From: Syntrophales bacterium
GTDB taxonomy: Bacteria; Desulfobacterota; Syntrophia; Syntrophales; JADFWA01
Length of the DNA stretch: 64,000 nt
Reading direction: 5' to 3'
Assembly (NCBI GenBank): GCA_030655775.1
Contig: JAUSPI010000213.1
Location: 263-64,262, forward strand
The notes under the pieces were generated by a model. It did no database searches. It was given only the letters and a program-made list of their open reading frames with translations, and was not told where the DNA came from. Positions 1 to 64,000 of the stretch are shown here, piece by piece. Each line of letters opens with the position of its first letter. Positions within the stretch are counted from its first letter, which is position 1. A program made the translations under genes and the position numbers.

Positions 1-2
1 AC

Positions 3-209
3 AGAAGCTGGACAATTGAATACAAAAATCTAAAAATCGGCAAACAGCCAGATACCCTTTTTGAGATTCCAGCAGGGTATCAGAAATTCTCTCTTGGTGT
101 GCCAGTTATGCCGGAAACGAAAGAAGGAGAAAAGGCGGTGGAGAAAGAAGAGGGAAAACCATTTAAACTTCCCATTTCAATTCCAAAACTACCGGGGAAA
201 TTCTGGTAA
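3..209 (+). CDS. 3' end of a CDS running in from the left edge (DUF4412-like C-terminus)
   Basis: Own translation, frame 3: ...SWTIEYKNLKIGKQPDTLFEIPAGYQKF...PGKFW*, stop TAA at 207-209. The 'PDTLFEIPAGY' pattern recalls DUF4412 proteins. Not in the ORF track because it has no start. Confidence 0.5.
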   Translation, partial: RSWTIEYKNLKIGKQPDTLFEIPAGYQKFSLGVPVMPETKEGEKAVEKEEGKPFKLPISIPKLPGKFW

Positions 210-329
210 TTATCGTTTGACGATTGAGGATCTCGGAAAGCATTAACAAAGAAAACAATTTCTAAAGAATTAAATTAGCGACGTATAACCAATAAGGATT
301 GATGAGACCTGGAAGGTCGCATTCAATCC

Positions 330-786
330 TTTGTTCAAGAAGCCGCGGGCTAACCATATATAGGGTAATGCTTCGCAGGGGATGTTCGGGAGGTGGAGAA
401 AATCAGGAAGCTATTGGGGAGTCGGGAGGGGATTTTCAAATCCGTCCATGAAATCAGCATCACCTCTCATGTAAAATTGCCTTTATTGGATTGGTTTTAG
501 GGCTTATATTTTCGGTTTGGGCGCACTACTCCATTGCCCCTTTCAGGGTATTCTGCGGGAAGAAGCAATGGAGGAAGAAGCTTGGTCAAGTTGGCCCTCT
601 GCATGGCCTGTTCGGGATGAGACTGAAAAGATAGAGCAGGAAACCGCCGCAGGCCGGGCAGATGGGCTTTGGCAATTCGGGTTTCGGTTTTATTGCTGAC
701 AAGTCGGTGAGACAGAGTCGGATATTCTGCAGGCCGGCAAGAATAAGGAGCCGGAGGCGAGCAAGAGAGACGGAGGTGTCTTTCCG
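330..786 (-). mobile_element. IS91-family remnant (transposase C-terminus plus probable oriIS end)
   Basis: Minus strand 786->586 reads RKDTSVSLARLRLLILAGLQNIRLCLTDL...KPICPACGGFLLYLFSLIPNRPCRGPT*, with the CPxCGG and terminal RGP typical of IS91 transposase C-termini. A GCGGCTTCTTGAAC end-like motif lies near 330-347. Confidence 0.45.
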
Positions 787-1074
787 GTAAGGCTGCGTGA
801 AAAATTTGTGGTGGGTAGGTATGATCGGTTATCAACTTAAGGAGGAGGATAACCGATGGAGCAGCAGTTTGCAGCCTACACAGGACGAAGCCTTGAAGAA
901 GTTCAGCAGCGATTTGAGCGATGGCGTGAGGGGAGGAAGCGTGGCACACCCATCCCGGCTGCTTTATGGGAAGACGCGGTACGTCTTTGCGCCGATCACT
1001 CCCTTTGCAAAATATCCAGCGCCTTGCATCTGGATTATAATGTTCTGAAGAAACGCTTTCAGTCTAGGAGATAG
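787..1074 (+). mobile_element. IS66-family left end with truncated orfA (TnpA-like accessory protein, 856-1074)
   Basis: Begins with GTAA at 787 (IS66-type terminus). ORF 856-1074 (LEEVQQRFERWR...IPAALWEDAVRL...ISSALHLDYNVLKKR) has RBS AAGGAGGAGG and is cut off at the REP palindrome. tnpB and tnpC are absent. Confidence 0.55.
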
Positions 1075-1082
1075 GGGAGATA

Positions 1083-1146
1083 GGGGGACACCTTACTTAA
1101 TTCTCAGTTATTTTTTCAGCTCGTTGCATAATTAAGTAAGGTGTCC
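1083..1146. repeat. REP/REPIN-like palindrome, interrupted by the group II intron
   Basis: Perfect 17-bp inverted repeat GGACACCTTACTTAATT (1086-1102) / AATTAAGTAAGGTGTCC (1130-1146). It shares the GGGGACACC core with copies at 3538, 3751 and 5792. Confidence 0.75.
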
Positions 1147-1943
1147 GTACGCAGTAACAACTGTTTTATCTTGCGGGTTAAAGTCCCGTCCGGGGAATTG
1201 TCCGATTCGCCCCGGTAGTTCAAGGGAGCGGCGTCTTGGCAACAAGGGGTCGTAAGTTTCCAATTGGCAAAGCAGCAGGCCGTAACGAAAGTGAACCTAC
1301 ACGTAGCCTCGTCAAACTAAGTTGGAGATGCCGACCCTGTGGACACAAGGGGAAGGCCGATGTGCGAAGGCAGAGATAACGGATGTGGCCTGAGCGATCT
1401 TTCGGGGTAGCAGGGGTGGCATGTTGCGGAAGATAAACAGTCCAGTGCTGGAGACCCGATATGGTGATGATTGAGGAATATCAACTGGCGCGTATAAGGC
1501 GACGAAATCGCGGCGGGCTGTATCGGGAGTCGGAGGGGTTCATAGTACCGTTTGAGGGCATGGGACAACATAACCCTGCCCGAGGGAAGGGACCCTACTT
1601 TGTTCATGCAACCGAAGAGTGGAGGGTGATGAAGATTGCCGAATGGCTATTCACTTTGTAATATCACCAGGACACGATGGAGGAAGCTCTATTGTCAGGC
1701 CAAGTAGAGAACGCTGGTACTCGGCGGGTCTCCTCAACCCACTTAATGCTGGGGTACAGCGAGTGCTATGCATGCCTTGCGATGAAGAACATCGGAAAGC
1801 CGTGTGCGGGAAAATCGCATGCACGGTTTGATGAGGGAGGATTGGCAAGGCAACTATGGTGCGGCTATTTAGGCACTGCCAGACGAAAGGGGCAGAAACA
1901 GATAAGCCAGCCTAAAGCGGTCATTGCCAGTTCTCTACTCTAC
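1147..1943 (+). mobile_element. ORF-less (RT-deleted) group II intron, IIB-like
   Basis: 5' end GTACG. EBS1 loop GGACAC at 1341-1346 pairs 6/6 with the 5' exon end GTGTCC (1141-1146). Domain V AAGCCGTGTGCGGGAAAATCGCATGCACGGTTT at 1797-1829 has an AGC triad. A long domain VI ends ...CTCTACTCTAC at 1943. RT remnants: RKLYCQAK (1681-1704) and HALR* (1771-1785). Confidence 0.88.
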
Positions 1944-1969
1944 CTGGAATTGCCAGGAATTGCTGGAAT

Positions 1970-2031
1970 TCTATGAGTAGGATGCTCATTCCGCTGCGCT
2001 TCATTCGCACCTCTCAAGCTGGGCGTTAGCT
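1970..2031 (+). other. Partial attC site (left R'' end lost) preceding katA
   Basis: ATGAGTAGGATGC...GCACCTCTCAAG imperfect stem with unpaired bases on the left arm, ending GGGC-GTTAGCT (core-like site at 2025-2031). Confidence 0.55.
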
Positions 2032-2063
2032 GAACGAAAACAATAAACAAAAGGAGAACAAAA

Positions 2064-3539
2064 ATGAAAGACGACAAGAAAAAACTCACCACGAACGCCG
2101 GGGCTCCGGTACCGGACAACCAGAACGTCATGACCGCCGGCCCTCGCGGACCACAGCTGCTGCAGGATGTCTGGTATCTGGAAAAAATGGCCCATTTCGA
2201 CCGTGAGGTTATTCCGGAACGGCGAATGCACGCCAAGGGCTCCGGGGCCTACGGCACCTTTACCGTAACCCACGACATCACCAAGTACACCCGCGCCAAG
2301 ATCTTTTCCAAGATCGGCAAGAAAACCGAGATGTTCGCGCGCTTTTCCACCGTGGCCGGAGAACGCGGTGCTGCCGACGCCGAACGCGACATCCGTGGTT
2401 TTGCGCTTAAATTCTACACCGAGGAGGGCAACTGGGATTTGGTGGGCAATAACACGCCTGTCTTCTTTCTCCGCGACCCGCTCAAATTTCCGGATCTCAA
2501 CCATGTCGTCCATCGCGACCCTCGCACCAACCTGCGCAGCGCCAAAAACAACTGGGATTTCTGGACATCCCTGCCCGAGGCATTGCATCAGGTGACCGTG
2601 GTCATGAGTGACCGCGGCATCCCGGGAAGCTTCCGCAACATGCACGGGTTCGGCAGCCACACCTTCAGCTTCATCAACGCCAAAAACGAGCGCTACTGGT
2701 GCAAGTTCCACTTCCGCACCCAACAGGGCATCAAAAACCTCACCGATGCGGAGGCTGAGGCTGTGATCGGCAAATGCCGTGAGAGCAATCAACGCGACCT
2801 CTACTACTCCATAGAGAAAGGCGATTTCCCGCGCTGGACCCTGTACGTCCAGATCATGACCGAAGAGCAGGCCGCCAAGCTCCCCTACAATCCTTTTGAC
2901 CTGACCAAGGTTTGGTACAAAAAGGATTACCCCCTTATCGAGGTGGGAGTCATGGAACTTAACAAGAACCCGGAAAACTACTTTGCCGAGGTGGAGCAGG
3001 CGGCCTTCAATCCGGCCAATGTGGTGCCGGGCATCAGCTTCTCACCCGACAAGATGCTCCAGGGCAGGCTCTTCTCCTACGGCGACACCCAGCGTTACCG
3101 GTTGGGGGTCAACCATCACCTGATCCCGGTGAACAAGGCCCGCTGCCCCTTCCACAGTTATCACCGCGACGGCCAGATGCGGGTGGACGGTAACTATGGC
3201 TCAACCCTTGGCTATGAGCCCAACAGCTATGGTGAGTGGCAGGAACAGCCCGATTTCTCCGAGCCGCCTCTGGCACTGAGCGGGGCCGCGGCCCACTGGA
3301 ACGCCCGCGAGGATGACAGCGATTACTATACCCAGCCGGGCAAGCTCTTTCACCTGATGAGTAAAGAGCAACAGGAGGCCCTGTTCGGCAACACCGCCCG
3401 GGCCATGGACGATGCGCCGGAGATGATCAAAATCCGCCACATCGGCAACTGCCTGAAGGCCGACCCGGCCTACGGCGAAGGGGTGGCCAAGGCCCTGAGT
3501 ATCCCGCTGAGCAAGGTGCCGAAGCAGGCAATTGGGTAA
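2064..3539 (+). CDS. katA: Monofunctional heme catalase (small subunit, clade 3 type)
   Basis: Active-site [17 protein letters not shown], proximal heme [18 protein letters not shown]; RBS AGGAG. Visibly GC-richer than the core genes. Confidence 0.97.
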
Positions 3540-3626
3540 TCTGGGGACACCATATTAGTTTAATCTTCGAACGCGGCAATATTTTAGAAAACTGAATAAA
3601 TAAATAGGGGCACTTCCCTATTTATT
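3538..3626. repeat. REPIN copy (left arm and core) fused to a second palindrome
   Basis: AATCTGGGGACACCATATTAGTTTAATCTTCGAACGCGG..., near-identical to 3751 and 5792. The right arm is replaced by AATAAATAGGG/CCCTATTTATT (3599-3626). Confidence 0.8.
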
Positions 3627-3659
3627 GACGATGGCCATCAATAGGCATATACATAGCGC

Positions 3660-3752
3660 ATGCCAAGAATAGCACGCGTTACATCACCCGGCTATCCTCA
3701 TCATATTACTCAGCGCGGGAACAATCGTGAAGATGTCTTTTTTAAAGGGTAA
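3660..3752 (+). pseudogene. N-terminal fragment of a REP-associated tyrosine transposase (RAYT, Y1_Tnp)
   Basis: Own translation MPRIARVTSPGYPHHITQRGNNREDVFFKG*. The HHITQRGNNR motif is typical of RAYT N-termini. The stop overlaps the start of the REPIN at 3751. Confidence 0.8.
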
Positions 3753-3825
3753 TCTGGGGACACCATATTAGTTTAATCTTCGAACGCGGTAATATTTTAG
3801 AAAACTGGTATGGCGTCCCCCGATT
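3751..3825. repeat. REPIN copy (75 bp)
   Basis: AATCTGGGGACACCA ... TGGCGTCCCCCGATT imperfect terminal inverted repeat around the shared core. Confidence 0.85.
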
Positions 3826-3854
3826 TTGACATATGAAATAATAGGAGATGAAAA

Positions 3855-4580
3855 ATGGACACAGCACTCATCACGATTGGGATAGGCATTGTTTTGGGGG
3901 TTGCAGGATCAATTATAGTAAAGAAGGCCTTCGGCAAGAAAGATTCTGGCGAGGGCACAAAACAACACCAGATCTATGCCTTTGTGGAAAATATGAAATC
4001 TGTGGGTGAGCTGGTGGTGTTTAAGGCATTTACAAAAGAGATCGTCACAACGGCTGATCACTGGCTTGGCAAAGTGGGAAAGAAGTATCTTACCTGGCTG
4101 ATGTCCAATATGAAGATGGCCATGATTTTTCAGTTCGAAATAAATTTCTGGTATGACCTGAAAAGCCATGATTTTAGAGTGATGGATGCGGGCCAGGGCA
4201 GGTTCATGATAACAATGCCAAAGTGCTTGTATGACATTAATATAAAAGATATCAGCTTTTATGATGAACAGAGTGCCAAGCTGTTGGACTGGCTATTGCC
4301 ACCTCTTATTAGCAGAGTTTTCTCAAAAGATTTTACTGAAGAGGATAAGAACAGGTTAAAAGACGAGGCAAAGACGCAGGCCTCTTCTATGGCAAATCAA
4401 CTGATCAAGCAGTTAAGCTCAGAGATTGAAAAATCTGCAAGGCAAACCATGGAGATGCTGGCAAAGAGTTTTGGTGCGGAATCCGTTGTATTGGACTTCA
4501 GCGAGTCCCAGTTAATGGAAAAAGGGGTTACCGACCTTTCCCGACAGCCGACTGAGCAATCCACCGCGCCTCTCCAATAA
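3855..4580 (+). CDS. DUF4230-like membrane-anchored protein
   Basis: N-terminal transmembrane helix, then MKSVGELVVFK...EINFWYDLK...ITMPKC, the family-like pattern; RBS AGGAG. Confidence 0.7.
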   Translation: MDTALITIGIGIVLGVAGSIIVKKAFGKKDSGEGTKQHQIYAFVENMKSVGELVVFKAFTKEIVTTADHWLGKVGKKYLTWLMSNMKMAMIFQFEINFWYDLKSHDFRVMDAGQGRFMITMPKCLYDINIKDISFYDEQSAKLLDWLLPPLISRVFSKDFTEEDKNRLKDEAKTQASSMANQLIKQLSSEIEKSARQTMEMLAKSFGAESVVLDFSESQLMEKGVTDLSRQPTEQSTAPLQ

Positions 4581-4655
4581 CAAGAGATGATAGGTTATAA
4601 CCAATTCTGAAAAAGTGGGGCGGGAGCCCCCACGCCGGTTAAGAAAGGAAATATT

Positions 4656-5732
4656 ATGAAGAAGTTGATTTTACTTATTAGTATTTTATTGTTAACGCCC
4701 TGTACTAGCATGGCAACAGATAAAAATAACATTCTCGCTTGGCCCGACAATCTCCCAGTCTATGATCATATTGTCATTGTCGTTGAAGAAAACAAAGATT
4801 ATGAGGAGGTAATAGGTCAAGAATACGCGCCTTACATAAATGATGTTCTGAAAAAGGAGGGAGCTAATTTCATAAAAATATTCGGAGAAGAACACTTTAG
4901 CCAGGGGAATTATTACTGGTTATTTTCCGGTGACAATCAAAACGTAGGTTTTACCGACCAGGTGCCTAATAAAACTATTAATTCATCGTATCCGTTTACC
5001 ACCAGTAATCTTGGTTATCAATTAATAAAAAAAGGATTTTCGTTCAAAGGTTACTCGGAAAGCTTGCCCGCTATCGGCAGCACAGTTGCAAAACATGGGG
5101 TTTACGCGCGGAAGCATGTTCCCTGGATAAGTTTTGCGAATGTTCCTAATGGCCCAACAATCGAGACATCATCTAATCTGAGATGGAAAGATTTCCCCTC
5201 GCCTTCTGAATACGACAAACTTCCAACAGTTTCATTTGTCATTCCCAACCTTGATAACGATATGCATAACTGTTATCCGCCTAACTGTAGTCCAGGGTCA
5301 CAAGAAGAAATGATGAAGTGCTGTATAAAAAAGGGGGATGACTGGCTGAAAGAGAATATTGGCCCTTACTATCAATGGTCAAAGAAGAATAATAGTTTGC
5401 TTATTCTTACCTTTGACGAAAATGATGATAAGAGAGGTTATCTGGGGTTAACAAATCCAATGATTAAATCGGAGAAAATTTTTTGTGATAGCTCAAAAAT
5501 TGATCCTGAATACTGTGAGGATCTGGAAAATAAAATAGTCACTATTTTCGCGGGTGCGCATATAAAGCCAGGTGATTACCCGGAAGGCAAAGGAATTACG
5601 CATATTAATATTTTGCGAACTTTAGAGGCTATGTATGGATTGCCTAAGTCAGGTAAACAGCAGCCTAACGCGGCAGGATACGGCATAAGTGATGATTACA
5701 TAATAACTGATGTGTTTGAGACGGTGCGATAG
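4656..5732 (+). CDS. Secreted acid phosphatase, phosphoesterase family (SapM/AcpA-like)
   Basis: Signal peptide; DHIVIVVEENK, YARKHVPW, LPTVSFVIPNLDNDMH, LLILTFDEND motifs. Confidence 0.85.
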   Translation: MKKLILLISILLLTPCTSMATDKNNILAWPDNLPVYDHIVIVVEENKDYEEVIGQEYAPYINDVLKKEGANFIKIFGEEHFSQGNYYWLFSGDNQNVGFTDQVPNKTINSSYPFTTSNLGYQLIKKGFSFKGYSESLPAIGSTVAKHGVYARKHVPWISFANVPNGPTIETSSNLRWKDFPSPSEYDKLPTVSFVIPNLDNDMHNCYPPNCSPGSQEEMMKCCIKKGDDWLKENIGPYYQWSKKNNSLLILTFDENDDKRGYLGLTNPMIKSEKIFCDSSKIDPEYCEDLENKIVTIFAGAHIKPGDYPEGKGITHINILRTLEAMYGLPKSGKQQPNAAGYGISDDYIITDVFETVR

Positions 5733-5791
5733 AATGAATACAGTTCAGTCCTTTACCCGCAATGCTGGCTTTTCCAAGGCGCCGACTCAAT

Positions 5792-5866
5792 AATCCGGGG
5801 ACACCACAATAGTTTAATCTTCGAACGCGGCAATATTTTAGACAACGGGTATGGTGTCCCCGGATT
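5792..5866. repeat. REPIN copy (75 bp)
   Basis: Perfect 15-bp inverted repeat AATCCGGGGACACCA / TGGTGTCCCCGGATT with the same internal core as 3751. Confidence 0.88.
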
Positions 5867-5979
5867 TTAAAAAGAAATCATACAAGGACATAACGCTGTG
5901 TAAGAGAACAGAAGGTTTCTCTACAAAAGAGTATGGTTTTGCTATACTTTTCTATTAAACAAAAAGAAGGCGAAAAGAA

Positions 5980-7671
5980 ATGAACCTTTTATCCAAAAGT
6001 GCCCCGCTAGAAGAGTCAATAGCAAAAATGAAAGCAGTTTTAGCAGACGTTGGATGCGAAACTACTCTTTCGGATGAAAAGCATCCGCTGGAGCATTGTT
6101 ACTCTGTGAATCTCGTTTCGGTTGAAGCACCAGGTCATATCTATTCCAACGGAAAAGGGATTGTATCGGACGCATCGATGGCGAGTGCATTGGGTGAGTA
6201 TATTGAACGGCTCCAGACCAATACCTTTTTTATCGATTTTCACCTGCCAAATCGAAAGTATTATCCTGACGAAGTCGCCTTTGAGTTTGGCGGAGCATAT
6301 CTAAACGATGAACTACGCTTAGTGTATGATCCTGATGGAGAGCTCACGGATGAAGACCTTGTTGATTACAGTAGTGATTATGAGGATAAGATCGTTGCAC
6401 TGCCTTTTACGAAACGATCGAGTGGGGATACTGTATATATTCCGGTTAATATTTTGAGCAATCTCTACGTCAGTAACGGTCTGGCAACGGGAAATACGCC
6501 ACAGGAAGCACAGGTGCAAGCGCTAAGTGAGATTTTCGAGCGTTATGCCAAAATAGAGATCATCAAAAACGGTTATGCCCTTCCTAAATACCCCGATGAA
6601 ATTGTTCAATCCTTTGATCGACTGCATAGTGATGTTTTGGCGCTGCGGGAGTCAGGATACATCGTAGAGGTTCTTGATGCGTCATTAGGGGGAAAATACC
6701 CCGTCACCGCTATCTCTTTGATCAGTCCGGAGAACTCTTCTCTTATTGTCTCCTTTGGTGCGCATCCAATTTTAGAAGTCTCGCTTGAGCGGACGATGGC
6801 AGAATTGATGCAAGGTCGCGAATTGGAAAATCTGGATGCCTTTGAAGTCCCGACCTTTGACATGAGCATTGTCTCGGACAGTTCTAATCTTGAGTCGCAT
6901 TTTCTTGACTCTAATGGAAAGTCAGGATTTGGATTTTTAAGTTCTGCAAAAAGTTTTGAATATGCATCGTGGAGCTATCAGGGCGAGGGACGCGAAGCAG
7001 AATACAACTACCTGACTGATATTCTTGACAACATGGGCAAAGAGATGTTTCTGCGAGAATACAGCTATCTTGGATTCTATTCTTGCCAGATGATCGTTCC
7101 TGGTGTTTCTGAAGTCTACCCTATTGAGGACTTGATCTACAATAATAGAAACACCGGCAAATTGATCCGAAATATGGTTTTACATTTTGAGGAGTATGAT
7201 CCTCAGGAGATTATAGACACTATTGATTCTCTGGATGATTCAATCAATATCGAAAACTATATCGGTGTTATTTTCGAGAACAGTTTCACCATGCTTGAAT
7301 TTAAAGCGCAAATGCATCTCATTCTTGGTAACACAGATGAGGCTCTGGCATCCTTGGAATTTGGGACTAATAAGCTGGGACATATTGTCGCGGAATTGAT
7401 CCGAATGGACGAAGAAAAGTTGGTTTGGGAAGAGTACGAAGAGGCTCTGTTTAACATCTTTGGACGAGAAAGAGTCGAAAAAGCCTTGCGTATAGTAAAA
7501 GGTGAAGAGTTCCTGGTAGATACAACACTTCATAGTGACTATCACAATATGCTTGAAATGTATGACAGGCTAGAGCGTAAAAAACAAGCTGCCCTTGTTA
7601 GGCAGGGGAATAAAAACCGCCGGGAGTCCATCAATCCGGAAGGTCAGGGGAAATCTCCGTTTTCCCCTTGA
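5980..7671 (+). CDS. ycaO: Stand-alone YcaO-family protein (E. coli YcaO type), probably with a chimeric C-terminal extension
   Basis: SKSAPLEESIAKM, YSNGKG..ASMASALGEYIERL, SNGLATGNT...QALSEIFERY and FGAHP..EVSLERT motifs align with the YcaO family. Confidence 0.88.
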   Translation: MNLLSKSAPLEESIAKMKAVLADVGCETTLSDEKHPLEHCYSVNLVSVEAPGHIYSNGKGIVSDASMASALGEYIERLQTNTFFIDFHLPNRKYYPDEVAFEFGGAYLNDELRLVYDPDGELTDEDLVDYSSDYEDKIVALPFTKRSSGDTVYIPVNILSNLYVSNGLATGNTPQEAQVQALSEIFERYAKIEIIKNGYALPKYPDEIVQSFDRLHSDVLALRESGYIVEVLDASLGGKYPVTAISLISPENSSLIVSFGAHPILEVSLERTMAELMQGRELENLDAFEVPTFDMSIVSDSSNLESHFLDSNGKSGFGFLSSAKSFEYASWSYQGEGREAEYNYLTDILDNMGKEMFLREYSYLGFYSCQMIVPGVSEVYPIEDLIYNNRNTGKLIRNMVLHFEEYDPQEIIDTIDSLDDSINIENYIGVIFENSFTMLEFKAQMHLILGNTDEALASLEFGTNKLGHIVAELIRMDEEKLVWEEYEEALFNIFGRERVEKALRIVKGEEFLVDTTLHSDYHNMLEMYDRLERKKQAALVRQGNKNRRESINPEGQGKSPFSP

Positions 7672-7726
7672 CAAAACTTATCATGGATGTCCCCTTATTT
7701 TCATTATGCATAAAATAAATTAAAAG

Positions 7727-8197
7727 ATGATAGCCCGAATAGAGACTATTGACGAAATTAAACCGATTTTTAAAGAGTATTTGGCTTATGTGAGTCAGTT
7801 TTTCGCAATTGCTGATTATGATTCGTGGTGTGAAGGCGCACTGAAGCATTTACAGCTATATCCGATTAAAAATGATCGGCACATTTACATTATAAAGGAA
7901 TCAGAATCTATAATCGGCTTTGCCTTCGTCAATAAACACTTACGGTTCAATAATGATGGCTTCGCAGTTGCAGAGTTTTATATTCAAAAAGATCATGAGA
8001 GAAAAGGTTATGGTCGTAGGTTGGCTGAACATGTATTTGCACAGTTCCCCGGTAATTGGGAAGTTGCCGTCACATTAAAAAATAATTCAGCCCGAGTGTT
8101 TTGGAAACAGGTGGTGTCATCTTACACACATTATAAATTTATAGAAAAAAGGAAATCTTCCTTTAGCGGATATGGCTTCCTATTCAACAATGCATAA
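7727..8197 (+). CDS. GNAT-family N-acetyltransferase (cassette-like)
   Basis: IIGFAFV...VAEFYIQKDHERKGYGRRLAEHVF acetyl-CoA motif and ARVFW. Preceded by GTTAGGC (7597-7603); the stop lies inside GCATAAC (8192-8198). Confidence 0.88.
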   Translation: MIARIETIDEIKPIFKEYLAYVSQFFAIADYDSWCEGALKHLQLYPIKNDRHIYIIKESESIIGFAFVNKHLRFNNDGFAVAEFYIQKDHERKGYGRRLAEHVFAQFPGNWEVAVTLKNNSARVFWKQVVSSYTHYKFIEKRKSSFSGYGFLFNNA

Positions 8198-8230
8198 CAC
8201 ATATGAGCCGCACCTTTGTCAATAGGTGAG

Positions 8231-8383
8231 TAATTGGGGACGGGTTCACATTCTTTTGATGTTTTTTACAATATTCGCCTATATTCATATTTGATGGTTT
8301 TATTTGGTGTATGGCGAACCTATAAAAGTCGATATTGCAAGTGCTTGATAGAAATCGCTAAAATGTGAACCCGTCCCCAATTA
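8231..8383. repeat. REPIN-like element (second GGGGAC subfamily)
   Basis: Perfect 22-bp inverted repeat TAATTGGGGACGGGTTCACATT (8231-8252) / AATGTGAACCCGTCCCCAATTA (8362-8383). Confidence 0.8.
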
Positions 8384-8397
8384 TAATACTCAATTAT

Positions 8398-8435
8398 AGG
8401 AGGAGGAGAGTCGCGAGGCTCCTCCCTATCCCGGT
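8398..8435 (+). other. Possible domain VI / 3' end remnant of a class C group II intron
   Basis: GGAG-GAGAGTC-GCGA-GGCTC-CTCC-CTATCCCG: GNRA-capped stem plus a CCCTATCCCG end, followed by TGGAC. No domain V upstream (REPIN there instead). Confidence 0.4.
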
Positions 8436-8458
8436 TGGACGCATAAGACTATTCATGA

Positions 8459-8487
8459 TTGACAAAAATAAGCAGCAGTATTATTAT
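8459..8487 (+). promoter_or_regulatory. Sigma70-type promoter of the AbrB/VapC TA operon
   Basis: TTGACA (8459-8464), 17 nt, TATTAT (8482-8487). A CAGTATTA direct repeat overlapping it may be an operator. Confidence 0.6.
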
Positions 8488-8519
8488 TACCAGTATTACA
8501 TATTACTGGAGGTGCAATC

Positions 8520-8747
8520 ATGAGAGTTACCACAAAAGGACAAGTCACAATTCCACAAGAAATTCGGGAAAAATTAGGAATAACTCCTGCTGTTGAAGTT
8601 GATTTTGTAGAAGAGAACGACCGAATTTATTTGGTGAAAAGGAAAGGCGAACCCAAAAAAACATATAAATTCAGGAAATTGAGGGGAATAGCCAACGTTA
8701 AAATGACAACTGATGAAATAATGGCTCTGACAAGGGGAGACGAATGA
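8520..8747 (+). CDS. AbrB/MazE/SpoVT-family antitoxin (VapB-like)
   Basis: MRVTTKGQVTIPQEIREKLGI swapped-hairpin signature; overlaps the toxin start (ATGA). Confidence 0.92.
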   Translation: MRVTTKGQVTIPQEIREKLGITPAVEVDFVEENDRIYLVKRKGEPKKTYKFRKLRGIANVKMTTDEIMALTRGDE

Positions 8748-9148
8748 AAGGGGTTCTCGTTGATTCGAATATTGTTTTGGATGTTTTTCTGAATGATCCG
8801 AAATGGGCTGATTGGTCTGAATCAAAACTGGACGAGTATGATCAATTGGGGATCTTGTATATCAACTCGATCGTCTATTCTGAAATCTCCATTGGTTTTG
8901 AGCGGATAGAAGATCTGGAATTTGCAATAGTCAAAGCTGGTCTCCAGATGTTGGAAATCCCCAAAGAGGCATTGTTTTTAGCCGGGAAAATTTACCTTAA
9001 ATACAAAAAAAGAAAGGGCACAAAAAGGACTCCGCTCCCGGATTTTTATATTGGAGCACAAGCCGCCGTCCAGAATTTGGATTTAATTACGAGAGATGTT
9101 TCTAGATATCAATCGTATTTTCCAACTGTTAAATTGATAACTCCATAA
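8744..9148 (+). CDS. vapC: PIN-domain toxin (VapC family)
   Basis: VLVDSNIVLD, YSEI, LPDFYIGAQA, LITRD PIN motifs. Confidence 0.92.
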   Translation: MKGVLVDSNIVLDVFLNDPKWADWSESKLDEYDQLGILYINSIVYSEISIGFERIEDLEFAIVKAGLQMLEIPKEALFLAGKIYLKYKKRKGTKRTPLPDFYIGAQAAVQNLDLITRDVSRYQSYFPTVKLITP

Positions 9149-9352
9149 GATTTAGTCTCTCAGCATCGAACCAGGCAACCACTTTGAATAAAAGCAAGAA
9201 AGGATACGGCCAGCGTTCGTTGAGGCAAGGGGGGACGTCCCCATGTCTGCCACTCCACCCGGTAGGTTACTTTATCATTAGCTGTCATAAGACTACTGTG
9301 GGAAAGAGAATATTATTGCCAAACAGTCCCTGATTATTGTATTATATGAAAT

Positions 9353-9673
9353 ATGAATGAGACATTCGAGAGAGTTCTGAGACTGATTGAACGTAAGGAA
9401 GTTGTGATATCCGACCATGGTTATGATGAGCTTGCGGAAGACAACATTTTCGTCAGGGATATCATGGCAGGAGTTCCGGACGCATTAGTTATAGAAGATT
9501 ATCCGGACTATCCGAAATGTCCATGTATATTGGTATTACTGAAAGATCGTTTTGATAACCCGATACACGTGGTTTGGGGAATTCCCAAGGGCGCTTCTTC
9601 ACCAGCCGTTTTGGTTACTGCTTACAGGCCTGATGCCGATCGGTGGACAGTAGATTTTCTGAGGAGGATATAA
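9353..9673 (+). CDS. DUF4258-family protein (putative RelE-like toxin); probably leaderless
   Basis: [12 protein letters not shown]...[16 protein letters not shown]...PIHVVWG...[13 protein letters not shown]; no clear RBS. Confidence 0.8.
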
Positions 9674-9888
9674 TGAAAAAAAGACGACGTACAAAGCTCG
9701 TGCACGAAGGACAATATGTTGCCGAGGTTGATGTAGAATTGATCGATATGAATAAAGGATGGTCCCCTTATTTATCTCTTGATGATGCATACAAGCTGGA
9801 TGATATTCGCAATGCATTGCGGCTGGGTGACGTTAAGAGTGCGGCGCGACTTGGTCGCATTTTCACTCTCACTCCTATCGCTGTATAG
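9673..9888 (+). CDS. Small uncharacterised partner of DUF4258 (putative antitoxin)
   Basis: TAATG stop/start overlap and RBS GAGGAGG give [23 protein letters not shown]...WSPYLSLDDAYKLDD. The track start at 9643 is likely too early. Confidence 0.75.
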   Translation: MKKRRRTKLVHEGQYVAEVDVELIDMNKGWSPYLSLDDAYKLDDIRNALRLGDVKSAARLGRIFTLTPIAV

Positions 9889-9897
9889 TGACTTACT

Positions 9898-10035
9898 GGA
9901 GAACAAGCGGATCAACTCTGACTGAAAAAGCCATGCCATTTTTAGATTTCTACTCATTTCATCGTTTATAATTACTTCTTCACTTTTAAACATCTTTTTA
10001 CTTTCTTTTTCAGCAGGTTATCCGTGTCGTTAACT
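9898..10035 (+). other. Complete attC site (138 bp)
   Basis: R''-like GGAGAAC. Left arm CGGATCAACTCTGACTGAAAAAG pairs with right arm CTTTTTCAGCAGGTTATCCG, leaving three unpaired left-arm bases (C, T, A). Ends in GTTAACT (10029-10035). Confidence 0.8.
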
Positions 10036-10055
10036 GTCTATAACGGAGTCTGAAC

Positions 10056-10712
10056 ATGATTCGCAAATCTTTTTCAGTATTTCTTATCTTTGGCTTTTTC
10101 GTGCCGTTATTGATCTTTGGCCCAATGACGTTGCATGCAGATGCAACAAACCCATCAACTTCCCTGGACAAATTAGAAAAAAGAATCGCATCATTCAAAC
10201 CTGATCCGACGTATAGGGACGACACAAAGCTGCATTGGTCACTTTGCGGGAAGCCGTGGCCGCCGCTAAAGAAGGGAACTACGGAATTGGCGCATGCCTC
10301 GTCAATGAAAAAACCGGAGAAGTTATTCAGCGAGGGCACAACCGCATATTCAGCCCGTATTTCCGAAGCGATCTACACGCGGAAATGGATACACTTACCG
10401 GCTATGAACAGAGAGTCAGTCAACGCACAAACTCCAAAAGTAGAGGGACTGGTTTTATACACTTCGCTTGAGCCCTGCCCTATGTGTCTGGCCCGAATTA
10501 TTACCGCTGGAGTGCGAAAGGTATATTATTTGGCTCCAGATCCTTACGGTGGCATGGTTCATCTTTTCAAGAATCTTCCTCCGATCTGGCAGAAAATCGC
10601 TGAGGGAAGAATATATGAGCCAGCCCTATGTTCCCCGGAGCTCAAAGACATCGCAAATAAGGTTTTCAAGTACTCATCTGAAATGTTGGATGAAAGGTTG
10701 AAAAAAGAATAA
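10056..10712 (+). pseudogene. Signal-peptide-bearing nucleoside/cytidine deaminase (TadA/GuaD-like fold) with two compensating frameshifts
   Basis: PCPMC (10473-10487) is in the 10056 frame, but the HAE zinc motif (10376-10384) and GNYGIGACLV lie in the 10235-10471 frame. Confidence 0.75.
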
Positions 10713-10714
10713 AC

Positions 10715-10908
10715 AGCTAACCCGTCACTCAACCCGACTTGCGGTACACGACGTGCGCAAAATTCAGAGCCGGCAGGTGGCAAAACCTGTAACAATTTCT
10801 GCCTGAACGCATTGGAAAAAGCGCTTTTTCACTCTAATTGTTCAAAGGGGTCCACTTCAGATCGCAAACAGCGAGGCTTTAAAAAGTCGGTGAATCCAAA
10901 CGTTAAAC
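10715..10908 (+). other. Long or chimeric attC site (194 bp)
   Basis: AGCTAAC just after the deaminase stop; CTCAACCCGACT pairs with AGTCGGTGAA; ends in GTTAAAC (10902-10908) before the next gene. Confidence 0.55.
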
Positions 10909-10935
10909 AAAAAATGCATCAATGGGAGAGAGAAA

Positions 10936-11310
10936 ATGTTGTCTGTAAAAATTGACGAAGCAAGTGGTATAGCTATACTCGAACCGGATGGAGCGTTATC
11001 AAAAACCGATTTTCAGTCGGCCGCCGCAATTATCGATCCTTTTATAGAGAAAGAGGGTCGGTTAAATGGGGTCATAATTCACACAGCCTCCTTTCCAGGC
11101 TGGGATTCGTTCGCCGCATTATTTACTCATCTCACATTTGTGAAAGACCATCACAAAAAAGTGTCCCGTGTTGCATTTGTAACGGATTCAGTGGTTGGAA
11201 ATTTTGCTGCAGCAGTCGGCGGTCACTTTATAAATGCGGAAGTCAAGGTATTTCCCTTTCAAGAGCTGGGAAAAGCTACGTTGTGGATTACAGGGGATGT
11301 CGTGGATTAA
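10936..11310 (+). CDS. STAS/SEC14 domain (SpoIIAA-like) protein
   Basis: LEPDGALSKTDF...FPGWDSFAALFTHLTFVKDHHKKVSRVAFVTD family pattern. Confidence 0.85.
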   Translation: MLSVKIDEASGIAILEPDGALSKTDFQSAAAIIDPFIEKEGRLNGVIIHTASFPGWDSFAALFTHLTFVKDHHKKVSRVAFVTDSVVGNFAAAVGGHFINAEVKVFPFQELGKATLWITGDVVD

Positions 11311-11352
11311 TTTGTCTGACAAATTACTCAAATGGATCGGAATGTCAAATAA

Positions 11353-11583
11353 GTCGCTCCGGCTGGCGCGGAAAAGGCCGGGTGTGGAAAATTCGAAAAA
11401 TTATACATGAAAAACAGACAGTCTCCTGCCGAAGCCGCAGAATATAAATCACAAATACGGAGACAAATATCCGAGTCGGGATATCAAATTATCGTAAACA
11501 TTGGAGATCAATTGAGTGATTTAGGCGGAGGATATTCAGAAAAAACATTCAAACTGCCCAATCACATTTATTTTATAAAATGA
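11353..11583 (+). pseudogene. C-terminal fragment of a HAD subfamily IIIB (class B-type) acid phosphatase
   Basis: Own translation ...EKAGCGKFEKLYMK...[47 protein letters not shown]. The GDQxSD...FKLPN motif is present; the N-terminal DxDxT part is missing. Confidence 0.8.
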
Positions 11584-12337
11584 CTTGCAGCCCCTTTTTC
11601 TGTAGATATTCCTTGACCTCCCTGATGCTGAAAATACGATAGTGAAAGACAGATGCTGCTAATAAAATCTGTGCGCCACCCTTAACAACACCCTCATAAA
11701 AATGCTCCAGTTTTCCTGCACCGCCCGAGGCGATCACCGGCAGGTCTACAGCATCTGAAATAGCTTTCGTGAATTCCAGATCATATCCGGCTTGGGTCCC
11801 ATCACCATCCATGCTGGTTGGCAGAATGGCGCCGGCGCCAAGTTCCTGACACTGTGTGGCCCAGGCCACAGCATCTTTGCCTACTGGTTTGGTGCCTCCT
11901 GAGACAACCAGCTCAAATCCGGATGGCATCTCCCTATTCCTTCTGGCATCGACAGCTACAAGTATATTTTCTGAACCGAAAGTTTTTGCGGCTTGCCTGA
12001 CAAGCTCCGGATCCTTGACAGCAGCGCTATTCATGGAAACTTTATCAGCACCGGCGTTAAAAACCATTTCAATGTCTTCCAGAGAGGAAATGCCGCCGCC
12101 CATCGTCAACGGAATGGTTATAACCGATGAAACACTTTTAACCCATTCCAGCCTGCTCTTTCGGTTTTCTAACGTTGCAGCTATATCTAAAATGGCCAGC
12201 TCATCAGCCCCTTCCTTTTCATAAAAGGCGGCATTTTCCACAGGATCACCTGCATCTTTCAAGTCTACAAAATGTATGCCCTTGACTACGCGTCCATCTT
12301 TCATGTCAAGGCAAGGCATGATTTTTATTGTACTCAT
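11573..12337 (-). CDS. hisF: Imidazole glycerol phosphate synthase cyclase subunit
   Basis: [44 protein letters not shown]. Start MSTIKI at 12337 with RBS AGGAAG. Confidence 0.95.
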
Positions 12338-12442
12338 ATACTTCCTTTCTCCGACATATTGCAGCCGTATTAGTTTGTTTTCAACATGAGCGGGATAAAC
12401 CACATTTTCTGCTCGATTCAGTTTTACAGATAGAGAAAGACT

Positions 12443-13273
12443 CTATAAACCTTCCACCGCTGTCAGCAGGACGCGGCGATTAAGGGCACGGCCTTCCTCA
12501 GTATCGTTCGGGGCGACAGGGTTACTTCTGCCGTAGGCCTTCAGAATGAACCGTTGAGGGGCTATTTCATGCACTTCTATAAGATAGTTCATTGTCGCTT
12601 TTGCCCTTTTCAGTGAAAGATCGTCATTGTATTCTTCTGAACCCATGATGTCGGCATGACCTGCCACGATGATTGACACTTTTGGGAGATTTCTTTTCAA
12701 TACCGTACCGATTTCATCGAGGAGGGCATAGTAAGAAGGCTTAATATCAGCAAGATTGAAGTCAAAGTAAACAATGGGTGCTTTTTTTGAAGAGAGATAA
12801 TCAGCCAGATTGATATCTTTGATTCCCTTTTCTTTTTCTTCTTTTTTCAGCAGGCCCAGCCATTCCAGGGCGCCTTTGTGCCCGAGACGGGCGGCCATTT
12901 CCATATCGTTTCTTCCCTGTTCATTATAGAGCATGTAGAAATTGACAAGAGCGCGTTCATAGTAAGCATCGGCGTTTTTAGGGTCGATTTCTATGGCAGT
13001 GGTAAAATCGTCGCGGGTTTCTATGCAGTCGATTGGTTTGAGAGCGAAACGAGCTTTCCCCCTTTTGATGTAAGCATCGACATATTTTGGGTCGAGTTCA
13101 ATGGCACTCGTGTACGCTTTAATTGCCTCTCTGTAATTTTCCTGTTCTTCACATTTGATTCCCTGTACAAACCGCTCCTTTGCTGTTTCTACTGATCCCG
13201 TTTTTACTGAAACACATCCCCAGGTTACAACAAAAGCAAAAATGAGAACAAAGCAGAAAAGTGTCTTTTTCAT
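12443..13273 (-). CDS. TPR-repeat plus OmpA C-terminal domain lipoprotein
   Basis: Lipobox-like VTWGC; TPR repeats; IVYFDFNLADI, GHADIMGSEEYNDDLSLKRA, GRALNRRV. Confidence 0.88.
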   Translation of the reverse strand: MKKTLFCFVLIFAFVVTWGCVSVKTGSVETAKERFVQGIKCEEQENYREAIKAYTSAIELDPKYVDAYIKRGKARFALKPIDCIETRDDFTTAIEIDPKNADAYYERALVNFYMLYNEQGRNDMEMAARLGHKGALEWLGLLKKEEKEKGIKDINLADYLSSKKAPIVYFDFNLADIKPSYYALLDEIGTVLKRNLPKVSIIVAGHADIMGSEEYNDDLSLKRAKATMNYLIEVHEIAPQRFILKAYGRSNPVAPNDTEEGRALNRRVLLTAVEGL

Positions 13274-13361
13274 TGTTCACCTCGATGATTATGAAAATGC
13301 ATGGCGCTCGCATTCCCCAAAGTTTACTGACAAAAAAGAAAGGGAACAGATTTATTACCCT

Positions 13362-14402
13362 TTATGCTTCTTGCTGTTCCTTTTGGCTTTCTTCTGTATC
13401 TTTTCTTTTCAAGCCGGCCTTTTCACGAACCTCTTCTTCTACCTGTTTCGTGATGTCAGGATTTTCCTTGAGGAACACCTTGGCGTTCTCCCTTCCCTGG
13501 GCCAGTCTTTCACCCTTATAGGAATACCAGGCACCACTCTTTTCGATGATTCCATTATCTGCGGCAAGGTCAAGAATGTCCCCTTCTTTTGAAATGCCTT
13601 CCCCGAAGATGATGTCGAACTCGGTTTGCCTGAAGGGAGGAGCAACCTTGTTTTTTACCACTTTAACCCGCGTCCTGTTTCCTGTAACCTTCTCTCCCTG
13701 TTTAATGGCGCCTATTTTTCTTATGTCCAGACGCATCGTCGAGTAAAATTTGAGGGCATTACCGCCCGAAGTGGTTTCCGGGTTGCCGAAGAAGACCCCT
13801 ATCTTCATCCGTATCTGGTTGATAAAGATGACGGTTGTCTTAGATTTGCCGATACTTCCAGTGAGTTTTCGAAGGGCCTGTGACATGAGTCTTGCCTGGA
13901 GTCCCATCTGCGCATCACCCATCTCTCCTTCAAGTTCCGCCCTGGGTACAAGGGCTGCCACGGAATCTATGACCATGACATCCAATGCTCCGCTTCTCAC
14001 CAGTGTTTCGGCAATCTCCAGTGCCTGTTCACCTGTATCGGGTTGTGAGATGAGAAGGTCGTCGGTATTGACACCAATCTTTCTGGCGTATAGTACGTCA
14101 AGAGCATGTTCCGCGTCTATGAAGGCAGCCAGACCATTTTGCTTTTGTGCCTCGGCCACTATGTGAAGGGCAAGGGTTGTTTTACCACCGGCTTCGGGAC
14201 CATATATCTCGATGACTCTTCCCCGTGGAACACCACCCACACCTAGGGCGATATCGAGGCTTAGTGCGCCTGTGGGAATGCTTGGAATATCTGAAATGAC
14301 TTCATCCCCCCCCAGTCTCATGATTGAACCCTTTCCGAACTGCCGTTCTATCTGGGTTATAGCCAGTTCAACCGCTTTTTCTCTGTCTGTATCTAATTTC
14401 AT
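13362..14402 (-). CDS. recA: Recombinase RecA
   Basis: [31 protein letters not shown]; RBS GGAGGT before the ATG at 14402. Confidence 0.99.
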
Positions 14403-14417
14403 GGTTACCTCCATTTA

Positions 14418-14527
14418 TGACCGGGAGCGCACCCCGCAAGCCCCGCCTTGTAGGCGGGGTCAAGGGGCGCAATATAATTAAATTATTTCTTACCGGGAAG
14501 CCCCGCCCTGTGGGCGGGGAGCTTCAC
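14418..14527 (+). mobile_element. IS200/IS605-type non-autonomous mini-element (two hairpins)
   Basis: TGACC start; hairpins CCCCGCC-TTGT-AGGCGGGG (14441-14459) and CCCCGCCC-TGT-GGGCGGGG (14501-14519); TTCAC end. Homologous to 56147-56195. Confidence 0.65.
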
Positions 14528-14569
14528 TTTTTACGATACCGTCATTAAATAACATTTCTGTTTATATCA

Positions 14570-15148
14570 TTACCCGTCAAAAGGAAAATAGGCAAGCTTT
14601 GTATATATGGCACCTTGAGATGTCAGGTCGCTTTTTAAAAGAGTAAGGCCGCCGGCATCAAAACTTCCCGCATCGTAAATTTCCTCATTTTTAATGATTT
14701 CTGAAAGTCCTTTTACGTTTTTTGGCGATTTTACTCTTCCCAGAGTTAGATGGGCTTTGAATGCCCTGTTTTCCCTTTGAAAACCTATCGATTCAAGGTC
14801 TCTTTCAATCTCCCTCTGGAGATCTGATAATCTCTCTACCGACCCGCCAATTCCAAGCCACAAGACTCTTGGGCGTTTAAGATTCGGAAATGTTCCGAGT
14901 GTTGAAACATTTAGCGTCAATGGTCTGACGTTCACTGTATTCTTCTCAACAACACTGGAGATATTGGAAATCTGATTTTCGGAGATGTTGCCAAAGAACT
15001 TCAGTGTCAGATGTATCCCTTCCGGTCTTGTCCACCTGATTCCCTTTACAGCGGCCTTCAGCCGGTTTTGGACATTTTCTATCTGGACTTTTATCTCTTC
15101 AGGAATATCTATTGCCAGAAAGGTTCTTATCAGTTTTTTGTCAGTCAT
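14570..15148 (-). CDS. thpR: RNA 2',3'-cyclic phosphodiesterase (2H phosphoesterase)
   Basis: RTFLAI, two HxT motifs (IHLTLKFFG, AHLTLGR), PRVLWLG. Confidence 0.93.
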   Translation of the reverse strand: MTDKKLIRTFLAIDIPEEIKVQIENVQNRLKAAVKGIRWTRPEGIHLTLKFFGNISENQISNISSVVEKNTVNVRPLTLNVSTLGTFPNLKRPRVLWLGIGGSVERLSDLQREIERDLESIGFQRENRAFKAHLTLGRVKSPKNVKGLSEIIKNEEIYDAGSFDAGGLTLLKSDLTSQGAIYTKLAYFPFDG

Positions 15149-16397
15149 TCAAACTATTCCCGATCAGGAATCTCCGGAGTATCTCCAAAGCCCACTGCGA
15201 CGACATTTTTTTTACCCTTTTTCGGTTTCCACCGAACAGAAAATTGCGGCATATCGTATTTTCCCCGTCGGTCAGAGCGATAAAAACAGTGCCAACAGGT
15301 TTTTGTGTTGTCCCTCCTGTCGGGCCTGCTATACCGGTTGTAGCCAAACCGAGATCGGTTCTGCCAAGATTTCTAACGCCTTCAGCCATGAGAACAGCCG
15401 CCTCTTCACTTACGGCTCCAAAATTGTTTAAAATTTCGGCTGGAACACCGAGGAGATCTGTCTTGGAGTCATTACTGTAAACAACTACTCCTCTGTCAAA
15501 AAATACTGAACTTCCCGGTATATTTGTCAGGCGATCTGTAATCAGTCCCCCGGTACATGACTCGGCTACCGAGAGAGTCAAAGCCCTGTTTGTTAAAAGA
15601 GATGCAACAATTCCCTCCAGTGTGTCATTATCATACCCGAAGATGTATTTCTGTAATTTTCCCTGAATCCGCCCTTCTGCCATCTTAAGATTTTCTTCTG
15701 CAGCGGATTCCGCGAGATTTTTTGATGTGATTACAATATGGTTTTCTGGAAAGTTGGGATAAAATCCTATGCTTACTCCAGTGATTTTCAGATCAACATC
15801 GGATAGCATTTGATCAATTCCCGCTTCTGTGACGCCAAGCAGCTTAATGGTTCTGCTTGCCATATATTGTTTGGCCTTTCCGGAATTTCTTTTGAGGAGT
15901 GGTATGACTCCTGCGGATAACATCTTTTTAGCTTCTGATGGAACACCGGGGATAACGGCTACAATTTTCCCATTCTTTTTCAGGGAGAATCCACAGGCCG
16001 TTCCGGCCGGATTTGGCATTATCTCGGCTCCTTCGGGAAACATGGCCTGTTTGATATTGTTAGGGATCCATTTGGTACGGTATTTTTTAAACCTTTCCTT
16101 CATTTGATTCAGAACCGCTTCATCGGTATATAGATTAAGACCGAATGCCTTTGCGATTGATGCGGTGGTGATATCGTCGGAGGTCGGGCCGAGTCCGCCC
16201 GTGACGATAACGGCATCGGAGAGAGCCATGAGGTAGTCAAGTCCTTTTCCGATTATATCCTGATCATCACCGGAAACTATTATTGTAGATACGCTCCAGC
16301 CTTCGGCATTCAGCTCACGCGATATGAAAGAGGAATTTGTATCCTGTGTCGAACCGCCGGTCAATTCATTTCCTATTGCCAATATTCCGATTCTCAT
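15141..16397 (-). CDS. cinA: Competence/damage-inducible protein CinA (MoCF-binding plus PncC domain)
   Basis: IGNELTGG...DTNS, VTGGLGPTSDDIT, SVAESCTGG, TTGIAGPTGG. Confidence 0.95.
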   Translation of the reverse strand: MRIGILAIGNELTGGSTQDTNSSFISRELNAEGWSVSTIIVSGDDQDIIGKGLDYLMALSDAVIVTGGLGPTSDDITTASIAKAFGLNLYTDEAVLNQMKERFKKYRTKWIPNNIKQAMFPEGAEIMPNPAGTACGFSLKKNGKIVAVIPGVPSEAKKMLSAGVIPLLKRNSGKAKQYMASRTIKLLGVTEAGIDQMLSDVDLKITGVSIGFYPNFPENHIVITSKNLAESAAEENLKMAEGRIQGKLQKYIFGYDNDTLEGIVASLLTNRALTLSVAESCTGGLITDRLTNIPGSSVFFDRGVVVYSNDSKTDLLGVPAEILNNFGAVSEEAAVLMAEGVRNLGRTDLGLATTGIAGPTGGTTQKPVGTVFIALTDGENTICRNFLFGGNRKRVKKMSSQWALEILRRFLIGNSLND

Positions 16398-16406
16398 TCG
16401 AGGTGT

Positions 16407-16865
16407 TTACACTCCCAGATATTTAATTAATAACAGTAAGGATATGTTTGCATAAATGCCTGCCATAACATCGTCCCCGACAACCCCATACCCTCCTGAA
16501 AACTTCCTTTCGCAAAGCCTGACGGGGAAGGGTTTTATAATATCAAAAAACCTGAAGAGGAGAAACCCGATGAATATGTGTGAGATGGTTGGTGTGACCA
16601 GAAACATGGCGAATTGAAAGCCGGCAATTTCATCAATCACGATACATGGAGCGTCCTTTTTATTGAATATCTTTTCTGCTTCTTGAGACACATACACTGC
16701 CAGCGAGGAAAGCGCCAATATAGATATCAGGTAAAGGGGCCAGGAAAAATGTGAGAAGACAAGATATACCGGCACCCCTATAACTGTTCCAGCAGTTCCC
16801 GGGGCAAAAGGGGCAAAACCGCTGCCAAAACCTGTTGCGACAATTTTTATAATTCTTTTCTCCAG
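16407..16865 (-). CDS. pgpA: Phosphatidylglycerophosphatase A (probable CTG start)
   Basis: ATGFGSGFAPFAPGTAGT upstream of the track start, DAPCIVIDEIAG, FRFFDIIKPFP, GVVGDDVMAG. The only plausible in-frame start is CTG at 16865, after GAGGTG. Confidence 0.88.
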   Translation of the reverse strand: MEKRIIKIVATGFGSGFAPFAPGTAGTVIGVPVYLVFSHFSWPLYLISILALSSLAVYVSQEAEKIFNKKDAPCIVIDEIAGFQFAMFLVTPTISHIFIGFLLFRFFDIIKPFPVRLCERKFSGGYGVVGDDVMAGIYANISLLLLIKYLGV

Positions 16866-16909
16866 AAGACACCTCTTTTTTGTGTTTAAACTTCATCTGT
16901 CTTTAAGCC

Positions 16910-17211
16910 AAGACTTTTGAAAACAAAAAATATTCTGAGTCTCAAAAAACCATATTTTGAAGCTCCCCGCAACAAGCTGAGGGGAATCTCCGACTTCCAA
17001 GTAACTTAAATTCGCAAATGTGTTGCAAGTAGTTAACATTTCTCAATATCTGCCAGAAATAACGCATTTGTTAAAAACATAAGTTACTTCCAATTATAAT
17101 GCCGCAAAGTGGCATAGTGAGCTGTTAAGGAAAAATGTTTATTTTATTTGCTCGCTAACCCCGCCGCAAGCAGCGGGGAATGATGTGCTCGCTATTCAGT
17201 TCAAAGCTCTT
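16910..17211. mobile_element. MITE (GAGACCTTTG-type TIR) carrying a nested IS200/IS605-type hairpin element
   Basis: TIRs AAGACTTTTGAA / TTCAAAGCTCTT; 5-bp duplication AAGCC (16905-16909, 17212-17216); internal hairpins at about 16964-16988 and 17159-17179. Confidence 0.75.
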
Positions 17212-17421
17212 AAGCCGGCTATTGAGGATAAATTACCTTCTTTTCCCAACCCTGTCAATGGTTTTGATAGGCACATGCCGGTACAAGTATTGCCAGGTGA
17301 TGGAGCTTGTGATTTTACTTTACCAGTTTTTAAAACGGGTCTTTTTTCCAAACTTTTTTTATGGTATAGGGAAATACTTTGTAACAGAATTAAAAGAAAA
17401 TCAGGAGAGGAGAACAAGTAG

Positions 17422-18351
17422 ATGAGAAGAAAGGTTTCTGTTATCGGATCTGGTTTTGTCGGTACCATGGTTGCTCAGAGAATAGCAGAGAAGAATCTGG
17501 CAGATGTTGTCATTGTTGATATTATAGAAGGGCTTCCTCAGGGTAAGGCCCTTGATATCTCACAATCAGCATCGCTTGAAGGGATTGATGTTAAAATAAC
17601 AGGCACAAATGACTTTTCTGAGATAAAAAATTCTCGGATTATTGTGGTTACAGCAGGGCTTGCCCGAACACCCGGAATGACCCGCGAGGAACTGGCCGGA
17701 AAAAACGGAAATATCATAAAATCGGTAACGGAGCAGATAAAAGAACATGCTCCCGAATGCATTATTATTGTGGTTACAAATCCGCTTGATGTCATGACCC
17801 AGCTTGCCTGGAAGGTTTCAGGATTTCCTGCACGGAGGGTCGTTGGCATGGGGGGAATTCTCGACACGGCGAGATATAAGTTATTTCTGGCCGAGGAGCT
17901 GAATGTGTCAATAAGAGATATTCAGGCCCTTGTGCTGGGAGGTCATGGGGATGCAATGGTGCCGGTTGAAAAATATACAACACTAAACGGCATTCCAATC
18001 AGCGGGCTTATAAAACCCGAAAGGCTGCAGGCCATTATTGAAAGAACAAAAAACGGCGGGGCCGAGATCATCAAGCTCCTGAAAACTGGCAGTGCCTGGC
18101 ATGCCCCCTCTTCTTCCGTCATAGTGATGGTGGAAGCGATACTTATGGACAGCAAGAGAATGCTTCCCGCAGCGGTCTATCTCGAAGGTGAGTACGGTAT
18201 AGATGGTATTTATATTGGTGCCCCGATAACGTTGGGTGCAGCGGGTGTAGAGGAAATACATGAAATAGACCTTCCTGACGATGAATTGGCCGCCCTCAGC
18301 CTGTCAGCGGATGTTGTAAAGAAAACATTTGAAAGTTTGAATGTTCTATGA
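17422..18351 (+). CDS. mdh: Malate dehydrogenase (LDH-like, NAD-dependent)
   Basis: VIGSGFVG, TAGLARTPGMTR, VVTNPLD, LDTAR, LGGHGD. Confidence 0.95.
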   Translation: MRRKVSVIGSGFVGTMVAQRIAEKNLADVVIVDIIEGLPQGKALDISQSASLEGIDVKITGTNDFSEIKNSRIIVVTAGLARTPGMTREELAGKNGNIIKSVTEQIKEHAPECIIIVVTNPLDVMTQLAWKVSGFPARRVVGMGGILDTARYKLFLAEELNVSIRDIQALVLGGHGDAMVPVEKYTTLNGIPISGLIKPERLQAIIERTKNGGAEIIKLLKTGSAWHAPSSSVIVMVEAILMDSKRMLPAAVYLEGEYGIDGIYIGAPITLGAAGVEEIHEIDLPDDELAALSLSADVVKKTFESLNVL

Positions 18352-20882
18352 GCTCTAAACTGGATGAAGACATCTTTACCCTGGTTGAAAAACCGAGCAG
18401 GTATATCGGGGGAGAGGTAAATTCTGCGAAGAAAAATAAATCGGAGTGCAGACTGAGTTTTGCGCTTGCATTTCCGGATACCTATGAGGTGGGAATGTCT
18501 CACCTCGGTTTGCAGATACTCTATTCTATACTGAACAGCGTCCCGGAGATTTCTGCAGAGAGAGTTTACGCCCCCTGGCCGGACATGGAATTCCAGATGA
18601 GGAAAAACAATATCATGCTCTCCTCTCTTGAATCACGTGCTCCCTTGAAGAATTTCGATATCGTCGGATTTTCCCTTCAGTATGAACTGTCCTACACAAA
18701 CGTTCTGAACATGCTGGAGCTTGGGGGTATCCCGATATATGCCAGGGACAGGAAAAAGGAAACCCCTCTGGTCATTGCGGGAGGACCATGTACCTTTAAT
18801 CCCGCGCCGGTCACCGACTTTTTTGATGCCTTTGTCATCGGGGAGGGAGAAGAGGTGGTCATCGAAATCTCCCGCGCTGTGATTAAAGGTAAGAAAAGAA
18901 GGTACAGCAGGGAACAGCTTCTCGAGTCGATAGCCCAAATTAAAGGGGTTTACATCCCCGCCATACATACTAATGGGGAAAGAGTAAAAAAGAGGATTGT
19001 ACCCGATATTAACCAATGGCTAGTGCCCTTGAGACCGGTGGTTCCTTTAATGAATACGATTCACGACCGTGTTACCCTGGAGATAGCGAGGGGTTGTACC
19101 CGTGGCTGTCGATTCTGTCAGGCGGGGATGGTCTGGCGACCTGTCAGGGAGAGGACACCGGAAGTTCTGGGAAAGATGGCAGATGAGATGCTCTGTTCAA
19201 CAGGGCACAACGAATTATCACTCCTGTCGCTGAGCTCCGGCGATTATTCTATGATCGAATATCTCCTTCCCGAATTGATGAACCGTTATTATGATAAAAG
19301 AGTGGCTTTGGCTCTCCCGTCGATGAGGGTGGAGACCCTTACCCGGGAATTGATCGATGAGATAAAGCGGGTCAGAAAAACGAGCTTTACCTTAGCGCCG
19401 GAGGCAGGGACGCAGAGACTGCGAAACGTGATAAACAAGGGCAATACTGCAGAGAACCTTCTTACCACCACGAGAAATGTCTTTGGTGCGGGCTGGAGAT
19501 CAATGAAGTTGTATTTTATGCTGGGGCTTCCCGGTGAAAGGAAGGAAGACTTAAAGGGTATAGCTGACCTCGCATACCAGGTACTTCGAGAGGGGGAAAA
19601 CAGACGACAGGTTACAGTGAGCCTTTCCACTTTTGTACCAAAACCACACACACCGTTTCAGTGGTGCAGGCAGATAAGTCTGGAAGAGATACTGGAAAGG
19701 CAGGAGTTCCTTAAAAAGGCTATTCGGAACAGAAATATAAAGATAAAATGGCATGACGGACGGATGAGCCTCCTTGAGGGAGTCTTTTCGAGGGGAGACG
19801 AAAAGCTGGGGACCTTGTTGGAAAATGCCTTCCGCCTTGGATGCCGCTTCGACGGCTGGAGCGACCAGTTTAAGTTTGATCTGTGGGAAGAGGCCATGAG
19901 GGAGACAGGCATCAGAGTCGAGGATTACCTGCGGGAACGGCACATTACAGAGAGACTTCCCTGGGATCGAATAGACTGCGGTATAAGCAGGGATTTTTTG
20001 ACGAAAGAACTCCAGAAATCACTGGGAGAAGAATTGACGGCAGACTGCCGTTTCGGGGCATGCCATCAGTGCGGTATCTGTGACCATCATACAATAAGAA
20101 ACATTATAGCGAAGGACGATGCCGGCACCGTCGGAAAGCAAGAAGTAGGGCCGGCAAAAGAGAAATCCCCCAGGCAGCCAGAGAGATTGAGGATTAAATT
20201 TGCCAAGGAGGGAGTCTCCCGCCTTCTGTCCCATCTTGAGGTTTCCTCTGCGCTTAGCAGAGGAATAAAGAGAGGCGGCCTTTCCTTCATATATTCGAAA
20301 GGTTTTCATCCTCATCCAAAGATGTCCTTTACGTTTGCTACATCGGTAGGAATGGAAAGTCTGGGCGAGTATGTTGATATTCAGGTTGAAAGTCCGGGAG
20401 AAAATATTAAAAATGTCGTTCAAAATATAAATTCCTTCCTCCCTTCCGGGTTAAGAATTCTTAATGTCAGAGAAATACCGCCGGATACCGATTCATTGTC
20501 CAAGGTTATAAAGGGGTTCAAATATGAGGTTGTTCTTCCCGAGAAAATCCCTTTGGAAAAGGGGAGATTGTTAGATGAAAAGATAGAAACCTTCTTTAAG
20601 TCGGATGAGTTTATTATATTACGGGAAAAGAAAAGAAAGCAGACGAGAAGAAACATACGTCCCATAGTCAACACACTTTTTTTCGACAGGGAAGACAGCA
20701 GGATCAAAATGTCGCTGCTGTTCGGAAAAGACGGGGGAGTTAAACCATCTGAAATACTCGTAGAGGTTCTTGGCATGGGCAGCGATTTAGCAAAGATGGC
20801 ACGGACAATAAAGACTGACACCATCTTTCATGACAGTTCACAGGATATTTCCGAAAAACGGCATTTACAGGCAGCCGGTTAA
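18348..20882 (+). CDS. TIGR03960-type radical SAM protein fused to a TIGR03936/DUF2344-type C-terminal domain
   Basis: FPDTYEVGMSHLG, ARGCTRGCRFC (CxxxCxxC), C-terminal LSHLE...GFHPHPKMSF. Confidence 0.88.
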   Translation: MSSKLDEDIFTLVEKPSRYIGGEVNSAKKNKSECRLSFALAFPDTYEVGMSHLGLQILYSILNSVPEISAERVYAPWPDMEFQMRKNNIMLSSLESRAPLKNFDIVGFSLQYELSYTNVLNMLELGGIPIYARDRKKETPLVIAGGPCTFNPAPVTDFFDAFVIGEGEEVVIEISRAVIKGKKRRYSREQLLESIAQIKGVYIPAIHTNGERVKKRIVPDINQWLVPLRPVVPLMNTIHDRVTLEIARGCTRGCRFCQAGMVWRPVRERTPEVLGKMADEMLCSTGHNELSLLSLSSGDYSMIEYLLPELMNRYYDKRVALALPSMRVETLTRELIDEIKRVRKTSFTLAPEAGTQRLRNVINKGNTAENLLTTTRNVFGAGWRSMKLYFMLGLPGERKEDLKGIADLAYQVLREGENRRQVTVSLSTFVPKPHTPFQWCRQISLEEILERQEFLKKAIRNRNIKIKWHDGRMSLLEGVFSRGDEKLGTLLENAFRLGCRFDGWSDQFKFDLWEEAMRETGIRVEDYLRERHITERLPWDRIDCGISRDFLTKELQKSLGEELTADCRFGACHQCGICDHHTIRNIIAKDDAGTVGKQEVGPAKEKSPRQPERLRIKFAKEGVSRLLSHLEVSSALSRGIKRGGLSFIYSKGFHPHPKMSFTFATSVGMESLGEYVDIQVESPGENIKNVVQNINSFLPSGLRILNVREIPPDTDSLSKVIKGFKYEVVLPEKIPLEKGRLLDEKIETFFKSDEFIILREKKRKQTRRNIRPIVNTLFFDREDSRIKMSLLFGKDGGVKPSEILVEVLGMGSDLAKMARTIKTDTIFHDSSQDISEKRHLQAAG

Positions 20883-21321
20883 TTGCGAAGTGCAACTGTA
20901 ATGGTCAGCATGTAGCTAAATCCCAACGACGCGCACTTCCCATTTTTTTTAGTTCAACTAATTCGGAATATATTACGAAATTATATGAATGTCAGGAAGG
21001 AAATATCGAAGAAGGTGACGATAAAATCGGCAAGAAGCCCAAAATTATGCTTGACAAATAACTGCTTGTGGGGAGATTATGCAAAATTGTACTGTATTTC
21101 CACAAGAACGAACAGAAACAGGCATGGTGTTTGAACACTTAAGTAATATTTAAGGGGGAAACCGTTTTTATAGCGTAAAGAAATCCCTGCAGTATATTTT
21201 CTTTTTGATCGTGGGTTCATTGTCACTTTTCTACAGTGATATATATTATGAGTCAGCAATCCTTTTTAAATCTTACTTATGATAACATTTCTTTTAAATT
21301 AATTCGAGAGACAAAAAAGTC

Positions 21322-21351
21322 TTGACAAATTGTATTTTATAATATTATCTT
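21322..21351 (+). promoter_or_regulatory. Sigma70-type promoter for the tRNA cluster
   Basis: TTGACA (21322-21327), 18 nt, TATCTT (21346-21351), about 40 nt before tRNA-Thr. Confidence 0.55.
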
Positions 21352-21389
21352 ACAAATTTCATGTTTGTTGGTCTGTCGTTTGGGAGATC

Positions 21390-21465
21390 GCTGGCGTAGC
21401 TCAACAGGTAGAGCAGCTGATTTGTAATCAGCAGGTCGCGGGTTCGAGTCCCATCGCCAGCTCCA
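21390..21465 (+). tRNA. tRNA-Thr(TGT)
   Basis: Cloverleaf; anticodon loop TTTGTAA; GGTTCGAGTCC T arm; CCA end. Confidence 0.97.
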
Positions 21466-21466
21466 G

Positions 21467-21551
21467 GGAGGGGTTCCCGAGCGGCCAAAGGGAGCAGACT
21501 GTAAATCTGCCGGCGGAGCCTACGGAGGTTCGAATCCTCCCCCCTCCACCA
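21467..21551 (+). tRNA. tRNA-Tyr(GTA)
   Basis: GGAGGGG/CCCCTCC acceptor, CTGTAAA loop, long variable arm, CCA. Confidence 0.97.
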
Positions 21552-21555
21552 TAAA

Positions 21556-21631
21556 GCGGGAGTAGCTCAGTGGCTAGAGCATCAGCCTTCCAAGCTGAGG
21601 GTCGCGGGTTCGAATCCCGTTTCCCGCTCCA
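21556..21631 (+). tRNA. tRNA-Gly(TCC)
   Basis: GCGGGAG acceptor, CTTCCAA loop, CCA. Confidence 0.97.
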
Positions 21632-21675
21632 TTTTATTTATAAAAATGATTGTCTGGTTTGTAGGGTAACAATTT

Positions 21676-21809
21676 GAGAGCTTTGCAAAACTGCAATTCT
21701 GGTCATTGCGAGGAGCTTTAGCGACGCGGCAATCTTATGAATTATCAATATGTTATGAGATTGCTTCGCTTCGCTCGCAATGACAATATTGGTATTATGC
21801 AAAGCTCTC
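21676..21809. mobile_element. MITE with GTCATTGCGAG-type palindromic cargo
   Basis: TIR GAGAGCTTTGCA / TGCAAAGCTCTC; duplication AATTT on both sides; internal GTCATTGCGAG (21702-21712) / CTCGCAATGAC (21774-21784). Confidence 0.85.
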
Positions 21810-21918
21810 AATTTGTGAGGGATGAGCAGGTATTCTGAAGGTTGGAGAATTTGTCTGATAGCCGATGCTGATCTGTACTTAGAGCTATTGTAAATTGCTT
21901 TTTAAATTTATTAATTTT

Positions 21919-21994
21919 GCCCACGTAGCTCAGTCGGTAGAGCACATCCTTGGTAAGGATGAGGTCACCAGTTCAATCCTGGTCGTGGGCTCCA
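21919..21994 (+). tRNA. tRNA-Thr(GGT)
   Basis: GCCCACG acceptor, CTTGGTAA loop region, CCA. Confidence 0.97.
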
Positions 21995-22016
21995 TTTTAG
22001 AGAGAGTTGGCTTGTA

Positions 22017-22166
22017 ATGAGAAATATAATTACGTTGGCTTGTACGGAATGCAAGCAAAGAAATTATACAACAACGAAGAACAAGAGAACGATGCAGGAT
22101 CGTCTTGAGTTAAAAAAATATTGTAAATTTTGCCGGGTCCACACTGTTCACAGGGAAACGAAGTAG
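22017..22166 (+). CDS. rpmG: 50S ribosomal protein L33 (zinc type)
   Basis: Own translation [49 protein letters not shown]; below the ORF-track length cutoff. Confidence 0.97.
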
Positions 22167-22294
22167 TTAACATGGGTTGCATCTTAGCAGAGAAACCGTT
22201 GTGTAAATCTTTTTTCGCTTTACCTGAAATGTTTTTTAATGATTCTAAGGCTTGGACAACATCCTGTTTTAAGGTAAACCCCATATACGGGTAC

Positions 22295-22372
22295 GGGCCA
22301 GTAGCTCTAATTGGATAGAGCGCCGGACTCCAAATCCGGATGCTGGGGGTTCGAGTCCCTCCTGGCCTGCCA
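22295..22372 (+). tRNA. tRNA-Trp(CCA)
   Basis: CCGGA-CTCCAAA-TCCGG anticodon arm, CCA end; typical position before secE. Confidence 0.95.
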
Positions 22373-22410
22373 TTTTTATTGTTACTGAAATGAATTCAGA
22401 ATAAGTATCA

Positions 22411-22602
22411 ATGAATAGAATACAAAAAATAAGACAGTTTTTGAAAGAGGCAAAGGTTGAGCTTAAAAAGGTTGTATGGCCGACACCAAAGCAGGCTTTC
22501 GCCTCCACGTCTATCGTCGTTATCCTCACTTTCATTGTGTCTATCTTTCTCGGCATCGTGGATTTTGGGCTTACTAAAATATTGAAATTATTCATGGGTT
22601 AA
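22411..22602 (+). CDS. secE: Preprotein translocase subunit SecE
   Basis: FLKEAKVELKKVVWPT plus a single transmembrane helix. Confidence 0.96.
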   Translation: MNRIQKIRQFLKEAKVELKKVVWPTPKQAFASTSIVVILTFIVSIFLGIVDFGLTKILKLFMG

Positions 22603-22606
22603 ATAT

Positions 22607-23137
22607 ATGGCCTTTAAATGGTATGTCATTCACACATATTCGGGGTTTGAAAACAAGGTGAAGCTTTCCATGCAGGAGAGAATAGAAACTGCTGGTATGC
22701 AGAAGTATTTCTCTGATATTCTTGTGCCTGAAGAGGACGTCGTCGAACTGGTTAGCGGGAACAAAAAAACCTCCAAAAGGAAATTTTTCCCCTGTTATAT
22801 ACTTGTGAGAATGGAGATGAACGATGAAGCCTGGCATATAGTGAATAATACTCCTAAAGTTACAGGATTTGTCGGAAGTAAAGATAAGCCGACTCCGATA
22901 CCGGATGAAGATGTTGAATTACTGAAGACCAGGATAGATGAAGGAACCTTGAAACCGAAACCCAAATATGAGTTTGAAGTTGGAGATCAGGTCAGAATTA
23001 TAGACGGTCCATTTACGAACTTTGACGGGATGGTTGACGAGGTTAAACCAGAGAAGGGGAAATTAAGAGTTATTGTTAGTATTTTTGGTAGGTCAACGCC
23101 TGTGGAATTAGATTTCATACAGGTTGCCCAGAATTAA
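22607..23137 (+). CDS. nusG: Transcription termination/antitermination factor NusG
   Basis: KWYVIHTYSGFENKV, KOW motif FEVGDQVRIIDGPF. Confidence 0.98.
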   Translation: MAFKWYVIHTYSGFENKVKLSMQERIETAGMQKYFSDILVPEEDVVELVSGNKKTSKRKFFPCYILVRMEMNDEAWHIVNNTPKVTGFVGSKDKPTPIPDEDVELLKTRIDEGTLKPKPKYEFEVGDQVRIIDGPFTNFDGMVDEVKPEKGKLRVIVSIFGRSTPVELDFIQVAQN

Positions 23138-23139
23138 AG

Positions 23140-23226
23140 TGCCTAAAATGCCTAAAGTGAGCTAAAGTGCCTAAAGTTAAAAAATGTTGTCCATAACTTT
23201 AGTTCACTTTAGGCACTTTGCACTTC
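23140..23226. repeat. Inverted degenerate tandem-repeat array between nusG and rplK
   Basis: Repeated AAAGTGCCT-like units followed by inverted ACTTTAGGCACTTT units. Confidence 0.7.
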
Positions 23227-23250
23227 AAACTTGAAATTAGGGTGATCATA

Positions 23251-23676
23251 ATGGCAAAAAAGGTTATAGCAAGCATAAAACTTCAAATTCAGGCGGGGAA
23301 AGCTTCTCCGTCACCACCTATAGGGCCGGCCCTGGGTCAACATGGAGTAAATATTATGGAGTTCTGCAAGGCATATAATGCCATGACGCAGAACCAGGAA
23401 GGAATGGTTATACCCGCACTAATAACTGTATATGCTGATAGATCCTTTACATTCGTTACCAAAACGCCGCCGACTTCTGTTCTTCTCAAGCAGGCAGCCA
23501 AAATAGCGAAGGGGTCCGGAGATCCAAAAAGAGAAAAGGTAGGGACAGTAACAGCCAAACAGGTGAAGGAGATTGCCGAGTTAAAATATAATGACCTGAA
23601 TGCCCTGGATATGTCGGGAGCTGAAAAAATTGTGAAGGGAACGGCAAGATCAATGGGAATTGAAATTGCAGAATAG
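23251..23676 (+). CDS. rplK: 50S ribosomal protein L11
   Basis: MAKKV...[21 protein letters not shown]; start at 23251 (track start too early). Confidence 0.98.
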
Positions 23677-23692
23677 AAGAGGTTGAACGACA

Positions 23693-24397
23693 ATGCCTAA
23701 GGAAGGTAAAAGTTTTTTAAAAGCTAAAGAGAGGGTTGAATCTGGAAAGAAATATGTTCTGAAGGAAGCTTTGGAACTGCTTGTGAGCACCTCGAGGGTA
23801 AAGTTTGATGAAACTGTCGATGTAGCTATCAGGTTAGGTGTGAATCCAAGGCATGCCGATCAGATGGTTAGAGGAAGCGTGGTTCTTCCTAACGGCTTGG
23901 GGAAGTCTGTAAGAGTGTTGGTTTTTGCAAAGGGTGACAAAGAAAAGGAAGCTCTTGATGCAGGAGCTGATATTGTTGGCTCTGATGACATAATTGAAAA
24001 AATAAAAGGGGGTTGGTTTGAGTTTGACAGAGTTGTTGCTACACCTGATATGATGGGTAGTGTGGGAAAACTTGGGAAACTCCTAGGCCCGCGTGGGTTG
24101 ATGCCGAATCCGAAAGTTGGTACAGTAACCTTTGATGTAGGAACAGTTGTAAAAGAACTCAAGGCGGGCAAGATTGAGTTCAGAGTAGAAAAAGCAGGAA
24201 TTGTGCATAGTCCAGTAGGAAAGGTTTCTTTTGGGGTAGATAAATTATTGGAAAACATTTTAACATTAGCAGAAACTATCGTGAAACTGAAACCGGCATC
24301 GAGTAAGGGAACTTATCTGAAAAACATATCACTTTCTACCACTATGGGTCCAGGGATAAAGGTGGATCCCCTGAATGTCAGAAATCTTTTCATATGA
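23693..24397 (+). CDS. rplA: 50S ribosomal protein L1
   Basis: KFDETVD...[26 protein letters not shown]. Confidence 0.98.
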
Positions 24398-24481
24398 TTA
24401 TTAATACTCGGCTGTCAGCGAAGTGGAGAAACTTTGTTTCTGCCAAGAGCTTTCAGTTGGGTATTGATATCTGATAAATAA

Positions 24482-24537
24482 GTCAGAGACAGCGGGTACA
24501 GGATGTTTAAACGATTTGAATCGGCCTGCCGAGACGA
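24482..24537 (+). promoter_or_regulatory. Probable L10 leader (rplJ autoregulatory RNA)
   Basis: GTCAGAGACAGCGGGT...GGCCTGCCGAGACG resembles the L10-leader kink-turn consensus; lies in the rplA-rplJ gap. Confidence 0.55.
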
Positions 24538-24646
24538 TTGGTTAGTTCAATGTTTCTTCCTGTATGCATCTCTGATTTTCAAACTAAATCCTTACTTTAT
24601 AGTGAGGTTTTTTGGAATTCAGAATAAGAAAGGAGGCTAGAAATAG

Positions 24647-25159
24647 TTGGATCGAAAAACTAAAGAGCTGGTTGTTGCTGATCTTCATGATAAAATTAAA
24701 GATGTTAAACTGGCGGTTCTGGTGGATTATAGTGGTTTAAATGTTGAGCAGATTACCTCATTAAGAAATGAGCTGCGTAAATCCGCGACCGAGTTAAGGG
24801 TGTCAAAGAATACCCTTCTTGGAATCGCTTCTAAGGGTACCGATTTTAGTATTCTTGAAGAGTATTTCAAGGGGCCGCTCGCCATTGCCATGAGTTATGG
24901 AGATGAAATTGCGCCGACAAAAGCACTGGTTAATTTTGCCAAAGGGAAAAATACGCTGGAAATTAAGGCCGGGATGTTGGAGGGCAAGTTTTTAAGTAAG
25001 GAAGAGATAGGTGTTCTGGCTGCGCTTCCAAGCAGGGATGTTCTTGTTGGAAAGCTTCTCTCCATACTGGTAGCAACACAAGCTTTGCTGGTTAATGTGC
25101 TAAATGGTGTTCCGAGAAGCTTTGTTCAAGTTCTTGATGCTTATCGGGTAAAGAAATAA
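24647..25159 (+). CDS. rplJ: 50S ribosomal protein L10
   Basis: TTG start after AGGAGG; VDYSGLNV...LR..LR, KNTL, LPSRDVL. Confidence 0.96.
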   Translation: MDRKTKELVVADLHDKIKDVKLAVLVDYSGLNVEQITSLRNELRKSATELRVSKNTLLGIASKGTDFSILEEYFKGPLAIAMSYGDEIAPTKALVNFAKGKNTLEIKAGMLEGKFLSKEEIGVLAALPSRDVLVGKLLSILVATQALLVNVLNGVPRSFVQVLDAYRVKK

Positions 25160-25183
25160 AACATACAGGAAGGGATTAGAAAA

Positions 25184-25618
25184 ATGGCAGATGAAAAGGT
25201 AGAAAAAGAGAAGGTAACAAAAGAGAAAACAACAAAAGAGAAAACAACAAAAGAAGATGTTATAAAATTTATTGAAGATATGACAGTTCTTGAGTTGTCA
25301 CAACTCGTAAAGGAATTGGAAGAAAAGTTTGGTGTGTCCGCGGCTGCGCCAGTGTCTGTCGCTGCTGTGGCTCCAGGGTCAGAACAGGTAGTCCAGGAAG
25401 AAGAGAAGAGTGAATTTGATGTTATACTCTCCGGTTTTGGTGACCAGAAGATCCAGGTTATAAAGGTTGTCAGGGCCTTGACAGGTTTGGGATTGAAAGA
25501 AGCTAAAAATTTGGTAGATGGTGTGCCGAAGCCGGTTAAAGAGGCTGTTTCGAAGGATGAGGCTGATAATGTTAAGAAGAAACTGGAAGAGGTAGGAGCC
25601 AGCGTGGAGATTAAGTAA
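25184..25618 (+). CDS. rplL: 50S ribosomal protein L7/L12 with N-terminal repeat expansion
   Basis: [42 protein letters not shown]. Confidence 0.98.
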
Positions 25619-25622
25619 GTTA

Positions 25623-25755
25623 AAGCATTTAGCGTTCAGCAAGCAGCTGTCAGCTATGATGAAAAGCGATTATTCAGTTCAAGAGGAGTTTGAGGGGGAA
25701 TGTTTCGTATAATCCCTGTTATTGCTAAAAGCTGAAGACTGATAGCTAAATGCTT
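25623..25755. repeat. Inverted heptamer-repeat array between rplL and rpoB
   Basis: AAGCATTTAGC / GCTAAATGCTT inverted repeat with 7-nt periodic units (CGTTCAG CAAGCAG CTGTCAG; GCTAAAA GCTGAAG ACTGATA). Confidence 0.6.
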
Positions 25756-25772
25756 ACAGATGAAGGGGAATT

Positions 25773-28700
25773 ATGGACGGGTTTAGAAAAAATTTTGGTC
25801 GTATTAAAAAAATAGTTGATATCCCAAATCTTATTGATATCCAGACAAAGTCATATGAGAAGTTCCTCCAGAGGGATATAATTCCCGACGAGAGGGATAA
25901 TTCGGGTCTGCAGGGTACCTTTAAGAGTGTTTTCCCCATTTCGGATTTCAGCGGTCAGTGTTCTTTGGAATTTGTAAGTTACAAAATAGGGGATGTCAGA
26001 TACGATGTGAAAGAGTGCCTTCAGAAGGGCATGACCTATGCGGCTCCTCTGAAGATTGTGGTTAGGCTTGTTGTTTTTGATGTTGACCGGGATAGTGAGC
26101 GAAAGACAATCAGGGATATCAAGGAACAGGAGATTTACTTTGGTGAGATACCATTGATGACAGATAATGGCACTTTTATTGTCAATGGTACGGAGCGGGT
26201 TATAGTCAGCCAGCTTCACAGATCCCCCGGTATCTTTTTTGATCATGACAAGGGCAAGACACATACAAGCGGAAAACTAATATATTCAGCAAGGATTATT
26301 CCAATCAGGGGTTCCTGGCTCGATCTTGAATTTGATTCCAAGGATTTTCTTTATGTTAGGATAGACAGAAGAAGAAAAATGCCCGTGACTATCCTTTTGA
26401 AGGCTATGGGAAACTCTACCCAGGATCTGCTTGGCTATTTTCATAATATTGAAAAAGTATTTCTGGAGGATGGCCAGGCTTTTATGGCGGTGGATGAGTT
26501 TCTCGTTGATGAGAGAGCCCCGGAAGATATTAAGGATAAAAAGACCGGTGAAGTTGTCGTAAAAAAGGGCAGGAAAATATCGAAAGCGGCTTTGAAAAAA
26601 CTCGCGGGATTAAATATAGGTCGAATGTCGATAAGTGATGAAGTCCTTGTTGGAAAGATGCTCTCATCGGACGTATTGGATCCTGAAACAGAAGAGGTTT
26701 TATTGCACTGCAATAGCGAATTGACTGTGGAAGGGTTGGAATTAGTTCGAGAAAAAGGGGTCAGGGAACTACGGGTTATTAGTCTTGACGAAGATGGAAT
26801 AAGTTCTGCCATGAGGGATACTTTCCTGATTGATAAGGTTGAGACGGAAGAAGACGCGATAATTGAAATATACAGGAGACTCCGACCAAGCAATCCACCC
26901 ACTCTGGAAACGGCACGCAGGTTTTTCAATAGTCTCTTTTTCAATCCTGATAGCTATAATCTTTCTAATGTGGGCAGAGCCAAGATGAATTATAAACTTG
27001 GCCTGGATGTCCCTACGGATGTAACGGTGTTACGGAATGAGGATATTCTGAAGGCAGTTAAATATCTTATTGATCTCAAGAATGGAGTGGGAGATTGCAG
27101 TATTGATGACATTGATCATTTAGGTAACAGAAGGGCCAGATCTGTTGGAGAACTTATCGAAAATCAGTACAGGATAGGCTTGGTCAGAATGGAGCGGGCC
27201 ATTAAAGAGAAGATGAGTCTTCAGGATGTGGAAACCATGATGCCCCATGATTTAATAAATGCTAAACCTGTTTTGGCCGTTGTTAATGAGTTTTTTGGGA
27301 GTAGTCAGTTGTCACAGTTTATGGATCAGACGAATCCGCTTTCAGAAGTTACGCACAAAAGGAGGTTATCCGCCCTTGGCCCAGGGGGACTTACCAGGGA
27401 GCGGGCGGGCTTTGAAGTGAGAGATGTGCATTCATCTCACTATGGCCGGATATGTCCTATTGAGACCCCCGAGGGGCCAAATATAGGCCTTATTGTTTCT
27501 CTTAGTACCTACGCAAGGGTGAACGAATTCGGTTTTATAGAAACTCCGTACAGGGTGGTAAGAAACGGGAAAGTCTCGAATGATATTGAATACTTGACAG
27601 CAATGGAGGAAGAAAAATTTATTATCGCCGAGGCGGATACCCCTCTCGATTCAAGGGGAAGCTTTAAGGATAAGCTTATCTCTTCGAGGAGGGGGGAGGA
27701 CTTTGTCATGGCCATGCCTGATGAAGTTGAGCTTATGGATGTATCTCCCAATCAACTTGTAAGTGTTGCCGCAGGACTTATCCCCTTCTTGGAACATGAT
27801 GATGCCAACCGTGCCCTGATGGGTTCCAATATGCAGCGACAGGCGGTTCCGCTTGTAAAACCTGAATATCCTCTTGTGGGTACGGGGATGGAGTCAGTTA
27901 TTGCGCGGGATTCTGGTGCTGTTATTATAGCTAAAAGGTCTGGCGTTGTGAAGAGCGTTGATGCGTCAAGGATTGTAATTGAATGTGATAATGAGGGGGA
28001 AACCCAGTTTGATACAGGAGTTGATATATATAACCTGACCAAGTTTCAGCGTTCAAATCAGGATACATGTTTCAATCATAAGGCTATTGTAAACGTAGGA
28101 GATAGAGCAGACAGAGGAGCGGTGATAGCCGATGGGCCTGCAACCAATAATGGAGAACTGGCACTGGGGAGAAACGTCATGGTCGCCTTTATGTCCTGGG
28201 GAGGATATAATTATGAAGACTCTATCTTGATCAGTGAAAGAGTGGTGAAAGAGGACATTTATACGTCTATACATATTGAAGAATTTGACACGGTCGCCAG
28301 GGACACTAAATTGGGCAAGGAGGAAATCACCAGAGATATTCCCAATGTAGGGGAGGAAACCCTGCGGAATCTGGATGAAAGCGGGATGGTTCGTATAGGA
28401 GTATCGGTGAAACCAGGAGATGTTCTGGTCGGTAAGATTACCCCAAAAGGGGAAACACAACTGTCTCCGGAGGAAAAACTGCTTCGGGCCATATTCGGCG
28501 AGAAGGCCGGCGATGTCAGGGACACATCTCTGCGTGTTCCCCCTGGAGTTGAGGGTATAGTTATAGATGCAAAGACATTTACCCGTAAGGGGACGGAGAA
28601 AGATCGCAGATCGCAAATTATAGAAGACGAAGAGATAGGACGTTTACTCAAGGACAGAGATGATGAAATCAGGATTATTGCCGATAATGTTAAGCGGGAG

Positions 28701-29870
28701 ATTTCAAGCTTACTCATCGGAAAGACTTCTGCAACGAAGCTGGTTGATCCTAAAAAGAAAAAGAGATTTTTAAAAAAGGGAGAAGAGATTACCGGAGAAG
28801 TCCTGGAGATTATACCATTTAGTCTCTGGAAGGAAATATCGCTGTTAGAAGAAGATGTGTTGAATGAGAAGATAGAAAGTATCTTTGTGAATTTTTCTAA
28901 AAAAATAGAGTTGGTGGAGGCTTTTTTTGAGGGAAAGATAGATAAATTCAAAACTGGAGATGAACTTTCCCCGGGAGTAATCAAGATGGTTAAGGTTTAT
29001 GTGGCCATAAAAAGGAAGCTTTCTGTTGGTGATAAGATGGCGGGAAGACATGGTAATAAGGGAGTGCTATCCAGGATACTTCCAGAGGAAGACATGCCTT
29101 TTTTTGAGGACGGTACTCCTGTTGATATAGTCTTGAATCCCTTGGGAGTGCCCTCACGTATGAATGTGGGGCAGATCCTCGAGACTCATCTCGGATGGGC
29201 TGCAAAAGAATTGGGAGACAAGATAAATTCTTTGCTAAATATAAAATACAGCATGGATAACCTGAAGAAAGAAGTTAAAGAGATATACGCCTCTCCTCAA
29301 TTTGACGCTTTTATAGATGGGGCGACTGATGAGGAAATCAAGAGATTTGTCGACAGACTTAAGAATGGCATTCCTATGGCGACACCTGTTTTTGATGGTG
29401 CCTGTGAGGATGATATAAAGAATATGCTTAAATTGGCTGATCTTCCGGAAAGTGGCCAGACGATGCTCTTTGATGGCAGGACTGGAGAGCCTTTTGACCA
29501 GGAGGTTACAGTAGGAATGATTTATATGCTGAAGCTTCACCATCTCGTTGACAGTAAGATTCATGCCAGGTCAATTGGGCCTTATTCTCTTGTTACTCAG
29601 CAGCCTCTCGGGGGTAAAGCGCAGTTTGGCGGCCAGAGGTTGGGTGAGATGGAGGTCTGGGCGATGGAGGCCTATGGTGCTGCGTATGCGTTGCAGGAGT
29701 TTCTTACCGTTAAATCGGATGATGTAGCTGGCAGAACAAGAGTATATGAATCCATTGTTAAAGGGGAACATAAATTTGAAGCGGGGATTCCTGAATCCTT
29801 TAATGTTCTCGTCAAGGAATTGCAGGGTCTTTGTCTCGATGTGGAGTTAATTGAGGAAGAGAAGAATTAG
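25773..29870 (+). CDS. rpoB: RNA polymerase beta subunit
   Basis: [40 protein letters not shown]. Confidence 0.99.
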
Positions 29871-29963
29871 ATTCCATTAAGACCATTAAATGTGGCCTGC
29901 CGGTCATAGTTAAAAAGTAAAATGAACAGATTCAGGATTGAATCTAATTAGGAGACATGTTCA

Positions 29964-32900
29964 GTGGAAGATATATTCAGTTTTTTTGAAAAGCCGAAGG
30001 ATCCTGTGAGGTTTAATGCAATAAAAATGTCCATTGCCTCGCCGGAGAGGATTCTTTCGTGGTCTCAGGGTGAAGTCAAGAAACCTGAGACAATAAACTA
30101 CAGGACATTCAAGCCGGAAAAGGATGGACTTTTTTGCGCGAAGATATTCGGTCCGGTTAAGGATTACGAATGCCTCTGTGGCAGATATAAAAGGATGAAA
30201 CACAGAGGGGTTGTCTGTGAAAAGTGCGGTGTTGAGGTTATCCAATCAAAGGTTCGCAGAGAAAGAATGGGACATATAACCTTATCAGCACCTGTAGCCC
30301 ATATCTGGTTTCTGAAGAGTCTTCCCAGCCGAATAGGTAATGTACTCGATTTGACGCTTAAGGAACTGGAGAGAGTGCTCTATTTTGAATGCTGGATCGT
30401 GTTGGATCCTAAAGACACGCCTTTGAAAAAGAAGGAAATACTTTCTGAGGAGAGTTATGCGGAATTGAAGGAGGAGTATGGCCCGGACGCCTTTGAGGCA
30501 GGGATAGGCGCTGAAGCTGTTAGAAAACTTCTGGAAGAAGTTGACATAGATGGATTGGATGAAGAACTCAGATTAGAATTAAAAGCAGCAACATCTGAAA
30601 CCAAAAAGAAGAAGTTATTAAAGAGGCTAAAAGTTGTTGAAGCACTTAGGAAATCGGGAAATAAACCAGAATGGATGATTCTGACAGCTTTACCGGTAAT
30701 TCCTCCAGAGCTCCGGCCTCTGGTTCCCCTGGATGGCGGCCGTTTTGCCACGTCTGATCTCAACGATCTTTACAGAAGGGTTATTAACAGGAACAACCGC
30801 CTGAAACGTTTGCAGGAACTCTCTGCACCGGAAATTATCATAAGAAACGAGAAAAGGATGCTTCAGGAATCTGTAGACGTCCTCTTTGACAATGGCAGGA
30901 GAGGAAGGGCCATTACCGGTTCCAACAAGAGACCTCTTAGATCACTGTCGGATATGCTGAAGGGGAAGCAGGGAAGGTTTAGACAGAATCTCCTCGGCAA
31001 GAGGGTTGATTACTCAGGAAGATCCGTTATTACTGTAGGACCCGACCTTAGATTGCATCAATGTGGACTTCCTAAAAAGATGGCGTTGGAGCTCTTCAAG
31101 CCATTCATTTACAACAGGCTCCAGGAGAGGGGTTATGTTACCACCGTGAAGAGCGCTAAAAGGATGGTTGAAAGGGAGACCCCGGAGGTATGGGATGCAT
31201 TAGATGAAGTTGTCCGTGAATATCCCGTTATACTTAATAGAGCCCCGACTTTACACAGGCTTGGCATGCAGGCTTTTGAACCTGTGCTTATAGAAGGAAA
31301 GGCGATACAGCTTCATCCTCTGGTCTGCCCCGCATTCAATGCTGATTTCGATGGTGACCAGATGGCAGTGCATGTACCTTTATCTATCGAAGCACAAACA
31401 GAAGCCAGGGTTCTTATGATGTCGACAAATAACATTCTCTCACCGGCTAATGGTAAACCGATTATTGTTCCCGGTCAGGATATTGTCCTCGGGATTTATT
31501 ATCTGACCAGGTCCCAAGACCGTGTTATGGGAGAGGGAATGATCTTTTCAGGTACCGACGAGGTGAGAAATGCCTTTGATTCCGGTGTGATTGATCTTCA
31601 TGCGAAGATTAAAGTTAGAATTGGGGGAACGCTAACGGATACAACGACAGGTAGAGTTTTACTTTATGAAATTGTTCCTGAAGAAATTCCCTTTGATATC
31701 ATTAATAAAGTTATGAGCAAGAGAATGTTGGCAGACCTTATTGATTATTGTTACAGGTCTTGTGGGGATAAGGTAACGGTTTTGCTGGCGGATAGATTGA
31801 AGGATCTTGGGTTCAAGGTCGCTACGATGTCTGGTGCGTCTTTTGCGGTTGATAATATGATGATACCTTCCAGTAAAAAGGAGATTGTTGCAAAAGCTGA
31901 CCATGATGTTTTGGAAATTCAGAAACAGTACATGGACGGTCTTATTACAGATGGAGAACGTTATAACAAAGTCATAGACATCTGGGCTCAGGCTACTGAG
32001 AAGGTTGCTGCTGAGATGCTCGGATGTATCGGAACGAAAGAGGTGATAGGGCCGGATAATGAAAAGATAAAAATAAAAAGCTTTAATCCTATTTATATGA
32101 TGGCTGATTCGGGTGCGAGGGGAAGTGCTGCGCAGATAAGACAGCTTGCAGGTATGAGAGGGTTAATGGCGAAACCATCCGGTGAGATTATTGAGACGCC
32201 GATTACTGCAAATTTCAGGGAAGGTCTATCTGTTCTCCAATATTTTATTTCTACACACGGTGCCAGGAAAGGTCTTGCTGATACTGCACTTAAGACGGCA
32301 AATTCCGGGTATCTTACCAGGAGACTTGTCGATGTGGCTCAGGACTGTATTATTACTGAAGAAGATTGTGGAACGATCGATGGCATCTATGTTTCTGCTC
32401 TATCGGAAGGCGGGGAGATAATAGAAGCTGCCGGTGAGCGTGTTCTGGGGAGGGTTGCCTTGGATGATATCAAGGATCCTTTTACAGCAGAAATCATAGT
32501 GAAGGCGAATCAGGAAATTGAAGAAGCGCTCGTCGATAAAATTGACCGGGCAGGTATAGAGAGGATCAAAATACGATCCGTTCTGACGTGCAAGTCAAAA
32601 CAGGGAGTATGTGCCCGGTGTTACGGTCGGGATCTTTCCCATGGACACTTGGTGAATATTGGTGAAACGGTCGGTATTATTGCAGCCCAATCTATTGGTG
32701 AACCTGGAACCCAGCTGACTATGCGAACTTTTCATATTGGCGGTACCGCAAAGTTTGAGGAACACTCTACCCTGGAGGCGAGGCATTCGGGTACCATAAA
32801 ATTCGTCGATCTCAATACGGTTAAGGGCAAAGAAAAACAGCTTGTGGTGATGAACAGAAGCGGAGAAATCCATGTCCTGGATGAGAAACAGAGAAGCCGT

Positions 32901-34100
32901 GGTAGATATCCTGTTCCATATGGGGCACACGTAAAGGTGGATGATGGTTATGAGATAAAAGAAGGAGAACTGATTGCACAATGGGATCCCTTTTCAATAC
33001 CAATTCTTTCAGAGGTTGATGGAACAATTAAGTTCGGAGATATTGTTGAAGGGGTGACCATGAAGGAACAGGTTGATACGGTGACCGGTCTTTCCAGAAA
33101 AGTTGTTGTTGAATCTAAGGATTCAAATTTACGTCCGAGGATTTCGTTAAAAGATAAAGACGGAAAAACGGTTAAGCTGCCGGGAACGAATGCAATTGCA
33201 AGGTACCAACTTTCGGTTGGCGTAAACATTGTTGTGTCGGAAGGTCAGCAGGTAAAGGCAGGTGACATTATTACAAAGGTTCCCAGAGAGACCACAAAGA
33301 CAAAGGATATTACCGGTGGTCTTCCCAGGGTGGCGGAGCTTTTTGAAGCGAGAAAACCGAAGGAATATGCTGTAATAACGGAAATTGACGGGGTGGTTTC
33401 GTTCGGTAAAGATGTAAAGGGAAAAAGAAAGGTTGTTATAGCCCCTGATGTTGGTGATAAAAGAGAATACCTGATTTCCAAGGGAAAACATATAAGTGTA
33501 CAGGAAGGTGACAGGGTTGTGGCCGGTGAACCTCTGATGGGTGGTGCGCAAAACCCCCATGATCTTCTTGCTATTAAAGGAGAAAAAGAATTAGCCAGGT
33601 ACTTAGTTGATGAAGTGCAAGAAGTTTATAGGCTACAGGGCGTCAAAATTAATGACAAACACATAGAAATTATTGTGCGCCAGATGCTTCGCAGAATTAA
33701 AGTAACAAAACCGGGCGATACATCTTTCCTTACGGATGAGCAGGTGGAAAAACATCTATTCGAGGAAGAAAATGAAAAAGTTATAGCCCAGGAAGGTAAC
33801 CCGGCTATAGGTGAGCCGGTTCTTTTGGGGATTACCAAGGCATCTCTGAGTACAGGGAGCTTTATTTCGGCAGCGTCTTTTCAGGAGACGACACGCGTTC
33901 TTACAGAGGCCAGCCTGTCCGGGAGAGTGGATTATCTCAGGGGGCTCAAGGAAAATGTTATAATGGGGAGGTTAATCCCGGCGGGAACAGGTGTTGGCGT
34001 GTATAGGAAATTAGGGATCGCAACTGAAGTTGAGGATGAGTTAGAACAAATAACCGAAAAAGTAGATAAGAAAACACTTGACATGCAAGTTGCTAATTGA
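29964..34100 (+). CDS. rpoC: RNA polymerase beta' subunit
   Basis: [45 protein letters not shown]. Confidence 0.99.
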
Positions 34101-34150
34101 TAGAAAACCAAGCTTTACCTTTATATAAGTTGTTAACCGATGGGGGGATG

Positions 34151-34522
34151 ATGCCTACAATAAATCAGCTGGTTCGTAAAGGTCGGACGAAGATAAAAAA
34201 GAAAGTCACAACACCTGCGCTTGCCGGTTGTCCACAGAGAAGAGGAGTCTGCATCAGGGTTTATACTTCAACACCTAAGAAACCTAATTCTGCATTGAGA
34301 AAAGTGGCAAGGGTGCGTCTTACCAGTGGCTACGAGGTGACCTCATATATACCGGGAATGGGACATAATCTCCAGGAGCACTCTGTTGTCCTTGTAAGGG
34401 GAGGCAGGGTCAAGGATCTTCCCGGGGTTAGGTATCAGGTAATAAGGGGCACACTCGATACCATGGGTGTCCAGGACAGGAAAACAAGTAGATCGAAATA
34501 CGGAGTCAAAAAACCAGGTTAA
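34151..34522 (+). CDS. rpsL: 30S ribosomal protein S12
   Basis: [39 protein letters not shown]. Confidence 0.99.
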
Positions 34523-34541
34523 TCTTTGGGAGTAGTAATAA

Positions 34542-35012
34542 ATGCCGAGAAGAAGAGAGATAGCAAAGAGAGAAATTCTGCCGGATTCCAAGTATAATAG
34601 TGAACTCGTGGCAAAATTCGTTAACAATCTGTTATCGAAAGGGAAAAAGAGTATTGCCGAATCTATCCTCTATGGAGCTTTTGATATTATTGAAGAGAAG
34701 ACAAAAGACTTGCCTATCGAAGTTTTTGAGAAGGCTGTAAATAATGTAAAACCTGTTATAGAAGTAAAATCGAGGCGGGTAGGAGGATCCACTTATCAGG
34801 TGCCGACGGAAGTACGACAGGTCAGAAGAGTTTCTCTGGGGATTAAGTGGTTGATAGATAATGCAAGAAAACGTGCCGGTAAAAGCATGAAAGAGAAGTT
34901 AGCTGCCGAACTGATAGATGCCGCCAATGGCAGAGGAGCCACTGTCAAAAAGAAAGAGGATGTCCACAAAATGGCTGAGGCAAATAAAGCCTTTGCTCAT
35001 TACAGGTTTTAA
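34542..35012 (+). CDS. rpsG: 30S ribosomal protein S7
   Basis: [34 protein letters not shown]. Confidence 0.99.
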
Positions 35013-35028
35013 GTGGCGGTGAATTGAA

Positions 35029-37104
35029 TTGGCACGTGTAGTTCCCTTAAATCATATTCGTAATATCGGCATTATGGCTCATATAGATGCCGGGAAAACC
35101 ACTACGACAGAGCGGATATTATATTATACCCAGGAATCCTATAAAATGGGAGAAGTTCATGATGGTACGGCCGTCATGGACTGGATGGAGCAGGAACAGG
35201 AAAGAGGTATTACGATAACCTCTGCGGCAACTACATGTACCTGGGCAAATAGTCAAATAAATATAATAGATACGCCGGGTCATGTTGATTTTACGGCAGA
35301 AGTTGAAAGATCTTTGAGAATTTTAGATGGTGCTGTTACGCTTTTCTGTGCTGTGGGTGGTGTAGAACCTCAGTCAGAGGCTGTCTGGAGGCAAGCCGAT
35401 AGATACCGTGTTCCACGTATCGCATTTGTCAATAAGATGGACAGAGTCGGCGCGGATTTTATTAAGGTTGTTTCAGCCATCAGAGAGAGGCTCGGTACGA
35501 ATCCACTTCCGATACAGCTTCCGATAGGAGGAGAAAGTAAATTCAGGGGGATTGTTGACCTTGTCCGCATGCGGGCTGTTATCTATGACGAAGATTCACT
35601 GGGAAGTAATTTTAGCGTGGAAGAAATTCCACCTGAGATGGTAGATACCGCCGGTGAGTATAGAGAAAAACTCATTGAGTGCCTTGCCGATTATGACGAG
35701 GGCTTGATGAAGAAATATTTGGATGAAGAAGCTCTTTCACATGAAGAAATAGCAAAAGTTATTAGAGAAGCAACCCTGTCTTTAAAAGTAATACCGGTTT
35801 TATGTGGCTCTGCGTTTAAGAACAAGGGTGTTCAGCCTCTTCTGGATGCGGTGGTAGATTTTCTTCCATCCCCCTTGGACAGACCTACGGTGGTGGGAAA
35901 GGATGTGGATGGAAGGGATGTAGAAAGGACCGCCAGTGATGATTCGCCATTTTCGGCTCTTGTCTTCAAGATTGTAACCGATCCATTTGTTGGTCAATTG
36001 ACATACTTCAGAGTTTATTCCGGCGTTTTGAGAGCGGGCTCTAATGTGTATAATGCCTCGACAATGAGGAAAGAGAGAATTGGACGACTGCTCAAAATGC
36101 ATGCCGATAAAAGAGAAGAGATCAAGGAAGTTCGCACCGGTGATATTGCTGCAGCAGTTGGGTTGGATTCATCCACTACGGGTGATACGATAACCGATAC
36201 TGGTCATCCGTTGAGACTTGAAACGCTTGAATTTCCGGAGCCGGTTATCGCTATAGCAATAGAGCCTAAAACGAAGGCAGATGAAGAGAAGCTGGGTGAT
36301 GCTCTGCGGAAGATTACTCGGGAGGATCCTTCCTTTAAGGTGAAACTGGATAGAGAGACCGGGCAGACGCTGATTTCCGGGATGGGGGAATTACATCTCG
36401 AAATTATTGTTGACAGGCTTTCCAGGGAGTTTGGTCTCGGGGCAAATATCGGCAGTCCACAGGTAGCTTACAAAGAAACGATCCGAAAAAATGTCAGATC
36501 TGAAGGGAAGTTTGTGAAACAGTCCGGAGGCAGAGGGCAATATGGTCATGTGTGGCTGGAGATTGAACCTGGTGAAATTGGGCAGGGTTTTGAATTCCGG
36601 AATAAAATTGTTGGGGGTGTTATTCCGCGAGAATATATACCGGCAGTAGAAAAAGGAATTGTTGAGGCAATGGAAAATGGAATACTCGCTGGTTTTCCCG
36701 TTGTTGATGTGGTAGTAAGCCTGGTTGACGGATCTTTTCATGAAGTTGATTCATCGGAAGTGGCATTTAAGATGGCCGGTTCAATAGGATTTAAAAATGG
36801 CGTGAAAAGGGCTCATCCGGTGCTTCTGGAACCGATTATGTCTGTTGAAATAATAGTTCCTAAGGAATATATGGGAGATGTGATCGGCAATCTTGGTTCC
36901 AGGAGAGGAAAGATTGTCAGTATTGAATCGAGACCGGATTCAGAAGCGATACATGCAGAGGTTCCTCTGGCTGAGATGTTTGGCTATGCAACTGATCTGC
37001 GATCTAAAACTCAGGGAAGGGCTACCTATACGATGCAATTACTTAATTATAACACGGTGTCTGAGGGGTTAGCGAAAGATATAATTGAGGAAAAGTTAAA
37101 TTGA
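35029..37104 (+). CDS. fusA: Elongation factor G
   Basis: [42 protein letters not shown]; TTG start. Confidence 0.98.
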
Positions 37105-37168
37105 CAGAACTTTTAAAAAGTAGGATAATCAAATTAACAATATTTATCTTTAAAAGGGGGTAATGGAG

Positions 37169-38362
37169 ATGGCCAAGAAAAAATTTGCAAGGACGAAACC
37201 GCATGTAAATATAGGAACAATAGGTCATGTGGATCATGGGAAGACAACACTTACCTCTGCAATTACAAAGCATCTGGCCAAAAAAGGGCTTGCAGAATAT
37301 ATGTCTTTCGATGCGATCGATAATGCTCCTGAAGAAAAGGAAAGAGGTGTTACAATTAATATTGCCCATGTGGAGTATGAAACGGCCAAAAGACATTATG
37401 CCCACATTGACTGTCCGGGCCATGCCGACTATATAAAAAATATGATTTCGGGGGCGGCCCACATGGATGGTACCATTCTGGTAGTGGCTGCGTCGGATGG
37501 GCCTATGCCTCAAACGAGAGAACATATCCTCCTTGCAAGGCAGGTTCAGGTTCCATATGTCGTGATTTATATGAACAAGGTTGATCTGGTTGATGATCCG
37601 GAACTGCTTGATCTGGTAGAACTTGAACTGAGGGAACTCCTCACTGAATATGATTTTCCGGGAGATGATATTCCGATTATCAGAGGATCGGCTCTGAAGG
37701 CTCTCGAGAGTGAGGATCCGGACTCTGAAGATGCTAAGTCTATCTGGGAATTGTTGGATGCTGTTGACTCCTACATTCCAGAACCTGTTCGTGATCTGGA
37801 CAAACCGTTTCTAATGCCGATTGGGGATGTTTTCAGTATATCCGGTCGAGGTACCGTAGTTACCGGAAGAGCTGACCGGGGTATTGTCAGGACTGGAGAT
37901 GATGTGGAAATAGTTGGTATCAGGCCTACTTTTAAGACTGTGTGTACCGGTGTCGAGATGTTCCGTAAGACATTAGATGAGGGAAGAGCTGGCGATGATG
38001 TGGGTGTACTCCTTAGGGGTACTAAGCGGGATGAGGTAGAAAGAGGGCAGGTTGTAGCAAAGCCTGGTTCCATTACCCCTCACACAAAATTTAAAGCAGC
38101 GGTTTATATTCTTGCCAAGGAAGAGGGAGGGAGACATACTCCTTTCTTTTCCGGTTATAGACCTCAGTTTTATTTCAGGACAACGGACGTGACGGGCATT
38201 GCTACACTGCCCGAGGGAGTAGAGATGGTCATGCCCGGTGATAATGTAAACATGGAAATTGAACTTATTACTCCTATAGCTATGGAGGAACAACTCAGAT
38301 TTGCTATTCGTGAAGGTGGGAGAACTGTTGGCGCTGGTGTTGTAAGCGAGATTATAGAATAG
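37169..38362 (+). CDS. tuf: Elongation factor Tu
   Basis: [30 protein letters not shown]. Confidence 0.99.
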
Positions 38363-38460
38363 AGGAAAAGCTCGGCAAACAGTTATCAGATGTAAATAAG
38401 ATTAAGAAAGACAGGGGTTCGTTACTTTTTGTTGAACGCTGGTTGCTGGTAGAGGTATAA

Positions 38461-38769
38461 ATGGAAAATCAAAAAATAAGAATTCGACTAAAAGCTTATG
38501 ATTATAAGTTGCTGGATCGATCTGTTGAAGATATTGTTGGTACGGCAAAAAGAACAGGTGCTCGCGTAGCCGGCCCCATACCTTTGCCTACAGTGATAAA
38601 TAAGTACTGTGTCAACAGATCACCTCACGTTGACAAGAAATCAAGGGAACAATTTGAGATCAGAACGCATAAAAGGCTGATTGATATTATTGAACCTACG
38701 CAGGCGACTGTAGATGCTCTTATGAAGCTGGATCTCTCGGCGGGTGTTGATGTTGAAATAAAATTATAG
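38461..38769 (+). CDS. rpsJ: 30S ribosomal protein S10
   Basis: [23 protein letters not shown]. Confidence 0.99.
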
Positions 38770-38937
38770 GAGCATGAAAACGCATAAGGAGATGGATTCT
38801 TCTGAAAATTCGTCTCCTGTTTTTTGTATAATAATACGGCGGAAAGTGTTAAGAGCTTAGAGTTTTTGCATAGTTGTGCAGAGCTTTCGGTCAATACAAT
38901 GCTCGTGTTACAAAGGTTAGGTTAAAGAAGAGTGGTT

Positions 38938-39573
38938 ATGGAAAAGGGACTTATAGGCAGAAAATTAGGCATGACGCAGGTATTTTCAGGAGATGGAATG
39001 GTTATTCCGGTTACAGTTATCGAAATGGGTCCCTGCGTAATTACACAGAAAAAAACCAAAGAAATTGATGGATACGATGCCCTGCAGTTGGGTTTTGGGC
39101 AGAAGAAACAAAAAAACGTTACCAAGCCGATACAAGGACACTTAAAAAAAACAGGCAGTGGTTTTCCCCGGATTTTGAGGGAGTTCAGGATAATGTCCCC
39201 TGAAGGTTATGAAGAAGGTCAAGAGCTGAAAGTTGATATTTTTGAAGTAGGCGACTATGTTGATGTAGTTGGAGTGAGCAAAGGGAGAGGGTTTGCGGGT
39301 GTTGTAAAGAGATATGGTTTTAAAGGGGGTAGAGCTACCCATGGTTCTATGTTTCACAGGGCACCGGGATCTATAGGAGCCAGTGCATATCCTTCAAGGG
39401 TTTTTAAGGGGAAAAAGCTTCCAGGACATATGGGTGATAAGAGAAAAACGATACAAAATCTTGTGGTAGTAGGGATTAGACCGAATGAAAATTTGATACT
39501 GATTAAAGGTTCGGTTCCAGGAAGCAGGAACGGTATTGTTTTGGTTAAGAATTCGATTAAAAAGCATGGTTAA
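38938..39573 (+). CDS. rplC: 50S ribosomal protein L3
   Basis: GRKLGMTQVF, SKGRGFAG, HRAPGSIG. Confidence 0.98.
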   Translation: MEKGLIGRKLGMTQVFSGDGMVIPVTVIEMGPCVITQKKTKEIDGYDALQLGFGQKKQKNVTKPIQGHLKKTGSGFPRILREFRIMSPEGYEEGQELKVDIFEVGDYVDVVGVSKGRGFAGVVKRYGFKGGRATHGSMFHRAPGSIGASAYPSRVFKGKKLPGHMGDKRKTIQNLVVVGIRPNENLILIKGSVPGSRNGIVLVKNSIKKHG

Positions 39574-39593
39574 GCAGGATCTGGAGTGGCAAA

Positions 39594-40217
39594 ATGCCGG
39601 GTTTTAATGTTTATGATATTGAGAAGAACAAGGTTTCTGAAATAGAACTCAGTGATTCTATCTTTGGTGTAGAAATACAGGATGCCCTTATCTACGAGGT
39701 TGTGAAAATGCAGATGGCTGCGAGGCGGCTAGGTACATCCTCGACAAAGGGTAGGAGCGATGTCAGGGGAGGCGGTAGAAAACCTTGGCGGCAGAAAGGG
39801 ACAGGAAGAGCGAGAGCAGGAACTATAAGATCCCCTATCTGGAGGGGTGGTGGGGTCACGTTTGGCCCCAAACCGAGGGATTATTCTTTTAGGGTACCAA
39901 AGAAGATGAGAAGAGCCGCTCTTATGTCTGCCCTGAGCATGAAAGCTAAAGAAGAGAGAATATTGATTCTTAGAGATTTTCCCATGGATGAGATAAAGAC
40001 AAAGAAGTTCAAAGAAGTAATAGATAGATTCGGATTAAAAAGTGCTCTCTTTGTTCTGGATAAATCAAATCCTGTCTTGGAGAAATCTTCAAGAAACCTC
40101 AAAGAAATAAAGATGATGAGAACAGAAGGAGTTAATGTATATGACCTTCTAAAGTATGATAGCCTCGTTTTGTTAGAACCGGCTGTCAAGATGATTGAAG
40201 GAGCAATGCTTTCATAA
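39594..40217 (+). CDS. rplD: 50S ribosomal protein L4
   Basis: [14 protein letters not shown]...GGGVTFGP. Confidence 0.98.
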
Positions 40218-40504
40218 TGGATATATATTTTATTATAAAAAAACCGATTATTACAGAAAAAAGCACCATTGCAAGAGATGAAGAAAATAAATATTTCTTT
40301 GAGGTGGACCGTAGAGCAAATAAAATTGAGATCACCAAAGCAGTTGAAAAGCTTTTTAAAGTAAAAGTTTTAAATGTTTCTACGATAAATATGCTTGGCA
40401 AGAAGAAAAGGATGGGGAAAACTGTCGGTAAGAGGAGCGATTGGAAGAAGGCTATAGTTACTCTTGCTTCCGGTGATAGAATAGCAATCTATGAAGGGGT
40501 TTAG
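40217..40504 (+). CDS. rplW: 50S ribosomal protein L23
   Basis: [27 protein letters not shown]. Confidence 0.98.
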
Positions 40505-40562
40505 TTAAGGTTTAGGGTTTCGAGTTTGAGGTTTAAAGTTAAGGAATAAAGGATTTAGATAG

Positions 40563-41384
40563 ATGGCAATTAAAAAGTATAAACCAACGTCGCCAGGCAG
40601 AAGGTTTCAGACCTGTTCATCGTTTGAGGAGATTACAAAGACTCAACCGGAAAAGGGACTTTTACAACCCCTGAGTCGAACCGGGGGAAGAAACAACAAT
40701 GGAAGAATAACCAGCTGGCATATTGGTGGAAGACATAAGAGAAAATACAGGATAATAGATTTTAAGCGGGATAAAATTGATGTGCCGGCCAGGGTGGCTT
40801 CTATTGAATATGACCCCAATCGGTCTTCAAGAATAGCCCTTCTTAATTATTTTGATGGGGAAAAAAGATATATCCTTGCTCCAGTGGATCTTAAAGTGGG
40901 CGATGTTATTGTAAGCAGTGAAAATGTGGAAATAAAACCGGGTAACGTGACCACCCTTAAAAACATACCCCCCGGTTCTCATCTCCATAATTTGGAGTTA
41001 AAAATTGGTAAAGGGGGGCAGATGATTAGAAGCGCAGGCGCCTATGGTCAGATTATGGCGAAGGAAGGAAAATATGCGCAGGTTCGACTCCCCTCAGGGG
41101 AAGTAAGGAAGGTTTTATTAGAGTGTAAGGCCACAATCGGACAGGTTGGGAACATTGATCATGAGAATATAAGTTTGGGTAAGGCAGGCAGGAAGAGATG
41201 GCTGGGAAGACGCCCCAAAGTACGAGGCGTTGCAATGAATCCTGTTGATCATCCACATGGTGGAGGAGAGGGCAAGTCCTCCGGAGGAAGACATCCTGTA
41301 ACACCATGGGGAGTTCCTACTAAAGGGTATAAAACGAGGAGAAACCGGGATTCAGACAAGTATATTATCAGGAAAAGGGGTTAA
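40563..41384 (+). CDS. rplB: 50S ribosomal protein L2
   Basis: [34 protein letters not shown]. Confidence 0.99.
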
Positions 41385-41387
41385 GGC

Positions 41388-41669
41388 ATGGCTCGTTCAG
41401 TTAAGAAGGGACCATATATTGAGGAAAAACTTCTAGAAAAAGCAAGAAAAGCCGATGCTTCGGGAGACAGGGGCGTGATCAAGACCTGGTCACGTCGTTC
41501 TACAATTACCCCTGAATTAGTAGGCCATACCTTTGCTGTTCATAACGGAAGAAGATTTATCCCTGTATTCATCACCGAAAACATGGTTGGGCATAAGCTT
41601 GGTGAATTTGCCCCAACAAGAACATTTTATAGTCATGCAGGTGATAGAAAAACAAGATTACGCAGATAA
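41388..41669 (+). CDS. rpsS: 30S ribosomal protein S19
   Basis: [23 protein letters not shown]. Confidence 0.99.
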
Positions 41670-41771
41670 TGGGGTCAGTGTTTATATGGCTGGCATTTTG
41701 TTAGCCTTTTATACGATTTCTGACTACTATAGGTTGTTATGATTAAGACAGGTAATGGAGTTTAAATAGAT

Positions 41772-42104
41772 ATGGAAGTGAAGGCCGTTGCCAAATATAT
41801 TCGGATTTCGCCACAAAAGGCAAGATTGGTAGTGGATCTTGTCAGGGGGAAAAAGGTCGAAGAAGCACAAAGGATATTAGCCTTTACAAGAAAAAAGGCT
41901 GCTGGTGTTGTAGAGAAAGTATTAAAGTCGGCAATTGCGAATGCAACACAGAATCCTAATATCGATGAAAAAATACTTTATGTAAAAGAGATGTTTGTAG
42001 GTCAAGGGCCCTCATTGAAAAGATGGAGGGCAAGAGCACAGGGAAGGGCGGCTATGATAAAAAAGAGAATGAGTCATATAACCGTCATACTGGATGAGGA
42101 GTAG
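41772..42104 (+). CDS. rplV: 50S ribosomal protein L22
   Basis: [23 protein letters not shown]. Confidence 0.98.
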
Positions 42105-42123
42105 CGAATAAGGAGGTAAAGGC

Positions 42124-42768
42124 TTGGGGCAAAAAGTTAATCCGATCGGTTTTAGACTGGGTATTAACAAGACATGGAGTTCTCAGTGGTTTGCAGAAAA
42201 AAACTATAGTGAATTACTGCATGAAGATATTCAGATCAAAAAGTACCTTAAAGGCAAATTTTACCATGCAGGTATATCAAGGATTGAGATTGAAAGAGCT
42301 GCTGACAAGGCTAAAGTAAATATTCATGCTGCCAGGCCGGGGATTCTCATAGGCAGAAAGGGATCAGAGATCGAAAAACTTAAGAAAGATCTTGAAAAGA
42401 TTTCCAAAAGCGATCCGATCATAAATATCCTTGAGGTACGCAAGCCTGAAATAGATGCGCAACTTGTTGCTGAAAATATTTCCCTCCAGCTTGAGAGAAG
42501 GGTTGCCTTCAGAAGGGCTATGAGAAGAAGTGTTACATCTGCCATGAAATTTGGTGCCAAAGGAATAAGGATAACCTGTTCTGGGAGACTTGGTGGAGCC
42601 GAGATGGCGAGAAGGGAATGGTATAGAGAAGGAAAAGTTCCACTTCATACATTGAGAGCGAATATTGATTATGGTTTTGCTGAGGCGCATACAACTTACG
42701 GGCTTATTGGTGTAAAAGTTCTGATATTTCATGGTGAGGTACTTCCGGATAAGAAGGCTGACAGTTGA
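42124..42768 (+). CDS. rpsC: 30S ribosomal protein S3
   Basis: [30 protein letters not shown]; TTG start. Confidence 0.99.
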
Positions 42769-42793
42769 GAGCTGAATTGGGGGTTTTAAAGAC

Positions 42794-43216
42794 ATGTTAA
42801 TGCCGAAGAGAGTGAAATATAGAAAGCTGCAAAAAGGTCGAATGAAAGGAAAACCTGTAAGGGGTTGTAACGTGTCTTTTGGGGAATATGGCCTGCAAGC
42901 AACTGAATGTGGAAGATTAACTGCGAGACAGATTGAGTCCGCACGAATAGCTATAACTCGTCATGTCAGGCGCGGAGGTAAAATCTGGATAAGGGTGTTT
43001 CCGCACAAATCGATTACTAAAAAGCCGGCAGAAACCCGTATGGGGAAAGGGAAGGGATCTCCTGAAGAATGGGTTGCTGTTGTGAAGCCTGGTATTATTC
43101 TGTATGAGATAGAAGGGGTCGAAAAAGATACGGCTCGCGAGGCTTTTAGGCTGGCGTCACATAAACTTCCAATATCGACAAAATTTCTTTCCAGGGAGAT
43201 ATTTGATGAAAATTAA
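42794..43216 (+). CDS. rplP: 50S ribosomal protein L16
   Basis: [23 protein letters not shown]. Confidence 0.99.
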
Positions 43217-43400
43217 GGAAATCAGAGAAATCGATATTGATGAACTGAAACAGAAAGAGAGAGAGTTTGTTGAAGAGCTTTTCAAACTCCGCATGCAGCA
43301 CACTACTGGGCAATTGGACTCCCCTCTCATGATGAAGAAGGTCAGAAAAAATATAGCTCGAATAAAGACTGTTTTAAGGGAAAGAGAGGCTCAAATATAA
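43206..43400 (+). CDS. rpmC: 50S ribosomal protein L29
   Basis: [22 protein letters not shown]. Confidence 0.97.
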
Positions 43401-43402
43401 GC

Positions 43403-43660
43403 ATGGGTGATCGGGGCAATAGAAGAACCGTACAGGGTGTTGTAGTTAGTGATAAAATGGACAAAACGATCGTCGTTTTGGTGGAGAGGTTAGTAAAACA
43501 TCCCAGGTTCCAGAAGTATGTAAGAAGACGAACTAAACATAAAGTTCGTGATGAGGAAAACAGATGTAATATTGGTGACATGGTATTAATTGTTGAATCA
43601 CGTCCTCTGAGTAAAGACGTAAGATGGAGAATGCGTGAAATACTGAAGAAGGTAAATTAA
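43403..43660 (+). CDS. rpsQ: 30S ribosomal protein S17
   Basis: GVVVSDKMDKTIVV, ESRPLSK. Confidence 0.98.
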   Translation: MGDRGNRRTVQGVVVSDKMDKTIVVLVERLVKHPRFQKYVRRRTKHKVRDEENRCNIGDMVLIVESRPLSKDVRWRMREILKKVN

Positions 43661-43892
43661 CCATGAGCTTCCAGCCTCCGGCTCAAGTGGATATTATTTA
43701 AAAGACCGCTTTTTTGTTTTACTGTTGGGTTAGTGTTGAACGTTTGTAAGATTCCCGGTAGATTGCTATACCGAGCCGCAATTTTATTCTTAGATTAGTG
43801 TAATATGAAATTCATCTCCGATGAATTTTTAGATATTTGTAGGTTTTACAACCGTCTAATTAAATGCTCGATAAACAGTGAGGTATTTTTTC

Positions 43893-44261
43893 ATGATTCA
43901 GATGCAGACCATTTTAAATGTGGCAGATAATTCGGGTGCAAAGAAGGTCGGTTGTATTAAAGTACTTGGAGGGTCTAAGAGAAAGTATGCCAGTATTGGG
44001 GATATAATAGTAGTATCAGTAAAAGAAGCAATTCCCAATTCGAAGGTTAAAAAAGGGGATGTGATGAGGGCTGTCGTGGTAAGAACAGCAAAAGAGGTCG
44101 GAAGGCCGGACGGTACATACCTTAAATTTAGTGATAATTCTGCTGTACTTATAAATAATCAAATGGAGCCTATAGGGACAAGGATATTTGGACCAGTAGC
44201 TCGTGAATTGAGAGCGAAACAATTTATGAAGATTGTGTCTCTGGCGCCTGAAGTATTGTAA
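43893..44261 (+). CDS. rplN: 50S ribosomal protein L14
   Basis: [29 protein letters not shown]. Confidence 0.99.
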
Positions 44262-44316
44262 TGCTGTTACGAAATCGTCGAATGCAAATGAAAGCATAAA
44301 TGTTGAGGAATTGAAT

Positions 44317-44637
44317 ATGCATGGAAAACGTCTGAAAAAGGGCGATATGGTTATGGTTATTGTCGGTAAGGAAAAGGGGAAAACCGGCAAAATACTTAAT
44401 GTTGTCAAAAAGAAAAACCGTGTAGTTGTGGAAAAATTAAATTTCATGAAAAAACATCAGAGACCGGATGCACAGGGGAAAGGTGGCATCGTTGAGAAGG
44501 AAGGGTCGATACATATATCCAATGTTATGCTGATGTGTAATAAATGTAACACTGGTATCAGGGTTGGATACCAATTATTGGAAGATGGAAAAAATGTGCG
44601 TGTTTGTAAAAGATGTAATGAGATATTGGATGATTAA
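44317..44637 (+). CDS. rplX: 50S ribosomal protein L24
   Basis: KKGDMVMVIVGKEKGK KOW motif, IHISNVML; start after GAGG at 44317. Confidence 0.97.
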   Translation: MHGKRLKKGDMVMVIVGKEKGKTGKILNVVKKKNRVVVEKLNFMKKHQRPDAQGKGGIVEKEGSIHISNVMLMCNKCNTGIRVGYQLLEDGKNVRVCKRCNEILDD

Positions 44638-44652
44638 ACTGAGGAAGAATGA

Positions 44653-45192
44653 ATGGCACGATTAAAAGAGTACTACAAGAAAGAAGTAATCTCTGCTTTG
44701 ATGAAGGAATTTAAATATAAAAACAGGATGGAGGTTCCTAAGCTCGAGAAAATTATTGTAAATATGGGTTTGGGTGAGGCGATTCAAAACATTAAAATAA
44801 TTGATAATGCTGTTCAGGAACTCTCAGTGATTGTGGGGCAGAGACCGGTTGTTACAAAGGCGAGGAAATCGATTGCTACATTTAAACTGCGTAAAGGTAT
44901 GTCGATAGGGTGTATGGTTACTTTAAGGAAGGACATGATGTATCAGTTTTTTGACAGGCTTGTTAATGTTGCCCTTCCAAGAGTTAGAGATTTCAGGGGC
45001 ATTTCGCCTAAATCTTTTGATGGAAGGGGAAATTTCGCCATGGGAATTAAGGAACCGTTCATCTTCCCCGAGGTGGAATATGACAAGATTGATAAGGTCA
45101 GGGGAATGAATGTCGTGATTGTCACCTCGGCGAAAACAGATGAAGAGGGAAGACGACTGTTGAAACTTATGGGGATACCTTATAAAAATTGA
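44653..45192 (+). CDS. rplE: 50S ribosomal protein L5
   Basis: [30 protein letters not shown]. Confidence 0.99.
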
Positions 45193-45335
45193 GATTGTAG
45201 ATTACATGTAAGGTTTTAAGAAGTACGGTAGAATTTGCCGGAGGTTTTGCAGAGGCCATTACCGGTAAGAAAAAATTATAGTTCAAAGTTTAGAGTTACA
45301 GGTTGTTCTGATCGAAACTCAGATAGGAGTTGCAT

Positions 45336-45521
45336 GTGGCAAGAAAGTCCTTAATTGCAAAGGCGAAAAGACAAGGGAAATTTGCTGTCAGAAAATACAC
45401 TCGGTGTCCTCTTTGTGGGCGGGCGAGAGCATATTACAGGAAATTCGATATGTGTAGGTTATGTTTGAGAAAACTTTCCCTAGCAGGGGAAATTCCCGGG
45501 ATGATAAAATCAAGCTGGTAG
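45336..45521 (+). CDS. rpsN: 30S ribosomal protein S14 (type Z, zinc)
   Basis: GTG start; [21 protein letters not shown]. Confidence 0.97.
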
Positions 45522-45628
45522 CAACGAAACGAGGGTAAAAATGGATAAGCTTCCAACAGTCAGCACTTAGCCTTTATCACATTTTTAGTCGAGAAACTGA
45601 ATGCTTATAAACATTAAGGAGATGCAGT

Positions 45629-46030
45629 ATGGGGATGACTGATCCTATAGCAGATATGCTGACGAGAATCAGAAATGCTAACATGGTAAGATTTGATAAG
45701 GTCGATGTGTCATTATCGAAAATGAACCTGAATATTGCCGAGGTCTTGAATAAGGCGGGGTATATCAGTAGATTTGCTGTTGAAAAGGATAATGACGGGC
45801 GAGAGATCTTGAAGGTATATTTGAAGTACTCGGATTCGAAGGAAAGAGTTATTACGGGGATAAAGCGGGTGAGTAAACCGGGGAAGAGGGTTTATGTTAA
45901 AAGTGATAAGATACCGAAAATTTTAAATGGTTATGGTATAGCTATACTGTCAACGTCAAAAGGTATTATGACTGATAAAGAGGCAAGAACGTTAAAAGTT
46001 GGTGGCGAGATTATATGCAATGTATGGTAG
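45629..46030 (+). CDS. rpsH: 30S ribosomal protein S8
   Basis: [30 protein letters not shown]. Confidence 0.99.
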
Positions 46031-46127
46031 TACCTCAAATTTTCATTCTTAATCTGTTTTGGTTCCGGCTTGCCCGGACCGGGAAGTGCGATAGTTGTTA
46101 GCTATCCTGAAATCTGGAGATTTATAA

Positions 46128-46667
46128 ATGTCGAGAATTGGCAAGAGACCAATAGAAGTTCCTGAAGGAGTGGAGGTTAGGCAGGACAATTCTATAATTG
46201 AGGTCAAGGGTTCAAAGGGGACATTGACGATGAAAGTTCCCGAGGGTGTTGAAATTGTTTTTGATAATGGGACCATAGTGGTGGAGAGGCTTTCCGATGA
46301 TAAAAAAGGAAGATCTGCTCATGGGCTGACAAGGACGTTGGTTGCAAATATGGTAATAGGAGTCACTGTCGGTTTTGAAAAAACGTTAGAGATATCAGGT
46401 GTCGGTTATCGCGCTGAAGTGAATAGCGATATTCTAAGGTTGTTGCTTGGTTATTCTCATCCTGTAGAATATAGAATACCTGAAGGGATTTCTGCTAAGG
46501 TTGATAAACAAGTGACAATAGTAATTTCCGGGATAGATAAGGAGCTTGTCGGGAGAGTAGCAGCCGAGATCAGGAGTTTTAGGAAACCGGAACCCTATAA
46601 GGGAAAAGGGATAAAGTATTCCGGTGAACGCCTAAGAAGGAAGGTTGGAAAGTCCGCAGGCGTATAG
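46128..46667 (+). CDS. rplF: 50S ribosomal protein L6
   Basis: MSRIGKRP, PEPYKGKGI. Confidence 0.99.
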   Translation: MSRIGKRPIEVPEGVEVRQDNSIIEVKGSKGTLTMKVPEGVEIVFDNGTIVVERLSDDKKGRSAHGLTRTLVANMVIGVTVGFEKTLEISGVGYRAEVNSDILRLLLGYSHPVEYRIPEGISAKVDKQVTIVISGIDKELVGRVAAEIRSFRKPEPYKGKGIKYSGERLRRKVGKSAGV

Positions 46668-46731
46668 CGCAAAAGTCCAAAGTTTTAGGTTGTTCTTATG
46701 AGGACTTGAAACTCGATATAGAGGTAGAACG

Positions 46732-47097
46732 TTGGTATCTAAAAAAATAATAGGAAATAGAATTAAACGTAAGAAGAGAGTAAGGGGAAAGATTTTTGGC
46801 ACTCAGGAGAAACCACGTCTTTCTGTATTTCGGAGTTCGAAGCATATATACGTACAGGCAATTGCTGATGATTTGGGGAAGACCATAGCTGAAGCCTCAA
46901 CCCTTAGCAAGGAATTGAAGGGAAAGCTTGAAGGACTGAAGAAGACAGATGCTGCTCGTGAGGTAGGCAAATTGGTAACCGAGAAATTATTGTCCGATAA
47001 TGTGAAAAAGGTTGTCTTTGATAGGGGGATGTTTCTTTACCATGGACGTGTAAAAGCTCTTGCTGAGGCGGCTAGGGAAGCGGGGTTGAAATTTTAA
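46732..47097 (+). CDS. rplR: 50S ribosomal protein L18
   Basis: [30 protein letters not shown]. Confidence 0.98.
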
Positions 47098-47171
47098 TTG
47101 ATCGATCTTTTTGCTGGTTTAATTGGTATACACTAATCGATGTTTTTAGTTTTTAGGGGTATTGCAGGAAT

Positions 47172-47651
47172 ATGGAAGAATTAGAACTTCTTGATAGGGT
47201 TATTGCTATTAAGCGGACAGCCAAGGTTGTCAAAGGTGGCAGAAGATTTAGATTTAGTGCAGTTGTAGTTGTTGGTGACGGTAATGGTTCTGTCGGTGTT
47301 GGGTTGGGGAAAGCCCATGAAGTCCCGGAGGCAATAAGAAAGGGTATGGATGAGGCTAAAAAGAATCAAATGAAAGTTGCAATTGTGAACAGAACCGTAC
47401 CTCATGAAGTGATAGGACACTTTGGGGCCGGGAAAGTTCTCCTCAAGCCGGCTTCCGAGGGGACAGGCCTTATAGCTGGTGGGGCTGTTAGAGCGGTTTT
47501 GGAAGTTGCTGGTGTTCATAATATATTAACAAAATGCCTTGGTTCACATAACCATCATAATCTTGTCAAAGCAACGATTGACGGACTCCGTAAGATGAAA
47601 ACACCCGAGAAGATCGCCGCTCTCAGGGGAAAAGATATTTCCGAAATTTGA
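47172..47651 (+). CDS. rpsE: 30S ribosomal protein S5
   Basis: [22 protein letters not shown]. Confidence 0.99.
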
Positions 47652-47673
47652 CGTTTTCGTTAGCGTATAGAAC

Positions 47674-47775
47674 GAGACCTTTGAAAAATTGAAAAATATG
47701 TTTTGAGAGTGAATTGAGACATAAAATTGTCAAAAGATCTTTTGGGCATCGAAAACCCGTATTTTCGGAACTTTC
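47674..47775. mobile_element. MITE inserted between rpsE and rpmD
   Basis: Left TIR GAGACCTTTGAAAAA, degenerate right TIR, duplication AGAAC (47669-47673, 47776-47780); internal sequence similar to 54309. Confidence 0.75.
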
Positions 47776-47793
47776 AGAACATGGGAGCAGGTC

Positions 47794-47985
47794 GTGGAAA
47801 AGAAACTGAAGATAACATTGGTAAAGAGTTTTATAGGAAGACCGGAAAAACAGAGGAAAGTACTGCGCGGGATGGGACTCGTAAAGTTGAATAAAACCGT
47901 CTTGCTGGACGATACTCCTGCGATTCGTGGGATGGCAAAAAAAGTCACGCATCTGGTTACCGTAGAGGAAATTGAGGTAAATTAA
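47794..47985 (+). CDS. rpmD: 50S ribosomal protein L30
   Basis: [29 protein letters not shown]. Confidence 0.97.
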
Positions 47986-47987
47986 AT

Positions 47988-48428
47988 ATGGATTTGAGCA
48001 GTTTAAAACCACCTGAAGGTTCCAGAAAAAAGAGAAAACGGGTAGGTCGCGGGGCTGGATCAGGTCATGGAAAAACATCGTGCAGAGGATCGAAAGGGCA
48101 GAAATCCCGTTCGGGTGGAAGAGTGAGACCAGGATTTGAGGGCGGCCAAATGCCCCTTTCGAGGAGATTACCGAAAAAGGGGTTTTGTAATATCTTTAAA
48201 AAGGATATCGTCGCAGTAAATATAGAACAGCTGAACAAATTTCCAGAGGGTTCGGTTATTGATTCAAATATTCTTATAAGTAGTGGGATTATTAAGAATA
48301 AAGGTGATGGAATCAAGATATTGGGTAAAGGGTCTATAGATTATCCTTTGTTGCTGAAAGTTGACAGAATAAGTCGCGGTGCAAGAGAGAAAATTGAGAG
48401 TGCAGGCGGTTCGATAGAGGTTATCTGA
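47988..48428 (+). CDS. rplO: 50S ribosomal protein L15
   Basis: [29 protein letters not shown]. Confidence 0.99.
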
Positions 48429-48429
48429 G

Positions 48430-49737
48430 TTGTTAAGCGGCCTTAAAAATATCCAGAAAATCCCGGAGCTTCAGAAGAGAATACTCTTCACTTTTTTTCT
48501 GTTGGCTGTTTACCGGATAGGTGTACATGTGCCAACTCCGGGGATCGATACGGCGGCTTTAATGGCGTTCTTTGAGCAGGCAAGGGGTTCACTTCTGGGA
48601 CTCTTTGATATGTTTGCAGGAGGGGCACTGAGCAACTTGTCAGTCTTTGCCCTGGGTATTATGCCCTATATCAGCGCATCCATTATTTTGCAGTTGCTCA
48701 CAGTTGCTATTCCTTATCTTGAAAAGCTTTCTAAGGAAGGAGAAGTCGGAAGAAGAAAAATAACGCAATATACGAGATATGGAACGGTTCTTTTAAGTGT
48801 AATTCAGGGGTTCGGTATTGCGGTAGGATTGGAAAACATGGCAGGTCCTACGGGTGTATCTATCGTGATTGATCCAGGATGGGACTTTAGATTGATGACG
48901 GTTATTACCCTTACCGCCGGTACTTCGTTTATCATGTGGTTAGGAGAGCAAATTACTGATAAGGGTATTGGTAATGGGATATCTCTGATCATCTTTGCGG
49001 GTATAATATGTCGAGGGCCAGCTGCTGTTTTAAATACCTTTCGCCTACTGTCCACAGGTGAGATGGGAATATTTTTTGTTATCATCCTTGCCGTAACGAT
49101 GGTCGCGGTTGTTGGTATTATTGTCTTTGTGGAAAGTGGGCAGAGGAGGATACCAGTTCAATATGCCAAGAGGGTTGTTGGGAGGAAGATGTATGGTGGA
49201 CAAACGACCCATCTTCCTTTAAAGGTTAATACAGCAGGTGTAATTCCACCCATATTTGCTTCCTCAATCATAATGTTTCCTGCTACAATTGCCAATTTTA
49301 TTCCACATCCCTGGATGAAGATGGTGGCGGATGTATTGATGCCTGGAAGAGTTGTGTATGAATTGCTCTATGTAGCGTTTATAATATTTTTCTGCTATTT
49401 TTATACTGCGGTTACTTTTAATCCTGTCGATGTGGCCGATAATATGAGAAAGCACGGAGGCTATATTCCGGGTATAAGACCGGGTAAAAAGACAGCAGAT
49501 TATATAGACAGTATCCTGACAAGGCTTACCTTCGGTGGTGCCATGTATGTTTCTGCAGTATGTGTACTGCCGAGTATTCTTATAAGTAAGTTTAATGTGC
49601 CGTTTTACTTTGGTGGTACAGCGCTTCTTATTGTAGTGGGTGTTGCCCTTGATACGGCAGGTCAAATAGAAACCCATTTATTGACGAGGCAATATGAAGG
49701 ATTTTTGAAAAAGGGACAGATGGGCAGAAGACGTTAA
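48430..49737 (+). CDS. secY: Preprotein translocase subunit SecY
   Basis: [34 protein letters not shown]. Confidence 0.99.
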
Positions 49738-49750
49738 AAGGTTAAAATTG

Positions 49751-50500
49751 ATGATAATCTTGAAATCTCCTGACGAGGTTGAAAAGATAAGGGCAAGTGA
49801 TGTTATAGTAGCGAATATATTGAATGAATTGAGAGGTATAATTAAACCTGGCATAACAACCATAGAGCTGGACAGGTATTCTGAGGAACTTGCCCTGAAA
49901 ATGGGTGCTAAACCGGCCTTTAAAGGGTATAGAGGATATCCTTTTTCTCTGTGTACGTCTGTTAATGGTGAAGTAGTTCATGGAATGCCGTCAGATACAG
50001 TACTTAAGGCGGGAGACATAATAAGCCTCGATTTTGGAATATATCATAAGGGATACTATGGAGATTCTGCCATAACTGTTCCTGTAGGTGAGGTTTCCAG
50101 TGTAGCGCAGGCACTGATTGGAACTACTGAAGAAGCCCTGTACCGTGGGATAAAAGAGATGAGGGCAGGAAATCGATTGGGTGATATATCAGCTGCTGTG
50201 CAGGAGTGTGTTGAGGCTGCCGGGTTTTCTGTGGTGAGAGATTTTGTAGGTCACGGGATAGGAAGAAGTCTTCATGAAGAGCCACAGATCCCCAATTTCG
50301 GAGTGCGTGGTAGGGGTGTTAAGTTAGAAGTAGGTATGGTTTTTGCGATTGAACCAATGGTGAATGAGGGAACATACAAGGTAAAGGTATTGGACGATGG
50401 ATGGACGGTTGTGACAGCCGATGGTAAGCTGTCAGCCCACTTTGAGCATTCTGTGGCAATTGCAGGGGATGGTCCAGTAATATTGAGTAAGATTGACTGA
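49751..50500 (+). CDS. map: Type I methionine aminopeptidase
   Basis: SVNGEVVHGMP, DFG...YYGDSA, GHGIG.SLHEEP, EPM, AHFEH. Confidence 0.98.
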   Translation: MIILKSPDEVEKIRASDVIVANILNELRGIIKPGITTIELDRYSEELALKMGAKPAFKGYRGYPFSLCTSVNGEVVHGMPSDTVLKAGDIISLDFGIYHKGYYGDSAITVPVGEVSSVAQALIGTTEEALYRGIKEMRAGNRLGDISAAVQECVEAAGFSVVRDFVGHGIGRSLHEEPQIPNFGVRGRGVKLEVGMVFAIEPMVNEGTYKVKVLDDGWTVVTADGKLSAHFEHSVAIAGDGPVILSKID

Positions 50501-50655
50501 TTGTAACTACTCAGGTATGAGTAGTTACCAGGGACAAAGTACCAAAGGTTCACCCTGTTAAATACGGTTCCCCTTGGGAAATTTAACAGGGCAGGCAGAG
50601 GCATAAAGAAAGAAAAGAGGCTCTCCCCTTTTTAAAGGGGGGTTAAAGGGGATTT
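50501..50655. repeat. Three stacked REP-type palindromes between map and infA
   Basis: GTAACTACTC/GAGTAGTTAC (50503-50528); CCCTGTTAAAT/ATTTAACAGGG (50553-50591); CCCCTTTTTAAAGGGG (50625-50640). Confidence 0.7.
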
Positions 50656-50698
50656 TGCAGAACATATTTATTAGATTTTGCGTGAGGATAGATGCTTC

Positions 50699-50917
50699 AT
50701 GGTAAAAGAAGAAGCGATACAGGTTGAAGGTAAAGTAATTGAGCCGCTGCCGAATGCAATGTTTCGTGTTGAACTGGAAAATGGGCATCGTGTTCTTGCC
50801 CATATTTCCGGGAAAATGCGTATGCATTATATCAAGATATTACCTGGTGATAAAGTGACCGTTGAACTTTCCCCATATGATTTGACGCGTGGGAGAATTG
50901 TGTACAGGGCAAAATGA
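50699..50917 (+). CDS. infA: Translation initiation factor IF-1
   Basis: [32 protein letters not shown]. Confidence 0.99.
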
Positions 50918-50940
50918 ATGCAGTTATGGGGTGAAGTATC

Positions 50941-51054
50941 ATGAAAGTGAGGAGTTCCGTTAAAAAGATATGTGATAAATGCAAGATTGTTAAAAGGCGT
51001 GGGGTGCTCAGAGTTATTTGTGAAAATCCCAGGCATAAACAGCGCCAGGGGTAA
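50941..51054 (+). CDS. rpmJ: 50S ribosomal protein L36
   Basis: Own translation [37 protein letters not shown]. Confidence 0.98.
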
Positions 51055-51184
51055 AGGGTGATATAAAAAAGGAGTCAGAAGTCAGGAGCCGGAATGAAGA
51101 AAAATATCCTGTTATCCTGAATTCTTTCTCATGATTCCTGAAATATCTTTTTTATAAATTATTTCCTACAGGAGGATATCGGGT

Positions 51185-51559
51185 GTGGCAAGAATTGCAG
51201 GTGTAGATTTACCTAAGAATAAGAGAATGGAAATTGCCTTGACCTATATATATGGTATAGGTAGATCTAAATCAAGGAAGATACTTGAAAAAGCAGGTGT
51301 AGAGTTTGATACAAAAACAGATAATATTGCTGATTCAGAGGTAACCTCAATAAGGAACATTATAGATAGGGACCATAAGATTGAGGGAGATTTAAGAAGA
51401 GAAATTTCCATGTCGATAAAACGCCTGATGGATATAGGTTCCTACCGAGGGCTGAGGCACAGAAAGGGTCTTCCTGTTAGGGGTCAGAGAACAAGCACAA
51501 ATGCCAGGACACGAAAGGGACCGAGAAGGGCTGTTGTCGGCAAGAGAAAGAAGAAGTAA
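51185..51559 (+). CDS. rpsM: 30S ribosomal protein S13
   Basis: [26 protein letters not shown]. Confidence 0.99.
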
Positions 51560-51597
51560 TTTGAAGGGGTCAAGTTTTAACCCCATCTGGAGGAACA

Positions 51598-51990
51598 ATG
51601 GCAAAACCGAAGAGGAAAGCTGGAAAAAGGAAAGAACGAAAAAATATACCGGAAGGCATTGCCCATATTCAATCGACGTTCAACAATACGATGATTACGA
51701 TTACAGATCTGAGTGGTAACGTTATTACCTGGTCTTCCTCTGGAGTCAGGGGTTTCAAGGGTTCGAGGAAGAGCACACCATTTGCCGCTCAATTAGCTGC
51801 AGAGGATGCCGTAAGAAAAGCAAAGGAACATGGGGTGAGAAGTGTTAAAGTATATGTGAAAGGACCTGGTTCAGGTCGAGAAGCCGCCCTGAGGTCTTTG
51901 CAGACGGCAGGTCTTGATATAAGTCTTATAAGGGATGTAACACCTATCCCTCATAACGGTTGCCGCCCACCGAAAAGAAGAAGAGTATAA
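51598..51990 (+). CDS. rpsK: 30S ribosomal protein S11
   Basis: [29 protein letters not shown]. Confidence 0.99.
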
Positions 51991-52037
51991 CAGAGGCTGA
52001 AGTTGAGCTTTATTACGATATAAAATGGAGGAATGTT

Positions 52038-52670
52038 TTGGCAAGATATAGAGGATCTTTATGTAGATTATGTCGAAGAGAGAACTTGAAGCTCTTTCTC
52101 AAGGGGGACAGATGTTACGGTGATAAATGTGCCTTTGAAAGAAGAGGGTATGCCCCTGGGGAGCATGGGCAGACGAGGGATAGGCGAAAACATTCCGACT
52201 ATGGTGTCCAGTTAAGGGAAAAACAGAAACTTAAAAGGACGTTTGGACTTTTGGAGAAGCAGCTAAGAGGGTATTACAAGAAGGCAGATAGGCAAACCGG
52301 AGTAACGGGAACAATCCTGTTGATTCTGTTGGAAAGAAGACTTGACAATATTGTATACAGGATGGGTTTTGCGAGCTCCAGAGGTGAAGCAAGACAGCTT
52401 ATAAAACATAATCATTTTTTGGTAAATGACAGAAAAGTTAACATCCCATCATACCTGATAAGCGTTAGTGATGAGGTTCAGGTTAGAGAGAAGAGCAGGA
52501 AGATGTCGCGAATATTAGATTCGATGGGGACAGTTGCGAGACGGGGTATCCCTCAGTGGCTGGAATTGGATAAAGATAACTTTAAAGGTGTTGTAAAGAT
52601 GTTTCCTGTTCGGGAAGAATTAACCATGCCGATTCAGGAACGATTGGTAGTTGAGCTTTATTCTAAATAG
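52038..52670 (+). CDS. rpsD: 30S ribosomal protein S4
   Basis: TTG start after GGAGG; [25 protein letters not shown]. Confidence 0.98.
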
Positions 52671-52720
52671 CGTGATAACCACGTGACGGTTAAAGTGACT
52701 CTATATAGGAAGTATAAGAA

Positions 52721-53731
52721 ATGCAAAAAAACTGGCGTAGTTTAATACAGCCGAAGCGAATCGAAGTAGATGAAAAAACCCACACTCGACTTTATGGGGA
52801 ATTTACCTGTCAGCCTTTGGAAAGGGGTTTTGGCATTACTTTAGGTAACTCTCTTAGAAGAGTGTTGCTGTCTTCCATACAGGGAGCAGCTATTGTTTCT
52901 GTGAAGGTTGACGGAGTTCTTCACGAGTACTCTACGATTCCTGGGGTGAAAGATGATGCGACCGATCTTATTTTAAACCTTAAAGGCATCCGTTTAAAAC
53001 TTCATGAAGATGGACCCAGAGTTATACATATTGATGCTTCAGGGGAGGGAGTTATAACTGCGGGGGATATCATTACAGATGGAACTGTTGAGATAATGAA
53101 TCCGGATCATTATATTACAACCCTCTCGGCTGATGCTGTGTTTAAGGCAGAAATGGTCGTGAAGATGGGTCGAAGTTATGTTCCCGCTAAAAGGGAGAGG
53201 GACCCTGACCAACCGGAAGGCACTATAAATATTGATGCGTTATTTTCACCAATTAAAAGGGTAAACTATACGATAACCCATGCCAGGGTGGGGCAGGTTA
53301 CTGATTATGATAGGCTGATATTGGAGGTATGGACCGATGGGAGTATTTTACCAGAGGATGCCGTAGCTTATTCTGCAAAAATATTAAAGGAACAGCTCAG
53401 TATTTTTATAAATTTTGAAGAGGAAGAGGAAGAGCAGGAAGAACATAAAGAGATCGAGGAAAAGGGGAAAATCAATCAGAACTTGCACAGGAGTGTTGAT
53501 GAGTTGGAGCTTTCTGTAAGATCTGCAAACTGTTTAAAAAATGCCGGCATTACTCTTATTGGAGAACTTGTTCAGAAGACTGAGACTGAAATGCTTAAAA
53601 CCAAGAACTTTGGAAGGAAGTCCCTGAGTGAAATTAAGGAAATACTTGCTGAGATGGGACTTGGACTCGGTATCAAGGTAGATTTTAAACTGCCGGTAAA
53701 ATATGATGAAGAAGAAGCTAAAGAAGTATAG
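52721..53731 (+). CDS. rpoA: RNA polymerase alpha subunit
   Basis: [37 protein letters not shown]. Confidence 0.99.
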
Positions 53732-53762
53732 TAGATTCATTAATTAGAAAGGAAGATGTTAA

Positions 53763-54140
53763 ATGCGTCACAGAAAGGCTGGGAGGAAGCTGGGTAGAAC
53801 CACGAGTCATAGAAAAGCGATGCTGAGAAATATTGTAACTTCCTTCATGAAGCATGAAAAGATCGTTACAACCGATGCCAAGGCAAAAGAGTTGAGGAAA
53901 ATTGCCGAAAAGATAATTACCTTAGGGAAAAATGACAGCCTCCACGCAAGAAGGCAGGTTCTGTCTTTTATAAGAGATCGGGCAGTTGTCAAAAAGCTTT
54001 TTGAAAAGCTGTCACCCCGTTACAGTGAAAGGGCTGGGGGTTATTCGAGAATAGTAAAGGTAGGTTACAGAGCAGGTGACAATGCCCCTATGTCTGTTAT
54101 TGAATTAATTTCAGAAGGAGACAAGAGACCCTCAAAGTAG
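53763..54140 (+). CDS. rplQ: 50S ribosomal protein L17
   Basis: [24 protein letters not shown]. Confidence 0.99.
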
Positions 54141-54195
54141 AGTTGGTACAGTACGTTTCAACCGCGGGAAAATAAGGAAATAAAAAAGTGTAAAA

Positions 54196-54233
54196 ATAAA
54201 AAGGCAAGGAATCTCACCCTTGCCTTTTTATTT
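54196..54233 (+). terminator. Rho-independent terminator after rplQ
   Basis: AATAAAAAGGCAAGG / CCTTGCCTTTTTATT stem with T tract. Confidence 0.85.
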
Positions 54234-54308
54234 GATCCATCAGTATCTTTTACGTTTTCCCTTGAAATTTTTCTTAAAAGAAATATAATAAGAAATCGTC
54301 AATACATA

Positions 54309-54391
54309 TAGACCTTTGAAAAACTGAAAAATATGGTTTTGAGGGTGAAAAAATGTTCTGAGTATTGAAAAACCATTTTTTCAATGCTTTC
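54309..54391. mobile_element. MITE (cargo-less, 83 bp)
   Basis: TAGACCTTTGAAAAA left end, degenerate right end, duplication ACATA (54304-54308, 54392-54396). Confidence 0.75.
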
Positions 54392-54493
54392 ACATAATGT
54401 ATTGATATATTGCGACATCTCGATGCATTTTAGAGAAGATTGTCTTATATCTTTTGAACCCTAATGTATGTGATGAGTAAGGGAGGATCAGTC

Positions 54494-54757
54494 ATGGCAG
54501 AGGAAAAAATTGGAGAGGTTGTTAAGTTTTTTGCTAAGCCAAGCGTTGCAGCGGTCAAGATTACTGATGGAGAGTTAAAAGTAGGTGATACGGTTAAGTT
54601 TACAGGTCATACCACTGATTTTGAAAGTAAAGTTGACTCAATGGAAATAGAAAACGAAAAAGCTGAAAAGGCAGTAACCGGTGATTATATCGGAATTAAG
54701 GTAACTGAGCGAGTTCGTCCTGGCGATGAGATGTTTAAGGTTGTATCAGAAGAATAA
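54494..54757 (+). CDS. Small stand-alone EF-Tu domain II-like beta-barrel protein (U32 peptidase C-terminal-like)
   Basis: IGEVVKFFAKPSVAAV...LKVGDTVKF.GHTTDF...VDSMEI...IGIKV.ERVRPGD; RBS GGAGG before the ATG at 54494. Confidence 0.8.
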   Translation: MAEEKIGEVVKFFAKPSVAAVKITDGELKVGDTVKFTGHTTDFESKVDSMEIENEKAEKAVTGDYIGIKVTERVRPGDEMFKVVSEE

Positions 54758-54998
54758 TTTGATGATGAGTTCATGGCGAAAGTCCAAAGGCGGTCAACTT
54801 AGAGTTGGCTAAGGAATTGATATTTAGAACAACCCACAGTGATCCTTATATTAACTTTTCCTGATCCATCTAAAAATCCAAGATTAATTTCTTAAATCGG
54901 AAATTTTCGGATTGAGGGTCATATTTTAAAATATAGTTAAGGGAAAGTGAATTTTGGCCAACATCTCTCCTGTTAAAAGTCTGGTTATTTGATAAGGT

Positions 54999-55129
54999 GA
55001 GACCTTTGAATTTTGCCATAAATAGCCTGAATGGTCATTCCCGTGCAAACGGGAATCCAGTATTTTAAACTTGTTATGGATTCCCACTTTCGTGGGAATG
55101 ACAGAAAGGGGGCGTTTTGCAAAGCTCTC
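54999..55129. mobile_element. MITE with dRS3-like cargo
   Basis: TIR GAGACCTTTG / GCAAAGCTCTC; duplication AAGGT; two ATTCCC-N8-GGGAAT units (55037-55056, 55080-55099). Confidence 0.85.
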
Positions 55130-55340
55130 AAGGTAGGGAGGTTGGGGAGCTATTTGTGTTTGTAGCTGCCTGAAACTGTGAGTCGGTGGCTTGATTTTTC
55201 TTTTGACGTTGTTATTTTTGTAAAAAATGTATAGCGAGCGAATTTAATAAAATTACTCTTTAATGCTTCGAAGAGCCCCCGCAGTGAGCTTATGGAAACT
55301 TCAATTTTTTATCCTAAAAAGCGTTAAAAGGAATCATTAT

Positions 55341-56117
55341 ATGGATATAAGGGTATTAGGTTGTCACGGATCCAAGCTCCCCGGCTACAATACTACGTGT
55401 TTTTTGTTGGATGAAGAAATTTTACTCGATGCCGGCACAATAACTTCTGTGTTGTCATTGGAAGAACAAATTAAGATAGAACATGTTCTTGTAACTCACG
55501 CTCATCTTGATCATGTCTGTGATATAATGTTTCTGGCGGATAATCTTTATTATAGCAAAAAAGAATATCCGGCAATTAGAGTCTTAAGTACACAGGGAGT
55601 TATTGATGCACTGAGAGCAAACCTTTTTAATAACATTATATGGCCTGATTTTTCATCGATTCCAACTCCGGAGAAACCTCTTCTTAAATTTGAGACAGTC
55701 CAATTGGGTGTAAGATTCCAGCTTAATAATCTTACGATTACTTCTGTCAGAGTCAATCATCCTGTTGAGACAATCGGGTATGTGATAGAATCTGAAAAAA
55801 GTGGTTCATTTGTCTTTATAGGAGATACCGGTCCGACTGAGGATGTTTGGGAAGTTGCACGGAAGCTCAAAAATTTGAAAGCCGTATTTGTTGAAGTATC
55901 ACTTCCCAATAGCATGGAGGATATTGCGGATGTTACCGGTCATCTTACACCTGTCAGTCTCGGTCGTGAATTAAAGAAATTGGGCGCTATAACACCAGAT
56001 ATTTATCTTTACCATATGAAACCACAGTATGAAGAAACCATTAGAAAAGAGATAGATTTGATAGAGAACAAAGATATTCACATCCTGAGCGAAGGAGAAG
56101 TGATAAAAATTGGGTAA
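55341..56117 (+). CDS. Class II 3',5'-cyclic-nucleotide phosphodiesterase (metallo-beta-lactamase fold)
   Basis: IRVLGCHG, LLDAG, THAHLDH, VNHPV, GDTGPT, HLTP, YHMKP; start MDIRV at 55341. Confidence 0.88.
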   Translation: MDIRVLGCHGSKLPGYNTTCFLLDEEILLDAGTITSVLSLEEQIKIEHVLVTHAHLDHVCDIMFLADNLYYSKKEYPAIRVLSTQGVIDALRANLFNNIIWPDFSSIPTPEKPLLKFETVQLGVRFQLNNLTITSVRVNHPVETIGYVIESEKSGSFVFIGDTGPTEDVWEVARKLKNLKAVFVEVSLPNSMEDIADVTGHLTPVSLGRELKKLGAITPDIYLYHMKPQYEETIRKEIDLIENKDIHILSEGEVIKIG

Positions 56118-56146
56118 ACATTCAGCCCCCTAGCGGTCAGTGTTAA

Positions 56147-56195
56147 GTGAAGTTCCCGCCCACAGGGCGGGGCGTGCGGGGTGCGCCTCCGGTCA
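56147..56195 (-). mobile_element. Minimal single-hairpin IS200/IS605-type element
   Basis: Reverse complement TGACCGGAGGCGCACCCCGCACGCCCCGCCCTGTGGGCGGGAACTTCAC equals the left end of 14418 fused to its right hairpin. Confidence 0.65.
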
Positions 56196-56312
56196 AAACA
56201 CCATTTGTCTTAACTTTTAAGCTTTGTGTTTCAAATTAATTCCTTCTAAAACTTGTGCTACAACTTAACCCTGAGATTGAAAGGTTATCTGAGCGCTGAA
56301 AGCTGAAAATAA

Positions 56313-57632
56313 ATGACATCGCAAAATCCCTTTGAATACCTTTCCGGATTGAGAGATAAGGGAATACATTTGAGTCTTGTTCCTGTCTCCCAACTCCTTG
56401 ACCGATTAAATAATCCCCAGGAAAAATACAAAACAGTTTTAGTTGGCGGAACCAATGGTAAGGGTTCAATCGCAGCGATGATTTCCTCTATTCTCCTGGA
56501 AGGGGGAGTAAAAGTTGGCCTTTATACTTCACCTCATCTTATTAATATCAATGAGCGTATAAGGGTAAACAACCGTATGATATCGGTGGAGGAACTCTCC
56601 GGACTGATCGAAAAGGTGCGTGGAGAGCTTCAAGGGGATATAACCTATTTTGAATTTGTTACGGCTTTGGCTTTTCTCCATTTTTTCCGAAACGGTGTGG
56701 ATGTGGCTGTTTTAGAGGTTGGAATGGGTGGAAGACTTGATGCGACAAATGTTGTGATACCGGAAGTGTCCGTGATATCCAATGTCTCTTTGGAGCATGT
56801 GAAGTATCTTGGCAGTAATTTGGGAGCAATTGCCCGGGAAAAGGGAGGAATTATCAAGAATGGAGGTATATGCATTACGGGTGCGAAAGAGAAGAGCGTC
56901 TTGAAGGTGTTGGAGAATATATGTAGCGAACGAGAGGCAAGACTGTACCGGTTAGGGAAAGACGTGAAAGTTAGAGCAGTGAAAGCTCTCCGGCTTGAAG
57001 AAACTTATGCGCCAGAGTTGAACACCTTCTCTTATAAAGGGATTAAAAAAGATTATCGAAACCTTGTTTGCCCCTTGATAGGAAGGCATCAGATAGAAAA
57101 TGCCGCCGTGGCTCTTGGAACGATGGAGCTCCTGGCGGCTAAAGGTTTTGGTGTTGATGATAGTGCAGTAATGCGTGGTTTGAGAAATGTACGATGGGAA
57201 GGGAGATTAGAGGTGCTTCAGAATTCTCCCATGCTGGTTGTGGATGGTGCCCACAATCCGGCCGGGGCATCTGCTCTTCGCAGTGCGTTGAGGGATAAGT
57301 TTTCCTATAAGAAATTAATTCTCCTGTTCGGTGTACTTGGTGACAAGGATTACAGGATGATGCTGAAAAAATTGGCCCCTCTTGCCGATAAACTTATCCT
57401 CACAAAGCCAAAAGAGAAAAGAAGCTTGCATTTGATGGATATATTGCCCGTTGCAAAGATGTATGTTAATAGTGTAGACATTATTGAAGATTCCGGCCGG
57501 GCTCTTTCGCGGGCTTTTGCTCTTGCCGAAAAAGATGATCTTATCTGTGTGACCGGTTCCCTTTTTCTTGTTGGAGAGATAAAGAGATGCTGGAACCAGA
57601 AGTCAGGAGTCAGAAGTCAGGAGTCAGAATGA
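56313..57632 (+). CDS. folC: Folylpolyglutamate synthase / dihydrofolate synthase
   Basis: VGGTNGKGS, YTSPHL, EVGMGGRLDATN, WEGRLE, DGAHNPAG, VTGSLFLVG. Confidence 0.96.
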   Translation: MTSQNPFEYLSGLRDKGIHLSLVPVSQLLDRLNNPQEKYKTVLVGGTNGKGSIAAMISSILLEGGVKVGLYTSPHLININERIRVNNRMISVEELSGLIEKVRGELQGDITYFEFVTALAFLHFFRNGVDVAVLEVGMGGRLDATNVVIPEVSVISNVSLEHVKYLGSNLGAIAREKGGIIKNGGICITGAKEKSVLKVLENICSEREARLYRLGKDVKVRAVKALRLEETYAPELNTFSYKGIKKDYRNLVCPLIGRHQIENAAVALGTMELLAAKGFGVDDSAVMRGLRNVRWEGRLEVLQNSPMLVVDGAHNPAGASALRSALRDKFSYKKLILLFGVLGDKDYRMMLKKLAPLADKLILTKPKEKRSLHLMDILPVAKMYVNSVDIIEDSGRALSRAFALAEKDDLICVTGSLFLVGEIKRCWNQKSGVRSQESE

Positions 57633-57673
57633 GAAAAACATCCTTTTTATTCTGTATTCTGACTCCTGACTTC
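57598..57673. repeat. Inverted heptamer array overlapping the folC 3' end
   Basis: (AGTCAGG AGTCAGA)x2; perfect 18-bp inverted repeat GAAGTCAGGAGTCAGAAT (57613-57630) / ATTCTGACTCCTGACTTC (57656-57673); a related array lies at about 51070-51125. Confidence 0.8.
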
Positions 57674-57731
57674 TTTTTTTCATGCTTCGTTGCAGCCGAT
57701 CGGGCATGAAAGTTATTGGGAATGATATAAG

Positions 57732-59999
57732 ATGAGAAAAGTATGTTTATTAATTTTCCTCCTATTGTTTTTATTTCAGGTTGATTTTGCCCTTGCTTTT
57801 GAAAGGAAAACACAAAAAGGGCCGGTTAATATAGAAGCTGACAGTGTCGCCTATAACAAGGATACTGATACATATAGTGCGAAGGGAAACGTTGTCATCA
57901 CATTCACCGGCGGTTTTCTCAAGGCTGATTATGTAGACTTGAATAAGACGACAGGTGATGCCGAGGCTTTCGGGAATGTTTATGTCAAAAGTGATGATGA
58001 TATACTTGAGGGAGACAAGGTTAAATTTAATATTACTTCAAAAACGGGTATTGTCTACGAGGGAAAGCTGTTCTTTGCAAAGAATCATTTTTATATAAAT
58101 GGGAAAGAGATTGAGAAGACAGGGGAGGCCACCTATCATCTCAAAGATGCGACGGCAACCACCTGTGACGGAGATTGGCCGGCATGGAGATTCACAGGAA
58201 AAGAGCTTGATGTGACCATTGATGGTTACGGTACGGTGAAACATGGCACCTTTCAGGTAAAAAACTTTCCCTTCTTGTATATGCCGTATATGATATTTCC
58301 AGCGAAGACAACACGGCAATCAGGTTTCCTGCCACCCCGTATTTCACAATCGAGCAAACATGGGTGGGACATAGAACTTCCACTCTACTGGGCAATTTCA
58401 GAGAGTGCGGATGCTACATTTTATCAACGTTACATGGATAAAAATGGATTAAAAGAGGGCGTTGAATTAAGGTACTTTATAAGCAAGGATTCATACGGCA
58501 CCTTTTATGCCGACTATCTAAAAGATGAAAAAACCGGGGAAATGGCCGAAGATGAGGGTTTAAGCCGGAACTGGCAGGAAAAACAGGAAAGATGGTCATA
58601 TTACCTGAATCATGAGACCACTTTCAGCCCTGGTTTTTACTTTAGAACAGATATAAGAAGGGTTTCCGATAACTGGTACTTCAGAGATTTCTCCGATTCT
58701 AACTACTATCTGGATAATTATTCTGAAACAGGGGAACGCAGGTTTAGTAAAGTCTCGTTTATGGGTGATAATTCCCTCGCTTCGCTGGACTCGACTGCCC
58801 GTCTTGTTAAGGATTGGAACTTGTTTAATCTTACCGCCCTTGTTCAGTACACTGATAATTTTGCCAGTTATGACAACAATTCAACACTGCAAAAATATCC
58901 TGAAATAACCTTTACCGGCGTTAACCAGCCTATCATGGACACGCCACTCAACTTTGCCCTCGATTCTTCGTTTAATAATTATCAGAGAACCGAGGATGAC
59001 CATGGACAACTTTACGATATTCACCCCACGTTTTCTTTACCGCTCAACTTTGGTGATTATCTCGATTTTACCCCATCGATAGGATTGAGAGAAACTGTCT
59101 GGGATGCCAGTGAGTTAGAGGGGGCAAATAAAGAGCAGCAAGAGGAGAATGGGGGCAGGGAGCTATACAATGTAGGGGCGGCGCTTTCCACGGAAGTTCA
59201 AAGAATATTTGATATAGGTGGTGAAACTGTTGATAAAATACGGCACGGAATTAAACCGGAATTGACATATACTTACATTCCCTATGTATATCAGAGTGAT
59301 CTTCCGGATTTCGTAGCGGCGGTAAGTGAGACAAACAGCGTAACCTATTCACTGACCAATAGTTTCATGGCCAGGTTGAAAAATACAGACAAAAATACAG
59401 ACAAGAGTGAAGACAAAAGTAAAGATAAAAGTGAAGATAAAAGTGAAGACGGGGGTATAAGTTACAGGGAATTTCTCCTCGTCAAGCTGAGTCAGGCATA
59501 CGATATAAGAGAACAAAGAAAGCATCGCGGTAGTCTCACGACCGAAAAGAGACCATTCGGCAATGTGGATATGGAACTCAAGTTTGACCCTTTTCAATAT
59601 CTTACCTTTGATGCGGATACCAGCTTCAACGTTGACTCGGGCGAGTGGGAAAAGACAAACTATGATCTTAGCGTAAGTGACTGGCGTGGTGATTCCGCCA
59701 CTATCGGATATAGATATACGCAAAAGTCTTTAGAAGAGATAAATGTTTTACTGAATGCAAAGATTACCGATTCCCTTGATCTTATATATGTTCTCCGAAG
59801 GGACGAGCTGAATAATATCTATCACGAAACAACATACGGCCTGGAATATCAAAGGCAATGCTGGAGCGTTCAAGCCACCTATTCTGACGATGATAATGAC
59901 AGGGTATGGATGGTAGTTTTCTCCCTTTACGGGCTGGGGAAGGTCGGAAGAGCGACAGCTAGACCTAAAGCCATGCGCAGTATAACCGGGCGGCAATAA
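57732..59999 (+). CDS. lptD: LPS-assembly protein LptD
   Basis: Signal peptide; OstA-like N-domain (NIEADSVAY...AKGNV), ATTCDG..PAW, RQSGFLPP, QRQCW near the C-terminus. Confidence 0.9.
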   Translation: MRKVCLLIFLLLFLFQVDFALAFERKTQKGPVNIEADSVAYNKDTDTYSAKGNVVITFTGGFLKADYVDLNKTTGDAEAFGNVYVKSDDDILEGDKVKFNITSKTGIVYEGKLFFAKNHFYINGKEIEKTGEATYHLKDATATTCDGDWPAWRFTGKELDVTIDGYGTVKHGTFQVKNFPFLYMPYMIFPAKTTRQSGFLPPRISQSSKHGWDIELPLYWAISESADATFYQRYMDKNGLKEGVELRYFISKDSYGTFYADYLKDEKTGEMAEDEGLSRNWQEKQERWSYYLNHETTFSPGFYFRTDIRRVSDNWYFRDFSDSNYYLDNYSETGERRFSKVSFMGDNSLASLDSTARLVKDWNLFNLTALVQYTDNFASYDNNSTLQKYPEITFTGVNQPIMDTPLNFALDSSFNNYQRTEDDHGQLYDIHPTFSLPLNFGDYLDFTPSIGLRETVWDASELEGANKEQQEENGGRELYNVGAALSTEVQRIFDIGGETVDKIRHGIKPELTYTYIPYVYQSDLPDFVAAVSETNSVTYSLTNSFMARLKNTDKNTDKSEDKSKDKSEDKSEDGGISYREFLLVKLSQAYDIREQRKHRGSLTTEKRPFGNVDMELKFDPFQYLTFDADTSFNVDSGEWEKTNYDLSVSDWRGDSATIGYRYTQKSLEEINVLLNAKITDSLDLIYVLRRDELNNIYHETTYGLEYQRQCWSVQATYSDDDNDRVWMVVFSLYGLGKVGRATARPKAMRSITGRQ

Positions 60000-60016
60000 A
60001 AAAATTGGTTTTTAAC

Positions 60017-60045
60017 TTGACAAACGTGCTTAAATTGCGTACCTT
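60017..60045 (+). promoter_or_regulatory. Sigma70-type promoter of rplM-rpsI
   Basis: TTGACA (60017-60022), 17 nt, TACCTT (60040-60045). Confidence 0.6.
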
Positions 60046-60084
60046 TCTTTTTTTAAATTTTCAGACTTTGGGTGGTTTTATTTT

Positions 60085-60513
60085 ATGAAGACATATAGTG
60101 CTAAAAAAGAAGATATTGTAAAAGACTGGTATCTGATTGATGCGGAGGGGAAAATACTTGGAAGGCTTGCAAGTGAAATAGCTAAGCGTTTGAGGGGCAA
60201 GCATAAACCTGTTTACACGCCACATGTTGATACGGGAGATTTTATAGTAGTTGTAAATGCCGGGAAAGTTTCTCTTACCGGCAAGAAATTAACTGATAAG
60301 ATATATTATCATCACTCCGGTTATCCGGGAGGAATAAAAGCTGTTACTGCCGGAAAGTTGTTGAAGGAAAAGCCGGAGAGGGTATTGCGCATGGCGGTAA
60401 AGGGCATGCTTCCGAAAAACTCTTTGGGCAGACAAATGCTTAAAAAGCTGAAGATATATTCTACCAGCGAACACCCCCATGAAGCCCAAACCCCCAGATT
60501 ACTGGAACTGTAA
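60085..60513 (+). CDS. rplM: 50S ribosomal protein L13
   Basis: [38 protein letters not shown]. Confidence 0.99.
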
Positions 60514-60518
60514 GTTTG

Positions 60519-60667
60519 TTGTAACTACTCAGGTAGGAGTAGTTACAAGACACAAAGTACCAAAGGTTCAAAGGCACAAAGAAAGAAAAGAAAAACAGTT
60601 TTATTGGTTCTATTGGTCAACCAATGGAACATATTTACTCTGTGCCTTTGACACTGAGTAGTTACAA
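60519..60667. repeat. GTAACTACTCA-type palindromic element between rplM and rpsI
   Basis: TTGTAACTACTCA / TGAGTAGTTACAA terminal inverted repeat; the first ~50 bp match 50501-50551. Confidence 0.75.
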
Positions 60668-60705
60668 TTTGTAAATATTATGAGAATTATGTGCAGGAGA
60701 TAAAT

Positions 60706-61098
60706 ATGACAGAGAAACGTTATTATGCGACAGGAAAGAGAAAAACCGCTATAGCAAGGGTGTGGATGAAGGAGGGAAGTGGCACTCTTGTTGTAAACAA
60801 GAGGGATTTTGATGAATATTTTACCGGAGACAACTCCAAGATGCTGATTAAGCAACCCCTTGAGGTTACCGGACAGATGAGTAAGTTTGATTTTTATATT
60901 AATGTTCGTGGCGGGGGTATTTCGGGACAGGCCGGTGCAATTAAACATGGCATTTCTAAAGCACTCCTGGAGTACGATGCCGCACTGAGGCCGGTTCTAA
61001 AACAGGCGGGATTCCTGACAAGAGATTCTCGCATAAAGGAGCGGAAGAAGTACGGGCAACCCGGGGCGAGGAAAAGGTTTCAGTTTTCCAAAAGATAA
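60706..61098 (+). CDS. rpsI: 30S ribosomal protein S9
   Basis: [29 protein letters not shown]...[10 protein letters not shown]. Confidence 0.99.
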
Positions 61099-61109
61099 TA
61101 TTGGTGAGG

Positions 61110-61134
61110 AGGGGGGCTATGGCCTCCCTTTTTT
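61110..61134 (+). terminator. Rho-independent terminator after rpsI
   Basis: AGGGGGGC-TATG-GCCTCCCT stem-loop followed by a T run. Confidence 0.75.
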
Positions 61135-61310
61135 GTATATAAGGAAATATTGTAACAGTTTACGGTGTTCGGCTATCAGTGTCCAGAAAAAAACCGGCAA
61201 TGTCGGCAAGGTATTTCATTCGAAGATGGGTGGAGGCCCGTGAAGATTGGCTGTAATTTTCTGGAGAGAATATCCGACTGCTGATTCCTGTGAATTATTG
61301 AGGACTTGTC

Positions 61311-62348
61311 ATGTTAAAAGTTAGCATATACGGAGCAAGTGGCTACACAGGTCAGGAACTCCTAAGACTTCTATTTAGGCATCCTGAAGTGGAAGTTGTT
61401 GCCCTGACGTCAAGGAAATTTAAGGGGACTCCAGTTTCCGATGTGTTCCCGGCTTTTCACGGGCTGACAGACATGGAATTTATTGATGCATCCCCTTATG
61501 ATGTTGCCGATCTTTCCGATGTTGTCTTTTTGGCGCTTCCTCACGGTCTGGCGATGGAGGCTGTTCCTCTCTTTTTGAAAGCGGGGAAAAAGGTTATTGA
61601 TCTTAGCGCTGATTTCCGCCTGCGTGATATTGCAGTGTACGAGCAGTGGTACCAGAAACATACGGCACCGGATTTGATAAAAGGGGCGGTTTACGGCCTT
61701 CCGGAATTGTACCGGGACAGTATTAAGACCGGACAGCTTATTGCAAATCCCGGGTGCTATCCAACCGGGGTCATTCTTGGTCTGGCCCCTGTGTTGAAGG
61801 AAGGATGGATTGATATCGCCTCGATTATTGTTGACTCGAAGTCGGGGGTTAGTGGTGCGGGTCGCGAACCGCAGATTGGCTCACTCTTCTGTGAGGTGAA
61901 TGAGGGGTTTAAGGCCTATAAGATCGGCCAGCATCGTCACATGCCGGAGATGGAGCAGGAGCTCGGCTTCCTTGCCGAGACAGATGTTAAGATTTCCTTT
62001 GTGCCGCATCTGCTACCGGTGAACAGGGGGATACTTAATACGATATATGCGGGGCTAAAGGAGAGCGTATCCGTATCTGACCTGATAGATCTTTATAAAA
62101 AGTTTTACGATGGTGAAGCGTTTGTCAGGATTTATAAGGCGGGCACATTCCCCACTGTTTCATCCGTCAGGGGTTCTAATTACTGTGATATCGGGCTAAC
62201 TGTTGACGGTGAGACGGGAAGGGTTATAATAGTATCCGTTATTGACAATCTTATAAAGGGTGCTGCCGGCCAGGCCGTACAAAACATGAACCTGATGTAT
62301 GGCTTGAGTGAAGACTCTGGCTTAAAATTGATTTCGCTGTTTCCATAG
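61311..62348 (+). CDS. argC: N-acetyl-gamma-glutamyl-phosphate reductase
   Basis: GASGYTGQEL, ANPGCYPT, SGVSGAGR, DNLIKGAAGQA. Confidence 0.98.
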   Translation: MLKVSIYGASGYTGQELLRLLFRHPEVEVVALTSRKFKGTPVSDVFPAFHGLTDMEFIDASPYDVADLSDVVFLALPHGLAMEAVPLFLKAGKKVIDLSADFRLRDIAVYEQWYQKHTAPDLIKGAVYGLPELYRDSIKTGQLIANPGCYPTGVILGLAPVLKEGWIDIASIIVDSKSGVSGAGREPQIGSLFCEVNEGFKAYKIGQHRHMPEMEQELGFLAETDVKISFVPHLLPVNRGILNTIYAGLKESVSVSDLIDLYKKFYDGEAFVRIYKAGTFPTVSSVRGSNYCDIGLTVDGETGRVIIVSVIDNLIKGAAGQAVQNMNLMYGLSEDSGLKLISLFP

Positions 62349-62361
62349 TTTGAAGGTTAAA

Positions 62362-63843
62362 ATGGCTTTAAGATTTTACAATACATTGACGGGACAGAAA
62401 GAAGAATTCAAGCCGGTTAAGAAAAAAAAGGTTGGAATTTATGTGTGTGGTATCACGGCCTATGATATTTGTCATGTCGGTCATGCCCGTTCGGCAGTAG
62501 TTTTCGATGTTATTACCAAGTATCTGAAGTACAGGGGTTACAATGTGACCTATGTGAAGAATTTTACCGATGTGGATGATAAGATTATAGAAAAGGCGAA
62601 TGCCGAAGGGGAAAATATTTCAGAGATATCCGAAAGATATATCAAAGAACACAATGAAGATATGGATGCACTTGGTGTGGCCAGACCCACAGTGGCCCCC
62701 AAAGCGACAGAAAACATCAAGGGGATGATCAGACATATAACAGTCCTTCTTGAGAAAAAAATTGCCTATGTTAATGAGGGCGATGTTTATTTCTCCGTTG
62801 AAAAATTCGATGGGTATGGGAAGCTTTCCGGAAGAAATCTCGAAGACATGGTAGCAGGATCGAGGGTTGAGGTGGATGATAAGAAAAAGAATCCCCTCGA
62901 TTTTGTCCTCTGGAAGGCGAGCAAGGAGGGAGAACCGTGGTGGGATAGTCCCTGGGGAAGGGGTAGGCCCGGGTGGCATATAGAGTGCTCGGTGATGAGT
63001 CAGAGGTTTTTAGGGGACACATTTGATATACACGGTGGTGGGAAGGATCTCATTTTCCCTCATCATGAAAATGAGATTGCCCAGTCGGAAGGCGCTACCG
63101 GCAAGACCTTTGCACAGTACTGGATACATAATGGTTTTGTCAGAGTGGACAGTGAAAAGATGTCCAAATCTCTCGGCAATTTTTTTACAATAAAAGAGAT
63201 ACTCAAAAGTTACCATCCAGAGGTATTGAGACTTTTTATGCTCCAGAGCCATTACAGAAGCCCCGTGGACTTTTCCAGTGACTCACTTGCTGAGGCGAAA
63301 ACGGGAATGGAGAGGTTCTATACAACCCTGAAAAATATCGGAGATGTCCTTGCGAGTGGTGTAGATTATTCGAAGGTTTCAGGGAAAAACCTTTACGGAA
63401 AAGACAAAGAAGTATTCGACTACGTTGATGCTCTTCCCGGCAGATTTACCGGGGTGATGGACGATGATTTAAATACCGCTATGGCCATTGGCTACATATT
63501 TGACACGGTTAGGGTGATCAACAGTTATCTGGCGGAAAAAGAGATTACCATGACGGAAGAGAAGCTCTTTGTTATGGATGTCGCTCAGGGAAATATCAAG
63601 GAAGTGGGCAGAGTATTGGGATTATTTCTTGAAGATCCTGACGAATATTTTCAGAAGGACAGGAACAGAGAAGTTCAAAAACGTGGGTTGGATGTAGAAG
63701 ATATTGAGCGCGCGATTGAAGAAAGAAGGATGGCCAGAGCGGCGAAAGATTGGAAAAGTTCAGATGAAATCAGAGACACTCTTGCGAAGAAGGGAATAAT
63801 TCTTAAAGATACTCCGACGGCAACCGTTTGGAAAATCGAGTAA
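62362..63843 (+). CDS. cysS: Cysteine--tRNA ligase
   Basis: YVCGITAYD..HVGHAR, PGWHIECS, KMSKS; start MALRFYNT at 62362. Confidence 0.98.
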   Translation: MALRFYNTLTGQKEEFKPVKKKKVGIYVCGITAYDICHVGHARSAVVFDVITKYLKYRGYNVTYVKNFTDVDDKIIEKANAEGENISEISERYIKEHNEDMDALGVARPTVAPKATENIKGMIRHITVLLEKKIAYVNEGDVYFSVEKFDGYGKLSGRNLEDMVAGSRVEVDDKKKNPLDFVLWKASKEGEPWWDSPWGRGRPGWHIECSVMSQRFLGDTFDIHGGGKDLIFPHHENEIAQSEGATGKTFAQYWIHNGFVRVDSEKMSKSLGNFFTIKEILKSYHPEVLRLFMLQSHYRSPVDFSSDSLAEAKTGMERFYTTLKNIGDVLASGVDYSKVSGKNLYGKDKEVFDYVDALPGRFTGVMDDDLNTAMAIGYIFDTVRVINSYLAEKEITMTEEKLFVMDVAQGNIKEVGRVLGLFLEDPDEYFQKDRNREVQKRGLDVEDIERAIEERRMARAAKDWKSSDEIRDTLAKKGIILKDTPTATVWKIE

Positions 63844-63908
63844 ATTACTTCTGTAAATTCCAAATGGAAAGTATCCATAGGTTACGTTTTTTTGTTCCTA
63901 TCAAGCGC

Positions 63909-64000
63909 TTAGGTAGTACCTTCTTCCTTTGATGCGCGCTGTCGTATGAGTTTCTTCACGAAAATTTCTTCTCTCTCCATCTCCTCGATTCTATCTGAGA
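63909..64000 (-). CDS. 3' end of an unidentified CDS entering from the right edge
   Basis: Open minus-strand frame ...SDRIEEMEREEIFVKKLIRQRASKEEGTT* ending at 63909, convergent with cysS. Confidence 0.45.
   Translation of the reverse strand, partial: SDRIEEMEREEIFVKKLIRQRASKEEGTT

Follow-up and report, generated by a model that had tools for sequence, protein, structure and literature searches.

A non-autonomous group II intron from a Syntrophales bacterium appears to have homed, by means of EBS1-IBS1 pairing, into the head of a repeat of the type that flanks RAYT genes, and the lineage to which it belongs seems to use such repeats as targets. The probability of this reading is estimated at about 80%, splicing and mobility being inferred. 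The preliminary description of this DNA had proposed a non-IIC intron aimed through its EBS1 at a RAYT-associated REP, and this proposal is now supported by covariation, by occupied and empty sites and by the link with RAYT genes, the copies having been counted only in the window (the whole 64-kb stretch of DNA that was analysed).

Structure and class of the intron

The intron occupies positions 1147-1943 of the + strand (797 nt) and its ends are 5' GUACG ... CUAC 3'. The domain I core matches the Rfam family RF02005 (group-II-D1D4-6) at 1180-1417 with 65.6 bits, all of the model positions 1-225 being matched, and D5-D6 match RF00029 at 1795-1943 with 49.5 bits; the gathering scores of these families are 49 and 40, respectively. 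The features recognised downstream of domain I are the following:

1461-1795, + strand: domain IV, with remnants of an RT/maturase gene (leader, first codons and last codons kept, RT-X body deleted)
1797-1830, + strand: domain V, 33-34 nt, with the AGC triad at 1798-1800 and a GAAA loop
1833-1943, + strand: domain VI, with an insertion of ~75 nt in its distal part and the basal helix kept
1944-1970, + strand: beginning of the 3' exon, with C1944 as its conserved first base (IBS3) and a 10-nt tandem repeat (x2.9) after it

The 5' boundary was established by homology with L022, L009, L101 and L163: similarity to relatives begins exactly at 1147 (GT[A/T]CGCAGTAACA) and the flanks are unrelated. 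The 3' boundary was taken from eight aligned D5-D6 ends. TRF puts the 10-nt repeat at 1943-1970, so the first base of the repeat is the last base of the intron; in 24 of 25 other full-length relatives the first base of the 3' exon is also C. The 5' end GUACG differs from the group II consensus (GUGYG ... AY) and, because the whole subfamily has GU[A/U]CG, it is, as far as aligned sequences can tell, a lineage variant; the 3' end is AC. The ~75-nt insertion of domain VI is common to L111, L052, L026 and L241 and is missing from L022, L009 and L101. In the basal helix of this domain CUCUACUCUAC is kept among relatives, and the bulged A has been assigned by reading the sequence only.

The content of domain IV was interpreted by comparison with the full-length copies L159 and L163. 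The protein of L022 has its sole tblastn match in the window at 1583-1624, and the 3' ends of plasmid ltrA genes match window positions ~1769-1848 (blastn); the plasmid matches were confined to D5/D6 and to the ends of the gene for the protein encoded by the intron. No gene for an intron-encoded protein was found in the 64-kb window, which contains one copy of the intron. The element at 1147-1943 is an ORF-less, non-autonomous intron from which the protein gene has been deleted, and ORF-less relatives of 625-893 nt are common in the family.

Many full-length relatives measure 1904-1991 nt, and the closest of them encode RT-X proteins of about 440-463 aa without endonuclease (463 aa in the case of the L022 ORF). 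The best Rfam domain I family is D1D4-6, lower-scoring members of the clan having been dropped. The D5-D6 match to A. caldus NC_015851.1 (205219-205365) overlaps at its end a listed fragment assigned to group g3, formerly class F (Toro and Martinez-Abarca 2013, Table S2, PMC3552965). The intron, with its IIB-type RNA, looks class F/g3-like, in the absence of phylogenetic placement. The earlier argument against class C was correct: the AGC triad, a domain V of 33-34 nt, the non-IIC domain I family, a 6-bp IBS1 located inside the stem, the lack of a terminator and the existence of hairpin-less relatives rule out a IIC reading.

Exon recognition and splice junction

1341-1346, + strand: EBS1 GGACAC, in the 9-nt terminal loop of the GCCGACCCU...AGGGGAAGGC hairpin (1330-1357)

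GGACAC had been noticed as a 6/6 partner of the exon end GTGTCC (1141-1146); the pairing is confirmed and the position of the loop agrees with the Rfam consensus structure. Each of the exon positions -1 to -5 pairs with the EBS1 loop in 33-35 of the 35 distinct exon/loop combinations, and compensatory double changes were observed in 2-16 sequences for each EBS1-IBS1 pair. None of 500 shuffles reaches the observed covariation score, and slid registers collapse. The predicted splice junction is 1146|1147 because homology starts at 1147 and because EBS1 and IBS1 covary across relatives. A junction at 1141, with GTGTC as the 5' end, would have refuted the preliminary description; such a junction is rejected by the homology start at 1147 and by the covariation of EBS1 with positions -1 to -6. 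EBS2 was sought by computing mutual information between every domain I column and exon positions -7 to -15, and no consistent helix emerged. No EBS2 partner was found, although conservation among the sites extends over exon positions -7 to -12.

The host palindrome and its surroundings

856-1074, + strand: truncated upstream ORF of 72 aa, the 5' context of the insertion
1067-1086, no strand: 9-nt tandem duplication (GGAGATAGG x2.2), touching the left arm of the palindrome
1086-1102, + strand: left palindrome arm (GGACACCTTACTTAATT), a copy, now diverged, of the inverted repeat that flanks RAYT genes
1103-1129, + strand: loop of the host palindrome, 27 nt
1130-1146, + strand: right palindrome arm, in which the 5' exon ends, with IBS1 GTGTCC at 1141-1146

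The intron, originally described as sitting in the right arm of a 17-bp palindrome, adjoins the end of this arm: the arms at 1086-1102 and 1130-1146 (17 nt each, 27 nt apart) are 100% complementary and the intron starts at 1147. As single-stranded DNA the hairpin has a folding energy of -14.4 kcal/mol (z = -7.2), a value equalled by none of 200 shuffles. It had also been stated that excision of 1147-1943 restores GGTGTCC|C and extends the palindrome. The first part is correct; the extension is real but minimal, consisting of only one Watson-Crick pair (C1944-G1085). By eye, 15 of 19 bases of the left arm agree with GGGGACACCATACTAGTTT of L247/L248. Rather than being a copy of the 78-nt REPIN found further downstream, the host hairpin is related to it by descent from one inverted repeat. 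No terminator-like site with a T-run is present in 700-2100.

Homologues of the truncated ORF have 80-121 aa, the full protein being of about 120 aa, and its product belongs to no Pfam or NCBIfam family. DNA homology to L250 spans 775-1060 and ends there, and the segment 1061-2023 is bounded by two breakpoints of homology to other genomes. Duplications comparable to the 9-nt one are seen beside REP heads in L163, L101 and L131.

REP/REPIN-like repeats and the RAYT remnant of the window

3537-3594, + strand: the left-arm half, alone, of the 78-nt repeat; it flanks the RAYT remnant on the 5' side
3660-3749, + strand: RAYT remnant, a 30-codon N-terminal piece of a Y1/RAYT gene (MPRIARVTSPGYPHHITQRGNNREDVFFKG) cut off by the next repeat
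3750-3827, + strand: REPIN-like element of 78 nt, two RAYT-flanking inverted repeats joined by 45 nt
5791-5868, + strand: REPIN-like element of 78 nt with 15-bp perfect arms

The core of the homing site was reported to recur in repeats near 3538, 3751 and 5792, and copies of GGTGTCCC are indeed located at 3544, 3757, 5798 and 5853. This motif occurs five times in the window against 1.33 expected, always in the host hairpin or in these repeats, and GGGGACACC also occurs five times, against 0.22 expected. The four other GGTGTCC|C sites of the window are unoccupied. All REP-like copies lie within the first 6 kb of the 64-kb window, the rest of the source genome not being covered. The element at 3750-3827 carries an empty and slightly mutated homing site (GGCGTCC|CC) and folds as single-stranded DNA at -13.9 kcal/mol (z = -3.8); that at 5791-5868 has empty homing sites on both strands (GGTGTCC|CC at 5853-5861) and folds at -16.7 kcal/mol (z = -4.4). 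The partial copy at 3537-3594 does not fold alone (z = +0.4). The 78-nt elements have TAATCYGGGGACACCA...TGGTGTCCCCGGATT in common, and the RAYT remnant lies between them.

In tblastn comparisons the remnant is 64% identical to the N-terminus of the L241 RAYT and 50% identical to that of L236, and it also matches full RAYTs in L190, L246 and L111; the full RAYTs of related loci match PF01797 and NF047646. The remnant itself (30 aa) obtained no identification in Pfam, NCBIfam, PDB or a large protein search, the fragment being too short. Derivation of the host hairpin and of the 78-nt elements at 3537, 3750 and 5791 from RAYT-flanking inverted repeats is supported, on comparative grounds. Copies of the repeat are also present in L131, L163, L218, L247, L248 and L252-L257; neither the REP nor the EBS1 hairpin was matched in the viral contigs scanned.

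Occupied and empty sites in other genomes

The source of the repeat can be seen in L247, whose RAYT-like gene has AAATCAGGGGACACCATACTAGTTTTT on one side and AAAAACTAGTATGGTGTCCCCGGATTT on the other as 27-nt inverted repeats; both halves of this gene have their best NCBIfam match in NF047646. In L248, from a Smithella sp. MAG, a 24-nt inverted repeat surrounds an internally deleted RAYT and there is a solo copy besides; at 960-985 this locus has a GTAC-type scar of 4 nt, which may have been left by the loss of an intron. Since only frameshifted or truncated copies of the GGGGACACC-linked RAYT family were found, this family may be more like a decaying IS than a domesticated single-copy RAYT.

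Introns with EBS1 GGACAC occupy sites in L163, L218, L241 and L251; L163 and L241, like L248, come from Smithella-like MAGs. In L241 an intron 90-95% identical to that of the window is inserted at CTAGTATGGTGTCC|CGGGATTA, 56 nt from the RAYT ATG; L251 has the same geometry (56 nt from the RAYT start) with one IBS1 mismatch. The identity of these two introns, both in RAYT-flanking repeats, to the window intron is 84-95%. In L163 and L218 the intron is found in the same type of hairpin as in the window, and the upstream flanks differ. Over window positions 1076-1625, which comprise the hairpin and ~480 nt from the intron start, L163 is 87.6% identical, and a compensatory change is seen in the stem. 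In L101 and L163 the palindrome runs 3-7 bp past the insertion point. Empty sites were identified in L247, L248, L252-L257 and L131. The expectation that every copy would lie at GGTGTCC|C in a REP arm is fulfilled in the four occupied loci but not in L213, where a copy with EBS1 GGACAC is inserted at a site that is not recognisably REP.

The pattern in the intron lineage

A domain V pattern scan of a genome collection yielded 120 loci from many phyla, cut as fixed 8-kb blocks, among which only L022, L009, L101 and L111 were informative. RAYT-like genes are present in 12 of 120 loci of the intron family; where other introns were taken, the count was 2 of 120 (Fisher p = 0.01). In at least 8 of the 12 the RAYT lies within about 70 nt of an intron end. 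Against a cutoff of 80 bits, the RAYT of L111, which belongs with another REP family of the intron lineage, reaches 85.2. One arm of the RAYT-flanking inverted repeat forms the 5' exon end at five loci whose RAYT is complete (17/19 matches in L190, 10/12 in L173, 15/17 in L219, 22/24 in L246 and 16/18 in L111), and a motif of the GGGGTCAGGTC / GACCTGACCCC type is found, on either strand, at more than half of 111 junctions. Many of the family junctions are on short contigs, with no visible REP or RAYT context. REP targeting as a property of the whole intron lineage is supported by these comparisons, which are of sequences alone.

A local hairpin is not a general feature of the family: this idea is ruled out by 87 of 97 family junctions, which have no arm of at least 6 bp. 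Because about 90% of the wider family's junctions thus lack a hairpin, the target is read as sequence and not as a IIC-style stem-loop. Arms of at least 11 bp ending exactly at the junction are found at 6 of 97 family junctions and at 0 of 1164 control positions.

Proposed mechanism and alternative explanations

According to the mechanism proposed, the intron RNA would be carried by a protein that a full-length copy provides in trans, and would reverse-splice into DNA at ...GGTGTCC|C (retrohoming). The site would be recognised by EBS1 GGACAC together with IBS1 GTGTCC and the first base of the 3' exon, C. This sequence is the conserved 'head' of the inverted repeats that flank Y1 (RAYT) genes and recurs in their REP/REPIN-like derivatives, and sublineages carry different EBS1 matched to different REP families, on either strand. 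Insertion is inferred to occur into the transiently single-stranded lagging-strand template, primed by the nascent strand, as in other endonuclease-less introns. Related to this, the GC skew is positive almost throughout the window, so the sense strand of the intron is probably the lagging-strand template. The presumed benefit would be a supply of many neutral intergenic sites on both strands. It is unlikely that the intron exploits the action of Y1 on REP DNA (exposure of ssDNA on the lagging-strand template, a RAYT nick as primer for the RT, or co-mobilised intron-bearing REPINs); if true, retro- and DNA-transposition systems would be cooperating on one repeat. Hitch-hiking on ssDNA REP transposition, as once suggested, is pure speculation.

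Other explanations have been considered. The exact start of the intron at the 3' end of a perfect 17-bp arm, the excess of long arms ending at family junctions (6/97 against 0/1164) and the report of IIB and class E introns beside attC-like hairpins (PMC7923331) could mean that the RNP recognises the DNA stem-loop as such, in the manner of IIC introns, the REP being used merely as a hairpin. This is very unlikely, given that a local hairpin is missing at about 90% of family junctions and that the repeat occupied in L241 and L251 is separated from its partner arm by hundreds of bases. Besides, IBS1 lies inside the stem rather than after it, comprises 6 bp and covaries, the palindromes of L101 and L163 continue 3-7 bp beyond the insertion point, there is neither T-run nor terminator, and domain V differs from that of IIC introns.

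The hairpin and the intron could also have travelled as a unit, for instance as a RAYT-moved ssDNA REPIN with its intron, which would be hitch-hiking and not homing. The window and L163 are equally similar (87.6%) over hairpin and intron and unrelated outside, L163 and L218 have the hairpin and the intron start in common with different upstream flanks, and 1061-2023 sits between two breakpoints of homology. Yet empty copies of the same repeats are common, one intron type is found in two repeat architectures (hairpin and RAYT-flanking inverted repeat), the family-wide EBS1-IBS1 covariation shows that the RNA chooses sites, and no intact RAYT of the GGGGACACC-linked family was found, which leaves movement as a unit quite unlikely. 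Finally, the presence of a single intron in the window and the divergence, beyond the GGGGACACC core, of the host hairpin from the 78-nt elements would be compatible with ordinary retrotransposition into a palindrome that happens to share a 9-mer with nearby repeats, without any relation between intron and REP. Such a coincidence is highly improbable in view of the independent occupied sites in L163, L218, L241 and L251, the enrichment of RAYT genes beside family members, the 5' exons equal to RAYT-flanking inverted repeats in five loci and the frequency of GGGGACACC (five against 0.22 expected). Homing by EBS1-IBS1 pairing into the repeat head remains the preferred reading.

Comparison with known systems

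The class F introns (g2-g4; D.a.I1, Ni.ha.I1, Pe.th.I2) resemble that of the window in the IIB-like RNA, the AGC triad of domain V, full-length relatives of ~1.9-2.0 kb and an RT-X protein of about 430-460 aa without endonuclease domain; the window copy differs from them in having no ORF. The EBS1-IBS1 interaction as the decisive exon contact is common to both, having been described as such in IIE/IIF ribozymes (PMC3753933). Class F loci have been tabulated as 'putative non-coding sequence' or 'transposase', REP and RAYT being unmentioned (Toro and Martinez-Abarca 2013, PMC3552965).

Class C introns are alike in adjoining an intergenic DNA palindrome and in their endonuclease-less protein. They read a stem-loop (terminator or attC) plus an IBS1 of 3-4 nt downstream of the stem, unlike the window intron with its 6-bp covarying IBS1 inside the stem, its mostly hairpin-less family and its non-IIC domains I and V. 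RmInt1 (class D) and other IS-homing introns (ISRm2011-2 and others) also lack the endonuclease, use a multicopy mobile element as a safe site, recognise it by EBS-IBS pairing and probably insert at the replication fork. However, they target the body of DDE-type IS, whereas the window lineage targets the terminal inverted repeat of Y1/RAYT elements and its REP/REPIN derivatives, and its sublineages have diversified onto different REP families, on both strands.

REPs are also preferred landing sites of IS1397, ISKpn1 and the IS110-family elements ISPpu9/ISPpu10; in IS110 elements an RNA guide reads the REP sequence, as in the window intron lineage. In P. putida KT2440, 2 of 9 copies of a group II intron are located in REPs (Tobes and Pareja 2006, PMC1525189). 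That record is an association of 22% in one genome without mechanism, whereas here there are EBS1-REP complementarity, empty and occupied sites and a RAYT link throughout the lineage. In the integrons of halophiles, Sonbol and Siam (2021, PMC7923331) described non-IIC introns (IIB, class E) right after attC-like hairpins. They are alike in the non-IIC class, the adjoining hairpin and the nearby IS200/605-type elements, which also use ssDNA, but they occur singly or are truncated, lie in cassette arrays and lack a demonstrated match between EBS1 and a family of repeats. Literature searches on RAYT or REPIN combined with group II introns yielded no account of such targeting.

Biological significance

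The targets of bacterial group II introns were divided by a 2015 review into three kinds, namely terminator stem-loops, attC sites and specific homing sites (PMC4424553). The inverted repeats of Y1/RAYT elements, with their REP/REPIN offspring, would constitute a fourth target pattern and a concrete reason for the low-cost intergenic spread of some endonuclease-less introns. In this way group II introns join IS110 elements among the RNA-guided exploiters of REPs. The set of natural EBS1/target pairs is available for retargeting studies, and annotators should be cautious, as intron remnants are possibly hidden at REP sites. On the whole, the finding points to the ssDNA of the replication fork as a place where retroelements and REP/RAYT systems may come together.

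The window intron and its family

The recognisable parts of the group II intron of the window are as follows:

1147-1943 (+): the intron
1180-1417 (+): domain I, matching RF02005 (group-II-D1D4-6) in Rfam at 65.6 bits, above the gathering score
1583-1624: 14-residue leader remnant of an intron-encoded protein, the only part matched by tblastn
1795-1943 (+): D5-D6, matching RF00029 in Rfam at 49.5 bits, above the gathering score
1797-1830: full-length domain V, with an AGC triad at 1798-1800

Since domain IV lacks a long ORF and a tblastn query with the protein from the nearest full-length relative recovered the leader alone, the window intron is a 797-nt ORF-less derivative. It is present in one copy in the 64-kb window, which nowhere contains a gene for an intron-encoded protein. 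Relatives were collected by scanning reference genomes with a domain V pattern and metagenomes with a domain I pattern, which together provided about 120 introns of the same subfamily (fetched loci carry L-numbers). Full-length introns of the family measure 1.9-2.0 kb and code for RT-X proteins (about 440-463 aa) that lack an endonuclease domain, and ORF-less versions of 625-893 nt are frequent. Homology among the relatives starts exactly at GT[A/T]CGCAGTAACA, the sequence upstream being unrelated, and all of them end in ...CUCUACUCUAC, the next base being C in all but one of the 25 other full-length relatives. The intron is called here class F/g3-like, a label with no phylogeny behind it, because of the size of its relatives, their endonuclease-less RT-X proteins and a match of its D5-D6 on the A. 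caldus megaplasmid (NC_015851.1, 205219-205365), whose end overlaps a g3 (former class F) fragment in Table S2 of Toro and Martinez-Abarca 2013.

The distal part of domain VI carries an insert of about 75 nt (window about 1843-1925, GGCACUGCCAGACGAAAGGGGCAGAAACAGAUAAG...), which is conserved in L241, L111, L052 and L159 and absent in L022, L009, L101 and L163; L026 has an insert of like length and different sequence. An unrelated sequence of about 1.26 kb, possibly a nested mobile element, interrupts the RT-X gene of L163 (reverse strand) between residues 219 and 219 (intron positions 1088-2351).

EBS1-IBS1 pairing

The loop of the EBS1 hairpin, GCCGACCCU...AGGGGAAGGC, varies in step with the last exon bases, as in these EBS1/IBS1 pairs:

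Window: GGACAC/GTGTCC
L022: GGTCAG/CTGACC
L101: GGACAGA/TCTGTCC

Exon positions -1 to -5 are paired in 33-35 of the 35 distinct exon/loop combinations, with 2-16 compensatory double changes per pair. The covariation score was reached by none of 500 shuffles, slid registers all collapse, and a mutual-information scan agrees. Because the pairing covaries and the slid registers fail, the 5' splice site is assigned on comparative grounds between 1146 and 1147 and EBS1 to 1341-1346, as the preliminary description had placed them. The mutual-information scan found no EBS2 partner, which fits the finding that IIE/IIF ribozymes can splice without EBS2 (PMC3753933). Despite this absence, exon positions -7 to -12 are conserved among independent sites, which remains unexplained.

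Host palindrome and REP-like elements of the window

The intron starts directly after the right arm of a palindrome with perfect 17-bp arms (1086-1102 and 1130-1146) and a 27-nt loop, which folds as ssDNA at -14.4 kcal/mol (z = -7.2). Nothing terminator-like or promoter-like was found at this site. Removal of the intron, expected to extend the palindrome, does lengthen it, by one base pair only. Other repeats of the window are the following:

3537-3594: left half of the 78-nt repeat
3750-3827: 78-nt repeat, arms TAATCYGGGGACACCA...TGGTGTCCCCGGATT
5791-5868: 78-nt repeat, same arms

The motif GGGGACACC occurs five times against 0.22 expected, in all five cases within elements of the 78-nt type or the host hairpin. 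Between 3594 and 3750 lies a 30-codon ORF (MPRIARVTSPGYPHHITQRGNNREDVFFKG), for which tblastn against the fetched loci gave matches at the N-terminus of Y1 transposase genes. Complete genes of this kind match PF01797 and the NCBIfam model 'REP-associated tyrosine transposase' (RAYT), that of L111 with 85.2 bits against a cutoff of 80. In L247 a frameshifted RAYT-like gene is flanked by 27-nt inverted repeats, AAATCAGGGGACACCATACTAGTTTTT and AAAAACTAGTATGGTGTCCCCGGATTT, and L248 has an internally deleted RAYT copy between 24-nt repeats 258 nt apart. The 78-nt elements hold both of these repeat ends at a spacing of 45 nt and are REPIN/MITE-like miniatures of the RAYT-flanking structure; the host hairpin arms, GGGGGACACCTTACTTAATT, are a diverged copy of the head of this repeat. 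A search with the closest N-terminus, from L241, recovered nothing but short and decayed copies, among them one of a Smithella sp. MAG; the L247 and L248 structures come from the contigs of these copies. Every RAYT found of the family linked to GGGGACACC is decayed.

In the segment 3537-3830 the RAYT gene of the window ends after codon 30, exactly at the start of a full 78-nt element that is co-oriented with the upstream solo half-repeat. The arrangement suggests that a REPIN inserted into the gene, or that sequence between two repeats was deleted. The interval from the half-repeat to the RAYT ORF contains a small hairpin, AATAAATAGGGGCACTTCCCTATTTATT. Short tandem duplications adjoin repeat heads and homing sites on both sides: GGAGATAGG x2.2 at 1067-1086 and CCTGGAATTG x2.9 at 1943-1970 in the window, CTTATTGTT x5 in L101 and others in L163, L131 and L248; whole targets are duplicated in tandem in L211, L022 and L168. 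Their cause is unknown, slippage and traces of Y1 transposase being candidates.

Other occupied and empty sites

Five further loci carry introns with EBS1 GGACAC and a readable 5' flank. In L163 (full length) and L218 the intron sits in a hairpin homologous to that of the window, GGGGACACCATACATAATT...AATTAAGTATGGTGTCC, and starts after AATTAAGTATGGTGTCC; L163 is 87.6% identical to the window from 1076 on, with one stem pair changed in compensatory fashion. L241 contains a 506-nt derivative with 90-95% identity to the intron of the window, inserted between ...AAAACTAGTATGGTGTCC and CGGGATTATCG. Read from the other strand, this site is the left inverted repeat flanking a RAYT pseudogene, 56 nt from the ATG. 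The same geometry is repeated in L251, with a decayed intron and one IBS1 mismatch. The expectation that other copies would lie in REP arms is thus met by two hairpin sites and two RAYT repeats, and fails in L213, where the site, ending in GGTATTATGTCC, is not recognisably REP.

Empty copies of the repeat are found in L247, L248, L252-L257, L131 and the window itself. The RAYT right inverted repeat of L248 (960-985) reads GGTGTCC-GTAC-CCTGATTT, with four extra bases exactly at the homing site that equal the intron termini (GTAC...CTAC). They may be the scar of an intron lost by deletion between TAC at intron positions 2-4 and the terminal TAC.

Association of the lineage with RAYT genes

RAYT-like genes are present in 12 of 120 family metagenome loci (531 kb) vs 2 of 120 loci of other introns (788 kb; Fisher p 0.01). 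One of these two, L111, has a D5-D6 83% identical to that of the window, and its removal brings p to 0.003. Intron ends lie near RAYT genes, with no fixed side or orientation; the distance to the RAYT start is 34-66 nt in L190, L173, L219, L241, L203, L147 and L161, and in L246 an intron end lies 3 nt past the RAYT stop. In all five loci with a complete RAYT, the 5' exon end is one arm of the RAYT-flanking inverted repeat (17/19, 10/12, 15/17, 22/24 and 16/18 matches). The repeat of L111, GGGTCAGGTCTTGA / TCAAGACCTGACCC, is the commonest target of the family (insertion between ...CAAGACCTGACC and CC), and motifs of this type occur on one strand or the other at more than half of 111 family junctions. 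Across the L127-L246 junctions, two sublineages use opposite strands and opposite edges of the same 9-bp core, one inserting after GGGGTCAGGTC, the other between GACCTGACC and CC. Covariation, RAYT-repeat 5' exons and the occupied and empty sites together uphold the original proposal of a non-IIC intron directed by EBS1 to a RAYT-associated REP.

A hairpin arm ends exactly at 6 of 97 family junctions vs 0 of 1164 control positions, which is an enrichment, yet 87 of the 97 have no local hairpin. Because hairpins are a minority, the repeat is taken to be read as sequence, with a hairpin only where two arms happen to be close. Class IIC introns are well known at terminator and attC hairpins. A class C reading, already set aside in the preliminary description, is excluded by these hairpin-free junctions, the AGC triad and full-length domain V, the 6-bp IBS1 inside the stem and not after it, and the lack of a terminator.

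The RAYT-like proteins of about 320 aa in L246 (2679-3647), L161 and L173 are extended at the C-terminus by a stretch that weakly resembles the C-terminal DNA-binding domain of DnaA (TIGR00362, E = 2e-4).

Genomic context

A protein of about 120 aa is represented at 856-1074 by a truncated ORF. Upstream homology to L250 stops at 1060, and the catalase region matches Desulfobacterota contigs (L123-L126, 93-98%) from 2024-2029 onward, so that hairpin, intron and about 80 nt of 3' flank lie between two breakpoints. The catalase-phosphoesterase-YcaO segment (2024-7700) is 91-96% identical to L126, a Deltaproteobacteria MAG contig, and its G+C is above the rest of the window (0.54 at 2001-4000). 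Every synteny break with L126 (3546/4635, 5745/5871) falls at a REP-like element, and the REP copies apart from the host hairpin all sit at such breaks; at the matching place L126 has a degenerate repeat and a RAYT remnant. The window alone has the DUF4230 gene (3855-4580). No REP-like copies were found in the densely coding tRNA/operon part (21390-53700).

This part comprises five clustered tRNA genes (21390-22369) and, from ORF sizes and order alone, apparent rpoB/rpoC and ribosomal-protein operons (22600-53700) with strongly positive GC skew, all ordinary. Unrelated to the intron, a 218-aa ORF (10056-10712) shows a zinc-binding motif of the MafB19-like/cytidine deaminase type (PF14437, E = 7e-8) and may represent a toxin-like deaminase domain.

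Proposed mechanism and comparison with known systems

Sequence comparison shows that the target is chosen by EBS1-IBS1 plus the conserved C at +1, and that targets are RAYT-flanking repeats and their miniatures. An RNP with protein from a full-length copy elsewhere would reverse-splice into transient ssDNA at the fork, and the nascent strand would prime cDNA synthesis. Both steps are inferred by analogy with endonuclease-less introns such as RmInt1 (reviewed in PMC4424553); splicing and mobility are untested. The GC skew of the window is positive almost throughout, and therefore the intron sense strand is probably the lagging-strand template, the strand that Y1 transposases use as well (PMC6006769). 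Palindromes and inverted repeats present the target on both strands, so that one arm always has a suitable orientation. Hitch-hiking of the intron on REP transposition is speculation.

Homing of group II introns into other mobile elements is well known, and insertion sequences of the IS1397 and IS110 types are known to target REPs. In one survey, two of nine copies of a P. putida intron lay in REPs (PMC1525189), attC-like hairpins with adjoining IIB and class E introns have been seen (PMC7923331), and a 2015 review gives three target specificities only (PMC4424553). Literature searches found no description of an intron lineage with EBS1 matched to RAYT-flanking repeats. What is apparently new is that a whole lineage is matched in this way, homing into mobile elements itself being already known.

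Follow-up and report, generated by a model that had tools for sequence, protein, structure and literature searches.

We found that the region running from the left end of contig C217 of a Syntrophales bacterium to a hisF-like gene is probably a mosaic accessory locus, composed largely of integron cassettes that are cut off from their integrase and are losing their attC sites. This region lies in a stretch of 64,000 nucleotides (the window, from whose first letter all positions are counted). The DUF4258 toxin-antitoxin cassette retains a fully canonical attC at 9895-10038, and the deaminase cassette begins at the R' crossover of this site and ends in a 200-bp decayed site. The locus is interrupted by mobile elements that account for much of its erosion: an IS91-like end, REPINs, a MITE and a group II intron without an ORF. 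Previous studies using IntegronFinder defined CALIN as a cluster of attC sites without an integron integrase and SALIN as a single attC without integrase (PMC4889954; PMC9024848; bioRxiv 10.1101/2022.09.11.507474). The usual cluster criterion is at least two significant attC sites, and in a CALIN two or more of them share a strand with spacings below 4 kb. Here our home-made model finds one significant attC; a decayed neighbour lies 674 bp downstream of it, and half-sites lie at greater distances. Formally the locus would thus be a SALIN, not a CALIN. The preliminary description, which proposed an eroding CALIN-like array without integrase, was right in its core idea, given the intact attC, the pair of strong half-sites and the orphan R''; the CALIN status is less certain, and the interrupting mobile elements were overlooked. 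Integron-derived cassette remnants of this sort are already known and not unusual.

The attC covariance model on which we relied (R2) was constructed from sites upstream of 44 integron integrase genes of other genomes together with two sites of contig C93; it is a home-made model, distinct from that of IntegronFinder, and its E-values are rough. Because MAFFT alignment of full-length attCs yielded no consensus structure, loops were trimmed, the structure was supplied by hand and the model was rebuilt on real matches. A first model (R1) gave no significant match in the window and missed the site at 9895-10038 because its long loop was penalised. In validation, 89 of 91 R2 matches fell on the strand predicted from intI. 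Matrices for the 5' and 3' halves of attC were also applied and their matches ranked across the 3-Mb genome. Rfam holds no attC family, and in the window it yielded only tRNAs and group II intron domains. The features of the locus are as follows.

283-289, plus strand: R''-like heptamer GTATAAC, 74 nt past the stop of the DUF4412-like gene, insertion point of the IS91-like end
290-375, plus: solo terminal hairpin region from an IS91-family element (one with a Y2 transposase joined to a tyrosine recombinase), found by nhmmer
1084-1150, no strand: REPIN-like hairpin (GGGGACACC...GGTGTCC), from direct reading and motif count, directly upstream of the intron
1142-1951, plus: ORF-less group II intron, a deletion derivative (Rfam RF02005 at 1180-1417, RF00029 at 1795-1943)
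1974-2034, plus: attC remnant without R'' (3' half-site matrix; partial R2 match)
2064-3539, plus: catalase gene (Pfam Catalase, 1.4e-190; composition)
3540-3829, no strand: REPIN pair (truncated copy 3540-3594, full copy 3747-3829)
3855-4580, plus: DUF4230 gene (Pfam), in a mobile module at 3830-4589
4656-5732, plus: phosphoesterase-family gene (Pfam)
5791-5870, no strand: REPIN, an insertion or deletion truncating a YwbE-like gene
5980-7671, plus: YcaO-family gene (Pfam), native C-terminus replaced from 7598 onward
7598-7705, no strand: dispersed repeat of about 106 bp, with copies in C251, C8, C134 and contigs of congener G004
7727-8197, plus: GNAT acetyltransferase cassette (Pfam), R'' GCATAAC at 8186-8192 overlapping the stop codon
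8230-8384, no strand: MITE with perfect 21-bp terminal inverted repeats, TA-flanked, inserted shortly past the GNAT R''
8520-9148, plus: VapB (MazE/AbrB-type) and VapC (PIN) toxin-antitoxin pair (Pfam)
9162-9224, plus: weak attC-like site past vapC, not significant (R1 11.2 bits, E 0.52; R2 7.1 bits, E 4.9)
9353-9888, plus: DUF4258 gene and 81-aa partner (Pfam), the toxin-antitoxin-type cassette owning the intact attC
9895-10038, plus: intact attC (R2, fold, homolog)
10056-10712, plus: secreted-type deaminase cassette (Pfam) with two compensating frameshifts
10712-10911, plus: decayed or hybrid attC of 200 bp (half-site matrices, R2, fold)
10936-11310, plus: SpoIIAA-like (STAS) gene
11407-11583, plus: C-terminal fragment of a class B acid phosphatase, a pseudogene remnant (Pfam Acid_phosphat_B, profile positions 175-229 of 230)
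11573-12403, minus: hisF-like gene, conserved right boundary of the variable locus (92-93% identity in congeners)

Across both strands of the 64 kb, R2 returned a single match, at 9895-10038 and on the strand of the cassette genes (42.8 bits, E 6.8e-8), while all other scores were 10 bits or lower. The site has R'' GGAGAAC at 9898-9904 and R' GTTAACT at 10029-10035, and in the bottom-strand fold positions 9908-9930 pair with 10005-10023 as L'' and L', leaving three single-base bulges (top-strand C9913, T9917 and A9921), which bears out the earlier claim of a complete attC with three extrahelical bases at 9898-10035. Homologs sit inside cassette arrays of other genomes and metagenomes, and one lies in contig C145 of G005; the DUF4258 module together with its attC is highly repeated in cold-seep and sediment metagenomes. 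We also considered whether palindromes arising by chance in AT-rich spacers, with no integron connection, explain the attC-like features. The fold of 9895-10038 is no more stable than that of shuffled sequences (z = -1.05), and a scan for AAC...GTT with complementary arms reached scores of at least 23, similar to those of the sites, roughly every 10 kb in the window's core part. Such a signal was inseparable from noise, and the simple scan was discarded as an attC detector. Nevertheless, the R2 match (E about 1e-7 on the gene strand), its homologs in arrays, the absence of any R2 match above 13.6 bits in 81 kb of congener hisF flanks, and two half-sites of the locus that rank first and sixth in the genome left chance almost no credibility, and we rejected it.

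The first-ranking half-site belongs to the deaminase cassette. Its 5' half, at 10712-10738, scored 24.7 bits, the highest among attC 5' halves genome-wide, and the boxes are R'' AGCTAAC at 10715-10721, L'' at 10728-10738, L' at about 10887-10894 and R' GTTAAAC at 10903-10909. The 3' half reached only 9.5 bits (0.86 expected by chance), the whole site scored 6.7 bits with R2 (E 5.9 in 11.7 kb, second best after the intact attC), and in the minimum-energy fold its ends are unpaired (z = +0.84), so that neither a significant whole-site match nor a foldable imperfect palindrome was found and the site is a decayed or hybrid attC. The preliminary description had expected covariance-model matches at both 9898-10035 and a long attC at 10715-10908; the home-made R2 matched the first, and of the second only the 5' half held up. 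The core pair that it placed around the deaminase (GTTAACT at 10029, AGCTAAC at 10715) was confirmed: a contig of an independent metagenome (X2) has the cassette in common with the window, and the similarity begins no earlier than 10027, at the R' crossover point. The unit 10030-10903 starts at this R' crossover and has the same start point in another context, the X2 contig ending before the 3' boundary. The deaminase gene itself carries frameshifts of +2 near 10222 and +4 near 10414, which throw the HAE motif out of frame.

The half attC claimed at 1970-2031 was also real: the 3' half at 2005-2034 scored 21.6 bits, ranking sixth in the genome, where 0.02 such matches were expected in the stretch. 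The boxes of this remnant are L'' 1974-1984, L' 2008-2016 and R' GTTAGCT 2023-2029, R2 matched 1974-2016 in part (6.2 bits), and the catalase cassette would start at 2024. The catalase gene has a G+C content of 55-62% versus about 42% in its surroundings, and in G005 an attC-like match of 19.1 bits lies behind a catalase fragment; the catalase gene is probably a former cassette. Downstream of the GNAT ortholog in congener G002 stands an attC scoring 22.4 bits, with the same heptamer GCATAAC at its start, and the counterpart in G004 reads GCATAAC-AAA-GTTATGT. These comparisons indicate that GCATAAC at 8186-8192 is a genuine R'' whose attC has otherwise been lost in the window. Only this half of the proposed GNAT core pair stood. 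Its partner, GTTAGGC at 7597, was rejected as a core site: it forms the first bases of the 106-bp repeat that replaced the YcaO 3' end, no attC lies upstream of it (this part codes for YcaO, and congeners still have the native end), and the GNAT module common to the congeners begins at about 7679. Likewise, GTCTGAC at 11314 after the STAS gene, earlier called a degenerate core site, is a degenerate R'' at best.

All eleven genes follow the attC top strand and two toxin-antitoxin pairs are among them, as had been described. Evidence from attC sites is direct for about five of the eleven (catalase, GNAT, DUF4258 pair, deaminase and SpoIIAA-like), and none was found in the genome itself for DUF4230, phosphoesterase, YcaO and VapBC. 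Catalase, YcaO and phosphoesterase are large for cassettes. The locus was said to lie among core genes, which is true of its right flank, hisF, and not of the left-hand gene, a DUF4412-like accessory gene without ortholog in congeners. Contigs of congeners all change or break just past the hisF 3' end. The GNAT, STAS and DUF4230 modules stand beside hisF in an order that differs among four congeners: the DUF4230 module is directly beside hisF in G003 and G004, in G003 the STAS ortholog comes first, with three canonical attC cassettes behind it, and in G004 attCs lie downstream of the YcaO and DUF4230 orthologs.

These data bear on a second explanation, that there never was an array and that a variable hotspot beside hisF received single cassettes by attC x attG recombination, as in a SALIN, and its other genes by unrelated routes. 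The single intact attC, the large, non-cassette-like form of other genes and the breakpoints linked to REPIN and MITE would fit it; SALINs were reported to be commoner than CALINs, and insertion of cassettes outside att sites was shown experimentally (bioRxiv 10.1101/2022.09.11.507474). However, the intact attC is accompanied by two strong half-sites and by an orphan R'' over a span of 9 kb, all on one strand and each at a gene end; four module orthologs adjoin canonical attCs in congeners, and the hisF locus carries the same modules in varying order. We regard this explanation as unlikely. Processes besides integron recombination did shape the mosaic, since of the YwbE-like gene only the last 35 nt or so remain (5871-5905), and at least one module junction (5870/5871) is no cassette boundary, a deletion associated with a REPIN having truncated the gene there.

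In agreement with the earlier claim, no intI was found in the window, nor did the TIGR02249 profile match anywhere on contig C217. The sole intact copy in the genome lies on the 84-kb contig C93 (446 bits; cut-off 265), beside a short array of its own that is bounded by core genes. Genome-wide, R2 gave 26 matches, which cluster into arrays on other contigs; the genome thus has one integrase and about 25 further attC sites. A third explanation is that an integron, either complete or disabled not long ago, has its intI beyond the left contig end and its distal part in the locus, the separation being an assembly artefact. C217 stops 262 bp left of the window, inside the DUF4412-like gene, the attC orientation puts any attI and intI leftward, and contig C102, which carries a 250-bp intI remnant (18806-19057), ends in a copy of the IS91-like element whose solo end occupies 283-375. 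Against this, the array of the only intact intI ends at core genes, no sequence overlap was found between C217 and C102, the intI-bearing contig or any other contig, and the C102 intI is itself a remnant, which would leave the array without an integrase in cis. We consider this explanation improbable, with some chance left for an integrase beyond the left contig end. As it stands, the locus has no integrase within about 4 kb (the left contig end is about 10 kb from the intact attC), and the intI, attI and array of a complete integron are not found together in the window or on C217.

Copies of the IS91-like end were found by nhmmer in C102, C157, C73, C93, L073, L101 and L107, including one within the C93 array and, in L073, one upstream of an intI; each copy abuts a different xxxxAAC heptamer, and contigs of the source sample diverge before position 286. 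The hairpin at 283-339 was tried as a divergent attC and rejected: R2 gave no match on 290-375, and in C157 and L107 the copy adjoins a protein with Phage_integrase, Zn_Tnp_IS91 and Y2_Tnp domains, which identifies an IS91-like end. The GGGGACACC palindromes and a 50-bp element at 4594-4643 were rejected as unusual attCs, lacking AAC/GTT ends, box geometry and model score. A 2.0-kb copy of the intron with an ORF for reverse transcriptase and maturase is present in contig C56 of G002, and an N-terminal piece (27 aa, 3660-3740) of a Y1/RAYT transposase lies between the two REPINs after the catalase.

Group IIC-attC introns, the IS91 family and IS200/RAYT-REPIN elements target folded single-stranded hairpins. 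By analogy, the positions of the intron, the IS91-like end and the REPINs at or near expected attC sites would resemble such targeting, although, unlike group IIC-attC introns, the intron here is in cassette orientation and follows a REPIN-like hairpin instead of an attC stem. Nearly every lost or damaged attC in the locus coincides with a different element of this kind: the IS91-like end directly after the ...AAC of an R'', REPINs fused to cassette 3' ends, the MITE 37 bp after the GNAT R'' and the intron beside the half attC. Our tentative suggestion, which we think has a small chance of being right, is that decay is non-random, attC sites acting as magnets for hairpin-recognising parasites that fix the array as chromosomal genes. 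If true, cassettes would be domesticated by a general route, at a landing locus beside hisF that is shared across the genus.

For the locus as a decaying cassette array, we propose that cassettes would once have been delivered and shuffled by an integron integrase, with recombination presumably through the folded attC bottom strand and crossover at G|TT of R'. Later, point decay, deletions and the arrival of other mobile DNA may have destroyed sites, and the IS91-like end right after an R'' heptamer, the REPINs, the MITE and the intron may have fixed the genes in place. The locus shares with CALINs and SALINs a canonical attC that lacks an intI for several kb around and a functional intI elsewhere in the genome, and its genes are co-oriented, promoterless-looking and functionally unrelated, with toxin-antitoxin pairs included. 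It differs from CALINs in having one significant site, its neighbours being recognisable as halves or single boxes only, and from both in that several junctions are occupied by other mobile elements. With sedentary chromosomal integrons such as that on C93 it shares R''/L''/L'/R' attC architecture with bulges, toxin-antitoxin and defence-like cargo and IS91-like insertions; unlike them, it has no adjacent intI, attI or Pc, and most of its sites are predicted to be non-functional. The surviving attC could still serve the C93 integrase as a substrate in trans, as in excision or capture of DNA at 10029/10030.

These results leave knowledge of integrons unchanged and provide one documented example, in an uncultured anaerobe of Syntrophales type (sulfate-reducer type), of cassettes becoming ordinary chromosomal genes. 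With one site predicted to be still usable, neighbours at graded stages of decay and congeners that hold intact states, the locus forms a small natural series that serves the study of attC decay and cassette fixation.

The locus beside hisF is integron-derived and integrase-less on its contig, and it carries one working-looking attC together with a graded series of damaged sites. Every sizeable ORF from 2064 to 11310 of the window lies on the plus strand, and the genes were assigned by Pfam as listed.

Genes of the locus (Pfam assignments)
2064-3539, plus strand: catalase (G+C 55-62% versus ~42% in the surroundings)
3855-4580, plus strand: DUF4230
4656-5732, plus strand: phosphoesterase family
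5980-7671, plus strand: YcaO
7727-8197, plus strand: GNAT
8520-9148, plus strand: VapB/VapC
9353-9888, plus strand: DUF4258 and a small partner
10056-10712, plus strand: deaminase
10936-11310, plus strand: SpoIIAA-like (STAS)
11407-11583: class B acid phosphatase, 58-aa C-terminal fragment

To the right of the locus, hisF-like, OmpA/TPR and recA genes occupy the minus strand. The acid phosphatase remnant abuts the hisF stop, and 11377-11568 is absent from a contig of an independent subsurface metagenome (X2). Two hisF-like genes are present in the genome, 11573-12403 and C205:810-1565, with a mutual identity of only 46%, and the copy bordering the locus is the one kept beside recA across the genus.

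Because Rfam holds no attC family, we built our own model. The seed search covered 80 loci around relatives of the integron integrase (IntI) on contig C93 of the same genome, and candidate attCs upstream of intI were chosen by a crude arm-complementarity scan, in which candidate sites were ~8-fold commoner upstream than downstream of intI. For the first covariance model (R1), 37 sites were aligned, the loops were trimmed and the R''-L''-L'-R' structure was drawn by hand; 67.5% of cells were paired versus 53% in shuffles, and covariation was clear. R1 yielded 91 sites in 44 intI loci, 89 of them on the strand expected from intI and many outside the seed, and therefore R1 and its strand sense were regarded as validated. 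The model was then rebuilt from these 91 real sites (R2); both models are free of window sequence. In addition, two ungapped half-site matrices were derived from the 91-site alignment, one covering flank, R'' and L'' (5' half) and the other covering L', R' and flank (3' half), and every genome position was scored with both. The specificity of the 3' matrix is limited, as illustrated by a match of 20.1 bits at 17660-17689 (minus strand) in the core region, which is probably a false positive.

With filters off, the sole strong R2 match in the 64-kb window was 9895-10038 (plus strand, 42.8 bits, E 6.8e-8), and the runner-up was a trivial 21-bp palindrome (9.9 bits). The site has the boxes R'' GGAGAAC (9898-9904) and R' GTTAACT (10029-10035), and its folded bottom strand pairs 9908-9930 with 10005-10023, leaving three single-base bulges, which bears out the complete attC with three extrahelical bases in the preliminary description. 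Its overall fold stability was ordinary (z = -1.05), which reflects the AT-rich composition of its 70-nt loop. Genome-wide, R2 detected 26 sites, with arrays on C61 (8 sites), C151, C157, C150 and C93, and only this one on C217, the contig of the window. Depth over 9897-10037 in cold-seep and sediment runs was 750-1200 versus 15-30 on the flanks, and therefore this attC type is common to many cassettes.

When the first 11.7 kb was searched alone, three weak R2 matches appeared, 9162-9224 (7.1 bits), 10712-10911 (6.7 bits) and 1974-2016 (6.2 bits, L''-L' only), all on the plus strand in spacers 3' of genes and none significant singly. The 5' half at 10712-10738 (24.7 bits) had the top score in the genome on its matrix, and every score ranked 2-9 fell within R2 attCs. 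The 3' half at 10882-10911 reached 9.5 bits (0.86 expected), and the ends of the 200-bp site 10712-10911 were unpaired in the fold. At 2005-2034, a 3' half scored 21.6 bits (rank 6 in the genome; 0.02 expected in the same stretch). From these half-site scores and the unpaired fold, we concluded that the previously described "long attC" (10712-10911) is a decayed or hybrid site, of which the 5' half stands but not the 3' half, the whole site or the fold, and that the "half attC", immediately upstream of the catalase, is a genuine 3' half.

The absence of intI from the window also held: a TIGR02249 profile search of the genome (276 contigs) gave no integron integrase on C217, of which the window occupies 263-64262 and only 262 bp extend further left. 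One intact integron integrase was found at C93:58118-59068 (446 bits versus a cut-off of 265), with a short cassette array to its left on the opposite strand, bounded by core genes. The second intI is a ~250 bp remnant at C102:18806-19057, which may represent a second, dead integron platform. This remnant is internally deleted, with model positions 1-52 fused to 284-314, and an IS91-like element lies ~640 bp past it at the contig end.

The hisF ortholog was present in four same-genus genomes (92-93% identity), and just past its 3' end each congener differs and the contigs break; across 81 kb of these hisF flanks no R2 match exceeded 13.6 bits. Relative G004 has the order GNAT, two other genes, STAS, DUF4230, hisF, while G003 has DUF4230 and G002 has STAS next to hisF; at a separate location G002 has the order VapBC, YwbE-like, YcaO, GNAT. 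In G003 the STAS ortholog precedes three canonical cassettes (attCs of 36-45 bits), and in G004 the orthologs of YcaO and DUF4230 have attCs 3' of them (35-40 bits). Among the genomes compared, homology upstream of STAS starts at the L' box GGTGAA, and the R' before STAS is GTTAAAC in the window, closer to canonical than ATTAAGC elsewhere. GCATAAC (8186-8192), proposed earlier to flank the GNAT gene, is the exact last homologous stretch of the GNAT module across genomes; in G002 it opens an attC of 22.4 bits and in G004 only GCATAAC-AAA-GTTATGT remains, and in the window the heptamer alone survives and a TA-flanked MITE (8230-8384) begins 37 bp further on. This MITE is 155 bp long, and its 21-bp terminal inverted repeats are perfect; two copies (95-96% identical) occur on a single contig of relative G006, and its terminal repeats have matches at several contig ends of its own genome.

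Logan contigs of the groundwater metagenome X1, the probable source sample, matched 8197-11700 without any difference, and X2 contained identical pieces of the locus. In one X2 variant contig the match to the deaminase cassette begins at 10027, at the R' crossover, and the 1.1 kb upstream is unrelated. Compared with the intact G002 homolog and metagenome variants, the deaminase has gained 2 nt near 10222 and another 4 nt around 10414, and due to these compensating frameshifts ~190 nt including the catalytic HAE motif is out of frame; the sequence is identical in two assemblies of the source reads. The 218-aa ORF is still open and keeps its signal peptide and PCxxC motif. The deaminase is possibly a toxic secreted enzyme that has since been disarmed.

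The locus is a mosaic, which other mobile elements have further reshaped. An ORF-less group II intron of ~810 nt (about 1142-1951, plus strand) lies directly 3' of a REPIN-like hairpin (1084-1150); its full-length copy, 2.0 kb with an RT and maturase ORF, is in G002:C56, and partial copies are many across the family. REPINs with palindromes GGGGACACC...GGTGTCCCC are located at gene ends (3540-3829 and 5791-5870), and congener homology restarts exactly at their outer edges (3830 and 5871). The pair at 3540-3829 surrounds what is left of a RAYT/Y1 transposase, 27 aa from its N-terminus; the REPIN at 5791-5870 cuts short a YwbE-like gene, and thus the 5870/5871 junction is not a cassette boundary. 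GTTAGGC at 7597, once taken as a core site, was ruled out, since the native YcaO end (...GCTGCCCTTTTTCCTCTCGAATAA) is seen in G002 and G004, and in the window its place is taken by a dispersed repeat of ~106 bp (7598-7705). This repeat contains a hairpin (GGGGAAATCTCCGTTTTCCCC) and the motif TTGACA, lengthens the YcaO ORF by an unrelated tail, and has copies on C251, C8, C134 and in G004. The hairpin at 283-339 was likewise rejected as a short attC, as it forms one terminus of an IS91-family element, whose product is a tyrosine recombinase-Zn finger-Y2 transposase fusion and whose gene adjoins the hairpin in C157 and relative G005. Each copy of this hairpin borders a different xxxxAAC heptamer resembling an attC R'' box (GTATAAC, 283-289, in the window). 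Copies include solo ends in the window (283-375) and inside the C93 integron, C157:30307-31923, the contig ends of C102 and C73, and locus L107.

The locus fits the published SALIN/CALIN categories of attC sites without an integrase, a single site (SALIN) or a cluster (CALIN), and is formally a SALIN because only one attC is significant. Cassettes would have been inserted and shuffled by IntI, which would act on the folded bottom strand and cross over at G|TT, and recombination sites would have been lost after this shuffling; the attC at 9895-10038 could still be used in trans by the C93 integrase.

Follow-up and report, generated by a model that had tools for sequence, protein, structure and literature searches.

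Hairpin pairs of the dRS3/NTS type inside IS5-family MITEs of a Syntrophales bacterium suggest how repeats without a transposase can spread

CGTC-tagged palindromes are abundant in many phyla and include dRS3 and NTS of Neisseria and the RPEs of Rickettsia. A 2013 survey described them without a dedicated transposase and left their spreading route open (PMC3733652), while a 2025 study of Ssn, GIY-YIG nucleases whose published target class is NTS-type motifs, presented these palindromes as single-strand nuclease targets and left their multiplication unexplained (PMC11893778). That some dimers lie in longer palindromes was mentioned by Di Nocera and colleagues only in passing (PMC3733652; PMC11893778). 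Like these published repeats, the ATTCCC units described here read (C/T)GTCATTCCCGCG-loop-CGCGGGAATCCAG (PMC3733652; PMC11893778), form head-to-head dimers, and occur on both sides of small single-domain GIY-YIG genes without a RAYT partner. Unlike the published CGTC-tagged REPs, most of the GTC-tagged hairpins of this genome, 276 of 383 (about 72%), are no more than 50 nt from a MITE end; unlike the published SRM, the ATTGC and ATTTC variants found here have 5-bp stems with loops of 11–18 nt and fail the SRM pattern.

Capture of repeats by miniature transposons has also been described. The MITE BrickBuilt has been reported to have "trapped" an unrelated repeat, which it then propagated (PMC4596501). 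BrickBuilt and MITEPgRS of Porphyromonas gingivalis and the ATR MITE of Neisseria meningitidis, whose parents ISPg1 and ISNme1 belong to the IS5 family, have the same 12-nt terminus, GAGACCTTTGCA/TGCAAAGGTCTC, as the elements described here, and all are non-coding, intergenic and IS5-derived (PMC4596501). However, the cargo of that group is a 23- or 41-nt tandem repeat, whereas here it is a head-to-head hairpin dimer; the duplications are irregular there and constantly 5 bp here; and only here do several cargo types occur in one shell, with the same cargos also found in a second shell. QMITE2 of Coxiella burnetii, in the passages of PMC5896051 that treat it, is a MITE with inverted ends, direct repeats and a REP inside, like the present composites, and its shorter copies are bare REPs, comparable to the bare hairpins here; its REP, unlike those hairpins, is GTAG-tagged and an IS1111 target, its duplications measure 7–11 bp, and the same passages name no autonomous partner. 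REPINs similarly combine two inverted hairpin repeats into a single mobile unit (PMC3116915), but they are moved by RAYTs and have neither inverted IS ends nor duplications, whereas the elements here have IS5 ends, 5-bp duplications and no hairpin-flanked RAYT.

The window is a 64,000-nt stretch of a Syntrophales genome, and it contains five elements, c1 to c5, with the following features.

16905–17216, no strand: c1 with its duplications (element 16910–17211, AAGCC), a hairpin-less IS5-MITE shell of the c4 type, interrupted by a nested element.
16910–16958 and 17200–17211: the two parts of the c1 shell, interrupted by E2.
16959–17199, plus strand: E2, nested in c1, 241 bp, starting with GAAGCTCCCCGC and ending with GCTCGCTATTCAG.
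21671–21814, no strand: c2 with its duplications (element 21676–21809, AATTT), a 134-bp MITE with perfect 12-bp ends within a tRNA gene cluster.
21702–21784, no strand: interior of c2, two GTC-tagged hairpins with ATTGC/GCAAT stems, arranged head to head as a dimer (21702–21733 plus, 21760–21784 minus).
47669–47780, no strand: c3 with its duplications (element 47674–47775, AGAAC), an old, diverged hairpin-less copy whose right end is decayed.
54304–54396, no strand: c4 with its duplications (element 54309–54391, ACATA), an 83-bp hairpin-less copy.
54994–55134, no strand: c5 with its duplications (element 54999–55129, AAGGT), a 131-bp MITE.
55034–55102, no strand: interior of c5, a dRS3/NTS-like head-to-head dimer (GTCATTCCCGTGCAAACGGGAAT at 55034–55056, plus; GTCATTCCCACGAAAGTGGGAAT at 55080–55102, minus).

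All five elements lie where the initial annotation had placed them, each between identical 5-bp direct repeats. Their ends fit GAGASCTTTGMA, with 12 of 12 positions in c2 and about 9 of 12 at the decayed right end of c3, and they are MITEs, non-autonomous elements derived from an IS5-family insertion sequence, with which they have only the ends in common. They do not make up one uniform MITE family but belong to a superfamily whose interiors are of four or more types: c3, c4 and the c1 shell belong to a hairpin-less type, while c2 and c5 are composite types in which a head-to-head pair of GTC-tagged stem-loops lies between the IS5 ends. Similarly, c3 and c4, which had been called cargo-less, are indeed hairpin-less but have a conserved interior of their own. 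As single-stranded DNA, c2 folds at −34.5 kcal/mol (z = −7.1), and the fold of c3 is no better than those of shuffles. At the gathering score, Rfam reported only tRNAs and a known group II intron in the window and nothing on the five elements. A further end-like match at 63103 was rejected as a chance hit; it falls within a coding region that reads as a predicted cysteinyl-tRNA synthetase gene.

The insertions were compared with the corresponding sites in four genomes of the same genus (G001–G004), where precise absence with a single pentamer was found for c2, c3 and c4. The c2 site is empty in G002 (single AATTT) and G004 (single GATTT); c3 is absent from G001 (single AGGAC) and present in the other three; and the c4 site is empty in all four, with a single GCATA. 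At the c5 site the element is absent from G002, G003 and G004, where the flanks are more diverged, and near this site G001 has a different copy, of the c2 type. Movement of the five elements postdates the divergence of the species in this genus. Logan contigs from public runs break at repeats and are therefore silent on insertion polymorphism.

Across the genome, 4865 pairs of ends lie 50–3000 bp apart; 46 of them have a perfect 5-bp duplication, compared with 7 expected by chance from a shifted-flank control on the same pairs over all these spacings, and 39 of the 46 are 81–302 bp long. The cargo-bearing forms exist in several copies whose duplications are independent. Of the c2 type there are 47 full-length copies (21 at 93% identity or more, five of them mutually 100% identical), of the c5 type 7 full-length copies at 71–100% identity, and of a c2 derivative with a 28-bp mini-hairpin 7 copies, the duplications differing among the three complete ones checked. 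In addition, an ends-only element of 29 bp, consisting of both ends and nothing else, is flanked by the duplication AAGAG. Nested arrangements include a c5-type element in a c2-type copy (duplication GAATT) and two elements of a second shell, described below as shell B, in a c4-type copy (C234:37196-37665).

A DDE transposase with matching ends exists, and it belongs to the IS5 family, as had been guessed from the ends alone. In this genome the only IS5 copy with matching ends is a broken relic that starts at C229:590 with GAGACCTTTGCACAAC; it contains DUF772 and DDE_Tnp_1 fragments (PF05598 and PF01609), is split by a GIY-YIG cassette and has a decayed right end. Other DDE_Tnp_1 genes of the genome were considered as partners and set aside, having no convincing matching ends, and a loose 10-mer scan gave only chance hits. 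Intact copies of 1.34–1.41 kb are found in the related genomes G031, G010 and G021, with a transposase of 352–378 aa that matches NF033581 (IS5 family) at 168.8 bits (cut-off 140) and with the ends GAGACCTTTGCA and GAGAGCTTTGAA, the former being the 12-nt terminus published for ISNme1 and the BrickBuilt MITE (PMC4596501). Perfect 5-bp duplications flank only two of seven intact copies in relatives (L014 and L015; TTTTT and AAATC), and a MITE of G064 has 19 nt (GAGACCTTTGCACAACTCC) in common with the IS end of G010. In the G031 copy GTCATT lies 18 nt from the right end; the G010 and G021 copies are without it, so this occurrence is taken as chance. The sole IS5 copy with matching ends within the genome is broken, yet five c2-type copies are identical, and therefore the active source is unseen; it may be missing from the assembly, as is usual for metagenome-assembled genomes.

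The hairpins were classified with the motif definitions of PMC11893778, in which dRS3 is ATTCCC-N8-GGGAAT, NTS, the extended form of dRS3, is a 28-mer (here with at most one mismatch) and SRM is a degenerate pattern. As the initial annotation had noticed, the two ATTCCC units of c5 are exact matches to the dRS3 pattern; the better, first unit has 3 mismatches to the 28-nt NTS, of which two compensate each other as a pair in the stem, and both units fail the strict SRM pattern. The hairpins of c2 fit none of the three. The genome holds 55 dRS3 units, 13 NTS matches with at most one mismatch and 64 SRM matches; a shuffle gave 0 and 5, respectively. Judged by these motif matches, the ATTCCC hairpins, which fit dRS3 and come close to NTS, are putatively CGTC-tagged REPs or Ssn-related motifs. 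ATTCCC hairpins also lie on both sides of single-domain GIY-YIG genes at C209:9266-9490 and C268:2471-2689, with the flanks GTCATTCCCG...CGGGAATCCAG, and a third such gene, C149:9288-9515, is flanked by an ATCCTG stem type; among the GIY-YIG genes found in this genome, none has ATTGC or ATTTC hairpins as flanks. The single-stranded link that had been drawn to IS200/IS605 transposases does not fit these hairpins, and the fitting link would instead be to Ssn-type GIY-YIG nucleases. Nor are the cargos unrelated, as had been supposed: the GTCATTGCGAG palindrome and the ATTCCC units share a single architecture, a dimer of GTC-tagged hairpins, and represent two variants of its stem, whose positions covary.

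The third cargo, that of c1, has a different history. The 241-bp insert is absent from G002 and G004, both of which keep the shell, with an empty site that reads ATATTTTCAAAG, while the c1 shell of G003 has a different insertion at its other end. The insert, E2, is without inverted ends and has a CCCCGC/GCGGGG hairpin near either end, both hairpins being oriented alike; about 50 copies of 44–257 bp occur, with flanks TT|GAAGCTCCCCGC...GCTCGCTGTTCAG|TTCA. Unlike ends, subterminal hairpins and insertion at a short, fixed target with no long duplication make up an IS200/IS605-type architecture, but none of the nine Y1 loci of this genome has both E2 ends nearby that would mark an autonomous copy, and a single loose match to the left end occurs at two of the nine. 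At the gathering score E2 belongs to no Rfam family. E2 resembles the miniature elements derived from IS200/IS605, and the small nested repeats of Nostoc reportedly described by Elhai and colleagues in 2008, in its unlike ends, its same-orientation hairpin near each, its fixed short target TT|TTCA, its deletion derivatives down to a single 44-bp hairpin and its nesting in other small elements. Given the result for the Y1 loci, it is treated as a candidate member. c1 is an old hairpin-less copy into which a separate hairpin element nested later, once. The c1 composite is unique, and the shell was already fixed when the cargo arrived, so the proposal that the shell vectored this cargo fails. The companion proposal of a landing pad is borne out, since E2 enters the ends of this MITE family repeatedly.

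For c2 and c5 it is considered probable that the hairpin pairs are passengers in IS5 MITEs, drawn from a pool in the genome, copied in trans by an IS5 transposase and spread in this way. The pool would be the one that also flanks the small GIY-YIG nuclease genes; the pairs may have come to lie in the shells through nested insertion, or through deletions in larger composites; and the transposase would act on the ends of the composites by ordinary DDE cut or copy and paste, whereby a repeat class without a transposase of its own would gain a way to multiply. No capture of a hairpin dimer by a shell was caught in the act. More tentatively, miniature DDE-transposon shells, of the IS5 type and at least one other, could be the missing vehicle that multiplies CGTC-tagged, NTS and Ssn-related hairpins, the dimers being gene-less remains of hairpin-ssn-hairpin cassettes and interchangeable modules that move between shells, after which each composite amplifies; this is possible, though it is not what we would expect.

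It would be rather unlikely, in our judgement, that the dimers have been integral to a single MITE lineage since its ancestor, their stems diverging in place by compensating mutations, with bare hairpins and those in other shells arising by decay or end replacement. The junction of an IS5 end with GTCATT is old and widespread, occurring in 59 of the 151 genomes of the order and in 33 of 62 genera. It agrees with such a lineage, as do the spacers between end and GTCATT, which are conserved between c2-type and 121-bp-type copies with differing stems, and the strong stem covariation (G-C 108, C-G 69, T-A 32, each mismatched combination at most 5). Moreover, the ATTGC and ATTTC interiors have the look of homologues that diverged while changes in their stems compensated each other, so some of the cargo variety could have evolved within the shell. 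However, all three stem types, ATTGC, ATTCCC and ATTTC, occur not only in the IS5 shell and outside recognised shells but also in shell B, which has unrelated ends (TGATGnnnTCGTAAAAAGTC), a 4–5-bp duplication and about 150 copies; the IS5 shell contains 86 of the 109 ATTGC units and shell B 5, the other 18 being outside recognised shells. The interiors are homologous between the shells, with a c2-like interior in shell B at C54:7830 and C166:1700, and no pair of shell-B ends 600–3000 bp apart bounds an autonomous element. The flanks of the GIY-YIG genes, where the same hairpins stand without IS5 ends, the hairpin-less subfamilies and 29-bp ends-only element, and the common nesting of other elements directly in these shells likewise speak against an integral lineage.

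Movement of the elements as REPIN-like, single-stranded units by a RAYT of the IS200/IS605 type, with the IS5-like ends incidental, is highly improbable. The interiors are REPIN-like head-to-head dimers and the genome has nine Y1_Tnp matches, but none of these genes has GTC-tagged hairpins on both sides (there is just a lone unit some 0.9 kb from C63), constant 5-bp duplications with inverted ends mark a DDE transposase and not IS200/IS605, and CGTC-tagged REPs have been reported without RAYT partners (PMC3733652). The suggestion that filamentous phages or ICEs gain integration sites through the spread of the composites is scarcely credible: it draws on the ATTCCC units being identical in sequence to dRS3, a reported phage recombinase target in Neisseria (PMC11893778), but the three IS110/Piv-type genes (PF02371) of the genome are without hairpin flanks, with one tag match about 0.85 kb from C4, and so lend no support to this part of the initial annotation.

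With about 72% of the hairpins beside MITE ends, an IS5 partner, constant duplications and empty sites, the passenger reading gives a concrete, testable spreading route, and the pairs of dRS3/NTS-type hairpins in IS5 MITEs suggest how repeats without a transposase can spread. The genome also offers a natural system in which one shell has several hairpin types and one hairpin type occurs in two shells. If shells are indeed the vehicle of these hairpins, resident Ssn nucleases would cut hundreds of transposon-borne sites when the DNA is single-stranded, and the nuclease system would be tied to transposon dynamics.

Five short elements (c1–c5) lie in the window, 5/5 of them between long open reading frames. 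Direct reading of the sequence bears out the elements, ends and 5-bp flanking repeats claimed in the initial annotation: the ends are inverted and IS5-type, and the duplications have a constant length of 5 bp. The assembly (276 contigs, 3.04 Mb, G+C 44%), in which the window is contig C217, contains 82 occurrences of GAGAGCTTTG, and most related 10-mers occur 10–25 times each. When ends fitting GAGASCTTTG with at most two mismatches were paired at a spacing of 50–3000 bp, an identical 5-bp flank was found in 46 pairs genome-wide, compared with 7 in a shifted-flank control, and 39 of the 46 were 81–302 bp long. Element c2 is positioned within a tRNA gene cluster (21390-22369, five genes), between the third and fourth genes; the same five-tRNA cluster occurs in a c2-free version in the sister genomes G002 and G004. 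The window also contains group II intron domains at 1180-1943 (Rfam matches RF02005 and RF00029).

Elements of the window (copies of each type counted by BLAST) and related classes
c1, 16910-17211: composite, unique
c2, 21676-21809: 47 full-length copies of this type, 21 at ≥93% identity and five at 100%
c3, 47674-47775: one distant relative
c4, 54309-54391: 3 uninterrupted copies of this type and several interrupted
c5, 54999-55129: 7 copies of this type
132/133-bp class: diverged relatives of c2
121-bp class: GTCATTTCGA arms, interior ATTTC...GAAAT
162-bp class: c2 carrying, always at the same position, a 28-bp G+C-rich mini-hairpin; 7 copies
29-bp element, C111:14895-14923: two IS5-type ends alone, GAAACCTTTGAAAAATTTTCAAAGCTCTC, duplication AAGAG

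Composites have been amplified, as in the 162-bp class, where the duplications differ among the three complete copies checked, and nesting is frequent: a c5-type element lies within a c2-type one (duplication GAATT), a c2-like element within another c2-like element, and two elements of a second miniature transposon with unrelated ends (shell B) within a c4-type copy. The 29-bp ends-only element may be a minimal transposable unit.

A cognate IS family was also found. On contig C229, an IS starts with GAGACCTTTGCACAAC at 590, with a second, inverted copy of the same end at 1-105; it contains DUF772 and DDE_Tnp_1 fragments, its right end is decayed, and a cassette with a small GIY-YIG nuclease gene interrupts its transposase gene, so such cassettes do enter this IS. 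The cassette (~1000-1400) is bounded by ACCCAGTGAAAT inverted repeats and is precisely inserted. Matching ends are absent from all other DDE_Tnp_1 genes of the genome, and an active transposase source is unseen in this assembly. Intact copies in related genomes are 1.34–1.41 kb long, encode a transposase of 352–378 aa that scores 168.8 bits (cut-off 140) against NCBIfam NF033581 'IS5 family transposase', and end in GAGACCTTTGCACAAC... and GAGAGCTTTGAAGAATG..., or GAGACCTTTGCATT...; of seven copies, two are flanked by perfect 5-bp duplications (TTTTT, AAATC) and a third by one that matches at 4/5 positions. Published examples of the same 12-nt terminus are those of ISNme1, an IS5-family element of Neisseria meningitidis, and of BrickBuilt, a MITE of Porphyromonas gingivalis (PMC4596501), so the comparison with an IS5-family Neisseria end in the initial annotation was essentially right.

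Orthologous loci were retrieved from the four other genomes of the genus by searching with the surrounding DNA, and were then aligned. The c2 site is empty in G002 (single AATTT) and G004 (single GATTT), and the c4 site is empty in all four genomes, each with a single GCATA. Similarly, c3 is missing in G001 (single AGGAC) and retained in G002–G004, while c5 is missing in G002, G003 and G004; near the c5 site, G001 has a different copy, of c2 type. A single c2-type copy in a genome from another family of the order (G076:C171:11588-11721) matches the genome under study exactly in its ends and spacers, which reflects recent horizontal transfer or else mis-binning of the contig. An 84-bp hairpin-less element occupies the c1 site in G002 and G004, so the 241-bp c1 interior (16959-17199) was inserted later, into a copy that was already old.

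This interior belongs to a separate hairpin family, E2, with ~50 genomic copies in size classes of 44, 64, ~110, ~130 and ~240 bp, from a single 44-bp hairpin up to ~257 bp (for instance, window 16959-17199, C205:28162-28400 and C193:3790-3833). E2 has dissimilar ends (GAAGCTCCCCGC...GCTCGCTGTTCAG), constant flanks (TT|...|TTCA) and subterminal CCCCGC/GCGGGG hairpins, one per end and oriented alike. This architecture fits an IS200/IS605-type miniature element; none of the genome's Y1 transposase genes carries E2 ends, and no transposase with such ends was found. In G003, two MITE orthologues have taken up E2 independently, that of c1 at its other end and that of c3 at its left end, so the TTTTCAAAG end of hairpin-less MITEs is a repeated landing site, as the landing-pad idea had anticipated.

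The interiors of c2 and c5 are stem-loops paired head-to-head, each starting with an unpaired GTC tag: GTC-ATTGC...GCAAT-CT in c2 and GTC-ATTCCC...GGGAAT-CC in c5, with a third stem version, ATTTC...GAAAT, in the 121-bp class. The proposal of unrelated cargos fails for c2 and c5, whose hairpins are stem variants of the same dimer layout. Genome-wide, one stem position covaries as G-C 108, C-G 69 and T-A 32, with each mismatched combination at ≤5. As single-stranded DNA, c2 folds far better than shuffles (z = -7.1) and c5 moderately better (z = -2.9); c3 and c4 do not.

Both c5 units fit the dRS3 form, ATTCCC-N8-GGGAAT, exactly, as first noticed in the initial annotation. It has been reported that the Neisseria NTS, CGTCATTCCCGCGMAVGCGGGAATCYRG, includes dRS3 and is the ssDNA target of SsnA, a small GIY-YIG nuclease encoded by a gene that usually has such hairpins as flanks (PMC11893778). 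Di Nocera and colleagues classed dRS3 as a CGTC-tagged REP, and noted head-to-head dimers and the absence of an associated transposase (PMC3733652). The genome has 55 dRS3 units; NTS matches (≤1 mismatch) number 13, with 0 in a shuffle, and the degenerate SRM pattern is matched 64 times, with 5 in a shuffle. Against NTS, the better c5 unit has three mismatches, two of them forming a compensating stem pair. The genome has six small GIY-YIG genes, plus one fragment: those on C209 and C268 have ATTCCC hairpins on both sides, that on C149 has ATCCTG-stem hairpin flanks, two are flanked by other inverted repeats, and one is within a 23S rRNA intervening sequence (C216:6328-6546). The ATTGC hairpins of c2 share tag, tail and dimer layout with the class; since the published patterns do not match them and the genome yielded no cognate gene, they are not filed as Ssn-related motifs. 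A mini-hairpin of ~24 nt (CTTGTCCTCGACYNGATCGGGGA) has 8 copies (C169:8029, C234:15410(-), C231:20966 and 21017, C2, C102, C268 and C163), all inside the loops of ATTCCC hairpins or immediately next to the hairpins, three c5-type copies among them; it resembles a very small element with specificity for these hairpins.

Shell B has ends TGATGnnnTCGTAAAAAGTC, a 4–5-bp duplication and ~150 paired copies, which makes it more abundant than shell A, the IS5-type ends of c1–c5; in this genome, no pair of its ends 600–3000 bp apart encloses an autonomous partner. Its interiors are of the same kinds as those of shell A and include GTC-tagged hairpin dimers of at least seven kinds as well as other palindromes (for instance, C121:9754-9871); at window 14441-14545, half a shell-B end adjoins a CCCCGCCCACAGGGCGGGG palindrome. 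Hairpin units were assigned to shell A or shell B when an end of that shell lay ≤50 nt away; the others listed here have no recognised shell.

Hairpin units by stem type and context
ATTGC: shell A 86, shell B 5, no shell 18
ATTCCC: shell A 13, shell B 23, no shell 21
ATTTC: shell A 3, shell B 3, no shell 16

Two other contexts account for ten more ATTTC units, four further stem types are almost only in shell B, and ATTCTG is in no recognised shell. A MITE end adjoins 276/383 GTC-tagged units, and between shells, interiors that share a stem type show a homology extending to the loops and the central spacer.

In the main competing explanation, the dimers have belonged to the MITE lineage since its ancestor, as an integral component that diversified in place. 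The compensating stem changes speak for it, as does the old, widespread association of the IS5 end with GTCATT, a junction found in 59/151 genomes and 33/62 genera of the order (one hit for the reversed-pattern control). However, all three stem types recur in the unrelated shell, ATTCCC hairpins also flank GIY-YIG genes, and we consider an integral origin unlikely. Mobilisation of the hairpin elements by a RAYT lacks support and is highly improbable; the same low standing applies to the suggested spread of phage attachment sites by the composites, an extension in the initial annotation for which support is also lacking. We instead favour the hairpin dimers as probable passengers, which would have entered the shells either as nested insertions or when larger composites underwent deletion; no direct capture event was caught for a dimer.

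An IS5-derived MITE with this terminus that trapped a repeat, BrickBuilt, has already been published (PMC4596501), as has a REP-containing MITE, QMITE2 (PMC5896051), and Di Nocera and colleagues remarked in passing that some CGTC dimers lie within longer palindromes (PMC3733652). We did not find described IS5-type MITEs that carry and amplify dRS3/NTS-class hairpin dimers with proven recent movement, or the same hairpin modules common to two different shells. The IS5 transposase would act in trans on the MITE ends, and hitch-hiking in such shells may multiply a hairpin class lacking its own transposase.
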